NCBI RefSeq assembly: GCF_030684315.1
Contig: NC_081382.1
Coordinates: forward strand, 15,854,592-15,918,591
Direction: 5' to 3'
Origin: Stegostoma tigrinum
Lineage: Eukaryota
Length of the DNA stretch: 64,000 nt
The notes under the pieces are model-generated. The model saw only the letters and a list, made by a program, of their open reading frames with translations. It made no database searches and had not been told where the DNA came from. Shown piece after piece: positions 1 through 64,000 of this stretch; positions within the stretch are counted from its first letter, which is position 1, and each line of letters opens with the position of its first letter. A program made the translations under genes and the position numbers.

Positions 1-750
1 ACACCTAATTGGATCAAGGATATTTGTCTTCCAGAAGCCCAACTGCCTTCCTGTAACATGACTGATAATTTATAAGAAGTGAACAGTAAAGTAATGCTTC
101 TAACAGTGTTTCTGCAGAAATGGGAACTATATTTGATTTTCAAGTGAATTCTGAGATTCAAACAAGAGCCTGGTACATGAAGCTATGTTATGTAATTTAG
201 GTTGAACAATGTCTGGATGCCAGCTGTCTGCTTCACTTCATCAAGCAGTATGTCAGAATGGTCTGAACACAAACTGAACACATTAGTTCTCGCATCTTAC
301 AAGAGAATAATTGGAAAAAGGAAGGGTAATAGGAAGACTGATAAAGATTCACAAAATAGTTTATCATCAGGCTCACTAAAGCAGCAGTCCATTATAAGAA
401 TCCTAAGGATGCCTTGTAACCTTGGTGTATAGAGAAGATTAACGAAACCACTGATCATTCCTGAGAATTATGGCTAGTTCTTTCGATTGAAAGTCAAAGA
501 ACCTTTTTAATTTCTATGCAGTAAATCCTTCAAGTATTTTAAATCATCTGAACGAAGTCTCCAAGCTGGCAGCACTCTCTCCATTGGCTAGAATGTCAAA
601 GGTTTATGCCCAATTGCAGGGCTTGAACACACAGCCAAGATTAGTACCTAGGTGTGTTAGTAAAGGAATACTGCCTATTGAAGGTGTTGTTTTTCTAGTG
701 ATATTTTAAATTGGGGCCCTGCAGATCTGGTCAAAGCAGCGATGAGCTCT

Positions 751-848
751 GAAACAAAAAGCTTGAAAAGATCAGCAGGCCTAGCAGCACCAGTGGAGAG
801 AAATCAGAGTTAACGTTTGGGGTCGAGTGACCCTTCCTCAGGACCGGG
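751..848 (-). mobile_element. Short PLE-derived element (family 2) with degenerate hammerhead core
   Basis: Reverse complement reads CTGAGGA-A-GGGTCACTCGACCC-CAAAC-GTT-AACTCTGATTTCTCTCCAC...GCTGCTAGGCCTGCTG. Flanked by direct repeat TGAGCTCT (743-750, 849-856). Confidence 0.7.
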
Positions 849-1539
849 TGAGCTCTATTGCTCTGCTGGGCAGTGCTTATCCCTCAACTTACGCTGCAAA
901 AATCAGCAATGTTTTCAATTACTTTGTTGCATTTTGTGGGAGCACACAGTACAAAAATTGTCAGCTTGTTTAACTACGTAGCAACGATCATCACACTTCA
1001 AGAAAAGCAAACAAAATACTATGGGATTTTAAATTTTGGAATTAAAACAGAAAATATTCATCTGCTCGGGGAGCATCTCTGGAGCGAGAAATAGGAAGTT
1101 AGTATTTCAAGTTGATGTTATCCTCATCACAACTTGGACAAGTCATGTATTGAGTTCAGTGCAAAGTTTCTCTGTGATGATAATTGTCCTAATATATAAT
1201 GTTCACTAGTCAAGAGTTGGGTCTACAGATCAACAGGCTATACAGTTACTATTAAACATTTGTTAAGCTATTCATTTCTTCTTTAGGAATCTGAGAGTTG
1301 ATTTTGTATTGGTGTACTTGCTGAGTGGCTTCATATGCATAGCCCCTGGAATTGGTTCAGTCTTAATCAGTGTATTGCAAGCTGACCTTCCAATTTGACA
1401 AACTGTTTTGACTTGTTCAGGCAGCACTTCACATGTGCGTCAGCCTCGTTTGCTCTTTAAAATGGAATAAGTTAACAGAAAGTGATGCCATAATGGATTT
1501 CCTTGTTGTTTCATAGTAAGCTTCACCATTACTGAGGAG

Positions 1540-1930
1540 TTGGTCGCAGCTCGTTGGTAACGTTCCTGGTTGTGGATTGTTAGTTCGAGTCCTGCTCTAG
1601 AAGTTTGCAGTAGTTTGAGTCAAAGCACCAGTGCCATACTGAGGTAGTACTGCATTGTTGGGGTTGAAAAAGACATTAATCTGAAGCCCTGTCTGTCCAC
1701 TCAGGTAGATGTAACTGCATTTTTCTTGACAACCTTTATCCTTCAACTAAAAGCAGCAGAATAAACCCTTATTTTCATTGCTCTTTGTACAGCCTTGCTG
1801 TATGCAAATTAGATGTTGTGTTTCCTACATTGTACCCCTGAGGACAGCTCCAAAGTATTTCTTTGGTTTTATAGAGCTTTATGATATTGTGAGATTATTA
1901 AGGGTATTACATTATTTGTAAGCCAATTAT
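1540..1930 (+). mobile_element. Old tRNA-headed SINE (SacSINE1/Deu-SINE-like)
   Basis: A-box/B-box-like head (GCAGCTCGTTGGTAAC...GTTCGAGTCC) followed by a body (CCAGTGCCATACTGAGG...) shared with the copies at 16.2-16.5 kb and 54.4 kb. Family name is from recall of shark SINEs. Confidence 0.55.
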
Positions 1931-3529
1931 TTCTTTTTTCCCTTGCTCTTTCTATTGAGACACTGCTAAGTATCTTTTTTGCAAACTAACAGTTAGCTGG
2001 CCACGTTTGTGAGCAGTTATTGACAAAATTTCACTTAGAGGAATCTTGTAAACGGCCCCCTCCCTGTTACTCATGTCTCAAACAAAGGAAAAAAATCTTG
2101 TGTCTCCACTATAAGTCTCTACTTATTTACCAACTTGTAAAAATTGGGTTGGGGAGATGTGCGGGGAGGAGGCTTCAGGAGAGTCATGTGTCCTTTGTGA
2201 AGCACCTTGAGTCATGCTGCATCTCCAGTAAAAACTGTTGCTGTGGATGGACCTACTTTGACACCAAGATATCATGGAAATTAGTTCCTAAAGTTCATTC
2301 CAGAATTCACTGTATAATTCAGATTGGGATGAAGATTTCAGGATAAGCGACAGAGTGGAACTCCTCTATCTCAGAAAGGCCTGCAGGAAAGTCACAGCAC
2401 AAGCAGAATAATTTTCCAGCTCCTTTATAATCCCTGCTGTAATCGTAAACAAATTGTCTGGCAACCTAAACCTCAAGGCAACCCTAATATAAAGAAATGA
2501 AGTATATGCGAGCAGAATAAAAGGTGTGATGACATTAAGAAACTAACAATGATCACTGTAAACTTCACCCACTGCAACACACTCCAGGAGCAATTTTAAT
2601 TGGTCTCTCCTGCAAACCTAGCATTAAATAACCACATAATTTATGCTTGAATAGTTCTTTCCTTTAAGAGGTAATTCACTTCCCATTTTTGTAGTAATGT
2701 TGCACTCTGAGATCAAATTTGATGGAGTAAACATCTCCTTTGGCTTTCTGTTTTAAAATGTAATGACGTGTATAAGATTTAATGACGTGTTTGTGACAGA
2801 ATTGCAACTGCATCAAAACAGCTGTTGACTGTTACAATGTTTAAATATTTATGATGGCATATTATTTTATGGAGCAATGTTACATTTTGTACTGAGTGAA
2901 CATCTGTTACATCGTGAAAATTATACCTCACTGTTGTTTTTAACTGATTGAATCAATCAGTTATCTTTGGTGAAACGCTTCAGTGATTGGACCAGATTAT
3001 TGAAACCAGTAATATTAGGGGATATAAGTCAGTAGAGAAGAACTTGCATTTATATAGTGCCTTCTTTGACCACAAATCTTCTGAAAGTGCATTACAGTTA
3101 ATGAAAGATTTTTGGAGTGTAATCACTGTTATCCACTAGGAAATACAATAGCAAGGTTCAAGAAGCAATATTGAAGGAAGTGATCGGATAATGCACTGCT
3201 GTGAAATTGGTTGTCTTAGACAATGTCATTGTATTTCCCTTGAGCCTTGCCTCAACACAAAGTCTCCCTTAAATTTGTTGAAGGATTTAGTTTAACATAT
3301 GATATTTGAACCATATAAGCTACAAGCTTGATTCCCCAGTGTGTGCTTGATTAGTTGCTTTCAGGACCAGCATTTGAATGTTGGGCGAGGACAGATTTAG
3401 GCTGGGCAGTAATATCCTGCACTGTCAAATGGCGTACAATGCTCATTGTTTAGAGCTAGGGTGGGGAATGGTCGCCGGGGTAAAATGCTGGACAATTGCC
3501 AGAGGCTCTGGACCAGAATGAGTGAGTGC

Positions 3530-3620
3530 TGCCAGGGAATGGGGATTGTGGGGGCGTGGAGGGGGGGGGGGTTAGTGGGGGGGTGGGGGGAGGTGTGTGC
3601 TGGGGGGTAGGTGTGGGCAG
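3530..3620 (+). repeat. G-rich tract, potential G-quadruplex
   Basis: At least eight runs of 3-12 G within about 90 bp. Confidence 0.7.
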
Positions 3621-3947
3621 AAAAATACATTTGAAACTCAAAACTCGAAGTTCAGGTTATTTACAGCTTTTCACAATGGAATAAGACAGTGAATCAGATT
3701 TTTTATAAGGAATAACTTTGACCAGTATATTAGCTTTTCATTCCTTATGATCCAATGTATGAGATCAGACAGACACCTGAAAATTAATATCCATGTTTTA
3801 CACAGTTAGATTAGTTGTGGATTATTTTTGCATGAAGCACTTAAAGATTGATCGCATAAATAAAGAATAGCTAGAGAGGCTGCTCCTTTGCAAAGGTGTT
3901 AGATGCAATAGAGAAAATAGCATCATTTTTTTAAAAATCAAGACAGT

Positions 3948-4262
3948 GACAGTGAGAGTCTTTTTCCAAGGTTGATGACTTCAGCTTGTACAAGGGGGCA
4001 TAGCTACAAATTGAGGGGTGATAGATTTAAGACAGATGTCAGAGGCAGGTTCTTTACTCAGAGAGTGGTAAGGGCGTGGAACACCCTGCCTGCCAATGTG
4101 GTTAACTCAGCCACATTAGGGGCATTTAAACAGTCCTTGGATAAGCAGATGGATGATGATGGGATAGTGTAAGGGGCGGGGCTTAGATTAGTTCACAGGT
4201 TGGTGCAACATCGGGGGCTGAAGGGCCTGTTCTGCGCTGTATAGTTCTACGTTCTAAGTTCT
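3948..4262 (+). mobile_element. CR1 LINE 3' fragment
   Basis: Encodes TRGHSYKL...VRGRFFTQRVVRAWNTLP (CR1 ORF2 C-terminus), then a 3' UTR and a TTCTA-type tandem tail. Confidence 0.9.
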
Positions 4263-4431
4263 AAGACAGGGATACTGAGTGAAATGCTGAATTTTATTTT
4301 GCTAACAGTACATATCAGTGGGCTATCACCACCAGAAACATGTTTCCCTCAAAGAGCTCTTTTCTTGTGTTACATACTGGAGTTAAGATCATTCACCATC
4401 AGTGCTGAATCAGGGCATGCTGCTCTCTTTT

Positions 4432-4588
4432 ACCTCATACCCCACAGTACCCTCATTCCCAACAGTACCATTATACCCAACAGTACCCTCATACCCAACA
4501 GTACCATCATACCCAACAGTACCCTCACACCCAACAGTACCATCATACCCAACAGTACCCTCGTACTCAATAGTACCCTCATATCTCA
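4432..4588. repeat. 18-bp minisatellite, about 8.5 units, with 36-bp higher-order alternation
   Basis: Unit CATACCCAACAGTACC(C/A)T; successive units alternate CCCT and CCAT. Confidence 0.95.
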
Positions 4589-5197
4589 CTGAAAATGGAG
4601 TGATGGCAAAAAATACACTTGTTTGACAATTGATTATTAACGTTGGCAATGCATAATTAGAAGAATATTGCAGAGGACATATATAGGACTGAAACAAACC
4701 ATTCAGTCCATCCAATCAATACGTTTCAATGACTACTATCTCAATGATTTGTATTTCCCTGTCACACAGTTTAGACAGCTTACCCTATGGCAATTGTATT
4801 CATTCCTAATTGGTCACAAACTGAGCACTCAACCTCCTGTTCTCTTGACTGTGAAGACTGCTTGTGTTAAACTCCATAATAATGCCTGTCACCACTTTTA
4901 TATTAAATAATCTTAACCATGTTTGGTTGCCCACAGATGCTGCTACTCTCATTTCCCTCTTGGCAGGCTTTCTATTTTCACTGTCCATAAAGTTGAGTTC
5001 ATCTAACACACTGCAGTCCATATCTTAAAAGCCTCAATCATTTATTAACTCTATATCTCCCAACCTATATTGCCCCCAAGGGTTGTTATTAATTACAAAT
5101 TTGAAGATTCTGATCGAGATTCACAAAATACTGAGGAAACAGGTACCTCTCATAACCAATATTGCACAGCTAAGAACGATTAAGCAGTTACAATTGA

Positions 5198-5287
5198 AGA
5201 AGGGTCTTGACCCAAAACGTAAAACTTTCCTGCTCCTCTGATGCTGCTTGGGCTGCTGCGTTCATCCAGCTTCACACCGTGTTATCT
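5198..5287 (+). mobile_element. Short PLE-derived element starting at the hammerhead core, short-type 3' end
   Basis: TTGAAGA-A-GGGTCTTGACCC-AAAAC-GTA followed by the PLE tail ending GTTATCT. Perfect 13-bp TSD CAGTTACAATTGA at 5185-5197 and 5288-5300. Confidence 0.85.
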
Positions 5288-5580
5288 CAGTTACAATTGA
5301 TAGTTTGCCTGATAATGGACAGATCAGTTGTGATGGTCAATATGATACCATCCATCCCGAAGGATATTTTTAGTGCTTGTGACATTCATCCTAGTGTTGT
5401 ACGTCTATCCACATATTAAATGCCTGTCAAAGTTAGAAGTTTGTTTCATACTTGATACTTTAGCACAGTCCAATAACTTTAATGCTAGCACAGATTGGGG
5501 AACCTCGAGACATTTCTGCACGCTTGCATACAGCATGCTGAACTTCATTGTGTACTCTTTCCTATTGCTATCTTCAGTCA

Positions 5581-5897
5581 GGGAAGTGATGGCATAGCGG
5601 TATTATCACTAGACTCTTAGTCCAGTGACCCCTGATAATGTTTTGGAAACCCAGGTTCGAATCCCACAATGGCAGGTGGTAGAATTTGAGTTCAATAAAA
5701 TATCTGGAATTGAGAATCTAATGATGGAAAAAAACCCATCCGGTTCACTAAAGTCCTTTAGGGAAGGAAATCTGGCCCACATGTGACTCCAGATCCACAG
5801 CAATCTGGTTTACTCTTAACTGTGCTCTGGGCAATTAAGGATGTGCAATAAATATTGCCTAGCAGCGATGCCCTCATCCCATGAATGAATAAAGAAA
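5581..5897 (+). mobile_element. tRNA-derived SINE with LINE-derived tail
   Basis: A box TGGCATAGCGG and B box GGTTCGAATCC. The tail GGCAATTAAGGATG...CATCCCATGAATGAATAAA resembles the LINE 3' ends at 8.4 kb and 63.9 kb. Homologous copies at 11.27, 18.8 and 48.0 kb. Confidence 0.8.
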
Positions 5898-6396
5898 GTC
5901 ACTCTAAATTGGTCAAAATCTGATCATGCCTTTAAGTACTCAAGAATTTTTTTTCTTGATAAATTTTATCCAAGCCTTCATTCTTGTTGAAATCATCAGG
6001 TTCTAGTTCTGATATGAAAAACTTCACCTCATATCTTACTTTTGTATTGAAGAAATTTGAAGGCAAGTGTTAAGACTATACTTTGCTTATTCTTTGATAA
6101 AGAAATAACCCAAGTCCACATTGTGACTTAATTCTTCCACTCACCATAAGGCGTTTTTTCAGAAAATAGAAGTGCTTAATCTAGCCCCAAGCTTTACAAT
6201 TTGACTCAATCATCCTTGTCCACCAAAGTTATACTTTTCAAAATGACTATGCTTATACAGAATTCAAGCCCACATTTTATTTCGCTTAGCCACATTCCAT
6301 AAAACTCACAACCACTGATTATTAGTTCCCCATAGTTCTGCAACCATTTCAAAACCAATGAGCTCCTCAATAATATATGCATCATCTTTGTGGATG

Positions 6397-6469
6397 GGGT
6401 TGGTGGTGCAATGATTCGTGCATCTGATTATAAATCAGAAGATTGTAGGTTCAACTCCTATCTGCCTTG
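6397..6469 (+). pseudogene. Decayed tRNA-Arg(ACG) copy
   Basis: 73 nt colinear with vertebrate tRNA-Arg-ACG as recalled (GTGGtGCAATG...TCTGAtTAtaaATCAGAAGATTgtAGGTTCaACTCCT). Anticodon loop is mutated and many changes are CpG-type transitions. Confidence 0.7.
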
Positions 6470-6488
6470 ATTGCAATTCACAAACCTT

Positions 6489-6606
6489 TGGGCTTTTGTG
6501 GCACAGTGATAGTATCCCTACCTTTCTGCCAGGAAGCCAAGGTTCAAATTCCATCTGCTCCAAAGGTGTATGATGGCATCATTGCGCATGTTGATTAGGA
6601 AAAAAC
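6489..6606 (+). mobile_element. Short tRNA-derived SINE
   Basis: GTGGCACAGTG A-box-like, GGTTCAAATTCC B-box-like, ending in an A-rich tail. Confidence 0.55.
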
Positions 6607-8354
6607 AGTGTAAAAAATATACATCTTCTTTTCTCTCTTTTCATTAGGTCTCAGGCATTCCTTCAGACCATATTTGATGAAACACTATCTTCCTTTGAAG
6701 GTTTTATCACGTTCCAGAGGCTTCTATCCAAGATTGAGATTTTCAAAGTGTGCCCACACCTGAACACACCCTCACAGAATTTTAAATATCTCATCTCTCA
6801 CCTCCAAACAACTCTATGTGATGACTGTCATCATCATATTTAATTGTCTTCACAGTCATGACCCTCTCTATATTTGTGATCTTGTACTGAGGAGAGGGTG
6901 AGGCAAAGACCATGAAATAGACAGTGACAGGGAGTCATCTTTATTCTGGCAGCAGATAAACTGAGGACAAGGGTCAGGGTCTTCATTTATCTTCCAGGAG
7001 TGAAGACAGTAGGACCTACAGGAAACTCCTACACTGGGGGATGAGTATGTAAAAATAAGTTCCAAAAGTACAATCATGAGGAAACTGATTTTGTTGGTGA
7101 GTGAGAAGCTTCTGTCGGGGAATGAATTTAAATGGCCTAAGGTAGCAAAGTTTATAAAGAAGAAGGAACTAACTGTATATCAGTGAGCAACACGAGAAAA
7201 AAGGAACGGAAAAGTAAAATAAGTCAACATAAAACAAAATTGTCAAGGAAACCAAAAGTAATGTAAGTGATGTTATGTTGCAAGTGAGATGTTACAATAG
7301 GTTTTTTTATTGGAAGGGTAACAAATAGTTTTCAGACTTACTGGATGGCATGTCAGCTGGGCCAATGATTCAGCAAACGGAATGTTCATTAAATTTATTG
7401 TTGACGTGCTGTCTGGGGAAAGTGCAATTGATATTGTGCACTCAGATGTTCATTTAACGTTTGACAAGGTTGTCTTTCATTGATTAAAAGTGAAGATCCT
7501 GCTGCATTGTGGTCCTGAAGAGAAAACTGCCTTTAAAAGAGAACAGACGTTCTCTTTCAGCAGACGGGGCGGATGGGAAACAAGGTTGTGAGCAGGAAAT
7601 CCACAATGGCCATGTCAGGAACTTTCAGTATTGCTGATAAGTGTAGAAAGTGTGATCAGGGCATTGGAAACAACATTTCAAAGTTTTTAGGTCAGGTTCA
7701 AATATCCTTTGAGAATTTAACAGAAATCCCTGTCACTAAATCCTTCGGGCTTTCATAATTTATTTGCTCGAAAGAATTCTAAAGTGCAATGGACGGCTAG
7801 CTATCAATGGGATTAACTGTAAACAATGTTAGAATGTTCCAATAATTGTTCACAATCTGCCAGGAGCAAGCAATTGTTTCCTGAAATATATCAATGTAAT
7901 GTAACTCATAAATAGAATAAGATTGACATGGGGTTTTGAATTTTGCTGGTTTCAGATGAAGTAACTTAAATATGAACATTGATGATTTACAGGACACAAT
8001 ATGTCCTGAATTCCCCCTCTCTCCCTCCTCAAGATTGACTGCAGCGAATATGGTGATCAACCAAAAATAGCATGCAAGCATTCAAAAAATCAATCATGCA
8101 AAATTTGTTCTTGGACACATTGGGCAATTTGAGATAAATGTACAAAGTGTGACCAAAAAATGGTATGTTTTCACATTTATGGATGAGTAAACTGTTTTCA
8201 ATTACAGTGCCATAATAAATCACCATTTAATTAACGATAGATTCCAATCTGAATTTTACTCCTGTATGCAATGGTTCCATAAAGTCAAATGAGAACTGCT
8301 TTCACTTCTTAGCCCTTTAATCCAAGGGCATGCTGCAAATGGAGCTCTGGGAGT

Positions 8355-8510
8355 AGTGTCAAGAAGCGTTGATAAGCGAAGATAATGGCATTGTGGATCA
8401 ACCCACAGCAGGAGGGCTGCAGCGGTTCATGGAGGCAACTCATCACCACCTTCTGAAGGGCAACTAGGGATCGGCAAGAAACGTTGGCCAGCCACATCCC
8501 ACAAATGAAT
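8355..8510 (+). mobile_element. LINE 3' end fragment (CR1/L2 group)
   Basis: Ends CTCATCACCACCTTCTGAAGGGCAACTAGGGATCGGCAA...CACATCCCACAAATGAAT, the same tail as the SINE at 5581-5897. Confidence 0.6.
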
Positions 8511-8895
8511 AGGGGAAGAAAACCTGCTTAATCAGTAGTTAAAAATAAGTTAAGGATCAGCAAGCCATAACATTTTAAACAGCTGTGATTTGTGATCACA
8601 TTTTTGAAACAATATCACCACAGTCAGGTGAGGAGAGCAGAATAGGATCCCCTCTGGTAGGTCACAACAAAAACATTTTTTAGCATAAAGCTCTCTCTTT
8701 TTCAAATTGAAATGTAGCTGGCTTTTCTTATTGTAGCAATAAGGCATCAAACACAATGTTTTCTTGAGTGAAAGAAAGATTGTTTTATTATTTCTAATTT
8801 CTAATCCCAAGAAGAATGCCAAACACTCAATCTTCAGGTGGTCACATATATGTATACTCACTCACTCATAAACCTATGCGCACATACAGACAGAC

Positions 8896-9082
8896 AGAGT
8901 CACAGAATCATACAGTATGGCAACAGACCCTTTGGTCTAACCAGTGCATACCAACCATGTTCCCAAACTAGTACCACATGCCTGCACATGGCCCGTATAC
9001 CTCCAAACCTTTCCTATTCATTAACTTATTCAAATATCCTTTAGACATCATAACTGTACCTGCATTCTCCATTTTCTCTGGC
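8896..9082 (-). mobile_element. CR1 LINE 3' UTR fragment
   Basis: Starts AGAGTCACAGAATCATACAG...CAGACCCTTTGGTC, matching the reversed CR1 tails at 22.2 and 44.6 kb. Confidence 0.55.
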
Positions 9083-10234
9083 ATATGCAAAGTTTAAAAG
9101 GGCAGGTGTTCAGTACAAGGGAATGATAAAACACTGCGCAGTTAGACCCTTTTCAATTCCTTAAGAGTTTAGTCAAAGACCATACTACATTTCTGGGACC
9201 ATCAGCAGGAGAGAACATTGCATTTATCTTTTTGATTCTTTGAGTTCCCGGCGTTTCTTTCTCGCCAGTGTTGGGACTGGTTTTCCTTCTTGAAAGCAAG
9301 TTTTCTCCAGCCTGTTTCAGCTCTGTGGTCAAAAATCCATTTTATCCCCAAAAACCTCCTTCAATTCAAGGTTTTGTATGTTCTGTCTGCAGATGGTGTT
9401 CCATCTCCAATGTGACGAATTTCTCATGCTGCCAAACTTACCATTTATTCTGTCTTTGCTGCGATCTAAGTTGGATGCTATCTACAGAAAAGGCAAGTCT
9501 CTTGTTAACAGATGTACTTCCTGACATTAATGTGGTGCAAAGAGTACCCATGGTGCTTTACCTGGTCCACAATTGACATAATTCATTCATTTCTCCCATT
9601 CCCCCCAGTCCCAAGCAGTTCCCGTGAGTTTTGTTTCGTTCAGCAAGACCATAGAAGAGCACAGCACTTGTCTCACTTCTGACGCAAAACTACAGAATTG
9701 AGAGTTAAGATTCAGAACTGAAAAGCAGGTGAAGCCTTGCAACATTAAATTTTCACTAAAGAAGCTCAGTAAAAAGAATAGCTCTCATCTGTAAAATGTC
9801 TTCCACAGCCTTGATATCTGACAATGTTTTATAACCCATGAAGCAAAGTCATTGTTGCAATGTTGGGATAATATAATTGTGAATTATTTAAAAATGATTA
9901 TTGAAAGTTGAAGGTATCATGTTCCTTAGAAATTATATTAAAGCAGCAATATTGTTCAGATAAATACTTGTGGTTATTAATTGATATCACTGCAAATATC
10001 ATCCATAACTGTAATTAGCTTATAAATAGCAACTTGCGTTTCTAAAGGAAGCACTCCCCCACCCATTGCAAACTATGCCAAACTTCTGTTGAGCCTCAAG
10101 TAAAATTGGGAATTCCAGTCTTAACAACTACACAGCACTAGCTATCGTGATAACTGAGTTAGAAGCATTTTCGTAGACTTTGGCTAAATCCGGCTGAAAG
10201 ACCAGGAAGGGGACCCAGTCACTGGAGTTTTGAA

Positions 10235-10625
10235 AAATATGAGGTAACCTTATTGAGACATACAGGATTCATAAGGGATCTGGCAGAAAAGGATGCTTCC
10301 CTTCATGGGAGAGTCGAAGACCAGTGGACATTGTCCCAGGACAAAGGGGCACCAATTTTGAATGGAGATGAGGAAAAATTTCTTCTGTCAGAGGGTTGTG
10401 AGTCCTTGAAACTTATGGCCACAAAGAGCTGCAGAAGCAGAGTCCTTGTGTATGTTTAAGGCTGAGATAGATAGATACTTCTCCAGGAGAGAATCAAGGG
10501 TAGCAGAGAAAAGGTTGTAAAATGGAAATGAGGAGTGTTGGATCAGCCAAGATCCTTTTGAATGGCCAAGCAGGTTTGAGGATCCAAGCAGCCTATTCTT
10601 GTTCCTCTTTCTCATAGTCGTATGG
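10235..10625 (+). mobile_element. Degenerate CR1 LINE 3' fragment
   Basis: GAGATGAGGAAAAATTTCTTCTGTCAGAGGGTTGTG (MRKNFF.QRVV) plus a 3' UTR homologous to 42.65-42.9 kb. Confidence 0.75.
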
Positions 10626-11267
10626 TTACTGTCAATATAGGAAATTCTTATCTTAACTCATTGCAAATTTCTTCCATAGGGAAAATTTTGATTATTTTTA
10701 TTCTTGGTGGTCTTGCAAACATATTCTCATTGAAGCACTTTGCTGAAATCTTGAATTTTGGAATACAGAGGGAAAGGGATATTCAGATTTTCTTTTGTGG
10801 ATTAGCTATGATATGATTTCCATCTGATTCAATTGTGGAATGCAACTGAGTTTAAAATTCATACTGCACCAATCAATTTGAAGTCATCTGGCTGAACTGA
10901 TGTTGAATAAAAGTTTTAAGCTAAATGCAATGAAAAATGCAGGAAAATAAAGAAGAACGCTTATTTTAAGGGTTTTGAAAGATTGGCATGGAAATTATTT
11001 TCTGCCAAGGATTGAAGCCGTAGTGAAATGCAAAATATTATAATGGGGAACAGATGGCCCTTCTTGACAAGTATACTCTTTGAAGAATTTAGTTCACTTC
11101 ATTAGCAGTAATGCAGGATGAGCTACAAATTAGAAATGACACCCATTGTAGAACATACTTCGGACTTAGACCAAGTAGAAAAGTTAAGTTCTGCCCACTG
11201 ATGCCCAGTTTGGGTTCTCCCAGGGCCACTCATCTCCTGACTTCTTTACACCCTTGATTCCAACACT

Positions 11268-11590
11268 GAGGCAATGGTCTGTGGTATTATCACTTGACTA
11301 TTAACTCAGAAATCCAGGTCTGCTTTTTGGGGGTCTAGATTTGAATCCCACCATGACACAGATGGTGGATTATGAACCCAATAAAAATCTGGAATTATGA
11401 GTCTAATGATGGTTATGAAACTGTTGCAGATTGTTGGAAAAGCCTTTTATATGCTGTTCTTATCTGGTCTGGCCCACATGTGATTCCAGACCAACAGCAA
11501 TGCTATTGACTCTTACCTGCTCTCTGGACAATTAGAGATGAACAATAAATGGTGGCTTCGCCAACAACACTCATATCCTGTGGTTGAATT
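11268..11590 (+). mobile_element. tRNA-derived SINE (same family as 5581-5897)
   Basis: Colinear similarity: GTGGTATTATCACT...GAATCCCAC...CCCACATGTGATTCCAGA...CAATAAAT. Confidence 0.75.
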
Positions 11591-13014
11591 GAATTATATG
11601 GGAAAAGACTCTGAAGATCACTTCCCTATGATGCCACAATGTACAATACTGAACACTGCCCATTCTACTTCAGACAAGTAGTTCAGTTAAATTTCAGCAG
11701 CCAAATCAGAAAAGAATTCTTGGAAATGCTTCTTTGATTCTTTAGGGTATTAGAGGAAGGATTGTGAATAGCCATAAATCTCAATTATAATTAAATATTA
11801 GTTAGCCATAACAGTTCTTTTGAAAACGAATTAACTGGATGTGAGTATCATTAGCGGAGTCAGTATTATTCCCTTTATAACTGGAAATATCCCCTTTCAA
11901 ATTCTTTTCCGAAGGACGGCAAAGAATATATATCCAAGACATATTAAAGTAGGCTGACTCATAAGGTGATGACTGTGGCTGAAAATAAATGTTTCTTGGC
12001 ATATAACCCAACTTTATACATCATGTTATATTTGCATATAGTCTACTGTTGGTATTTGCAACCTATATCAAATAATCCATCTAACCTGATTGAGACCGAT
12101 ACCTTTGTTATTTTAAAATCTGAAATCCTAAAAATGTCCAAACAATTTCCACAAAATAAAAAAATCCTCACTCTTGGAGAATATAACTTAAATAAAATTC
12201 AATATGTATGGATTTCATTCCAGTTCTCCTCATATGTTGCTTCTCCAGAAATTTGATACGTGGACAATATTGTGACATAAAAACTGCATGCAGTAATCCA
12301 GAGCACATGTACAAATGTCTTACTTCATATTCCTAAATTTTACAGCATGGTCTTTTTTATAAAGTATATATTCCTTACACTGCATACTGATGGATCAACA
12401 AAATATCCCATACTTCTTTGCTTACCTTTTACCATGAGCAGGTATTCCTCATCTCTCTTTTATTTACATCTGCCAGCATTACTATGGAGGTGATGTAAGT
12501 CCTTAAAGGTTTTTCAAAGATCATAAATCTTGCACATGGTAGCAGTTTTATTATTGATTGGCAGTGAGACGTAAACACCCATGCTGTCTTTCATAGTTTC
12601 TTCCCCTAATTTTCTAGGAAGCTATGAGAGTGGGTGCAACTTTACCAAAGTTCTGTCAATGATACATTTGTTTCCAGGATGGGATTTTTTTTTGGCCACA
12701 CCATGTGCATACCCTCACAAGGTTGTTGATATGTGGGAAGATTTTCTAAATCTCTACATCTCATTTCTGGGCCTTCTGTTGAGATGCTGCAGCATATTGT
12801 ATCAGCAAGTGGCCAAAATGAGCAGAAGTGGGAAAGCCTAACTGGAGGTCTAGGCAATGTTCAGGATGTGGATCCGAAAGAAGAGGGGCTCAGAAGAGAT
12901 TTGAGGAAAAATTAACACTGGTACCCTTTGAAAAGAGGCAACTGGGGAGGAAGCTTATCCCCCAGATTGAAATGAATGAATTGATTAATTAATTAATTAA
13001 TTAGTTTTATGATT

Positions 13015-13200
13015 GAATTAGCTTCATTGTCACATATATTCATTGAGCATAGTGAAAATGTTGTACTTCGCCAATTACTGTGCCATCTTAGGTATAAAGG
13101 TGCCTAGGTACAACTCCTGTAATTACAAAATCTTAGAAAGTTGAGAAATAAAATGTTCAGCATTGCAGAAATAAAAGTTCAGAACAATGGTCTTCCAACC
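13015..13200. repeat. Dispersed repeat, second copy at about 44160-44340
   Basis: Shared blocks TGTCAC...AGTGAAA...CGCC...CCATCTTAGG...AAGGT...AAAAGTTCAGAA; possibly a reversed LINE 3' tail. Confidence 0.5.
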
Positions 13201-13803
13201 CTGATTTGGGTCATATCTGGATTAGTTGTTAGGGAACACTTTAAGTACTATCAGATGATGTTAAATGCACACTTCCTACCTTAATCCCATTAACTTTATA
13301 ATTGCACTGTTAAATGTAGCCATGGGCAATTTCATTATGCCACTTAATCCAGGAAGCACCCATGCTTCCATCTTCATTTTTTCAGGATACATTAGGTAAT
13401 TGTGTAGTCATGCTATGCAAGTAATATTAGGTCTTGAACAATGAAAGAGATTGTTTGTTTGTAAACTGAATGAGGCAAAGTGTTTGGAATTGAGAATGAG
13501 ATCCCATGGAGTCTATCAGAGGAGCAGTACTTACTTCACCTGGCATAAAGTCTTATTGAAAGTAATAAGAAAGGCAATTCCCTTCTTGCTTGCCCAGGAT
13601 TCCTCTTATTTATTCGGAATGTTATTATGAGGCAAAGAATTCACTTGTCATGTCAATATTTTCTCCATCCCATGCAAACTTGAGGTTTTTTTTAATCCTT
13701 CAATTAAGTTATCAGGCTTATGATAATGTGTCTTCAACTGGCTGAAGCAAAAACCTTTCAGTTCTGAAGGACAACTGGGTTGAATACCAGGCTTGAAAAT
13801 TTA

Positions 13804-14011
13804 TTCAGAGATAGTACGAACTGCGGATGCTGGAGAATCTGAGATAACAAGGTGTAGAGCTGGATGAACACAGCAGGTCAAGCAGCATCAGAGGAGCAGG
13901 AAGACTGAGGTTTCAGGCCTAGATCCTTCTTCAGAAAGGGTCTAGGCCTGAAACGTCAGCCTTCCTGCTCCTCTGATACAGCTTGGCCTGCTGTGTTCAT
14001 CCAGCTCTACT
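13804..14011. mobile_element. Head-to-head (tails-out) inverted PLE derivative with 13-bp TSD, nested in a family-2 hammerhead element
   Basis: Left arm (minus) has the full tail and right arm (plus) is truncated at CCAGCTCTAC; arms meet near 13935. TSD GCTTGAAAATTTA at 13791-13803 and 14012-14024. The host element continues ACTCTGTTTTCTCTCCACAGATGCTGCCAGAC to about 14115. Confidence 0.9.
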
Positions 14012-15369
14012 GCTTGAAAATTTAACTCTGTTTTCTCTCCACAGATGCTGCCAGACGTGGTAAGTTTCTCCAGCATTTTTTTGTGTTTGTTGCAAATTTC
14101 AATCATCTGCAGTATTTTATTTATGTATTTATTTATTTTATTTGTAAGAAAGATTGCTGTGTATCAATGGAAATATCTAACTTAGAGTTGGAAAGACTGG
14201 GAGTTGAGAATGTACAGTTCATAGGGTTAATAATGTAAGTCCATTTCATCTTGAGACAAATCAGATACAAGGAACGTACGCAATTGTTATCTGGGTTAAT
14301 GCTTTTCAAACACATAAGAATATCAACCTCATTTAAGATAAGCCTCTGATGTTCTAATAGTGAGACTAAAAGAGTGAACAAAGTGCAAAGTTGTAGAGAC
14401 TATCACAACTTTCTAAAGGAAAGCACTTTCTCAATTAATGTAATCCATTTGAAGGAATCAACTATACACAGTGATTATTAACAATCTAGATTTAAACTGT
14501 GTCCAATTCCAGCTGGAATGTAGAGACTAGCATGGACAAGTTGGGTCAAATGGCCTGTTTCTGGACTGCACTTTCTATGGAAAGACCACTTGGCACTTCC
14601 AATGAGTTAAAATGCTGTAGTTTTGCATTGTATGGGGTAGGAAGGCATTGAATGAGCCATGATTTCTATGTTTTTTCTGAAGACAAGTCTGCCAACTGCT
14701 GGTAAAACTAAGGGATGTAAGAAATAAAGACTGATAACTTCACAGAAGCAAATTAGCATTGAGAAACAAGGTGACATTTATATTTCACTTTTAGAGCAAC
14801 TTTGAATCGGGCACTTAAAACATGAGCATTTATTATTGACTGCCATTCTCATTATTAAATTTGTTTTCACAATTCAAACCATCTACATTTGAATTTACCT
14901 TTATGTAAATACTTCTGAGTCATTGGATTGTTGGAGAAAGACATCATTCTGAGGTCAGCCTTGGTGGAGTAAACATTTTCTCTGGCTCTCTGCTAAAAGC
15001 TTTTAATGACATGTAAAAGAATTTATGACTTATTTGTAATACAATGCTCACTGCAGAACCCCTGCTTATTTCAAAACAGCTGCTTGCTGTTCAGATTGCT
15101 GTATATCATGCATGTAAAGACAACTTTACTTCGTACAATCATTTTTCTTCTTTTGGTAGAGATGAATTTTACCTGCTCCTTAATTCAAAGGCTGCTCAGC
15201 TGTGAATAACGTTCACTGAGTCATGTAATCTGCAGTTACATCCACACAACATATCACTGATTTCTTAAATTCATCATTGAAGGTAAGTGATTTCTGCAGA
15301 GACAAGAAAAGTAGTTCGACTGTAGTAGTACCTTCAGATTATTCCAAACCAGTTCTCAAGTGATAACTG

Positions 15370-15427
15370 GATGTGGTCCTAACATGCTGCTTGGACTGCT
15401 GTGTTCATCCAGTTCCACACTTTGTTA
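15370..15427 (+). mobile_element. Minimal PLE tail insertion
   Basis: ATGCTGCTTGGACTGCTGTGTTCATCCAGTTCCACACTTTGTTA; 16-bp TSD with two mismatches (15354-15369, 15428-15443). Confidence 0.7.
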
Positions 15428-16189
15428 TCTTAAGTGATAGCTGTTTAGATTTCTATAGCACCTTCAATGTAGCAAAAACATCCCAACAGATAAGGCAAAA
15501 CCAAACAAAACTATTGTATTTGCTTCAACTAATTGAATTCTAATTCTAATAGCTATGAATTACTAAAATCCTTCTCTTGTAAGTTTATATCACTGGCTAT
15601 GTGTACCAACGTCAGTGCTCATTTCTATTGCTTAAAAACCTTTTTCATTTAGCAGTTTTCTCTCAGCGTTAACATGGACTGTAACAATGAATGTTGGAGA
15701 GCAAGAGCAGTAAGTACAAAGAGACACAGGGCCAAGTTTATCTGTCAAAAGCATTGGCACTGCAGAATTTTCAATGGTTTTACCTGGCCCCTACCCAGTT
15801 AAACCATTTTCCATTGGTCTCCACATTACTGGAATGACTTGTTATTCATGGATTATATCAAGATATTTAGAGTTGTGGAAGAAACCACTTTACGCAGTTT
15901 TAACTGGATTGTTAAAGATTGGAAATAACACATCAAAAGTAGATATTTATCGAATAAGATTTCACTTACTTGACACAAAATTTAAGTCTGCAGTGAAATA
16001 AAACTCCAGTCATATGATTGTAGGTCTCTTTATTCTTTCACAGTCTTGTCTCTACATACATTTACCCAAAGGCAAATGATTAAAGTAGAAAAAGAATGGT
16101 GTTAATTTACTACCAATGATGTTAGCTGCTAAAAGGTGGAAGGTAGTATTTCAGTGACTTTTGGCACACCAGATAGTGGGATCTTAGAA

Positions 16190-16500
16190 CAATTAACTAA
16201 GGTATAATTAGAAGTGTAATCACTGTGTTATTTGGAAATGTTGCTGCCAGTTGTGCGCACAGGAAGATTGCATAAATAGTATTATGCTGATATCCAGGCA
16301 ATCTGCTTTCAAATTTTGACTGACAGATGGCATCTCCGATACAGCAGCATTCTGATAGTGCTGCAATGGAGTGTCAGCCTGAATTTGATGCTTATCTTTG
16401 GAATAGTATTTAACCGTCGCCCCTCAAACTCAGATGTGAGAGTGCTACTGATTGAAACAGGCACGTCACATTTTCCAGAATTACGGTGAGTGGCACAGCC
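16190..16500 (-). mobile_element. SacSINE1/Deu-SINE-like SINE
   Basis: Reverse complement matches the 54420-54600 and 1540-1930 copies (AGCACTCTCACATCTGAG...GCTGACACTCCATTGCAGCAC). Confidence 0.55.
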
Positions 16501-16527
16501 TTTCCACCTGTCTTTGTGTGCCTTAAA

Positions 16528-18521
16528 CCCTGCCCCACCGAACTCATCTCCACCTATCTGGACTCCATTTTCTCCCCTTTGGTCCAGGAACTCCCCATCT
16601 ACGTCCGTGACACCACCCACGCCCTCCACCTCCTCCAGGACTTCCAATTCCCTGGCCCCCATCACCTCATTTTCACCACGGACGTCCAGTCCCTATACAC
16701 CTGTATTCCGCATGCAGATGGCCTCAAGGCCCTCCGCTTCTTCTTGTCCCGCAGGCCTGACCAGTCCCCCTCCACCGACATCCTCATCCGCCTAGCCGGA
16801 CTCGTCCTCACCCTCAACAACTTCTCTTTCGATTCCTCCCACTTCCTAAAGACAAAGGGGGTGGCCATGGGCACCCGCATGGGCCCCAGCTGTGCCTGCC
16901 CCTTTGTAGGTTACGTGGAACAGTCCCTCTTCCGCACCTACACAGGCCCCAAACCCCACCTCTTCCTCCATTACATTGATGACTGTATCGGCGCCGCCTC
17001 TTGCTCCCCAGAGGAGCTCGAACAGTTCATCCACTTCACCAACACCTTCCACCCCAACCTTCAGTTCACCTGGGCCATCTCCAGCATACCCCTCACCTTC
17101 CTGGACCTCTCAGTCTCCATCTCAGGCAACAGCTTGTAACTGATGTCCATTTCAAGCCCACCGACTCCCACAGCTACCTAGAATACACCTCCTCCCACCC
17201 ACCCTCCTGCAAAAATTCCATCCCCTATTCCAATTCCTCTGCCTCCGCCGCATCTGCTCCCACGATGAGGCATTCCACTCCCGCACATCCCAGATGTCCA
17301 AGTTCTTCAAGGACCGCAACTTTCCCCCAACAGTGGTCGAGAACGCCCTTGACCGCGTCTCCCGTATTTCCCGCAACACATCCCTCACACCCAGCTCCCG
17401 CCACAATCGCCCAAAGAGGATCCCCCTCGTTCTCACACACCACCCCGCCAATCTCCGGATACAACGCATCATCCTCCGACACTTCCACCATCTACAATCC
17501 GACCCCACCACCCAAGACATTTTTCCATCCCCACCCTTTGTCTGCTTTCCGGAGAGACCACTCTCTCCGTGACTCCCTTGTTCGCTCCACACTGCCCTCC
17601 AACCCCACCACACCCGGCACCTTCCCCTGCAACCGCAGGAAATGCTACACTTGCCCCCACACCTCTTCCCTCACCCCTATCCCAGGCCCCAAGATGACTT
17701 TCCACATTAAGCAGAGGTTCACCTGCACATCTGCCAATGTGGTATACTGCATCCACTGTACCCGGTGTGGCTTTCTCTATATTGGGGAAACCAAGCGGAG
17801 GCTTGGGGACCGCTTTGCAGAACACCTCCGCTTTGTTCGCAATAAACAACTGCACCTCCCAGTCGCAAACCATTTTCACTACCCCTCCCATTCTTTATAT
17901 GACATGTCCATCATGGGCCTCCTGCAGTGCCACAATGATGCCACTCGAAGGTTGCAGGAACAGCAACTCATATTCCGCTTGGGAACCGTGCAGCCCAATG
18001 GTATCAATGTGGACTTCACAAGCTTCAAAATCTCCCCTTCCCCCACTGCATCCCAAAATCAGTCCAGTTCGTGCCCTCCCCCCACTGCACCACACAACCA
18101 GCCCAGCTCTTCCCCTCCACCCACTGCATCCCAAAACCAGTCACACCTGTCTCTGCCTCCCTAACCTGTTCATCCTCTCACCCATCCCTTCCTCCCACCC
18201 CAAGTCGCACCTCCATCTCCTACCTACTAACCTCATCCCACCTCCTTGACCTGTCCATCTTCCCTGGACTGACCTATCCCCTCCCTACCTCCCCACCTAT
18301 ACTCTCCTCTCCACCTTTCTTCTTTTCTCTCCATCTTTGGTCCGCCTCCCCCTCTCTCCCTATTTATTCCAGAACCCTCACCCCATCCCCCTCTCTGATG
18401 AATGGTCTAGGCCCGAAACATCAGCTATTGTGCTCCTGAGATGCTGCTTGGCCTGCTGTGTTCATCCAGCCTCACATTTTATTATCTTGGATTCTCCAGC
18501 ATCTGCAGTTCCCATTATCAC
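16528..18521 (+). mobile_element. 5'-truncated Penelope-like element (RT + GIY-YIG), frameshifted
   Basis: RT motifs DVQSLYTCIP, GVAMGTRMGP, LHYIDD; linker PCNRRKCYTC; GIY-YIG NVVYCIHC..CGFLYIGET. 9-bp TSD TGCCTTAAA (16519-16527, 18522-18530); full-length tail. Confidence 0.95.
18393..18425 (+). ncRNA. Minimal hammerhead ribozyme motif (degenerate) in PLE 3' UTR
   Basis: CTGATGA at 18395-18401, stem II GGTC-TA-GGCC, GAAAC at 18415-18419. Cleavage triplet is ATC (CpG-decayed GTC). Confidence 0.7.
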
Positions 18522-18804
18522 TGCCTTAAATACTGATGGTTTCCAAAATGCATGTTGAAGAATGATGACATTTTGTTAGTGAGTTTCGTATTGTTATCAG
18601 TAGAAAGCTTGAGTACGGGAGTCCAATGCCTCTGAATCTCTTCCTAACAGCCAGTACCGAATGCTGTGCATAAAATGATCCAGATTGCAGGATGAAACTA
18701 TTTATGCAATGAATGAACTGTGGACATGCACACGTACAACACAGGATCACTGGCAGTTATTGAGCAAAGACTTGGCATGCCGCAAATTCATCATGAATGA
18801 ATAT

Positions 18805-19195
18805 GGGCGAAACAGTGGCGCTGTTAGTGACAATGACACTGAACTGTAGCCCAGCAGTCCATTCAAATGTTCTTGAACATAGGCTCAATTCCCACTACAG
18901 CACTGGTGGAATTTGAATTCAACTAATAAATCCGCAGTTAAAAGCTTGCCTTGTAGTCACCATGAAGCAGTTGTCCTAAAGAATCCAACAGTTCACTAGG
19001 GTCCTTAAGGGCTAGTTATCAGCAATCCTTATCTGGTCTGGTCCACATCTGACTCCAGACCCACAGCGATATTGTTGGTTTTAACAGTCCTGTGAACCAG
19101 CGTCACAAACCATTCAGTTCAAGAACAATTAAGAATGGTAACAAATGTTGGTCCCTTCTGTCTTACCCATGTCCCATGAAATAATTTAAAAAAAG
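18805..19195 (+). mobile_element. tRNA-derived SINE (family of 5581-5897), diverged
   Basis: GGTGGAATTTGAATTCAA and CTTATCTGGTCTGGTCCACATCTGACTCCAGACCCACAGC blocks, with an A-rich end. Confidence 0.7.
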
Positions 19196-20554
19196 GTACA
19201 AATGAAAAGTGAAAATTTTCAATATAGCATCTGAATACACCCTTTCCCTGAGAAGAGGCAGAACATCATCATGTCTTGGAGCACAGTTTAATTCCAGATT
19301 GGCTGTTTTCTCAGTGGATACCTAGCTATTTGCCAGGAGGTGGCAGATAGGGGTAAGGTGATAATAGTGCAGGCAATGAGTGTAATTTGACAAAATGACA
19401 AGACAGAATCATCCAAGGAATTAGACCAAGTTTTGAGGAATTGCTTCTTAATATTAAATCAGGAGCATGAAATCGTTTGTGAATAGATCGTCTTCCAGAG
19501 CATGTGAAACACTTGTTTAGACTGACTTACCCCACTGCAGAGCAGAAAATATTATTAGCAGTGTGGAAAAGATAGTCAAGCAGCCAATTTAATGTTCCTG
19601 AGTTTTTTTTTACTGCTTTAGTCCTTTTGGCTTATAAATACATCCTTTACTGAAGGAATGTGAATATTTTCATGTTTGATAATAAAATGAAGTGAATTCT
19701 TTTCCTGATAAACAATTCATTACTTTATTGAAGTATTGTGTGCAACATGTTTGGAGCCCTCAGTTTTATTTGGCTGATTAAGTGCAACACACATTCAATT
19801 GTGGGAATGACAGAAAAATAGTCCATCAAAATAGCTATTACTTAAGTATTGAATAAGCAATTAAACTCACACAAGAGGTAAGGAAAAGTCAGAATCCCGT
19901 CATACCGTTAAGAGTATTGATCTGATAGATTTAGATTCATTTATTGATGCATTTGATTTGTAATAGCACTGAATAAAATTGAGCATAACAGGCAAGCCTT
20001 CCAGATTCAGTACAATTGATGGAAATTTGCTGTCCCCAATGTTTTTTTTACCTGGGCTATGGCCTCTTTTGTTGGCATGATTTGGGCAAAGGGAATTTTT
20101 GGGCCATCATAATACTTTGTGTAAAAAAAAATTTTTATTTGTGATGCACTTGTGTTTTGAATTCTGTGACTTTTTTTCTTAATTGTTGTGGCTGACTCTG
20201 GCAAAATTGTGCATAGAGCCGGAATTTAAATTCAGTTTTCTTGTTTATATTCTATACCTACATTTTTTCCTCGTTTAATTTTCCAAATTTAAATATCTTG
20301 TAATTGAAAGACATCAAAAAGTTTTGTTAAACACAAGTTCCAGCTCCAAATGCCCCAGTTTCTTATTCTCTTTCAATATTTCAAACAATTTTCCCATTAA
20401 CACTGTCAGGTTTAAAAGAATGGCTGCTCCAACCCAACCTTCCATTTTAAAGTTAAAAGTTACAACTTGCTATTTTGCATTCAGTTCTGGGAATTATCCA
20501 AAAATGGACTAACATCCAAATTAAGTCATAATAAGATTAACGTTAAATTTTTCA

Positions 20555-20765
20555 AAAGTTCTTGAGAACAGGGGGCTTTGGATAATCAGTTACTGAATAT
20601 ATTCAAGACTGGGATCATTTGATTTTAAGGCACTAAGTGAAACAAAAGATATAGATTAAAGATGGGCAAGTACAGTTCAAATAGAAGATTAGCTAGGATC
20701 TTATTCAACAGTGGATCAGGCTCAAGGACCGATATGGTTTAGTCACACTCCTGTTTTTTATGTTC
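20555..20765 (+). mobile_element. Old CR1 3' fragment
   Basis: Degenerate GTGGAT...GAATATATTCAAGACTG...GATCTTATT...CAGGCTCAAGG...CTCCTGTTTTTTATGTTC. Confidence 0.5.
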
Positions 20766-21851
20766 AAAAATTAGAAAAAAATGAGCTCATTATCATTGCT
20801 GAATCTATTTCTAAGTTCTCAAAAGAAGGGGAAATTGAGTTTGATCAACTGCATCAAATTCTTCCTTTTCTGATATGAATTGGCATCTTGGAAATAGCAT
20901 TTTTCCCAGCTTTTACCAACATTTTTTAATGAACACTATCCTTTCAATGTATTCAGACTGGCCATTTGATAAGTGGTCCAGAGGTTAACTCTAAAGTCTG
21001 CCTTAGTGACCCACATGTCTCTTTGGCTGTTTGCAGAATATGTAATGACTTGTGAAAATAAATATTTTAAACTTTTTTGCAAAGTGCAAAAGCAGCATTA
21101 ATATTGTTTGCTTCACAGCTTCTGGTTTATTTTATTGGACTTAATATTATGGGTTTTAAGAGATTTTATGTAATGCAGGCACAAGGAAGGAAATATTTTT
21201 GAATGTCAGCTTTCCTCCTTGCAAAATGTTTGTAGATCTGAAACTAGCATTTTCTTCTCATTTGTCAAAACTTATTTATGATACTAATTTAAAGGTGTTT
21301 GCATGCAGTTGATTTTGTTATAAATGTGATTCTGTATAGCATGTAATCCTAGCCTTGACAATAATTAGCAGTAGAAAATTTGCTATTTTCTTGTTCCATT
21401 GCTAAAGATAAAGTCATAAGACCAATTATAGTTGACGAAGAAATCATTGAGGTACACTAACATTGTGATTGTCTGAAATGACTGCTTCAGATATGTGCCA
21501 TTCAACATATTTAAATTTAATGATTTACAACATAACAGTACAGGCATGATATCGATTTCCACCATTATGGAACCTACACTTCTATTGTGAAGCTCCTGTG
21601 AAACAAATGTTTTTGATTCAGAAATTTATTGTTTTTCACTTTAAATAGTTTGGATGAACATCAAATTAAGGTACTTTACTGATTCAATGTATGCCTCTGT
21701 GATCAACTGAGAAAGAGGTTGCTTAATACTGAAACTGTTCTTCATTAATGAGGATGCTTCTATGGTTGTTCAAGTGCCTGATACTTATTATTTACCTTAT
21801 TATGCTTGGCTGAACATACTAACAAGAAAAAGGCACTGAGCCTATTCTACT

Positions 21852-21996
21852 TGGAGACAGCAAGAACTGCAGATGCTTAAGTCAGAGTCAATACAGCATG
21901 GAGCTGGAGGCACACAATAGGTCACGCAGCATCAGATGAGCGGGAGATTCGAGGTTTCAGGTTGGAACCCTTCATCAGAACAGCTCCACACTCTAT
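21852..21996 (-). mobile_element. Short PLE derivative (family 3) with small inverted second arm
   Basis: Minus strand reads CTGATGA-A-GGGTTCCAACCT-GAAAC. 21981-21999 is the reverse complement of the tail at about 21888-21906. TSD TGAGCCTATTCTACT / TGAGCTTAATCTACT (21837-21851, 21997-22011). Confidence 0.7.
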
Positions 21997-22201
21997 TGAG
22001 CTTAATCTACTGTTCAACTAGTTCTTTACTGTGTACCTTTATCCCTTATCTTCCTTCACTCCATATCTCTTGGTTCCCTTATCAATAATTTGTCAACCTT
22101 GGCCTTGAATATTTCAATTAACACAACATTCAAAGCCTTTTCCAACACCCTTTGTATAAAGAAGTACTTCAGGATTTCACTCCTGAATGGCTATGCCCGA
22201 A

Positions 22202-22848
22202 CAGAGAACATAGAACATTACAGCATGGTAAAGGCCCTTCGGCCCTTGATGTTGCGACGACTTATGAAACCAATCTGAAGCCCATCTAACCTACACTATT
22301 CCATTACCATCCAATGACCATTTAAATGCCCTTCATGTTGGCGAGTCTACTCCTGTTGCAGGCAGGGCATTCCACGCCCTTACTACTCTCTGAGTAAAGA
22401 ACCTACCTCTGACTTCTGTCCTATATCTATCACCCCTCAATTTAAAGCTATCTCCCCTCGTGCTAGCCATCTCCATCAGAGGAAAAAGGCTCTCACTGTC
22501 CACCCCATCTAATCCTCTGGTCATCTTGTATATCGCTATTAAGTTGCCTCTCAACTTTCTTCTCTGTGATGAAAACAGCCTCAAGTCCCTCAGCCTTTCC
22601 TCATAAGACCTTCCCTCCATACCAGATAACATCCTGGTAAATCTCCTCTGCACCCTTTCTAATGCTTCCACATCCTTCCTACAATGCGGCGACCAGAACT
22701 GTAGGCAATACTCTGAGTGCGGCCGCATCAGAGTTTTGTACCGCTGCAACATGACCTCATGGTTCCAAAACTCAATCCCTCTACCAATAAAACCTAACAC
22801 ACCGTACACCTTCTTAATAACACTATCAACCTGGGTGGCAACTTTCAG
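22202..22848 (-). mobile_element. CR1 LINE ORF2 3' fragment
   Basis: ORF 22333-22809: YKTLMRPHSEYCLQFWSPH...[11 protein letters not shown]...RGRFFTQRVVRAWNALP; AGAACATAGAAC tail. Confidence 0.95.
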
Positions 22849-25800
22849 GAATAAACCTTGGTATTACGCCTCCATTCTGCATTACCCTTATAAATTGAGT
22901 AGTTTCCCCATAATGAAGTATTTAACTTTTGATCAATTTCAGCATCTTGATTAGACTACCCCTCAATCTTCAGTACTGAATATAATGCTATATTAACTGA
23001 TGCTGTTCTTGAATTAGCTGTTCAATGAAAGCAAGTTGTGGTTTTATTTCCTTTACTCACCCTTAGCAGACACTGCTTGCTAGTTTTTCTTTGTATAAGT
23101 AGCATTGATATCCTAAGTTCTTTATAATGGACATCTTCATTCTGTTACTGTAAGCAGCAGCCAAAACCCATAGTGCATTATTCTAAACACAAAGGCCTTC
23201 AGTTTCCTCCAAGGCCACATTCTGCAAGTTGTGGCCAAAATTTGCTGGACACTGCCCATAGACAATAATGAAAGTGCACTCAAGTTTCTATGAAAACCTT
23301 CTCTAAGTCTGTATGGTCATGCAGTGAGTAAGGTCAAAGCTGGGAAAATAAAAAAAACAGCATTTGGCCAATTCCCCAATTTATTCCTGTTCAATTCCTC
23401 TTTTCTGGGATGGGAGCTAACTGAGGTGATGGCATCCTGTCTGGCAACAGTAGGAATCTAATTATGGCATTTAATGAGATAATTTGCATCACATTTGCTA
23501 TTACAGCACCATCTTCTTAGTTTTGCTTAGTTTTTCCAAACCCTGCCATATCAGAATTCTGACATCTTGGAGGCAAGAGATTGGAAACACATGACATTTG
23601 GTATCCAATTAATTTGGTTACCAGAACTTTAAATGTACACTTCAAAAAAAGGGAAGGATGTTGCTGTATTCACTTATACTAGTATTCACTGGAGAGTGAT
23701 GTCTTTGACAGAGCTGAGAGTAATGGAATTTCCAAGGATATCTTACTACTGTTTCTGCTTGGGTCTCAGTAAGGCTCTTATAGCTGGAATAATAAGGATT
23801 TCCTTAATTTCCCTAGCAATAGTCTGTGAAATTCACGCCTCTGGAACACTTCTGCCATTCTTAATTGATTATCAAAAAATCAAAAACAACCTGCTAATCA
23901 GCCTCCTGTAAGATTTTAATAGCAGGCACACTGCTGTAACCAGTAGTTTGGAGTGTGAGTACAGATGTGACTTTCAAACACTTTCAAAGTGCTGAAGTTT
24001 CCAGCCTCTGGCTGTAGCAACTAGTTGTTTACTCGTCATCTCTCCAGATAGCTGTCTTCGTTCACTCCTCCAGCAAACCCAAGATGGGATGGCCAAAAGG
24101 TGAAATGTTCTTCAGGTTTCATTTTACTGATTAGTGATTTCTGCAGCAGGCATGTCTGGAGATTCATTTGAGTGTTGGTAACTGCTAATCGGCTGATCAC
24201 AACTGAATTCATCACACCTTGATGTTCAGATGAATCTGAGCAAGTTTCGGTGAATCTGACCAAGTCTAATTGGAAACTCACGTTTCAATCCTGGGAACAC
24301 CTATTTGATTTGCGGGCAGGGGTTGGTCCAGGTGAGAGATTCAACAACCAGATTTACAAAATTGTGACTACTTTGGTGCAAAGTTATTGTGGGAAGGTCT
24401 CATTGGCACCTCAAATATCTGTTATGCATTTGACATGGTCATATTTAGGTTAAGCTATTATCCATGTGGAAATCAAGTAGGAAGTTAGGGCCTTTGTTAC
24501 AAAGATTGCCATGTTTGGCCGGGGCCACTGCTGTTGTTGTTTCAACTTACATTTCCAAGAGTGGCATTTAATACCCTCCCCTTTTATGGCAGAGACCTTT
24601 TATTGGGCATGAAGGTTGTGGGTGAACCCTCACTGCTTTCTTGTCTCTGACTTAATTAAATCCCTGCCCAAGCCAGCATTCAAACTAGGTTCTTGGTCCT
24701 GGGTTTGGCCCATTTACCTGTAGTTAAGAGCCGGATTGGCACTTAATACAGTAGGATGTTCTGTAAGAGGACAACGTGGGGCACTCGCTGACTTTCTGAC
24801 CAGTGGGCAATGTCACCACTGCCACTATTATTAATTATGCCCTAAAGACTTGAAATACCATTGACACTGCAACATGATTATTGGGCTTCACCTAGACATT
24901 TTTTCCCAAGCATATGTCAAAATCCAAATGGAATACCTAATGGGCATTTCTGCATTTAATTAGCAGGTGCTCAGTGCAAGTTAAAATATTACTTTAAATT
25001 AGTTTTAGAGTAATATACTTGGCAAAATTGGTGCAAGCAACTGTAGTCATTCATTTACGCATAGAATTTCAAAAACAACTTAAAACTTTTCAGTTTACGC
25101 TTGCACATAAGGAATTTGAAGCACAGTTTGTACTTATATTGTTGACGAAAGTCATATCATCTTGTGTCAGAGTTGGCTGAAATTCTAGTGAATCCATGTT
25201 GTACAAGACTGTTCCGTATGAAGAGCATGTTAGGTTACACTGCTGTTCCAATTGGGATGACAGGCATCGTTAGTATTTGTGGTCATTACTGATTGGTCCC
25301 TCTTCTAATGCTTCCTTTTGTAATCACAAATTCAGTGTCAAAACTACATCTTGCTACATTGTGTGACCAACTGGGGGAAATGTTACCATGACACTGAGTT
25401 TCCTCTGCAAGTCCTTTGAAATCACAAAGAACAGAAAGGTACTTGGAGGATGTTGCATTTGAGCTTCTGAATTGAAAAGAACCACCCCAGATATTCCAAA
25501 CATTTAGATATTTCTGCATGATGAAAACTGAACTCTGAGATTTTTTAAAAGTAGCTTTGGAGCAGGTGAAAAATCTGGGAATGTTGTGCTTAACTCAAGG
25601 AACATGTACTTCAGAAGGTAGAGACTGCCAGTCCCATTATAACTGAACAACACAATATGTATCAGTTTTTAATAGGTACAGACTGACAACCACATAGTGC
25701 ACAGACCCAAGAGAGCTCCAGCTAATTGCACAGCTGCTCTAAGAAAGCAGGGCTCTTAATTGCATATGTTGGCACTTTTAGCAACTAACCAATCTTCAAA

Positions 25801-26444
25801 TGTTCCAGGGCAATGATCCCGCAGCACATTGTGGAATTTGAAATTTGTATTGCAGATACATTACCTTTTCCCTTTTCCTGCTGCAGAATATAGAGAAGTT
25901 CAGGCGCAGTTTAAAGTCTCTGAGGGACAATTCACAATAGAATATGCATGTTTTATATTGGACTACATCAGATGGGTTGGAATGATTTACTATACTTCAG
26001 CCTCCAGTTTTCTGAGAGATATGTTACTGCTGTTCTGAACTCGTGCTCTATTTATTAGGTAAAGTTGGTCCAGTTTACACACAAATTGAGGATTATTCAG
26101 TTTACGTAATTAGCTCAGTGCCGCAACCAGTAAGTAGGCAAGAAATCTTGAAAATTTTTTTCTTGATGAATATACAACGTTGCCTATGTATCATGTACCA
26201 TGAACATGTCATTGGAGCCCAAATACATGAATGACTGGAATTCCTTCCCTAAACCTCCCTGCCTCTCTTATTGTTTTTGCTTTCCATTATTCCTTAATCT
26301 ACCTGCTTGACAAGCATGGGTTGTTATAATATCTTGTGTGTCTTGGTGTTTTTTATTTTGTTTTCATATTACTTCTGTAAAGGGGCTTAGGAAGTTCTAC
26401 CATATCAAAAGCACTGTATAAATGGAATTTGATTTTGTTAAATT

Positions 26445-27420
26445 CGATTTATTGTTGTTACATGTACCTAAGTACAGAGAAAGGTTTTGTTTTGAGTGCT
26501 GTACAGGCAGATCGTATCATGCAAACACTATAGGATAATTGAACGGAATGAAGAAAACAAAGTAATGACTGCAAAGAAGGGGCACAAAAAAGCAACTTCA
26601 ACGTTAGATTTGAAATTTGAGAGATCTATTCAGAAGTCTAATAACAGTGGGGAAGAAACTGTTCTTGAATCTGTTGGTGCATGTGTTTAAGCTTTTGTGT
26701 CTTCTGCCTGACGGGTTTTGAAGTCATTATAACCAGGGTAGGAGGGGCCTTTGATGATGTTGGCTTCTTCTCCGAGGCAGTGAGAAGTACAGACAGAGTC
26801 AGTGAATGGAAGGTTGGTTTGCATAATGGACTGGGCTATGTGCACAACTCTCTGTAGTTTCCCACGGTTCTGGGAAGAACAGTTGCCATACCAAGCTGTG
26901 ATGCATCCAGATAGAATGCTTTCTATGGTGGGTGTATAAAATTTGGTGAGAGTCCTTATGAACATGCCAAATTTCCTTAGCTTGCTGAGGAAGTGGAGGT
27001 GTTGTTGTGCCTTCTTGACCATCACATTAACGTGGGTGGAAGAGGACAGATTGTTGATGATTGTCACTCTCAGGAGCTTGATGCTCTCAACTATCTCCCT
27101 CTAAGTACCATTGATGTAGATCGGGGCATGCCCTCCTCCTTGCTGCCTGAAGCCAATGATCAACTCTGTCATGTTGCTGTCATTAAGGAGAGATTGTTAT
27201 CTTTACACCATGCCACCGAGCACACCATTTCTTCCCTGTATTCTGTCGACTTATTGTTTGATATCCAACCTACAACAGTGGTGTCATCAGCGAGCTGGTA
27301 GATGAAGTTCAGATGAAATTTACTCACACAGTCATGAGTACACAGCGAGTACAGTAGGGCAGAGTACACATCTTTGTGGGATACTGGTGTTGAGGATTGT
27401 TGTGGAGGAAATGCTATTGT
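26445..27420 (-). mobile_element. Rex1/Babar-type LINE RT fragment
   Basis: LADDTTVVGWISNN...WCKDNNLSL and KKAQQHLHFLSKLRKFGM...IESILSGCITAWYGNCS, with frameshifts. Confidence 0.85.
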
Positions 27421-27863
27421 TTACTTTTTATTGTTGTTCTTACTGTTGCAGAGTGTGGTCACCTTTAGTTTATCTCTCTTTTTGCAGTAGTAGTGGGAAA
27501 GGTAGAAATCATCGTCACTGATTTGTTATGCTTCACTTTTTCTTGGGCAACTCAAAGAACTGTGATAGAGAAATGAGAATTTGACAAATGAGAGTCAGTT
27601 TTCAGACACTGATCTTCCAATGTACAAAGATGATGGACAGCCAGTGGTGAAGCTCTACATCTGATTGAAGATTTATTAGGAGAGGTAATGAAGAATTCTG
27701 ATGCCATGAAATATTTTGACACTTATTTTGAATGGTTGCTTTGGTGGGAGGCAGGAAATTAATGAAGACATTTTCAGTGGTGGGATTCAGGAAATTCATA
27801 GAGACAGTTTCAGATCATCAAAAGGAAACTCTGTATAGGTTCTTGCACATAAAATAGAAGAAG

Positions 27864-28220
27864 GGGGTGGCACGATGGCTCAGTGTTTAGCATTGCTCCC
27901 TCACACTACTAAGGATTCGGTTTTGACTCCACCCTTGGGCAACTATCTATGTGGAGCTTGCTTGATCTCCCTGTGTCTGTGTGGGTTTCTTCCTGGTGCT
28001 CCAGTTTCCTCCCACAGTCTAAAAGTGTGCAGGTTAAGTGGATTAGCCATACTAAATTGTCCATCGTGCCCAGGGATATGCAAGCTAAATGGATTAGCCA
28101 TGGGAAATGTGGGGTTACAGAGATAGGATAGGGGGATTGATCTGAGTGGAATGCTCTTCAGAAGGTTGGTGTGGACTTGATGGGTCAAATGGCCTGCTGC
28201 CAAAGTGTGGGGATTCTAAG
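27864..28220 (+). mobile_element. HE1-like V-SINE
   Basis: tRNA head GGTGGCACGATGGCTCAGTG, V-domain TGTGGAGCTTGC...TGCTCCAGTTTCCTCCCACAGTC, CR1-like tail GATGGGTCAAATGGCCTG...GATTCTA. Confidence 0.85.
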
Positions 28221-28283
28221 AGAATGCAATGGTCCAACGTTTGCAGTCAAAAGTTGTGTGAGGCTAATATCATCTGTTAAGTA

Positions 28284-28460
28284 AAAACTGAAAGAACTAT
28301 GAATGCTGTAAATCATAAACAAAAACAAAAGTTACTGGGAAAGCTCAGCAGGTCTGGCAGCATGTCTTGTTCTAAGGAAGAGTCACTGGACCTGAAACGT
28401 TAACTCTGATTTGTCTTCACAGATGCTGCCAGATCTTCAACGACTTCTGTTTTTGTTTCT
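28284..28460. mobile_element. Head-to-head inverted PLE derivative (family 2)
   Basis: Minus arm 28284-28363 carries the full tail. The plus arm from about 28370 reads CTAAGGA-A-GAGTCACTGGACCT-GAAAC-GTT...AGATGCTGCCAGA and ends early. No clean TSD. Confidence 0.7.
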
Positions 28461-29428
28461 AATAATAGTTGGCGTTGCTTTTGTACAGTTTTGACAGACA
28501 TTTAGGCAGAAACAGATGTGCTGTTCAACTCAGAGATCTCAAAGTTGTTGCTTGAGATGTGCTGCTCTGATTTAACAAAAGTGGTATTTCATTGTCTGAT
28601 TCCTCACTGAAATGTATTGAATGGAGTGAGGTTGCTGACTGGAATTTTGTGCTTCTACTGCCAGTGGAAAATGAGGCCATGCTCAATTGTGCAGAAGATG
28701 AAACGTCAGCTCCTGGTGAGGGAATGATGCTAGAGTTGTGGCAGGTTGAAGGCTGATTTGAGGTCCACAATAGCAAGAACCTGTTTGTACTGTATTAGCA
28801 TGACATTCAAACTCGTTGCAGCTCTATTCGCCGGATTAAATGATGCAATAGTCTCTGCGGCAAACAAGAAACACATGCCTTCAAATCCACAGTGAGTTAT
28901 TAATGGCTTGCAGCAGGCAGGCTGATGTTCTTGGTGGAATTTGATTGAGTAGGAGCTACTTTTCTTTCATGGGTAGTTTTGTTGGTGCACAAGAGAAGAG
29001 ACAGTGGTGCACTGAATTTGGATAGCACCATGGTAAGGACTTGATGCAAGGGTGAACGCTGATGGGAGGAAAGTCAATGGTGGCTGAGGGAGTGTGCACA
29101 GCACAGATTCAAGTTTCAGGGTCAATATTGGAATGTTAAGGGACAGCTGCAACAACACAAGGAGGTGTTTGAAGTATAGATCAAGAATGGACATTACCAT
29201 AGTAAGATGGATGGTGCCTTGGACATGGGCAATGCAAATTACAGGCCCTATGTGTTTGAAAGGTTCTCAGCTCAGGAGGAAAGGTAGCCTGAAGCTAACA
29301 TTGTAAAATGACTTTCTGCTGCTCCCAAACATTCTGGGAGACAACTTGTGAGAAGGCACTGTTGAACCTTGCCCACTTGTTTTCTGCTCAGGGATATCAC
29401 TCCACAATGGGTAGTAAAAGCAGCTGTC

Positions 29429-29430
<2 letters not shown>

Positions 29431-29510
<80 letters not shown>
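29431..29510. repeat. (TG)n microsatellite, about 40 units
   Basis: Perfect TG run. Confidence 0.99.
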
Positions 29511-29511
<1 letters not shown>

Positions 29512-29599
29512 CAAGGGTGGAGACATGAAGAGGTAGGTGTAGGAGTTATCAGTGTAGGGATAATGGGACGACTCTAGCAGAAATATTAGTCTCAAGGTG

Positions 29600-30100
29600 A
29601 TAAAATGTGAGGCTGGATGAACACAGCAGGCCCAGCAGCATCTCAGGAGCACAAAAGCTGACGTTTCAGGCCTAGACCCTTCATCAGAGAGGGGGATGGG
29701 GAGAGGGTTCTGGAATAAATAGGGAGAGAGGGGGACGTGGACTGAAGATGGAGAGAAAAGAAGATAGGTGGAGAGGAGAGTATAGGTGGGGAGGTAGGGA
29801 GGGGATAGGTCAGTCCAGGGAAGACGGACAGGTCAAGGAGGTGGGATGAGGTTAGTAGGTAGGAAATGGAGGTGCGGCCTGGGGTGGGAGGAAGGGATGG
29901 GTGAGAGGAAGAACAGGTTAGGGAGGCAGAGACAGGCTGGGCTGGTTTTGGGATGCAGTGGGTGGAGGGGAAGAGCTGGGCTGGTTGTGTGGTGCAGTGG
30001 GGGGAGGGGACGAACTGGGCTGGTTTTGGGATGCGGTGGGGGAAGGGGAGATTTTGAAGCTGGTGAAGTCCACATTGATACCATTGGGCTGCAGGGTTGC
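29600..30100 (-). mobile_element. 5'-truncated PLE (ORF C-terminus + 3' UTR), short-type 3' end
   Basis: LQPNGINVDFTSFKISPSPT; hammerhead core at 29660-29687. Perfect 12-bp TSD AGTCTCAAGGTG (29588-29599, 30101-30112). Confidence 0.95.
29658..29689 (-). ncRNA. Minimal hammerhead ribozyme motif, near intact
   Basis: CU-CUGAUGA-A-GGGUCUAGGCCU-GAAAC-GUC-AG. Confidence 0.75.
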
Positions 30101-31593
30101 AGTCTCAAGGTGCTCAGTCACACAACCAGACTGATGCTAGAAATAAATACCAGTCCAGTTGCCTTTTTAAGTATGGCTCATGGACTTTCAACGTGATGAG
30201 GTAACCGTGGGGTGTTTGAACCCTTGCCCACCTTCTTGACTGATGGACTGGGCGTCAATATCTAATTAGCTGCTCCATTATGTGATTATGCATTGCAACC
30301 TTCCCACCTGCAATCTGACATTCAGTACACTTCTGGTCCCACTATCACAAAATCTCACGTTGCACGTCAATTTTAGCAATTGGTTTTGTATGGTAGATAC
30401 CAAAGACATTCACAAAAGATTAATTCACATCAGTTTTAGTTTAACTATCCTTTAAATTTAAAGAGTTTATTGCTATTACACCAAACAGCCTGTCTGGATT
30501 TGAAAATGAACCATTATAGATATGTAGTCTCAATCTTTTCGCTTTTAATTGCTTTCATAGATTTGGAAAAAAAGAACTTTTTTCTCAGTCTTAGATCAAA
30601 GTTTATTTTACTTTTCTTTCTGTCTCTTTTTCCTTGCTTGATCTAATTTTCACTTCCCTTAATTCTCCTTCCATCTCAATTATATCACCCTTTATCTCAG
30701 TCTTCAAGTTGTAAATTTCACAATGGTTTGATCTGATTGGTAATGGAGATAGTCATTTGCATGCTCTATGCCTTGGATCCCAGATACTTGGTTGCCTTTT
30801 GCTGTGCTATTCTTAGCTCATAGTTTCTACAACTTTCCATAGAAAGAATAACGAATCAACACATGCAAGAGCAAATCCATCCTTTTTTAAATTAAATATC
30901 ATTCACAGGCTGTGAGTATCACAGGCTGGGTGAGCATTTATGGCCCATTCCTAGTTGCCCTTGAGAAGATGGCAGAGAGCTGCCAATAGCAGAAGTCAAT
31001 AGATGTAGTTCTACAACAAATTACTGGAAACTCCTTTCTACAGGAATTCAGCCACAGTGTCCAGAATATAAGAGCAATGAATGAGATTGACTGGTTAGAA
31101 TAACAACATCCTGTTATTATTTCAAGAGTGGAGTAATGTTAATGTTGTCTTGAAATCCCAATAAATTTAAATTGCACCTATAAACTGGGGTACATATGCA
31201 TATAAATATTTATTGTATTTCAGGCAGCTGATTCCATTGCAGCTCCTAGACAAAATAAAGCACTACAATTCTTGTTGAGCTACAACATCAACTGTAACAA
31301 GATACAGCATGAGTATTGATTAGGTCAAATCTAGGGTTGTTACAAAATAAAACTCAAGCAGAGTACTGAAAGTATGGTGGAAAAGTATGATTTAAAATGT
31401 TAAGAGAATAAAGAAAGCTATACCAGCATTGGCAAAATCATGTGCAGGACGTTTTAAGAAATGTAAGAGTTACAAAATGCATAAAAAGAAATTTTCTCAC
31501 TGGAATGTTGAAGTAGTTTATGCAGGATTCCGGCAGAGATTGTTAGGTCGCACAAAAAATAAACACAGTGATTGAGAGGTGTTGAAATTGTTA

Positions 31594-31726
31594 CAGAGAT
31601 AGTAGGAACTGCCGATGCTGGAGAATCTGAGATAACGCAGTGTGAAGCTGGATGAACGCAGCAGGCCAAGCAGCATCAGAGGAGCAGGAAAGTTTGACGT
31701 TTCGGGTCGAGGCCCTTCTTCAGAAA
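31594..31726 (-). mobile_element. Short PLE derivative with fully intact hammerhead core and full tail
   Basis: UUU-CUGAAGA-A-GGGCCUCGACCC-GAAAC-GUC-AAA (core 31696-31723), then tail to CCTACTATCTCT. Confidence 0.85.
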
Positions 31727-32099
31727 TTTCACAGTGCTTGAAAGGCTAGTGATAGATAAAATAGCACTGAAAATAATTGGTGGAACTTTTCCAAAAGTGG
31801 AAAAGGCACCATGCCACATTAGCTTGCACTCCAGAATTCTGAGGCAAATCGGAAAGGAACTACTCAAGACCCTGAACACAGTATTACAAAAAATCCATGA
31901 ATGTGTAAAGCATGTACAAATGTAGCATGTATCATTGAGAAAGAACACTTCATTGCCAGGTCATAAATTTGTGTATAAATGCAAGTTTTTGCAGGTTAGT
32001 TAAAAGACAAGAATCTATACTAGTTTAAAAAACAAAGATGAGACTGTGAACATCCTTCATGGGTTAATGCTCGCACTATGGTTTTGCAGGGAGCTTATA

Positions 32100-32560
32100 A
32101 ATAATCTGTAATTTTGTTTAAGGGACGCAGTATCAAAATTGCAGCTGATACCAAAGAAGTGAACATGATTAATTATGAAGAGAAGTTAAGAAGGTCAAAG
32201 ACTGTTGGTGAGTATAACATAGAGATAGCTAATGACATTTGGGGACAAATGAGAGGTGAAGCACTTTGTAAATAAATTTTCATGAGTTGGTGAAACCTAA
32301 AGCAGAAGCATTATACTCAGAAATCCATTTTCAAAACTTGGTGGACAAATGGTTAAGAAATCATATAGCACCCTTGAGATTCTACATACAGGCATAAGGT
32401 AAAGAGTCAAAGCAACATTTCTAATTCTATGCAAATTATTGATTAAACTGCAACTAGAATGCTGTGCCAATTTTGGAAATTTTCCTTTAAGAAGGATGTT
32501 AAAACCAGGAAAGGTGTGCAGAAGATGATGCCACAGATAAGATGCCAGTGGAACAGAGTA
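32100..32560 (+). mobile_element. Highly decayed CR1 RT fragment
   Basis: ATCAAAATTGCAGCTGATACCAAA (FADDTK-like), AAGCACTTTG, CTAGAATGCTGTGCCAATTTTGG (LEYC.QFW-like). Confidence 0.55.
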
Positions 32561-33567
32561 AATTTGAATAATGAGTTACAAGTTTTCTTCCAGCACTGCT
32601 GGCCATCTTTTTGGTTGTGTGAAATGCCACTGATCCAGGCTTAGACTGCTGATGTGGCCTACTCTGGTGGTCTACAGGAAATTTGATGGCCCTCCATGCT
32701 ACCCGTCTAGATCCCTTTCACCTGTGTGGCTTGCCAGCTTCCCTTTCTGGAATGTGTCCTTGTCAAGTGGGGTAGCACCAACTGCTAGTTTACAGGATTT
32801 AAACTAATGCACAGTTGAGATTTCAATATGGCACAGACACAATGAATAGCACAAGATCTTGGCAACAGTGAGCACTTCTGCTTCTGCTACTGCATGATTG
32901 GACAGTAAGGAATCTGCAGAGGCTGAATGCATAGTAATTTTGTGACCAGTGGATGAATAGGGAGAACAATCGCTGGGAGCCAGGGCAGGAATTCACCATG
33001 AAACTTCCTGAAAATAACTCGTCACCAAAAATATGTGGAAATTCAACCCTTTGTGCCAATTTGAATCATCTTCAAAATTAAGAAGTGATTCACTTATGAG
33101 ATTGTGTGAACCGTTGAGCAAAGATATTGGTTCTGCAAGATATAAAGAAAATATGCGCACATTTCCTACTTTAAGAAATACCTCTGATTAGAAGGCGTAT
33201 GCATGATGGTCAAGTTGGCAAATTGAACCATCATTTCACACAGTGTAAGACCCAGCAAGCTGATACCAAAGAAGTGGATATGATTAAGTATGAAAAAAAA
33301 TTAAGAAGGCCACAGACAGGTTGGTGAATAGAACATATAGATAGCTAATGGTAAATGATCGCCTACTCCCTGGTGATTTTAGCTGAGAAAGAAACATTGA
33401 CCAGAGGCAACATTTCCTGGTTTTCAGTTTAGCAAATTTGTTTAGCAAATACAAACCCAGGGAGCCAAGCAGTCTCATTGTTCCCTGAATTTAAGCCGAT
33501 TAGTCCACCACCTAGTTTCCCAAGGAGACATTTCTTGGCAATGTTTGGCATCTCCATAAACATAGAT

Positions 33568-33856
33568 CATAGAACCCCACCTTGTGGGAGCAGGCCATTC
33601 AGCCTATCAAACCCCCACCAACCCCCTGAAGAGCATTGCACCCAGGCCCACTCCCTTCTATGCTGTAACTCTGCACTTCTCCATCCCTGGGCACTATAGC
33701 ATGGCGAATCTGCCTACCCTACACATCTTTGGACTATGGGAGAAAACCCAAGCACACATGGCAGAGAATGTGCAAATTCCGCTCAAACAGTTGCTTGAAG
33801 GTGGAATCGAACCCAGGTCCATCACACTGTGGTGCAACAGTGCTAACCACTGATCC
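33568..33856 (-). mobile_element. HE1-like V-SINE
   Basis: Reverse complement gives CAGTGGTTAGCACTGTTGCACCACAG...GGGTTCGATTCC...TTCTCCCATAGTCCAAAGATGTG. Confidence 0.85.
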
Positions 33857-35119
33857 CCCATTCTGTTGCTTTGTACTGAGCCCGCAGCAGTGTAGCTTGC
33901 CTGCAAAAGGGCCCTAACTTTCTCTTCTTGTGGTTCAAAGTCTGCCATTCAGTCGATGGATTTATCAATGACCTATAAGCAATAGGTTAAAAATAATAAA
34001 GATCAAGTAATGTGATAACTGAATAAGCAGCTGATATTTCCGATTGATCTAAATTGAAAGGCTTACCTCACTATTCCATTTTATAAAGTCTTTGAGAAAA
34101 AAGTGGCCCTGATAATTTTGAAAGTTTATTATTATGATGCATTTTGATGTTGAAATTGTTTTTCAAACTTAGATGTTCAGAAAGCATCTGCTTTAAAAGA
34201 GTTAGTCAATCTGGACTTAAACTTTTATAAATTATGGATCTATGCATTAAAATTGATGGTTTCTGAGCCATGTGTTGCTCAGAGCTATGCTCATATGTGC
34301 AAGAAGATGTAAAAAGTTTGCAAAATTTGCAACTTTAGCGACTCGATAATACTAACTTACTTTTATTGTATTTATTTTATCAATTTTACATCTTGATACA
34401 TATTTTGTGAAAACATTATATATGCTGTACCATCTATTTGAGGGACAAGTCTTCTAGTTGCTTAGCATACTGTGTATAATGAGGACTTACAATTTTCCCT
34501 CCTTTTCTCTGGAAATTTCCATCAAGATATTACAGCCTTGACCACAGTTTCAAGTATTTCAGTGGCTGTGAAATACTTTAGGAAGTCCTTATCTGTGAAA
34601 TATACTTTATTTGTGACTTTCATTTCATTTTGGCTGTAGTGAAGGTGAAATCTTGCTCTGTCATGCTGCTTTAAAAAATATCAACCAATTGTTACAAAAA
34701 TGAAAATCAAATGTAAACGAGAGCACAAAAATAGGAAGGCTTGCATTTATAAAACACATTGTTTTGTCCAAATCTTGTTTCAAAGCGCAGAATCTTGTAA
34801 GGGTCCGAGTGACATGGGCTATGATGAAATTTGTTGCAGAGTCGAATGAGATGCCTGATAAGGCCTGTCTTGACAGTGGAAGCATCTTGCTCTAACTTTT
34901 ATATTTCACCTCACCTGCGAGGCGAGTTTCTACCTAGGCAGCAGTGAGTTGTCAATTAAGGATAATTATAGTTTAGAGCCATAAAGAGAGAGAGTGAGAC
35001 ACAAAGAGAGTGATAGAAATTGACAGGACAGAAAAAGCCCATTGCATCCATGCCAGTCAAAAATAACCACCTAACTATTCTAATTCTATTTTCCAGCACC
35101 TGGCTCAGCTGCCTTTAGT

Positions 35120-36900
35120 TTGAGGCTGGCTATGACCAGCCTATATGTTGCCCAACATCAGGCCATTGTCTCAAGGCCTGACCCACTGGCATCAGCAACC
35201 TGCACCCATTGTCCACAGACAGTGGCATCCAATGTTTGCCACCCCCTCATGATCAACTTGACACTTCTCCACTCCAATTGCATGGCACTGAGGAAGCATA
35301 GGTGTGCATTGCAGGATGCTCTGACAGCTGATGTGGAAAGGCTGCTGCAAGGATATTTGGTGCACGGGAACAGCCACAGGGTGTAAAGTTTGGTTTGTTC
35401 CCTTGCCCTGTTAGCACTCATTCACTTGGCGCCTAACTGCACGCTCACAGCACTGACTTGTCTTGGTGTACTATGCGAAGTAGCACAGTCAAACCAACAT
35501 GAGTTGCTGCATTGCCACAGGTTCTGGGCCATGAGGATCATTGCAGCCCAAATACCTGCCTGCTCCTGCTCCACCCCATGTATGTGGACAAAGTCCCAGA
35601 TTGTTGACACCACTGTGTCCTCTCCTGCCTGGTACCAGACAATCGTTTGAGTGCTAGGTTGCCTTAGCCAGGTACAGAGCTGTCATGGTGTGCTGCTCAC
35701 TAGACAGTTCTCCAAATTTTCTGTTTCTGCCGAGGTGTCAGTGTCTGAGCTATTGGAGGGTACAGGAGGGAGCCTTGCTGATGCCTCCTTGATGCCTTGG
35801 GATTCTCATCCTCAAAGGTCAAGAAGCCGGCTTCTGGTGGAGCCACTTATTTCTCTGCCAACATATTGGATGTGCAGAAATTCTTGCAAGACTCAAGGGA
35901 GAGAAGACATTGTTAGGAGCAATGTGCAATGACTGAGACTGACATTGGGGTTGCAGTGAAAATTGCAATGGAATGAGAATAGTATTTCTTCAGTTGGAGG
36001 GATATGGCAGTCATGCTCCCCACACCCTCCAGGAGTGGTTGGCTGTTCGGAGAGGCTCAGGAGTGATGTTGGGTACACTTCCTCCCGTCTGGGCTCTTTT
36101 TGCCCTACTGTGATCTGGTTTTCCCTGAACAGGGAGAAAGGGAGAATTGAGTTGAAAGAGGGTGACATGGCTGTTTGTACCAGTGTAAGTGGTTAAAAGA
36201 TGCTGAAGTGTCCCAGGTGTGCGAGGAGGCAGTACAGAGGTCATGCAGGGCTAGTGTCATGGGAGGCTGGGGGGAACGTGAGTGAGTGATGGAAGATGGC
36301 ACCTGTATTAGTGAGAGTGTCAGAGCATGAGCCTTGATAAGAGGCAGGCATAGTACCAGAGATGGAGTGAATGTGAGAAGGTATTACAGCGAAGATGGCA
36401 ACACTGACTCTGGTGGAGTGGAGAGAGTCATTGATCTCTTTACAATGCTGGAGATCACACTGACCCCTGGGTGGCGACCCTGGACCAGACTGCCAAGGGC
36501 TGGTTGTGTAATTTCCTCTGCCAGGCTTCCAGGCAGAGAACACTTCTCCACATCACCATCTCAACCAGGACCTCTCGATTCCTGTTGGAATATCATTGCA
36601 CTGTCCTCCCCTTGTCTGACATGTTTAGATTCCATCTTCAATGGAGCAAGGCAGCTTCAGAATGCCAGTGCTCATCCAATACACAGTGGCATTTTAAATA
36701 CGATGCAGGCACTGGGGACGTTGGTCATTTAGCAGACATCCTGTGAATGGTGAATTGCTGTGGGAATGTTATGCGGTAAGATGGGGGTAAAGTTACATGT
36801 GATGGACACTATAAGGATGAAGTAGGTAGTTAATGAGGGAAGTTTAGAAAGATACAGTTAGAGATCTCACTCAGCCTCATGGCAAGGATCCCTCCATAAC
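35120..36900 (-). mobile_element. Decayed PIF/Harbinger-type DNA transposon fragment with Myb/SANT-like gene
   Basis: From ATG at 36622: MSDKGRTVQ*YSNRNREVLVEMV...AVWSRVATQ/..QHCKEINDSLHSTR. After a GT-AG intron (36408-36125) it continues GKPDHSRAKRAQTGG. This fits the Myb/SANT-like trihelix protein of Harbingers. Outer boundaries are approximate. Confidence 0.6.
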
Positions 36901-38887
36901 CCTCAGCTTCTCAAAACAAAAAGTTGTAAGGTTCAGATCAATATATTTATAGACAACGAATTACCTTGGTTATAGGGAAGACCAACAGCATCCTTACAAG
37001 TCAAAACCATCAAACAAGAAGTTATTGCCTTCACATCTCAAGTAACCATGTCTAGAGACTTCCTGGAAATGACCTTGTCATTAACACAGGGAGGTTTAAC
37101 TTTGATACAGATACCAGTCTTTCTAGGTAGTTCGATGCTTGTTTCAGCTTCTATACAACTGAGATATTGAGTTATCAGTGATGTCATATCCACATAAGGA
37201 ATATATTTTTAGCTGGATGTAACCGATGACCTTACATAAATGTATGATCCTTAAGTTTGCTTGGGATACATTTAGTATCAATCTAAAAGTTTCTGCAACT
37301 CATAGGAATACAACATTTTTATTCATCATCATTGTTATCCATTGCAAAGAATAGGTTTCATGGTATGTCTCTATCTGTCTCAGGACAGAAACAAAGCCAA
37401 GTATACATAAGCAATTATACTCAGGAAACCCTTCTGTACATTCAGGAAGCTGTTTAGAAAGAGTTTCATCGTCTTCTCGAAATTTCAGAATTCAAGAGCT
37501 CTAATTAATTAGAACATTCTGTGACTGAAAGAAACAACTAACCATTTTACCAGAACAGTTATGTTTTCCCAAATGCAGTAAATGGCACATAGTTAATTAT
37601 GTTGTTTGTTGGCACTGAAAACAGGTTGATTTTTATAAAATATTGGTGTGGCACTTACAGTAATATTGAAAGTGGAATTATTCACTTGCCAAAATTCCCA
37701 GCAACATATAAATAATTCACTTGTTAAAAGGCATTCATTTTGTGCTTTCTGCATTAGGATAGAAAATAATTGATAGCAGACAGTATTCTGTTGCATACTA
37801 ATAGATCAATGCTAAATACACTGGACTAGGTAATGCCTTCACCCACTGTTTACTTTTTGCTACAAAATCAATCTCGTACAGGTTCAAAAACAAAATGCCT
37901 GGAGTTTAAATTATGCTTCTACTTGTAAACATCATGGGTATCTTCATGCAAGAACAAGGGCATTTCATCCATCATGCCTGCACCAGTGCTTATTCCTTCT
38001 GAAGCTACATATTTGCATCACATTCCATTTCCCTGCTCTTTTATTGTACCCCTTTCTGTTTCTCTCCAACAACATATCTAAATTAAATGTTAAATTCCAT
38101 TATTGGTTTGATTTCAATAGAAATAATATTGAAACATAGAAAAAGGAGCTGGAATGGGTCATTTGGCTCTTCAAGCTTACTCCACCATTGATTGTCCAAC
38201 TTAATAATACCCTCGCCCCATTTTCTCCCCATACCCAGATCAGGAGCAATCATATCAAGCAAAATGAAGTGTTTTCAGCCTTTCTGCTTCATTCACAGAG
38301 GCAAACAGAATAATAAGGTGATTAGGCCATGTAGTGAACAGTCCTTTAATTGCAGGGTAACTTCAATGCAGATCCTGCAGGTGAGTTTCCTTTCTTTTGT
38401 TTTGGAACATTGTATCACGGTTTGCCAGCAGACCTTTTAGTTTCAGTTTCTGGACAGCTGTAGAGGACTCTTGCAATGGCAGCTATTGCTCCTACTGAGG
38501 TCCAATGCATGCGGTAGTAAATGACTGTCCCACTCCACTTTCAGACACTGGGCTACCTCCAACGATGTCCCAATTGTGTAATATCATTTCTTCTATTGGA
38601 GCTTGGATTTTTGACAATTGACATGTGGGTTTATTTTTGCGAAGGAATGTAATAATGACCTAGATCAGTCTGTCTGCAACCAATACTTAAAACATGCAAA
38701 TGTCGGAGAGCAGGTGACTGCATTGCCTTCTGGAGTGATAATGGAAGTTAATTTACACTGTGAGGCTTATAACAGGAGAGAGGAAATAATAAGACATTAG
38801 CTTTAGCTGAATTGAGGATGAGCATGTCTTTTCTGAAAAAGAAGGGCTCAAAAGCTTTTAGGTTCAATTCAAAGGATATCTGACCAA

Positions 38888-38992
38888 AAGCAAATACAAA
38901 ATCAGAAATTGCTGGAAAAGAGCAGCAAGTCTGACAGCACCTGTGAAGTGAAATCAGAGTGAACGTTTCAGGTCTGGTGACACTTCCTCAAT
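38888..38992 (-). mobile_element. Short PLE derivative (family 2), degenerate hammerhead
   Basis: Minus strand TTGAGGA-A-GTGTCACCAGACCT-GAAAC-GTT-CACTCTGATTTCAC...GTGCTGTCAGAC. Confidence 0.65.
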
Positions 38993-39169
38993 TTTCTATC
39001 CATGTTAGTACCTTGACTCTGGCCCTTATCTTACTCAGCAGCCTCCTGTATGGCAACTTGTCAAGTTCAGCTAGATAACATCCATTGGCTCTCCTTTGTC
39101 TAACCTGCTCATTACCTCCTCATAGAATCCTAACAGATTGGTCAGACTTGACTTCCGTTGACTTTTAAC

Positions 39170-40370
39170 GGCCAAGGCCAAGTTAATCAGCCTGTAATTT
39201 CCTGACTTTTGCCTTACTCTCTTCATTAGCAATTTTCCAGTCCTCTGATATCCTTCCTGGCTCCAGTGATTCTGGAAAGATCACCACTAATGCCTCCACT
39301 ATCTCTTCAACTATCTCCTTCAGATCGCTGAGGTATCATCTAACCATTCCAGGTGATTTATCCAACTTCACACCTTTCAGTTTTTCTAGCACCTTCTCCT
39401 TGGTGATGGCTGAGGACTGACGCAAAGTACTTATTCAGTTCTTCTGCCATTTCTTTGCTCCTCATTACTGGGCCGCTAGAAAGTGATGCCAATGAAGTAA
39501 TGTCCACTCTTGCCTTTCTTTTTCCCTTTACATACTGAAAGAAAGTTTACATTCTTCTTTTATATTACTGGCTAGCTTACCCTCATATTTAATCTCCTCC
39601 CTCCTTTTTTTTTAGCTGTCTCTGTTGGTCTTTGTAGGCTTCCCAATCCCCTGGCTTCCCACTGCCCTTAGCTGCATTTTATACTTTCTCTTTTGTTTTT
39701 GTACTGTCCCTGACTTCCCTTGTCAGCCCTTGTTGCCTCATTATCCCTGTACCATGCTTCTTTTTTCTAGGGATAAAGGTTTGTTGTGTCTCCTGAATTA
39801 CTGCCAGGAACTCCTGCTTTTGCTGTTCCACGGTATTTCCTGCTAGGCTCCTCTCCCAGTTAATTCCACTCAGCTCCCTCGTACCCCGATATTTGCCTTT
39901 ATTCAGCTGTAATACCATTGTACCTGATTCCAGCTTCTCCATCTCAAATTTCAGGGTAAATTTTATCCTATCATGGTCACTACCTCCTAAAGGTTCCTTC
40001 CCCTTTAGCTCTCTTATCAAGTCTGCCTCATTGCACAACACTAAATCCAGAATTGCCTGTTTCCTAGTGGGCTCCACCACAAGCTGCTCCATAAATCCAT
40101 CTCATAGGCAATCCAAAAGCTCCTTTTCTTGCAATCCATTACCAACCTGATTTTCCCAGTCCACCTGCATGTTGAATTCCCCCATAATCACCGTAATCAT
40201 GCCTTTCTTACGCACCTTTTGTCTGTCCTGGTATATCTTGTGCCCCAGATCCTGACTACTATTTGAAGGCCTATACATAACTCCCTTTTTTTTTATCTTT
40301 GTGGTTCCTTAACTCTACCCACATAGATTTGAAATCATCTGACACTGTGTCATTCCTTGCTATTGAGTTG
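39170..40370 (-). mobile_element. CR1 LINE fragment, APE endonuclease region onward
   Basis: EQLVVEPTRKQAILDLVLCNE...EPLGGSDHD (APE domain C-terminus), with degenerate downstream ORF2. Confidence 0.85.
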
Positions 40371-41399
40371 AAACCTGCATTGGGCATGCAATGCTGAGAA
40401 AGTTGATCTCAGTTGTGTGAGTAGTCAAGGGAGGAATCCTCACAGATCACAGGGCAGGAATCAGAAAGACCAATTAAGTCAAACATATGTATTTAATAAG
40501 GAAGGACATTTTCTCTGGATTTTGAATAATTGTAAAGTGATATTGTTGGGGATTAAACAGGATTTTGTTTTTCCATTGTTTTAAAACATTTTCAACTGTG
40601 TGATATTTCGATAGGTTTACTGATTTTATTCTTTGGTTGTGTTGCGAAATATTGCATTGTTAAAATCAAATCTACAGCCTGTGGTCTTACGTTTCAGAGA
40701 AAGGCCATCACTTAAAGTTAAATAAAAGTCAAAACATAAATCTATTAAGCCAGATTTAATTCTGTGATGTGCCTTTCCAGAAGTAACTTCAGTTGCGATC
40801 ATTAATGCAATGTATTACACAGCTAATGAACCACATTATACTTTGAAGTTACAGCCTATGAAATCAGTTATCATTGACACACAAAAATGAACAAATGTTG
40901 GCTGAGGGAGATGCAGGATCTCGTTTTGAAATGATACCCTGAGATTGTTTACTTCCACCCAAACAACAGCTAAATTATCACCTATGGTGTCTCTGCTAAC
41001 TCTGCAGCCTCTCAGTGTTGTCCTGAAATGTAGGTATTTGGTATTATAATGTTGCAATTGTGTTTGAACCTGTGAGCTGCTAACTGAATCAACCTGTAAT
41101 TTAACCCTCGGCCTATCAACATCCTTCGATCATATCTTGTATTATTCACATAGTCCCAATGAATCAGTAAGAATGTGATGGTGCCTTAGGTCCTTTTGCT
41201 GATAACAAATGCAATTCACAGATGAATGCTAGTGTTAGAGACATGGAAGTTACAGCAGGAGTAGATGATTTGGCCCTTCAAGTCTGCACTGACATTCAAA
41301 TAGATATTGGCTAATCTTCTATCTCAATGCCATTCTCCAGTATTACCCCTTGTTCCTTGATATAATGTAAAAATAATCTTGAAATATTTAACCAGGTCA

Positions 41400-42910
41400 G
41401 GTTATTCCAACTATGTATCAGGAGATATAGTTTGGAAGGAGGGAGGGAGTTTTGCATGGAAAAAATTAAAGGACGGAAGGGCTCAGCAGACGTTTTTATT
41501 CAAGTTTCCAAAAGAACTAATAGAGTGTGTTGAAAGGCCTAGGAATCTAACGTTAGGCATACCAGATAAGAAGACAGCTATGAGAGGATGGTGCAGTCAG
41601 TGCAGGACTGACGATGTTGTATTTTAATGCAAGAGGTGTACAAGCCATGGTAAATGAGCCCTTAGAGCGGAGTGAAATGGGCAAGTACAATGTTGTGGGT
41701 ATCTTAAAAACGTGGCTGTAAAGGAATCAGGGCTGGGAGATAAATAGCCAAGGATATTCATCCTATCAAAAGGACTGGCAGATTGACAAAGGAGGCAAGG
41801 TTGCCTGTTAGTAAGAAATGAAATTAAATCAATAGCAAGAAGTGATATAGAGTCAAAAGGCTTGGAATCTGTATAGGCAGGGTTGAGGTGCCTCAGGAGA
41901 AAAACCTTTGATGGGATTTGTGCGCAGGCCCCCTAGCAGGAGTCAGAATGTGGGGAAGAAAATAAATCAGGCGATAACGAAGCCATGTAAGAAAGGCACT
42001 TTCATAATAATCATTGCGGACTTCAATATATAGGTGAACTGGGAAAATCAAATTGGTAGTGGATACCAAGGAAAGGAATTCATGGAATGTCTATGAGATT
42101 TTGTTTGGAGCAGCTTGTGGTATTTTCCACTAGGGAACAGACAATTCTGGATTTAAAGATGAGTAATGAGGCAGACTTGATTAGGGAGATTAAGATGAAG
42201 GAATTCTTAGGAACCAGTGATCATAATATGATAGTGTGAGATCATGCACTTTGGTTGGGAGAATAAGAGCTGTAGAATATTTTCTAAATAGGGAAAGGCT
42301 TCAGAAATCTGAAACACCAAGGGACTCGGGAGCCCTTGCTCAGCATTTTGTTAAAGTTAACATGCAGGCCCAGTTGGCAGTTGAAAAGGAATATGCAACA
42401 TTGTATTAATTTCAAGAGGACAAGAATACAGGACCAGAGATGTGCTACTGTAGCTGCATGAGGCAGTGTTCAGACTGCATTTAGAAGGAAGGGGTGGTGG
42501 TGCGAATATCATTGAAACCTATAGAATATAGAAACTTATAGAATAGGACTGGATAGAGTGGACATGGAAAAAATGTTTCCACCAGTATGAGAGACGAGGA
42601 CCTGAGGGCACAGCCTCAAAGTGGTGACGACCCTTTAGAACTGAGATGAGGAAGAATTTCTTCAGCTAGAGGGAGGTGAATCTATGGAACTCATTGCTGC
42701 AGAAGGCTGTGGAGGTCAAGTCATTCAGTGTGTTTAAGACAGAGATGGAGAGATGGATAGTGGATAGATACTTGATTAATAAGAGGATCAAGGGTTACAG
42801 GGAGGAGGTAGGAAAATGGGATGGGAAATAAATCAGCCATGATCAGTTAGCGGAGCAGACTCAATGAGCTATATTGCTTAATTCTTCTCCTAAATCTTGT
42901 GGTCCTGTGG
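41400..42910 (+). mobile_element. CR1 LINE fragment(s): endonuclease region joined to late RT and 3' end
   Basis: Decayed APE motifs (GGACTTCAAT, CAATTCTGGATTTA, AGTGATCATAATATG) to about 42235. Then an abrupt jump to ATCATGCACTTTGG (MHFG) and GAGATGAGGAAGAATTTCTTC through the 3' UTR. Confidence 0.8.
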
Positions 42911-43789
42911 ATTTTAAGACGTCAACCTGCTTTTTTTTAAACTGTCTGGTTATGTTCAATGGTAGAGTAGACCAAATGCAATTTGAATCAATTAAACTCG
43001 TTTTGATTGAAGGTAATAAACAATAACAACAAGCTGCAAATTATATAGTATCTCTAACATAATAAAATGTCTCAGGTTCCTTAATACATTGAAGAATTTA
43101 TAACAGAAGATGATGCTCGATAATTGATTACTGGCTTTGTGGTGCACAAGAAGTCTCTTATTTGTTAAGTTTGTTTTTAAGTCTAAGGTTCAAATAAGAC
43201 CAGTAATTATTGAAGAAGAACTGAATGTGAGAAGGTGTTGGCATTTTGTAGTCTTGATCGATTGCAGCACAAATGCTGAAGGTGCTCCTACAGGTGCTGA
43301 CAGCAGTGGTACTGGTACTGCTACTGCTAAACATACTGTCTTTCCCAAGAGCTCCCCTCCATCCAAAGCATGAATATGTTTTGTGTTTCTATGTCAGTCT
43401 GCCTGTGTGCAGGTGTTTAGAAAGGAATTAGCATTTCAACAAACAGAGGTATACTTTGACAGTTCATAGTTTTGTTTACCTTTGATTATAATTTATTTAT
43501 TTGTCATAGACAGTTGTTCTTTTCAAGCATTAAAACCGAGTCAGTGTTTTCAGTTAACCTGATTCCGTCAGATGGGTAAAGTGAGAAATTAGAAAATTTT
43601 GATTAAATCCGTAATTTCTGCCGTGTCTGAGGCAGTGGTGGGTCTTGGGTATCAATGCACTTTTCCCAAGTGGGCTGTAACATAACCAATAGTTATAGAG
43701 AATATGGGCAAAGCATTTAGACTGCAGAGGAAACCTAAGCTCATTAAATAGTAGAATTGGTTCTACTCCTGTTCTGATGATTATGTTGA

Positions 43790-46650
43790 ATGTCATGGGG
43801 AGATATTTAAATTCTTTCTTTGCTGGAGATGGTCATTCTCTGACAATTGTGTTACATGAATGTCACAAATATTTGTGAGATCAAACCTGGATGTTTTCCA
43901 GGTCTTGATCAAGGTGGGCATGCAATATTTTTGTGATCCACAAGATCACAAATGTGTCAGAATATTGTTACATCATCAGCAAGCATCTCTGCTGTTAACT
44001 TAGTGATTGATGGAAGACCACTGATAAAGCATCTGCCCATGATGGGACTGAGGACATTGCCTCAGTGAACTCTAGCATTGATGATGTAGGTTTAAGATAA
44101 TTGGCCTCTAACAACCTTGACAGTCTTTCTTTGTGCTACATAGACAATAGAATAGAATATCTTTTACTGTCACGTGCACTTGAATGGTGCAGTGAAAGCT
44201 TGTAATGTCGCCTTTCGGCACCATCTTAGGACCAAGGTACAGATACTTTTAAGTGTAGTTACAGGTTTAAAAAAAGTGTTGTTACAATTTTAAACAAAAT
44301 AGATTCGCATGGGAACAGTTGAAAAAGTTCAGAATGATAATAAGTGACAATAAGTGCTTAATGGCTCTAGACATTGGAGATGTTTCCTTCTGATTTCCAT
44401 GAACTTCAATTTTATCAAAGTCAGCCATCATTGCTACAAACACTGCCTTCATGTCAAAGGACTCACACTAGAATTCAGCTCTTTTGTCCATATTTGGTCT
44501 GAGAATGTAATGAGGTCTGTAACTGTGTGGCCCCAATAGAATGCCGACTAAACTGTGATAGAACATAGAACATAGAAAAGTACAGCACAGTACAGGTCCT
44601 TCGGCCCACGATGTTGTGCCGTGGAATAATCCTAATCCAAAAATAAAATAACCTAACCTACATTCCTCTCAATTCACTGCTGTCTATGTGCATGTCCGGC
44701 AATCACTTAAATGTCACTAATGACTCTGCTTCCACAACTTCCACTGGCAAACTATTCCACGTGCTCACAACTCTCTGGGTGAAGAGCCTCCCTCTGACGT
44801 CTCCTCTATACCTTCCTCCTAACACCTTAAAACTATGACCCCTCGTGGCAGTCAATCCTGCGCTGGGGAAAAGTCTCCGGCTATCGGCTCTATCCATGCC
44901 TCTCATTACCTTGTACACCTCGATCAGGTCTCCTCCCTTCCTCCTTCTCTCCAGAGAGAAAAGTCCGAGCTCAGTCAACCTCTCCTCGTAAGACAAGCCC
45001 TCCAGTCCAGACAGCATCCTAGTAAAATCTCCTTTGTACCCTCTCCAAAGCCTCCACATCTTCCCTATAATAGGGCAACCAGAACTGGACACAATATTCC
45101 AAGTGTGGTCTCACCAGGGTTTTGTACAGCTGCAGCATAACCTCGCGGCTCTTAAACTCAATCCCCTGTTAATGAAAGCCAAAACACCATATGCTTTCTT
45201 AACAACCTTATCCACTTGGGTGGCAACGTTGAGGAAGCTATGCACTTGAACACCAAGATCCCGCTGTTCCTCCACACTGCCGAGAATCCTGCCTTTAATC
45301 CTATATTCAGCATTTAAGTTTGACCTTCCAAAATGCATCACTTCGCACTTATCCAGGTTGAACTCCATCTGCCATTTCTCAGCCCAGCTCTGCATTCTGC
45401 CAATGTCTCGCTGAAGCCTGCAATAGCCCTCGATACTATCAACGGCGCCTCCAACCTTTGTGTCATCAGCAAACATACTAACCCACCCCTCGACCTCCTC
45501 ATCCAAGTCATTTATAAAAACTACAAAGAGTAGAGCCCAAGAAGAGAGCCCTGCGGGTAGGTGTTCATTACTGAGTTAGTGCCACTCGATAGCCCTGTCA
45601 ATGCCACCTTCAATCACTTTTTTGATGATTAAAAGTAGACTGACGAGGCAGTAATTGGCCAGATGGAATTTGTCCTGAGATTTGTGGACAAGACATACTT
45701 AAGCAGCTTTCTACTTTGTAGGTGGAAGCCCTTATTGATGCTGTACTGGGATATCTTTGCTGGAAGGATGACCAGTTGTGAAACGTAAGTCTTTCACGCC
45801 ACAGCTGGGATATTTTCAAGTCCTAAAGGGTTTGGTGTACCCAGGGTACTCAGTCATTTTTTGCAATCACATATATTGAACCGGCCACATACTGGCATCT
45901 GCAATGGTGTGATTTTCAGTATGTACCAAACATGGATCATTCTGTTGTTATTCTGTCTGAAGATGGCAGCAAGCTTCAGTTTCACTCTTCACATTCATGT
46001 TGGACTCTACCTTTATAATGAGACATTTACATTCTTATGAGTGAACAGCAACTTTTCTGAACGTAATTTTATACAGATGATATAAAGATCTCGTACGTTT
46101 AGTAGCTATTCTTGGAGTGATCACTTGATTACCTTCGAGGATGTGAATATTCATGGTGCCTTCTCCTTCAGTTGTTGTTTAACTGTCTGTCACCATTTAC
46201 AATTAGATGTGGCAGGCCTGCAAAGCTTTGATCTTTTCCATTGATTGTGGATTTACTGAGTTCTCTCACTGACATGCACGTTTCTGTTCTTCAGCATGCA
46301 TGTTGTCCAATCTTGCATTTTCATCAGGATGGCACATGATTTTAAAGTATATTTTGTGCCCTCCAGAACATCCTCATCCCTGCTTCTCATTGAGCCATAT
46401 TTGGAATCTTAAACTTGGGGTAACAGTGCAGTGGATGCTTCAATATGCCATGAAATGACAGATTGTCACAGAACAATATTCATTCTGCTGCTGTTGGCCC
46501 ACTGTGCCTTGTAGATGCCCTCTGCTGGTGGGGCAGGACCCACTCAGGACATGAGATGGAGGCCTTTGGAATTTTGCTTACTTGTTATGACACCATTGAT
46601 TATTTCTGGATATTGTCTATAAGTCAGCTCTCCCAGTTTTGCTATAGGTG
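43790..46650 (-). mobile_element. Old LINE (CR1/L2 group) remnant interrupted by a younger CR1
   Basis: Colinear degenerate similarity to 48900-49810 plus 53592-53770. Confidence 0.55.
44559..45557 (-). mobile_element. Younger CR1 LINE, RT C-terminal 1 kb
   Basis: MFADDTKVGG...WAEKWQMEFNLDKCEVMHFG...DLGVQVH and RGRLFTQRVVSTWNSLP; (TAGAACA)n tail. Confidence 0.95.
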
Positions 46651-46656
46651 CATAGG

Positions 46657-47296
46657 TGTGATGATATTATGGTTTTAAGAGAAGTGTTTTGTCTTTTTTT
46701 TGAAGAAAGGTTGAAACAGTGATGACGAGCAGTCTGCTCAAAGCCAATAAAGTAAATAGCTTGAGGGCTTAGGGTTTTTTTAAAGTTGGAACAACGGAAG
46801 TAGCCTGAATGGCTGAGGTCAAGCTCCGACAGAACCAGGATTTTTAGTTTTAGTTTTCTGCAGCTGCTGGGTCCTTGAAGCTAGATATGGAAGCTTTTCT
46901 TCGTCTCCCTGTTATGGCTAAAAGCTGGGTTTCTATTCCTCCTGCTAAAATTACATGTGAGACATCCTGTTTTACTGCATTTGCCTTAGCTAACGGTGTG
47001 TTTATAAAATGATACTTTTTTGGAACAGTTAATTATTAGTAGTTAATATACATATTATTTTGTCAGGCATTTTGATGGAGTTACAGTTAAGGTAATTCTT
47101 TTCTTTTATTTTTATTTTGTCTGTATTTTAACTGTGGTGTAAAAATAAATGTGTGTATTTGCTTAAGGTTGATAGTTTGACCTATTTAATTGCATCTGGA
47201 ATGCAACACTTTAGGCTTACCTTTTAAATAGGAAAACATTAGGATCTGGACTATCTTCTTAATATATTTTGAGGGGGTTTGGTCTGGTCCATCACA
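46657..47296. mobile_element. Probable solo LTR
   Basis: 640 bp bounded by the 7-bp inverted termini TGTGATG...CATCACA, with an internal AATAAA and no ORF. TSD not clearly preserved. Confidence 0.6.
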
Positions 47297-47397
47297 ACAG
47301 AAGTTAGTAAGGAAGCCTATGCAGTGTGAATAGGGCTGAGTGTGCCTTAGATGTATCCAAACTTAATGCCAAGTGACCTGTTCAGCTTTATTATTCT

Positions 47398-47809
47398 CTT
47401 CCCCTCCACCCACTGTATCCCAAAACCAGTCCAGCCTGTCTCTGCCTCCCTAACCTGTTCTTCCTCTCACCCATCCCTTCCTTCCATCCCAAGCCACACC
47501 TCCATCCACTACCTACTAACCTCATCCCACCTCCTTGACCTGTCCATCTCCCCTGGACTGACCTATCCCCTCCCTACCTCCCCATCTATACTCTCCTCTC
47601 CACCTATCTTCTTTTCTCTCCATCTTCGGTCCGCCTCCCCCTCTCTCCCTATTTATTGCAGAACCCTCACCCCATCCCCCTCTCTGATGAAGGGTCCAGG
47701 CCCGAAACATCAGCTTTTGTGCTCCTGAGATGCTGCTGGGCCTGCTGTGTTCATCCAGCCTTACATTTTATTATCATGGATTCTCCAGCATCTGCAGTTC
47801 CCATTATCA
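47398..47809 (+). mobile_element. 5'-truncated PLE 3' end, full tail
   Basis: Near-identical to 18110-18520; hammerhead core 47684-47711. Perfect 15-bp TSD CAGCTTTATTATTCT (47383-47397, 47810-47824). Confidence 0.95.
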
Positions 47810-48007
47810 CAGCTTTATTATTCTTGTGTGTCTTTTATTTTTGCAGTTTTAAACAACTCAATAACATGCAAGGCCATTTCAGAGAACAATGAAGTGTCAT
47901 TTACTTTGCTGTGGTTTTGGAGTCACAAATAGATTGGACTATTAAAGGCAGTAGATTTCCTTCATCAGTCAATGATGAGTCAATTAGGTTATTTAAAACA
48001 ATTCAAA

Positions 48008-48350
48008 GGAGGAGAGACAATGGCTTAGTGGTATTGTCACTGGAAAGTTAATCTAGGTAATGCTTTGGGCACCTGGGTTTGAAACCCTCATGGCAGATGA
48101 TAGAATTTGAATTCAATAGAAATTATAATTAAGAGTCTAATGATCACCATGAATCCATTGTTGATGTTGGGGGAAGAAAACTCCATCTGGTTCACTAATG
48201 TTTTTTTAGGGAAGGAAACTGCCATCCTTAGATGTGACTCCAAACCCCCAGCAATGTGATTGACTCTTAACTGTACTCCAGATAATTAGGGACTGGCAAT
48301 AAATGCTGATCTAGCCAGCAATGCCCACATCCTGTGAATTGAAAAAAAAA
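48008..48350 (+). mobile_element. tRNA-derived SINE (family of 5581-5897)
   Basis: TGGCTTAGTGG A box, GGTTTGAAACCC B box, shared body, tail ending in poly-A. Confidence 0.8.
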
Positions 48351-48899
48351 GTTGCCTTGTGGTCAGCATTTCTGATATTAGAGTTTTATTCCAGATTTTA
48401 TTTTCACGTACCAATTTCAGTAATAGTAACCATGACTTTTTTTGAAGAAAGTTCATGGAAATGAGCTACATAGTCAAGGTCAGCACTTGTGTCCCATTTT
48501 CTAAGACGGCAATGTACCCCCTTCTTGAACCAGTGCTGTCTACCTGATGATAGTATAGCGCAGCACTGTCAGGAATAATGTCAGATCTTTGAAGAAATTG
48601 TGATAAGCTGTAAATGTTGGCATAGGAAAGGACTTTTCAAGCCTTAAGAAATCCCCTCAAGAGAAGAGATTGTATTAAACGCCAAGTATAAAAGTGAACT
48701 GTTAGTGTGAGTGTTCCCCACCTTTGTTGTCTGCTTTGCAGGGTATCCTTTCTATTTTAAAATCCTGTGCAGTTTTGCAATGCAAACCATCTCATAGCTT
48801 TGACATCTTGCAAGTAAGAAGCAATGAAAATGTACTTGTGGAATGAAAAATTGACACTGAATGTTCAAGCAAGTCATGGTTTTCTTCCACACCATGATC

Positions 48900-49813
48900 A
48901 GCAATATTACTAATTCAGAGGGGAATTTGCAGACGGTGGTGTTCCTATGCATTTCCAGGGATGGAAACCCCTTTTTCTAGGTGATAGAGAAAGCAAGTTT
49001 GGAAAGTGTTGTTGGAGGACCTTGCTGAATCACAGCAGTGATCTTGTAAATAATATGCTCTGCTGTGATAATATGTTCGTGGTCGAGGGAATGAATGTTC
49101 AAGATGGTAGAAGGGGTATGATCAAGCAGGTTCCTTTGTCCTAAATAGTATTGCACTTTTTGAGTATTGTTAGAACTGCATTTATCCACGGGATAGTGGC
49201 TATTCCATCGCATTCATGACTTGTGCCTTGTAGATGGTGAACAAGCACTAGGGGATCAACAGGTGAGCACTTGCTGCAGACTTCTGACCAACTGTTGCAG
49301 CCACCATATTTATATGGCAGGTCCAGTTACATTTTGGATAATTTATAACCACCAGGACTTTGATTGTGTTGAAATTGTGACTGAACATTCAGGGGTGATG
49401 GTTGACGCTTGTGTGATGTGGATGTTACCTACCACTTATCAGCCCATGTTGTCAATGAACACAAAGCTGCATACTGCTTCAGTGAACTTCTTCATTATCT
49501 GAGAAGTCTTAGATGGCATTGGACGGTATGCATCATTTGTAAGCATCCCACTTGTGATCTTATGACATACTTGGGCCGAGGATAATGTGGTGAAATATCC
49601 AGGAGCTGAGATGATTGCCCTCAAACAAAAAAAGTCACATTCTTTAGCACTTGGCATAATTCCAATCAATTTAGAGCTCTCCCCCAGTTTCCGAATCACT
49701 TCAGTTTTGCTTGGGCATCTTGATGTCTTGGACAACCAGCCTCACTTCACCTGGTATCTGGAGTTAAGCTCTTTTGACGATGTTTCATGCCAAGTGGCCT
49801 TGAAGAAACCCAA
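48900..49813 (-). mobile_element. Old LINE remnant (continues at 53592-53770 beyond the PLE insertion)
   Basis: Homologous to 43.8-46.6 kb; continuity across the TSD. Confidence 0.55.
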
Positions 49814-49827
49814 CAGAGCATAGGTGA

Positions 49828-51943
49828 TAACAAAGTGTGAAACTGTGAACACAGCAGGCCAAGCAGCATCTCAGGAGCACAAAAACTGATGTTTCGGGCC
49901 TAGACCCTTCATCAGAGAGGGGGATGGGAAGAGGGACCTGAAATAAATAGGGAGAGAGGGGGAGGCAGATCGAAGATGGGTAGAGGAGAAGATAGGTGGG
50001 GAGGAGATAGGTCAGTCCGGGGAGGATGGACAGGTCAAGGAGGCGGGATGAGGTTGTTAGGTGGGAAATGGAGGTGCGGCTTGAGGTGGGTGGAGGGGAT
50101 AGGTGAGAGGAGGAACAAATCAGGAAGGGGGGATGAGCTGGGCTGGTTTTGGGATGCAGTGGGTGGGGGGATGAGCTGGGCTGATTTTGGGATGCAGTGG
50201 GGGAAGGGGAGGTTTTGAAGCTTGTGAAGTCCACGTTGATACCATTGGGCTGCAGGGTTCCCAAGTGGAATATGAGTTGCTGTTCCTGCAACCTTCGGGT
50301 GGCGTCATTGTGGAACTGTAGGAGGCCCATGATGGACATGTCATCTAAGGAATGGGAAGGGGAGTTGAAATGGTCCGCGACTGGGAGGTGCAGTTGTTTA
50401 TTGTGAACCAAGCAGAGGTGTTCTGCAAAGCTGTCCCCAAGCCTCCGCTTGGTTTCCCCAATGTAGAGGAAGCCCCACCTGGTACAGTGGATACAGAATA
50501 CTACATTGGCAGATGTGCAGGTGAACATCTGCTTAATATAGAAAGGCATCTTGCGGCCTGGGATAGGGGTGAGGGGGGAGGTGTGGGGGCAAATGTAGCA
50601 CTTCCTGTGATTGCAGGGGAAGGTGCCGGGTGTGGTGGGGTTGGAGGGGAGTGTGGAGCGGACAAGGGGGTCACGGAGAGAGTGGTCTCTCCGGAAGGCA
50701 GACAAAGGTGGGGATGAAAAAATGCCTTGGGTGGTGGGGTCGGATTGTAGATGGCGGAAGTGTCGGAGGATGATGCGTTGTATCCAGAGGTTGGTGGGAT
50801 GGTATGTGAAGACGAGGGGGATTCTTGCAGGGGCGGGATGTCAGGGATGTGTTGCAGGAAATGCTGGAGACACGGTCAAGGGCGTTCTTGACCACTGCGG
50901 TGGGGGAAGTTGCGGTCCTTGAAGAACGCGGCCATCTGGGATGTGCAGGAGTGGAATGCCTCATCGTGGGAGCAGATGCAGTGGAGGCGAAAGAATTGGG
51001 AATAGTGGATGGAATTTTTGCAGGGGGATGGGTTGGAGGAGGTCTTTTCTAGGTAGCTGTGGGAGTCGGTGGTCTTGAAATGGACATCAGTTTCTAGCTG
51101 GTCGCCTGAGATGTCCAGGAAGATGAGGGATGTGTTGGAGATGGCCCAGGTGAACTTGAGGTTGAGGTGGAAGGTGTTGGTGAAGTGGACGAACGGTTCG
51201 AGCTCCTCTTGGGAGCATGAGGCAGCGCCGATATAGTCATCAATGTAACGGAGGAAGAAGTGGAGTTTGGGGCCAGTGTAGGTGCGGAAGAGGGACAGTT
51301 CCACATAACCTACAAAGAGGCAGGCATAGCTTGGGCCCATGAGGGTACCCATGGCCACCCCCTTTGTCTGTAGGAAGTGGGAGGAATCGAAAGAGAAGTT
51401 GTTGAGGGTGAGAATGAGTTCGGCTATGCCGATGAGGGTGTCAGTGGAGGGGGACTGATCGGGCCTGCGGGACAGGAAGAAGCAGAGGGCCTTAAGGCTA
51501 TCTGCATGAGGAATACAGGTGTATAGGGACTGGACATCTATGGTGAAAATGATGTGTTGGGGACCAGGGAATTGGAAGCTCTGGAGGAGGTGGAGGGCGT
51601 GGGTGGTGTCACGGACGTAGCTAGGGAGTTCCTGGACCAAGGGGGAGAAAATGGAGTCCAGACAGGTGGAGATGAGTTCGGTGTGGCAGGAGCAGACGGA
51701 GACAACAGGTCGGCCAGGGCAGGCGGGTTTGCGGATTTTGAGAAGGAGATAGAAACGGGCAGTGCGCGGTTGGGGAACAATGAGGTTGGAGGCTGTGGGT
51801 GGGAGGTCCCCTGAGGTGATTTGGTCATGGATGGTATTGGAGGTAATGTTTTGGTGCTCGGGGGTGGGATCATGATCAAGGGGGCAGTAGGAGGAGGTGT
51901 CGGAGAGTTGGCGTTTGGCCTCGGCGATGTAGAGGTCAGTGCT
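49828..51943 (-). mobile_element. PLE left arm of inverted composite (RT + GIY-YIG, short-type 3' end)
   Basis: ORFs 50876-51640 (RT, LRYIDD) and 49785-50705 (GIY-YIG); hammerhead core 49888-49915. Confidence 0.95.
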
Positions 51944-51948
51944 TTGAC

Positions 51949-53577
51949 CTACTTCCTACAGGCAAAGGGGTTGGCCATGGGTGCCCTCATGGGCCCAAGC
52001 TATGCCTGCCTCTTTGTAGGTTATGTGGAACAGTCCCTCTTCCGCACCTACACTGGCCCCAAACCCCACCCCTTCCCCCATTACATCGATGACTGTATCG
52101 GCACTGCCTCTTGCACCAAAGAGGAGATCGGACATTTCATCCACTGCACCAACATCTTCCACTTCAACCTCAAGTTCACCTGGGCCATCTCCAACACATC
52201 CCTCACCTTTCTGGACCTCTCTGTCTCCATCTCAGGCAACCAGCTAGAAACTGATGTCCATTTCAAGCCCACCGACTCCCACAGCTACCTAGAATACGGC
52301 TCCTCCCACCCAACCCCCTGCAAAAATTCCATCCCCTATTCCCAATTCCTTCACCTCCGCCGCATCTGCTCCCAGGATGAGGCTTTCCACTCCCGCACAT
52401 CCCAGATGGCCGCCTTCTTGAAGGACCACAACTTCCCCCCTCCGTAGTGGTCAAGAACGCCCTTGACAGTGCCTCCCACATTTCTGGCAACACATCCCTC
52501 ACACCCTGCTCCCGCAATAACCACCCTAAGAGAATCCACCCCACCATACCACCCCACCAACCTCTGGATACAACGCATCATCCTCCATCACTTCCGCCGT
52601 CTACAGTCCGACCCCACCACCCAAGACATTTTTCCAACCCCACCCTTGTCTGCCTTCCGGAGAGATCACTCTCTCTGTGACTCCCTTGTTCGCTCCACAC
52701 TCCTCTCCAACCCCACCACACCCAGCACCTTCCCCTGCAACCGCAGGAAATGCTACACTTGCCCCCACACCTCCTCCCTCACCCCTATCCCAGTCCCCAA
52801 GATGCATTTCCATATTAAGCAGATGTTCACCTGCACATCTGCCAATGTAGTATACTGTATCCACTGTACCTGGTGTGGCATCCTCTACATTGGGGAAACC
52901 AAGCGGAGGCTTGGGGTCCGCTTTGCAGAACACCTCCGCTCGGTTCGCAATAAACAACTGCACCTCCCAGTCGCAAACCACTTCCACTCCCCCTCCCATT
53001 CTTTAGATGACATGTCCATCATGGACGTCCTACAGTGCCACAATGATGCCACCCGAAGATTGCAGGAACAGCAACTCATATTCCACTTGGGAACCCTGCA
53101 GCCCAATGGTATCAATGTGGAGTTCACAAGCTTCAAAACCTCCCCCTCCCCCACTACATCCCAATACCAGCCCAGCTCATCCCTTCCCCCCACTGCATCC
53201 CAAAACCAGCCCAGCTTGCCCCCGCCTCCCTAACCTGTTCTTCCTCTCACCTATCCCCGCCTCGCACCTCCATTTCCCACCTACTGACCTCATCCCGCCT
53301 CCTTGACCTGTCCGTCCTCCCCGCACTGACCTATCCCCTCCCTACCTCCCCACCTATACTCCCCTCTTCACCTATCTTCTCCTCTACCCATCTTCAGTCT
53401 GCCTCCCCCTCTCTGCTTATTTATTTCAGAAACCTCTCCCCATCCCCCTCTCTGATGAAGGGTCTAGGCCAGAAATGTCAGCTTTTTTGCTCCTGAGATG
53501 CTGCTTGGCCTGCTGTGTTCATCCAGCCTCACACTTTGTTATCTTGAATTCTCCAGCATCTGCAGTTCCCATTATCT
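51949..53577 (+). mobile_element. PLE right arm of inverted composite (partial RT + GIY-YIG, full tail)
   Basis: GLAMGALMGPSYA...HYIDD and NVVYCIHC..CGILYIGET; hammerhead core 53452-53479. A single 14-bp TSD CAGAGCATAGGTGA (49814-49827, 53578-53591) encloses both arms. Confidence 0.95.
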
Positions 53578-54419
53578 CAGAGCATAGGTGAGCAGGTTAT
53601 TGCTGGCGATTAGGAATAGTCTTATCGGACAATAATTGGCTGCAGTAAATTGGTCCTGCTTTTTATGGACAGGTTATATGTGAGCAATTTTCCACTTGTT
53701 AAGTAGACGCCAGTATTATAGTTTTACTTTAATAGTTGGCTAGGGATGCAGTTAGCTCTGCAGCACAAGTCACATCCTGAAAATGAACCATGAACAATAT
53801 AAACACCTTGTGCTCAAAGAACAGCTCAACTTGGGTAGCTTTCAGTCCTAAGTTAACCACAAAGCTCTGCTAGAATACTTTAAAATCCAGATGCTCCCTT
53901 TATCCCTAAATCAGCCTCTATCTCAAATAGCTACTCTGCAACTCTGTTTTGGACATAATTGTCAGATCACATTCTTCATAAGGAACATTTCTGCAACAGT
54001 GATACTCTAAACCACTTTCAGTGTCAAGTTTATTTTATAAATCCTTGCGATCATTTCCCTAGAATTATATCTTCCCTATTCAAATTGGCCGAAATCATCC
54101 ACATGTTTAAGGGAAGCCATTAAGTCTCCTTTTGTTTTCTGCTTAATTGCAAATGGGATATCTTACTAGTTCCCTCCAGTGTAACGACATTTTCCCATTC
54201 CTGGCATCATCCTGGTGAATCGATGTTCCATGCTGATTATGGTTCTATTACTTTTTCTCCCAAAACTGCAGATAGTACTACATCTATGTTTTGTAAATGT
54301 TTCTCAATACTCCTTTCTATTTGCATCCTATATTCCATTTTATGAAACTAAAATAGTGCAGCGTATTGTAGCTAATTACTTCATCTATCTCAGTAATTTT
54401 TGAATGTTTGAACAGCAGA

Positions 54420-54600
54420 GTGTGTGGCTAGCTCACTGACAGCAGTCTCATGTTTGAGTCAGAAAATTGGTGTTAAGTCCCACTCCAGGGAGTTACGCAT
54501 AACCAGCCCACACTTCAGCATAGTAGCAAAGAAATTCTACACTCTCAGAGGTGCTGTTTTTTGGATGAGACAAGAAAAGATGGGATAGTTCTTCTAGTGT
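54420..54600 (+). mobile_element. SacSINE1/Deu-SINE-like fragment
   Basis: TAGCTCACTGACAGCAGTCTC...GAGTCAGAA...AAGTCCCACTCCAGGGA...CAGAGGTGCTGTTTTTTGGATGAGAC. Confidence 0.6.
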
Positions 54601-55929
54601 TCTGGTGAAGCAAGACACTCACTGCTGATCTTAAAGTGAACCTCTCTGAACGATCCAATCATTTCTATTTTTGTGCTCACTATTCTTGCAGACATCTCTC
54701 TACCCTGATCCATTTTTTTCTTCCATTGTCCCAATTACCGTTCCTTTTATTGTATCTTGGTGAGCTACTCGGTAAAGTTGCTTGATAACTTGGTAAAGAC
54801 AGAAACTGAATATTTGTTTGTTATCTCATTCCTTCAATTGAAAATTTCCTTTTCAGTCCCTAAAACAACTCATCCTTCCTCTTTCCAGCCTTATACTTTT
54901 TTTGTCTGAATAAGTGGACTGCCTTTAAACTGGACTCTTCTCATCTTCCATTTCAATTTCTCTTTTTTTTCACCACCCTTCTGAAGCTACAATAAACAAT
55001 CTGGCTCACAATTGTACTACCCACCTGACATCTGTGAAATACACCCTTTTCTGCTTCATCCGAATCTCAGTCACCATACAGGGATGTCTAGACTTGTTTG
55101 CCCTACCTTGTTCCTTAGTAGGAATGTGGCTTGACTGTACCTGAACCTTATCTCCTGTTTAAAGGCAATCTATTGTCCCACTACAACTGCTGCTGACTAA
55201 TCGATGATTCCAATTTACCTGGCCCAGATTTGTTCTCACTGCCCTGAAGCTAAAGCTCCCGAGCTGATTACACTCACTCTGGAATGTTCCTTGTACTTTT
55301 CCACAGTTAACATAAACCTGTGACACTATGAACATTATCTCCAAGTGTTTCCCTGCTGATACTTAGCTCACTTGATCCAGCTCATTCCCCAAAGCTAGAT
55401 CCAATCTTCAATGGGTTGGGAATGCGCTGATGTTGAAAGTACTCCTGGATGTTCTCTGGAAATTCTACCCCTCTTTTCCTTTGCTGTAACAACCTTTATT
55501 AGGACCTCTGATGCATCTGTTTTAACTATTCTTATGATTCTGCTCATCTCTGTAATTTCCTTACAAACATCTTCCTCTATAATTTCCCCATGAGTTTGGA
55601 GTCCATAGAATCTTACTCATCCCCTCTACTCTCAGAGGTAGACTTTCCCCACTCTCCACCATATATATATATAAGCATTTCCCGACCACTCAGCATGTCT
55701 CTTCATAAGTACTTCTGTATACATTTTTTTTGTTCCGGGTGTGGCCACACTTTAGAGTTTGCAACCTCCGTGTTCCACAGTTCTTAAAATTGCCCCAGGA
55801 ATGGGCACCTTTTCCTTCTACATCAGTTCTCCAAAAGCATGTGGCCATTCTAAAGTTCTCCACTGGTATCACGGAATCAAGCTTGTGTTTTTCAACTTAG
55901 TGGCTTTGACTCACTTTGACTCACTTGAC

Positions 55930-58316
55930 ATGGCCGACGACCTCATCGCTCTGCCCACAACCAGCAACCCCGGAGACGACAGCCACACTGAGCCCTGCCG
56001 CATCTTCACCATCCCCCAGACCTCCCACTGACTGAGGACAAATGGTCAGCCCAAAGCAAGGGGCTCACCTTTGTCTTCCTACAACCACACATCAACGAAT
56101 CCCAGTCACGGTTGGACATAGAGCAGTTTTTCCACCGCCTTCGCCTCCACGCTTACTTCTTCAACCGGGAACCTAACCCTCCCTCCACTGACCCCTTCGC
56201 CCACTTCCAACACAAGTCCTCCTCCTGGACACCACCCCCAGGACTCTTACCCTCCCTCGACCTCTTCACCTCCAACTGCCGTCAAGACAATAACCGCCTC
56301 AACCTCTCCACCCCTCTCACCCACTCCACCCTCTCCCCTGCAGAACGGGCAGCCCTCCGCTCCCTCTGCTCCAACCCCAAACTCACCATCAAACCCGCAG
56401 ACAAGGGTGGCGCAGTGGTAGTATGGTGCACTGACCTCGACATCGCCGAGGCCAAACACCAACTCTCCGACACCACCTCCTATCGCCCCCTCGATCATGA
56501 CCCCACCCCCAAGCACCAAACCATCATCTCCAACACCATTCATGACCTCATCACCTCAGGGGACCTCCCACCCACAGCCTCCAACCTCATTGTTCCCCAA
56601 CCCCGCACGGCCCGTTTCTATCTCCTTCCCAAAATCCACAAACCTGCCTGCCCTGGTCGACACATTGTCTCAGCCTATTCCAGCCCCACCGAACTCATCT
56701 CCACCTATCTGGACTCCATTTTCTCCCCTTTGGTCCAGGAACTCCCTAGCTACGTCCGTGACACCACCCACTCCCTCCACCTCCTCCAGGACTTCCAATT
56801 CCCTGGCCCCCATCACCTCATTTTCACCATAGACGTCCAGTCCCTATACACCTGTATTCCGCATGCAGATGGCCTCAAGGCCCTCCGCATCTTCTTGTCC
56901 CGCAGGCCCGACCAGTCCCCCTCCACCGACACCCTCATCCGCCTAGCCGAACTCGTCCTCACCCTCAGCAACTTCTCTTTCGATTCCTCCCACTTCCTAC
57001 AGACAAAGGGAGTGGCCATGGGCACCCACATGGGCCCCAGCTATGCCTGCCTCTTTATAGGTTACGTGGAACAGTCCCTCTTCCGCACCTACACAGGCCC
57101 CAAACCCCACCTCTTCCTCCGTTACATTGATGACTGTATCGGCACTGCCTCTTGCTCCCCAGAGGAGCTCGAACAGTTCATCCACTTCACCAACACCTTC
57201 CACCCCAACCTTCAGTTCACCTGGGCCATCTCCAGTACATCCCTCACCTTCCTGGACCTCTCAGTCTCCATCTCAGGCAACCAGCTTGTAACTGATGTCC
57301 ATTTCAAGCCCACCGACTCCCACAGCTACCTAGAATACACCTCCTCCCACCCACCCTCCTGCAAAAATTCCATCCCCTATTCCCAATTCCTCCGCCTCCG
57401 CCGCATCTGCTCCCACGATGAGGCATTCCACTCCCACACATCCCAGATGTCCAAGTTCTTCAAGGACCGCAACTTTCCCCCCACAGTGGTCAAGAACACC
57501 CTTGACCACGTCTCCCGCATTTCCCGCAACACATCCCTCACACCCTGCCTCTGCCACAACCGCCCAAAGAGGATCTCCCTCGTTCTCACACACCACCCCA
57601 CCAACCTCCGGATACAACGCATCATCCTCTGACACTTCCGCCATCTACAATCCGACCCCACCACCCAAGACATTTTTCCATCCCCACCCTTGTCTGCTTT
57701 CCGGAGAGACCACTCTCTCCATGACTCCCTTGTTCGCTCCACACTGCCCTCCAACCCCACCATACCCGGCACCTTCCCCTGCAACCGCAGGAAATGCTAC
57801 ATATGCCCCCACACCTCCATCCTTACCCCTATCCCAGGCCCCAAGATGACTTTCCATATTAAGCAGAGTTTCACCTGCACATCTGCCAATGTGGTATACT
57901 GCATCCATTGTACCCGGTGTGGCTTCCTCTACATTGGGGAAACCAAGCGGAGGCTTGGGGACCGCTTTGCAGAACACCTCCGCTCAGTTCGCAATGAACA
58001 ATTGCACCTCCCAGTCGCAAACCATTTCCACTCCACCTCCCATTCTTTAGATGACATGTCCATCATGGGCCTCCTGCAGTGCCACAATGATGCCACCTGA
58101 AGGTTGCAGGAACAGCAACTCTTATTCCACTTGGGAACCCTGCAGCCCAATGGTATCAATGTGGACTTCACCAGCTTCAAAATCTCCCCTTCCCCCACCA
58201 CATCCCAAAACCAGCCCAGTTCGTCCCCTCCCCCCACTGCACCACACAACCAGCCCAGATCTTCCCCTCCACCCACTGCATCCCAAAACCAGTCCAACCT
58301 GTCTCTGCCTCCCTAA
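55930..58316 (+). pseudogene. PLE RT/GIY-YIG ORF disabled by one frameshift and two nonsense changes
   Basis: ORFs 56112-57632, 57690-58100 and 58104-58316 are in one frame. Both TGA stops (57630, 58098) are CGA in the 16.5-kb copy. One frameshift near 56015. Confidence 0.9.
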
Positions 58317-58675
58317 CCTGTTCATCCTCTCACCCATCCCTTCCTCCTACCCCAAGACGCACCTCCATCTCCTACCTACTAACCTCATCCCACCTCCTTG
58401 ACCTGTCCATCTTCCCTGGACTGACCTACCCCCTCCCTACCTCCCCACCTATACTCTCCTCTCCACCTATCTTCTTTTCTCTCCAACTTCGGTCCGCCTC
58501 CCCCTCTCTCCCTATTTATTCCAGAACTCTCAGCCCATCCCCCTCTCTGATGAATGGTCTAGGCCCGAAATGTCAGCTTTTGTGCACCTGAGATGCTGCT
58601 GGGCCTGCTGTGTTCATCCAGCCTCACATTTTATTATCTTGGATTCTCCAACATCAGCAGTTCCCATTATCACTG
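55930..58675 (+). mobile_element. Near full-length Penelope-like element (Neptune-type)
   Basis: N-terminal SKGLTF, KPADKGGAVVV, FYLLPKIHK, DVQSLYTCIP, GVAMGT, LRYIDD, linker PCNRRKCYIC, GIY-YIG domain, 3' UTR with hammerhead (58547-58574) and full tail. No clear TSD. Confidence 0.95.
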
Positions 58676-59413
58676 ACAAGCTGTTTATCAGGCTTCTATC
58701 TATATTACTGATTCCATCATGAACTACATTTTTTTTGATTATTCTCCTACCCTTTCTCAAAATTTCTTTTCAGTGTTTTCCATGATAATATTCACCCTGT
58801 TACCAAAGATACATCAAAAAATTTATGACTCTTGGATATGATATATGAAAGGTTGCTTTCTCTTCTGCTTGTTCAGTGTCTCAATATTATTGTACCTTTT
58901 ATTCTTAACGTATACCTAAGTCTCATTCCTCTGGATAGTCCTTTGCTCAATAGGTTCATTATTAAGTGCCAACACTCTCCTGAGTCCTATTATAGTCCAT
59001 CTCAGTGCTAAGGGTAGGATTTTATCAGCCCTCTGGAGATATACTGGGAGGTAGGAGGGCTTGCAAAATGGCAGTGGAAGGCAATAAGAGGAATTTTGAC
59101 ATTCTCTTGTCGGCATAGGATATTGAGAGATGAGAATTGCAGTGTTGGCTGGAGGTTAGCAGTCAATTAATCCAATTGACAAACCCACCTGCACTTTACC
59201 CTCCCAAGATAAATGGGAAGCCATCAACTAATGTGAGGCAGATTCCTGACAAAGAGAAGGAGCCCTGATTTGCAGGGAGGGGGCACCCCCTCGTGGCATT
59301 GGCTGCCCCCGACTCTGGAGAGTACACACCGTTTCTTCGATGGGTCCCATCTGTCTGATCCTGGTACATTTTTTGAAAAAGTCAGCCTTTGAGGGCACCT
59401 CAACATGAAGGCA

Positions 59414-59617
59414 GAGATAGTTGGAACTGCCGATGCTGGAGAATCTGAGATAACAAGGTGTAGAGCTGGATGAAAACAGCAGGCCAAGCAGCATTGGAGG
59501 AGCAAGAAAGCTGACATTTTAGGTGTGGACGAAGCAACCTAGGCCTGAAATGTCAGCCTTCCTGCTCCTATGATGCTGCTTGGCCTGCTGTGTTCATCCA
59601 GCTCTACACCTGGTTAT
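59414..59617. mobile_element. Head-to-head inverted PLE derivative with 15-bp TSD
   Basis: Left (minus) arm has the full tail; right (plus) arm stops at TGGTTAT. TSD CTCAACATGAAGGCA (59399-59413, 59618-59632). Confidence 0.9.
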
Positions 59618-62214
59618 CTCAACATGAAGGCATACTTTTTTGCTCCCTTACAGCCTCAGCTGTTGCTACTTCACCAAGACTTCATAGTTGCCAGCTGTCT
59701 GATAGGTGGGACAGCTTGGATAGGCCATACACAGTTGTAGACAATTCCTGCACTGGCTTCTTCATTAGCTACCATTAATAAAATCCTGTTCACAGTACTC
59801 CTGTCCTCCTGCCTGGAACAAGACTTGCATTTGGCAGGAGAATGACTTGCTGGTAAAACTCAACCATGTACCTTCATTCATTGTAGTAATTTATGATCTC
59901 CCTGAGTTGTTTTCCTCAGCTGGTCTTGCAGATCGTCTCCTGTTTTCTTTTAGTCTACAATATCCTGCTGTTTTGAACTATTTAGCACTACTGTTCTGAT
60001 GACTCCGTTCTGGAAAGTGCAACTAAAGACTCTCTGCTCCAGAGACAACACTTGTCTGCAGTTAGTGGTAATATGTTGGTCCTTCATGAACTGAGGATCT
60101 GTCATTGCTCATATGCTCCACTGAATGAATACATGGTTTGCTGCACTGGTATCTCCTTGTGTCTAACTGCAGTATGTTACTATTGTCCTAATGTTAAACT
60201 AAAGGTCCATTTAAACCAAACCTCACTCACTCAACATAATTATCACTTATTGATAGGAAACTTCTGCCGATTCCCTCTAATTGTGAACTCCTGCTGAAGC
60301 TAAACACCCCGATGTTCTGGTCTTTCATACTCCAATGGGCTCAGTTAGACAGCTGAAGACTACGTCAGGGAAAATACTGAGCAGTAACTCATCTCTTCTG
60401 ACTTCTCAACGTTGATTTACAGTTTAGTTATAATTTACAGTGAATGTTAATAACAATTCACAATTGGACTGCCATTGTAGTGCTTTGTCAGCGCTGAGTT
60501 TCGCAATGTGACATCTGTTATAATAAAGCAAATTCCACTTTCCATCATCTCCAGGCTTTCTTGTTGGCAATGGAGTGATCCAGTCTCTCAGACTGAGATT
60601 GTTACGTGAGGATAGTTCACAAAAGACTTACATCAATTCTTTTCATTCTGATAATGTCTGTTTGATACTTCCATCATCGTGAGCATAGGGCATGCTTGAT
60701 AGACCAGTTAATCTGTCTCTGTCTGCTGCTCTGGTATAATTCTAATATGTACTAAACACCACATTGGAAATTAAATGTGATCATATGAATAATCAAATTA
60801 TCACTTCAGGAGAAATTACAAAATTGCATTTTGCCTTCTCTGAGAATGAGACCTTTAATCTGTTTTACTTTTTATAAATTCAGAATGTCCACCAAAGTCT
60901 GAACCAGGTATTCATTCCCCAAGGATGACAGGTAGGAAGTAAATAACGCAATTTGGAGAACAAACCTGATTTTGCCATCTTTATTTTTACCAAGCATTAG
61001 GAAATTCCTACACCACATCACTTCTGAAATAAAATGCAAAAAACAATATAAAGTTTTTTTAAAATTTTGTGATTTCTGGAAATGTGATATAAAACTAGAA
61101 AATTGTAGAATCGCTTAGCAGTCATTTGGCATCCATGGAGAGAACTGAGAGGATAATATTTCGAGTGTGGGACATCCATTGGAACCAGGCCGTGTTATAA
61201 ATGAACAGCCATTTTTTTTAAGAAACCGGAATTTAGGGAGGTGGAAATAAAGACAAAAAACAAATTTAAACACCCCCACCAGTACTCAGCTCCACCTCAT
61301 AAGTATTCACCTGAGTAAGAATAAATGCATCGGACTATTAAGTGCTGAAGATGAAGACAGGCGCTGGCCTAGAAATTGAAATGATAATTGTGATAAGAAT
61401 TGAGATCAATTAAATACATTGATTTCCCTTTTTTGGCTTGTTGATATAATGACATTTTCTCTGTCATGATATTTTCATGCTTTCATTATAAATACAGAAA
61501 ACACTAGGTGAAATAGATGTCTGGGAAGGTGATGGTTGCCCTTACCATCTGGATGTTCCTTCTGGGAAGGATTCACTGAAATGTTGGGTGAAGAAACAAA
61601 AGGCATTAATACTTTCTGCAGGGTATCCATGGATTTTCCAACAGAGCCACTGTGATGGCTGAGAGAAAACCTGCAGAAATTTAATTCCACGTTGCTTTGT
61701 TTCAATCATTGATGGCAGACGACATCCTAACTTTAGAGAGCTGGTGCTGCTTGGTTGACTCTTCTAGCATGGCAAGGCCAAACTCAGCATAAGGTTGTCA
61801 ATATTGAGCAAAACCAGAGAATTACAGGATTGTGTTGAAACATTTCAATTGAATTCAGCTGGAACACTCAAATAAACTTGTTTCCATATTCAACGATTCC
61901 TGCTCTAAGTTCCTCAACAAGGAATGTCTCATACAGTGCAATACATGCAAGTGAAGGCATTGTCCAATCTATCAACTTTTGCATTAATGAGCAAGTGTAC
62001 ACAAAATATTTTTGTTCGTGTATTTGTATGAATTGTACAATCACCATGAAATAATGTAAATTTTATTTAAGTACCGGTTGTTCAATAAACCTTATTGAAA
62101 TTTGCATATTTTCTGTGGTGTTATTTATTGATGATCTGAAGTCTAGTGTAGGGTGAATGTATTTAATGGCCGAGTTAAAATTGTCTTTACCCATTTACTT
62201 CCTCCCTCCGCACT

Positions 62215-62770
62215 ATCTAAAGCTCCAGGTGAAGTAGTAACTTACCTGCATTTCACTCAACCTACTGTGTTTGCTGCTTACAATGTTGTCTCCTTTACAC
62301 TGGGGAGATGAAATGCAGATTGGGTGACCACTGTGCGGAACACCCATTTCCAATCTGCAAAAATGAGCCTGAACTTCTCGACATCTCAACACATCATCAT
62401 ATTTCCATCTCAGCATTTTTGCCTTGGGCCTGCTCTAGAGCTCCGGTGATAATCAGCACAAGTTGGAAGAACAGCACCTCATTTTGTGCTTGGGGCTCCT
62501 GCAGCCTTCCGGACTCAGTATTGAGTTCAATCATTTTACAGTCAGAACACCTCTTACCATGTCTTTTACCCAAACCCTTGGCTCTGGGAATGACAGAGAT
62601 TGTACAGATAATCCATTTTCACCCTCTTGTAGTGCCCACTATCACATATCGAGATTTTCTCCCTCCTTGGTTTGCTATCAATAGTCCCTTTTGTCTACCT
62701 AACTTTCCCCCTCTCTCTCAGGACTCCATATCCACCAATCTGCTCATTCTTTCTTTTTGCCTGCCTCTTT
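62215..62770 (+). mobile_element. Ancient PLE GIY-YIG fragment
   Basis: YTGEMKCRLGDHCAEH and EEQHLILCLGLLQPSGLSIEFN, homologous to the younger PLE C-terminus. Confidence 0.75.
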
Positions 62771-63689
62771 GATGTCAAACAATCCTCTGGTGACATAGCC
62801 TATGTCAGCAAATCCAGGTTTAATCACTGCTTGTAAACTCCTAAGGTCGATTAGCGATTAATTGTAGTAGTTTACAAATGTCTAAAATCCTGTCTTCTGG
62901 AGTGAACATCTTTTCCAACTTGAAAAGTCAAATGTAAACGATTGCCTTTGTTTCTCTCTTTTTTATTTACAATGTTGACTCTAATTGTGCCAGATATAAG
63001 CTCTGTATATCGAGAAATATAGTTAAACTTTTGGACAACAAACATACAGGACTGATTTTTTTTGCTAAGTCTGAGATATGCCATGTTTTGGAGGGTTTTT
63101 CTCTGTGGACCTGGGCAAGTATTCTCATCCCTTCTTATGAAATTCACCTCATTAATTACCTGCCCTGCCCTTACGGTGTCTCCCACGTTTGATTTCTGCC
63201 CCATCTCAGCACGTGTTGTTCCCACAGCAATGCAGCATTCAGTAGATGTGTGCCTGAACACTGATATTCCTTATGCATGGTATCTCCACATAATTGTGTG
63301 CCTAGATGGGGACTGGCATTCCAAAGCTGTCCTGAACAGACATCTGTACACCATTGCTCCACCCATTGGCCTTCAGGACCCTTGGTGCCAGTCCAGGTGT
63401 CCACTCCTCACAAGAAGACTGGGGTGGTGCCACACAGACTCCACTGCACTTTCCACTCAGGGCCCTACAAAGGTGGCCATTCCTCTACCTCCTTCCTGCT
63501 GTCCCTTGCCTCCAACTCTTAGAAATTCAAGCCAAGCAGGGGCAACATGATTCTGGAAAAAAAAGACCCTTGATATAATGTCATTTATCTCGAAATGTGT
63601 TTCTGGATGGCCCCATCACCACCTTCCACCTCGCCCCACCCCCAAATCTCCAAGGAAACTGGGCTCCATAGTTGATCCAGCTCCCTACA

Positions 63690-64000
63690 CTCCAGCTTCA
63701 GAACCATGGAGCATTTTAAGAACTATTGGGAGAGAGAGAAAGGAGCATGTCTACTGAGGCCATTTTGGTGGAATGGATGAACAAGGCTTGCCTGTTATTA
63801 TCAATTTCTGCATTAACTGGTGGGAGCACGATCATCTACAAGTTCCCCTCTAAGGTATTCACCATTATGACTTGGAAATATATTGCTGCTCCTTCACTGT
63901 CAATGGGTAAAATCCTGAAAATGTCTCCTTAATGGCATTATAGGTCTACCTACAGCACAGTTAAGGAAGGCAGCTCACCATCTTCTCAAAGATAACTAAG
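63690..64000 (+). mobile_element. LINE 3' fragment (CR1/L2 group), runs off window
   Basis: TGACTTGGAAATATATTGCTGCTCCTTCACTGTC...AGGCAGCTCACCATCTTCTCAA, same family as 8.4 kb. Confidence 0.65.

What the first reader, a model, noticed from the sequence alone, without database searches (positions are those of the whole stretch)
13791..59632. Recurrent 'one full tail + one short tail' rule across five inverted insertions and three families
Seen: inverted tails-out insertions at 13804-14011 (TSD 13 bp), 21852-21996 (15 bp, 2 mismatches), 28284-28460 (no clean TSD), 49828-53577 (14 bp) and 59414-59617 (15 bp). In each, one arm has the complete tail (...CAGCATCTGCAGTTCC..TATC) and the other stops roughly 30-45 nt earlier, often at the internal TTATC. 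Single-arm copies also fall into these two end classes: full at 18521, 31594, 47809 and 58675; short at 5287, 15427 and 29600. Inference: the PLE RT has two preferred initiation sites on the tail, one per target strand, so the palindromes are a regular product of the integration mechanism. I am not aware of this pairing rule being described, but cannot verify that.
Basis: partly seen in the sequence, partly recalled or inferred. Interest (0 to 1): 0.8.

Follow-up and report, generated by a model that had tools for sequence, protein, structure and literature searches.

The report
Staggered two-ended Penelope retrotransposon insertions
When this Penelope-like jumping gene inserts as two back-to-back copies, one copy almost always ends about 35 bases further out than the other; the lopsided end is already described, but its near-perfect regularity suggests both cut DNA strands start copying from one RNA, which can be tested.

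Summary
These are insertions of endonuclease-bearing Penelope-like retroelements (PLEs; Neptune/Nematis-type motifs, minimal hammerhead). In about 1 Mb sampled from this genome, 103 of 104 inverted units flanked by a target-site duplication (TSD) pair an outer end with an inner end. The stagger has median 36 nt and minimum 27 nt. Two further same-end calls were dropped as artefacts. The rule holds in all three families and in 7 of 7 long units predicted before fetching. The pattern is known qualitatively: a 30-40 nt 'tail' on one inverted arm (PMC3846280, PMC8557442), bounded by two reverse-transcription start sites in vitro (PMC11167929). My searches found no count of the pairing. Best reading (0.55, inferred): both target nicks prime on one RNA at two sites that cannot overlap. 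Support: arms share subfamily (43 of 44); 5' ends are correlated; target flanks are alike on both sides; two fold-back copies run through the tail into target DNA without stopping at the inner site. Fold-back plus nuclease resolution is not excluded. Strand identity does not seem to choose the site. The scan noted similar fold-back PLE insertions in other genomes.

The parts
13804..14011 (.). inverted unit: outer-ended arm on - strand (+5), inner-ended arm on + strand (-45); TSD 13791-13803 / 14012-14024; inserted into an older hammerhead-bearing copy
21852..21996 (.). family B inverted unit: outer-ended arm 21852-21980 (-), 16-19 nt inner-ended arm (+); 15-bp TSD with 2 mismatches
28284..28460 (.). 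family C inverted unit: outer end left, inner end right, no TSD found
49828..53577 (.). long inverted unit: inner-ended arm 49828-51942 (-, 2115 nt, end -36), outer-ended arm 51948-53577 (+, 1630 nt, end 0); 14-bp TSD
53450..53481 (+). minimal hammerhead motif of the pLTR (CUGAUGA core, stem II, GAAA, GUC)
   Evidence: read from the sequence; stem pairs counted; no Rfam hit at gathering score
53545..53577 (+). the optional 33-nt tail between the inner and the outer TTATCT
59414..59617 (.). inverted unit: outer-ended arm left (+1), inner-ended arm right (-36); 15-bp TSD
5198..5287 (+). single arm, inner end (-34), 13-bp TSD
15370..15427 (+). single arm, inner end (-32 to -36), degenerate TSD
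16529..18523 (+). 5'-truncated PLE copy, outer end
29600..30100 (-). single arm, inner end (-38), 12-bp TSD
31594..31727 (-). single arm starting at the hammerhead, outer end
47398..47809 (+). single arm, outer end (0), 15-bp TSD
55992..58675 (+). longest PLE copy in the window: RT (DKG motif, RVT_1), CX4CXXC linker, GIY-YIG/CCHH endonuclease, pLTR with outer end; ORF interrupted by stops

Best explanation
These are target-primed insertions of an endonuclease-bearing PLE in which both target strands are nicked about 14 nt apart and both 3' ends prime reverse transcription. SHOWN here: ends fall in two classes, and the two ends of one insertion are never within 27 nt of each other on the template. 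SHOWN elsewhere: a PLE protein nicks and extends both strands and starts at two internal RNA sites that bound the tail (PMC11167929). INFERRED: the two primers use one RNA molecule, probably held by a protein dimer, so they cannot take the same site. One takes the inner site (about -35, sometimes further in) and the other the outer site (0 to +10). The trailing enzyme displaces the leading cDNA, and the two antisense cDNA ends are joined head to head, often at short local palindromes. If one cDNA is very short or lost, a single-arm copy of either class results.
For: 103 of 104 TSD-flanked inverted units are outer+inner (binomial p 5e-30 against 0.5; 2e-27 with the two dropped calls kept); stagger median 36.5, minimum 27. 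The one exception is still staggered, -35/-76. Families: A 65 of 66, C 15 of 15, loci from the B query 10 of 10; 7 of 7 long units among 19 regions fetched after the prediction was noted, plus 6 of 6 bystanders. Single arms with a TSD come in both classes, 14 inner and 13 outer, so the inner site works alone. Both junctions show excess microhomology with the template: 1.74 against 0.60 nt (outer) and 1.27 against 0.43 nt (inner). Arms share subfamily in 43 of 44 pairs (re-pairing mean 13.4) and share 3 rare non-CpG variants against 0.24 expected. 5' ends are correlated (rho 0.60; 25 of 60 within 15 nt against 9.5). The inner arm reaches further 5' than the outer arm in 18 of 60, so it is not simply a copy of it. 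In L022 and L023 a fold-back copy of the outer arm runs through the whole tail and about 55 nt into target DNA, and a separate inner-ended arm closes the TSD.
Against: No step is shown directly for this element. Subfamily agreement also follows from two RNAs of one active locus or from later conversion between arms, and the rare-variant count is only 3. Correlated 5' ends and palindromic joints are what fold-back predicts too. Centre deletions of palindromes (recalled, not tested) could explain inner arms that reach further. The run-through argument rests on 2 loci, both picked by a full-tail query. How a trailing RT would displace the leading cDNA is assumed. The in vitro work is on a Poseidon-clade element whose start sites lie inside the ORF; here they lie upstream of the first ATG seen in L191.
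Confidence: 0.55

Rival explanations
1. Fold-back and resolution. Only the outer site is primed in inverted units; the cDNA snaps back, is copied, and the hairpin is cut or joined at the inner site. This is close to the published suggestions of self-priming (PMC3846280) and endonuclease-mediated resolution (PMC8557442).
For: Joints often sit in natural short palindromes with 0-10 nt overlap, and 25 of 60 pairs have nearly equal 5' ends. The arms share variants. Fold-back does occur (L022, L023). It gives outer+inner pairing automatically.
Against: It requires the inner arm to lie within the outer arm, but 18 of 60 inner arms reach 21-1061 nt further, and some outer arms are only 14-45 nt. Inner-ended single arms have clean TSDs (14 cases). 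The two visible fold-backs do not stop at -35. One unit has no outer end at all (-35/-76). The inner site is an RT start on RNA in vitro.
Confidence: 0.22
2. Two RNA molecules, asymmetric enzyme. A dimer carries two transcripts, possibly paired through the palindromic hammerhead stem III, and the first and second nick are hard-wired to different start sites (closest to the first reader's wording).
For: It explains the pairing and the independent arm lengths. A dimer is predicted for the anole protein. One flank position, -4, differs between sides (T in 2 against 14 of 66).
Against: It gives no reason for the minimum stagger to hold when the inner start slips (-44 to -106, 14 cases) or when the outermost end is itself at -35. 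It does not predict correlated 5' ends outside the hotspot (rho 0.58, n=45). Flanks are alike at the other 9 positions.
Confidence: 0.18
3. Ascertainment or survival. Ends pair at random, but like-with-like palindromes are deleted, mis-assembled or missed by my search.
For: Perfect palindromes are unstable (recalled). Many arms have no recognisable TSD and were left out of the count. Without the TSD filter a few inner+inner neighbours appear in old copies (4 of 25 in family C, 1 of 13 in family B by BLAST ends).
Against: The caller treats both classes alike and did return same-class calls. Arms are 94% alike over their shared length whatever the end, so a 33-nt outer difference should not decide stability. 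Without the TSD filter the unselected sample still gives 16 of 19 mixed; two of the other three are internal pieces of larger units and the third is -34/-56 with no TSD.
Confidence: 0.05

Closest known systems
Complex insertions of canonical EN+ PLEs: inverted 5'-truncated copy plus optional 30-40 nt tail (PMC8557442 Fig. 2 legend and text; PMC3846280, Pen2a_Av)
   Same: Inverted head-to-head arms, TSD around the unit, tail on one end only, hammerhead in the pLTR. L191 is a 4463-nt unit of exactly the drawn form (inverted tailed pLTR, pLTR-ORF-pLTR without tail, 17-bp TSD).
   Different: The passages seen call the tail 'optional' or 'often' on one end and give no counts. Here it is 103 of 104, with a minimum stagger of 27 nt. 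They ascribe it to self-priming or nuclease resolution; the data here lean to two priming events.
PAc, Poseidon-clade PLE of Anolis carolinensis, in vitro (PMC11167929)
   Same: Both strands cut and extended; two internal RT starts that bound the tail; template runs on past the outer start.
   Different: Different clade (no CX2-5CxxC linker in Penelope/Poseidon). Starts lie 111-118 nt into the ORF there and upstream of the ORF here. Strands were read separately, so pairing within one molecule was not tested. They report no homology between cut DNA and RNA start; here both junctions show about 1 nt excess microhomology.
LINE-1 twin priming
   Same: Both target nicks prime on one RNA and give an inverted segment inside one TSD.
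   Different: In L1 the second primer lands at variable internal sites and the two cDNAs copy different parts of the RNA. Here the second site is nearly fixed about 35 nt from the first and both cDNAs cover the same stretch.

Membership tests
Canonical EN+ Penelope-like elements | RT followed by a C-terminal GIY-YIG endonuclease | tested here: met
   RVT_1 E 1.4e-6 at 55992-57629 and GIY-YIG E 0.0014 just downstream. Both are slightly under Pfam's curated cut-offs, and the ORF is broken by stops.
Canonical EN+ Penelope-like elements | DKG motif before the RT core; CCHH finger with two Cys between GIY and YIG | tested here: met
   ADKGG and VVYCIHCTRCGFLYIG with downstream His residues in the translations; motif definitions from PMC8557442
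Canonical EN+ Penelope-like elements | pLTR / partial tandem, inverted truncated copy, optional 30-40 nt tail, TSD | tested here: met
   L191, L002, L039; median TSD 14 bp
Canonical EN+ Penelope-like elements | Minimal hammerhead motif in the pLTR | tested here: met
   CUGANGA/GAAA/GUH core conserved over 30 copies of 4 groups; stems I and II 92-93% paired, one compensatory pair (8 cells). No Rfam hit; cleavage not tested.
Neptune/Nematis clades | CX2-5CxxC finger in the RT-EN linker | tested here: met
   CNRRKCYIC / CNRRKCYTC; definition in PMC8557442
Neptune/Nematis clades | RT phylogeny placing it in Neptune rather than Nematis | not tested
Penelope/Poseidon clade (PAc) | Absence of the linker finger | tested here: not met
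   The linker finger is present
Twin priming on one RNA | Both arms copied from the same RNA molecule | tested here: inconclusive
   43 of 44 same subfamily, 3 shared rare variants against 0.24; one molecule cannot be told from one source locus
Twin priming on one RNA | Both nicks extended by RT in one complex | not testable with these tools
   Needs biochemistry

The most novel reading that the evidence does not exclude
The main integration route of EN+ PLEs is an obligate, staggered double priming. A dimer nicks both strands about 14 nt apart and starts two cDNAs on one RNA at least 27 nt (typically 33-37 nt) apart, by a ruler that does not depend on the motif at the site. Inverted pLTRs, the one-sided tail and single-arm copies of both classes would then all be outcomes of one reaction.
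Probability: 0.45. Interest if true: 0.7.

Novelty: new member of a known kind. Interest (0 to 1): 0.45.

Why it matters
How PLEs form their tandem and inverted insertions is named as an open problem in PMC8557442, and the one in vitro study leaves the steps after first priming unvalidated. A near-absolute pairing with a minimum stagger is a hard constraint on any model. It also explains why bulk assays see no strand difference: one-of-each pairing in either orientation gives identical start histograms on both strands. It can be tested in the published anole system. As a genome feature, the structure itself is ordinary for PLEs.

Tried and rejected
1) A special RNA fold defining the two sites: six single-copy folds gave z-scores from -0.83 to +1.34. 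A GAUGCUG/CAGCAUC helix around the inner site is 97% paired but has no change on both sides. Not claimed.
2) Target strand choosing the end class: flanks alike at 9 of 10 positions; position -4 differs (printed p 0.00, one of ten tests). Left open as a weak hint.
3) First arm-length estimate by BLAST coverage failed on palindromes and was replaced by a k-mer switch point.
4) First single-arm TSD caller overshot 5' ends and was replaced.
5) Two outer+outer calls were dropped after inspection: L124:365 lies in a 912-bp tandem duplication, and L092:1440 re-uses an arm already paired by a 17-bp TSD and closes on the older host copy.
6) Of the 19 regions fetched for long copies, 12 anchors gave no TSD-flanked inverted unit. 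One was a single arm with a TSD; L197 and L202 showed an outer-ended partner for an inner-ended anchor without a TSD. They are not counted.
7) PDB sequence search with the RT found nothing. Rfam found no hammerhead.
8) Paper searches found no count of the pairing and no twin-priming model for PLEs. Subscription papers are not covered.
Full report
Identity. The window lies in a 3.2-Gb, 835-contig genome (G000, contig C37). The host was not identified; 'shark-like' comes only from earlier scan notes on similar elements. The repeats are ends of an endonuclease-bearing Penelope-like retroelement. The copy at 55992-58675 encodes an RT (RVT_1, E 1.4e-6) followed by a GIY-YIG domain (E 0.0014), both just under Pfam's curated cut-offs. 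It has the DKG motif, a CX4CXXC linker and the CCHH finger, which PMC8557442 gives as marks of the Neptune/Nematis clades. The 3' 130 nt hold a minimal hammerhead motif with one compensatory stem I pair across families. Positions below count from the last T of the outer TATCT (window 53577 = 0).

Window check. The main one: the outer end is not the end of the element. Internal copies in L002, L039 and L191 run on past it, in L191 to an ATG about 40 nt downstream. Both end classes are therefore internal positions of a tandem template.

End distribution. I took 400 kb of G000 without any tail query (20 stretches beside the window, 20 from four other contigs) and added the window. Of 107 arm ends, 48 lie at -10..0 and 40 at -38..-25, with none between -24 and -11 (histogram; BLAST ends, including a few internal junctions).

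Pairing. Inverted units were called as a minus arm and a plus arm enclosed by one TSD, without regard to end class. The union of two callers over the window and loci L001-L130 gave 68 units: 65 outer+inner, 1 inner+inner, 2 outer+outer. The two outer+outer calls are a tandem segmental duplication (L124) and an arm already paired by a better TSD inside an older host copy (L092), and were dropped. Family C gave 15 of 15 and loci from the family B query 10 of 10 TSD-backed units. Without the TSD filter, 4 of 25 and 1 of 13 neighbours scored inner+inner by BLAST ends in old copies. I then noted a prediction and examined 19 regions for long copies whose far end had been out of range: 7 anchors closed as TSD-flanked inverted units of 0.3-4.5 kb, all outer+inner, and 6 bystander units were too. 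Total 103 of 104, p 5e-30 against the 50% ceiling of random pairing, or 103 of 106 with the dropped calls. The stagger has median 36.5 nt, quartiles 34-41, minimum 27. Inner ends lie at -28..-42 in 90 units and at -44..-106 in 14. The one exception is staggered too (-35/-76). The rule is better put as 'two starts never within about 27 nt' than as 'two fixed sites'. This is a sample of about 1 Mb, partly ranked by likeness to window copies, not a genome-wide count.

Single arms. TSD-flanked single arms are 14 inner and 13 outer. Several carry 8-25 nt inverted remnants at the 5' junction. The remnant is of the opposite class in L046:1694 (score 28) and window 21852; others are too short to trust. 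Among TSD-resolved insertions in the unselected sample, 24 are inverted and 12 single, so the inverted form is a main product. Many arms have no recognisable TSD and were not classified.

Mechanism. Both junction types show about three times the chance microhomology between target and template (1.74 against 0.60 nt; 1.27 against 0.43 nt), as expected if both are priming events. The target flanks show the same A-rich pattern on both sides, with one of ten positions differing, which fits a symmetric pair of nicks with a median 14-bp offset. The arms come from one source: same subfamily in 43 of 44 classifiable pairs (re-pairing mean 13.4, maximum 25), and 3 shared rare variants against 0.24. Their 5' ends are correlated (rho 0.60, n=60; 0.58 outside the hammerhead hotspot), yet neither arm is nested in the other: the outer arm reaches further in 17, the inner in 18, and 25 are within 15 nt. 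Two loci show what a fold-back does. In L022 and L023 a sense copy of the outer arm runs through the full tail and about 55 nt into inverted target flank, and a separate inner-ended arm closes the TSD. These points favour two priming events on one RNA, the inner start leading and the outer start trailing (0.55). That order and the dimer are inference. Fold-back with resolution at the inner site remains possible (0.22), because joints sit in short palindromes and centre deletions could blur nesting. Two RNAs on an asymmetric dimer gets 0.18.

Literature. PMC11167929: I read the main text, figure legends and the start of the methods (parts 1-2 of 4); a term search of its three text supplements found nothing and its supplementary figures were not seen. 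It shows that a Poseidon-clade protein cuts and extends both strands and starts at two internal sites bounding the tail, with no apparent difference between strands. That bulk result does not test pairing within a molecule. [quoted passage not shown] PMC8969392 (passages) repeats the description. Seven searches found no count of the pairing or twin-priming model for PLEs. The 2005 and 2006 reviews that defined the tail are outside the library and unseen. L1 twin priming and palindrome centre deletion are recalled. Earlier scan notes report like fold-back PLE insertions in other genomes; they are unchecked leads.

Verdict. The element and the one-sided tail are known. What this adds is the strictness, the minimum stagger, its persistence in a family without the TATC motif, and genomic evidence leaning to double priming on one RNA, which the existing in vitro system could decide. 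Interest 0.45.

Noticed in passing
unselected sample, e.g. window 5195, 13940, 31727: 5' ends pile up at the upstream edge of the hammerhead: 23 of 60 young arms start at -135..-120, and only 3 at the presumed cut site (-97/-96). Could mark an RNA 5' end or an RT block.
   Followed up: partly
L022:1271-1724; L023:1496-2781: Three-part insertions with an inverted copy of about 55 nt of the target flank captured inside the element (fold-back run-through).
   Followed up: partly
L002:1503-2225; L039:4808-5775; L021; L127:4398: Short, internally deleted tandem unit of about 370 nt (pLTR, tail, start of the 5' region, next pLTR), apparently a non-autonomous derivative; both arms carry the same unit.
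   Followed up: no
L191 (G000:C3:60008301-60013100): Full-length-type unit of 4463 nt with 17-bp TSD; ORF broken by stops and frameshifts; the first ATG lies about 40 nt downstream of the outer RT start.
   Followed up: partly
window 13760-14120; L092; L091; L074: PLE ends inserted into older hammerhead-bearing PLE ends, suggesting some homing into their own pLTRs.
   Followed up: no
target flanks of 66 units: A at -8/-7 outside the TSD on both sides (35-42 of 66); T at -4 is rarer on the outer-end side (2 against 14).
   Followed up: partly
window 6397-6469 (+): Rfam tRNA match (39 bits), perhaps the head of a tRNA-derived SINE.
   Followed up: no
window 22333-22863 (-) and 45111-45575 (-): Fragments of another, LINE-type RT (RVT_1 E 6e-8 at 45114-45575); they look CR1-like from recall.
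   Followed up: no
window 39964-42233: Old 70-79% inverted repeat, about 400 nt arms, unrelated to the PLE tail; possibly a DNA transposon.
   Followed up: no
window 9395-9615: Sequence near 9195-9395 appears again inverted near 9415-9615, not PLE-derived.
   Followed up: no
L085, L086, L089, L097: The same insertion with the same flank on four contigs (segmental duplicates or haplotigs).
   Followed up: no

Follow-up and report, generated by a model that had tools for sequence, protein, structure and literature searches.

How two long copies of one retroelement came to be joined by their 5′ ends inside a single target site duplication (TSD) is the question raised by positions 49814..53591 of the window, the whole 64,000-nucleotide stretch of Stegostoma tigrinum DNA that was analyzed. 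The locus is a single old, broken Penelope-like element (PLE) insertion, now dead coding sequence, whose two 5′-truncated arms lie head-to-head within one TSD (Table 1). The first-pass annotation had reported a perfect 14-bp TSD around a minus and a plus arm, and this is confirmed: the 14-mer CAGAGCATAGGTGA has two exact occurrences in the whole window, at 49814 and 53578 only, with 3,750 bp enclosed between them. As a TSD of at least 9 bp was found in just 1 of 300 mismatched flank pairs used as a control, the one here is beyond chance.

Table 1. Coordinates, within the window, of the features of the paired insertion
Feature	Position	Strand	Basis
TSD left copy, 14 bp	49814..49827	+	exact-match search; last 2 bases also fit the element's continuation
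Left arm, 2,115 bp, 5′-truncated	49828..51942	-	alignment, translation
Hammerhead-core-like motif, left arm pLTR	49888..49915	-	CTGATGA, short stem, GAAA; read by eye from sequence
Head-to-head junction	51933..51950		sequence and alignment
Right arm, 1,630 bp, 5′-truncated within RT	51948..53577	+	alignment, translation
GIY-YIG endonuclease remnant	52847..53080	+	PF01541 E=0.002, 18.8 bits, under the 22.6 cut-off; motifs in translation
Hammerhead-core-like motif, right arm pLTR	53452..53479	+	read by eye from sequence
Tail, ~34 nt, right arm only	53544..53577	+	arm comparison
TSD right copy, 14 bp	53578..53591	+	exact-match search

Anatomy and identity of the insertion

The left arm carries RT, linker, GIY-YIG and 3′ UTR/pLTR sequence in a reading frame disrupted by deletions and one frameshift, and it is without the terminal tail; the right arm has the tail and a frameshift near 52440. 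By BLAST the minus arm spans 49826-51942 and the plus arm 51948-53576, with 86.8% identity between them over 1,608 columns including gaps, and the p-distance is 9.3% over 1,501 common columns. The earlier description of both arms as holding the 3′ end of the element stands for their overlap in the template, but the minus arm stops short of the last ~34 nt. At the junction, five bases (51943-51947) could be aligned with neither arm; they lie within a fold-back of 6 bp (AGGTCA/TGACCT, loop of 6 nt) that may be the product of a snap-back. Contigs of two public samples, one of which may be the source of the assembly itself, match 49000-49870 and so bridge the left outer junction, reaching 43 nt into the element; at the right outer junction contigs of the same samples match 53558-54400, only 20 nt inside the element and below the 31 nt set as the bridging rule. 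No piece spanning the central junction is among the listed contigs of these samples. The joint of an empty site is likewise absent among those listed from two runs under other organism labels, whose contigs were placed at 93% likeness with patchy flank cover and with 1,851 further joints beyond those listed.

By the definitions given in PMC8557442, the element is, judging from its translations, a putative Neptune- or Nematis-type PLE. The arms translate to RT, a CX4CxxC linker and GIY-YIG with cysteines between its two motifs, all of them broken. A CX2-5CxxC linker between RT and endonuclease is what defines Neptune and Nematis there; it is present as CNRRKCYTC in the right arm, where it precedes the GIY-YIG remnant, and in a young relative, L135. 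The right arm also contains VVYCIHCTWCGILYIG, which in the same definitions goes with endonuclease-bearing PLEs. An ADKGG motif is found in the 56-kb copy and in L135, in a part of the element that is 5′ to the truncation points of both arms. RT followed by a C-terminal GIY-YIG in one ORF is seen from the arm remnants together with L135, whose frame of 831 codons is open and includes the DKG motif. PF00078 is present in most of the listed homologues of that ORF and PF01541 in part of them, the closest named among those listed being from the orectolobiform sharks Stegostoma tigrinum (96%), Rhincodon typus (88%) and Chiloscyllium punctatum (76%). A tail of 30-40 nt at one end, an inverted 5′-truncated copy and a TSD, the other marks of a PLE, are all present. 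Pfam matched neither of the two RT pieces of the arms, a PDB sequence search with the young ORF had no match at E≤1, and the locus had four chance-level Rfam matches at E≤5, none of them a hammerhead. The predicted fold of the 3′ end is no more stable than shuffles (z 0.83). Six long copies, all of which may be 5′-truncated, have no direct 5′ pLTR upstream.

The two variant motifs that had been quoted as common to the arms are as stated, and 48 columns unite both arms against the 16.5-kb and 56-kb copies (crossed groupings 6 and 4). However, at 40 of the 48 the arm allele is present in at least half of 58 B-like copies, so most variants common to the arms are subfamily markers and not private to them, and the quoted motifs show subfamily and not a common template. 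Distances of the two arms to the subfamily majority are similar, 5.7% and 5.9%. For neither arm is the mate the nearest copy: 13 and 9 of 56 other copies, partly picked for likeness to the arms, are closer. Rare non-CpG variants common to both number 3 in 1,356 columns (2.2/kb), a mild excess at about the 90th percentile of non-mates. A first genome-wide look gave about 9,000-10,000 candidates for the arm pieces, the best matches being of 88-90% identity.

Head-to-head pairs elsewhere in the genome

Ninety-nine stretches of 10 kb picked by likeness to the arms, plus the window, contained 89 adjacent pairs with tails out and one tail-to-tail. A TSD of at least 9 bp bounds 67 of the 89 (mismatched control 1/300), and in all 67 exactly one arm is tailed, a rule that holds in 49 of 49 once tail-selected anchors and the present locus are removed; among all 89, one tail is present in 83, none in 4 and two in 2. 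The unselected survey comprised 40 stretches (400 kb), 10 beside the window and 30 at round coordinates, in which the family occupies about 24 kb. After two of its 23 pairs were dropped at edges, 20 of 21 have a TSD and 19 of these 20 have one tail, the exception, scored as having none, retaining the tail end behind an internal deletion. Single arms number 27, with a TSD in 8, seven of them tail-less and one tailed. The head-to-head pair is then the commonest TSD-resolved unit in unselected sequence (20 of 28), and the notion that the structure is unusual is not supported; it matches the published PLE unit (PMC3846280, PMC8557442). Three unselected pairs exceed 1.5 kb, from which a crude extrapolation puts long head-to-head insertions genome-wide in the order of 10^4.

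Priming near the RNA 3′ end, as had been supposed, is to be read as one start at the tail site and another ~35 nt upstream in every TSD-bounded pair of the stretches picked by likeness and of the young subfamily described below. Among 32 non-anchor single insertions with a TSD, 17 are tail-less, 14 tailed and one unclear; because tail-less ones carry TSDs, the upstream site is a real end. In the selected survey 27 of 43 asymmetric pairs have a tailed arm shorter than its mate, a bias that is not significant (p 0.13). Mates match in subfamily, their scores being correlated with a rho of 0.84 over 26 pairs, and among old copies five mate pairs have 2.84 rare shared variants per kb vs 0.51 for non-mates.

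A much younger subfamily was reached with one young arm as query, which gave 40 matches at 99-100%; 32 new loci were taken, plus L068 and L040. There are 22 adjacent pairs, 19 of them with an exact TSD (11-16 bp), the three without (L137, L138 and L160) being left out of end analyses. One tail is present in all 19. The tailed ends are confined to a 12-nt range, and 16 of the tail-less ends lie 31-50 nt upstream with three further inside. Microhomology to the TSD at the outer ends averages 2.05 and 1.74 nt vs 0.47 and 0.49 when shuffled, and the observed level was reached in none of 5,000 TSD shuffles. The tailed arm is longer in 6 and shorter in 9 of 15 asymmetric pairs, while in 4 of the 19 the 5′ ends fall within 10 nt of each other, giving near-perfect palindromes (permutation p 0.0005). 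Three of these four near-symmetric pairs, L130, L147 and L152, have an extra 6-8 bases on the tail-less arm.

Variants in the young set are also shared by mates. Twelve of 35 doubletons are held by mates vs 0.45 expected, with the qualification that three come from L040, the sole sampled pair of its sub-lineage, and two are adjacent; most are rare among 152 older copies. Three further mate-shared variants recur in other young insertions and therefore derive from the source copy. When every shared variant is counted, 21 young pairs give 1.46/kb in mates vs 0.16/kb. Neither the old nor the young rates tell a common template apart from conversion between the arms. L133, L159 and L138 have ancestral alleles on one arm only, and the young arms at L159 1150-2727 (-) and L133 3599-5312 (-) carry tracts of such alleles not in the mate, either by ectopic conversion from older copies or by template switching. 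Two long young copies, L134 1149-3988 and L135 2327-6821, are near-identical, have rare variants in common and are oppositely oriented on a single contig, at a distance of ~20 kb.

In L1 twin priming both target strands prime cDNA and the inverted 5′ part lies within one TSD with short microhomologies, the second primer annealing well inside the RNA so that the parts are adjacent. In the shark, by contrast, neither arm begins more than ~35 nt from the same end, and the two have 1.5 kb in common. The distinction from L1 drawn at the outset is supported, and the locus does not fit a product of L1-type twin priming, as its arms overlap on the template across 1,501 aligned columns. A few family members, L045 and L103 for example, do have a non-overlapping inverted part. 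Inverted internal pieces short of the 3′ end are found at L045 1002-2139, L103 7215-8820, L125 1221-3955 and L058 1-1713, and look more like L1-type twin priming or template jumping.

A separate regularity concerns the 5′ ends, which in 56 of 134 arms of TSD-bounded pairs (L031-L129 and the window) are at or just around the putative hammerhead core. The cluster is at reference positions 2625-2699, equivalent to 58524-58598 of the window, and may reflect a stop site, the 5′ end of the RNA, or short pLTR-derived templates.

Origin of the paired arms

Probably one ribonucleoprotein made nicks ~14 bp apart in the two target strands, and each 3′ end then primed a cDNA. The first primer would start at the tail site and the second ~35 nt upstream, each pairing by perhaps 0-4 bases; both cDNAs would end early, at different positions, and their 3′ ends would be joined with little or no homology and then filled in, at 49814..53591 via a short snap-back. 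A single-arm insertion would mean that one of the two cDNAs had been lost. The templates are likely from one source copy and perhaps from one RNA molecule. Because independent priming gives one tail in half of the pairs at most, the two ends are coupled, and it is both this coupling of the start sites and the joining of the products that we infer. All the counts agree with two target-primed cDNAs begun at two fixed start sites, and so does what is reported of the Anolis element considered below (PMC11167929). The original proposal of one integration in which both target strands primed reverse transcription is supported by the family survey as the most likely course and fits the in vitro work on that element, but the two primings are not equivalent.

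Some observations sit less easily with two cDNAs from one template. At the present locus other copies are nearer than the mate and only the three rare variants are common to the arms; one-arm ancestral alleles in young pairs mean that later conversion or a template switch is required; and the near-perfect palindromes in 4 of 19 young pairs are predicted by fold-back too. The in vitro results on the Anolis element also weigh on this side, since its start sites did not differ between strands and it initiated without target homology (PMC11167929). Variants shared by mates could stem from arm-to-arm conversion, and microhomology arises in end joining too.

Fold-back, in which one cDNA turns back to serve as its own template, or an antisense template primes itself, with the endonuclease resolving the product ~35 nt inside its end and later central deletions giving asymmetry, is rather unlikely. 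It draws on self-priming as proposed in PMC3846280 and on endonuclease resolution of the tail in PMC8557442, and it accounts for the single tail of each pair, the shared rare variants, the palindromes with their permutation p of 0.0005, and the 6-bp fold-back at the 51933..51950 junction. However, simple fold-back requires one arm to contain the other and so fails for any pair with a shorter tailed arm; such pairs are frequent (27/43 and 9/15, this locus included), and in them neither arm contains the other. Shorter tailed arms are seen even in 99%-identical young copies, which have had little time for deletion, and the extra bases of L130, L147 and L152 are on the wrong side for a loop of tailed cDNA. 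The TSDs of tail-less single insertions and the primer-like microhomology at both ends also count against it.

Priming by both strands on two separate RNAs, held by a dimer with one protomer per start site, is unlikely. Copying one RNA twice would be avoided, the ancestral tracts confined to one arm of L133 and L159 would follow, as would the arms here being no nearer each other than other subfamily members, and all other evidence is in common with the coupled priming from one ribonucleoprotein preferred above. Against it, mates share rare variants far above chance, arms that stop within 10 nt of each other in 4 of 19 pairs are simpler with one RNA or one source copy, and two free RNAs alone do not force one tail per pair. 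Very improbable is the chance head-to-head arrangement of two insertions made independently, or an inversion or recombination event at a later time: the density of the family and the divergence of the arms would allow it, but a single TSD surrounds both arms, these are similarly far from the subfamily majority, the bias in adjacent pairs is 89 to 1, and the one-tail rule is left without explanation. That the central junction is an assembly artefact, for which the lack of a spanning contig among those listed might be cited, is scarcely conceivable with a perfect TSD, a left outer junction bridged in two samples and the same anatomy in dozens of loci, and arms that differ by 9.3% are not one copy collapsed or mirrored.

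Going beyond the locus, we tentatively raise the possibility, itself open to considerable doubt, that two-cDNA integration is the normal route of this PLE clade, with a dimer on one RNA bringing the two target primers to two fixed start sites, and with a leading and a trailing polymerase both copying that RNA, the cDNA ends being joined without classical second-strand priming at the 5′ end. Three of the four young pairs that are nearly symmetric have a tailed arm that ends 6-8 nt before its tail-less mate, the pattern expected of a trailing polymerase.

Relation to known elements

The locus itself is ordinary and of an already described layout. A typical PLE unit, as set out in PMC3846280 and PMC8557442, has an inverted 5′-truncated copy by its 5′ end, a tail at one end and one TSD, and Pen2a_Av and relatives (Arkhipova et al. 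2013, PMC3846280; Craig et al. 2021, PMC8557442, Fig. 2 legend) have the same head-to-head inverted copy with a single TSD. The Pen2a_Av unit is further alike in its 30-40-nt tail at one end only and a short palindrome at the inverted junction (PMC3846280). The shark locus differs in that each arm is long, at 2.1 and 1.6 kb, and coding, with no direct 5′ pLTR, and in a TSD of 14 bp as against 8-10 bp in the rotifer. The descriptions of Pen2a_Av in the available portions of PMC3846280 and PMC8557442 give no counts for a one-tail rule or the relatedness of mates, and the origin of tandem and inverted PLE structures is named as an open question in PMC8557442. The distribution of PLE clades is treated in bioRxiv 10.64898/2026.07.22.740005.

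PAc, the Poseidon element of Anolis carolinensis, has been studied in vitro (Frangieh et al. 2024, PMC11167929), where both target strands were cleaved and extended from two start sites that bracket the tail, with no strand difference in start site and with initiation that does not need target homology; the element is predicted to form a dimer. Like the shark family it has RT with a C-terminal GIY-YIG. A hammerhead motif lies near its start sites, where the shark arms have a candidate core, and the spacing of its two RT start sites is that of the tail (PMC11167929). In contrast it belongs to the Penelope/Poseidon clade, while the shark family has the Neptune/Nematis CX2-5CxxC linker. In the main text of PMC11167929, joined inverted products and coupling within one target are not treated. 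No coupled two-cDNA model for PLE inversions was evident from the titles and openings of the literature searched, and the novelty of such a model is not established. The one-tail rule, the microhomology at both ends and the variants shared by mates narrow the mechanism of PLE integration, and the family statistics give a direct prediction for an existing in vitro system, which makes the mechanism testable. The young 99%-identical subfamily of this shark is a large natural record for testing the two-cDNA route.

The window has several smaller features. At 13791-14024 and 59399-59632 are two small tails-out pairs of a related family, ~78-88% identical to the 56-kb copy, with TSDs of 13 bp and 15 bp and a tail on one arm only. 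Five single-arm insertions, at 5195-5287, 15372-15431, 16529-18520, 29593-30098 and 47397-47809, have TSDs of 9-15 bp, three being tail-less and two tailed. There is a tandem array with an 18-bp unit at 4399-4596, and 39964-40369 and 41826-42233 form an unrelated old inverted repeat pair with 71% identity over 410 columns.
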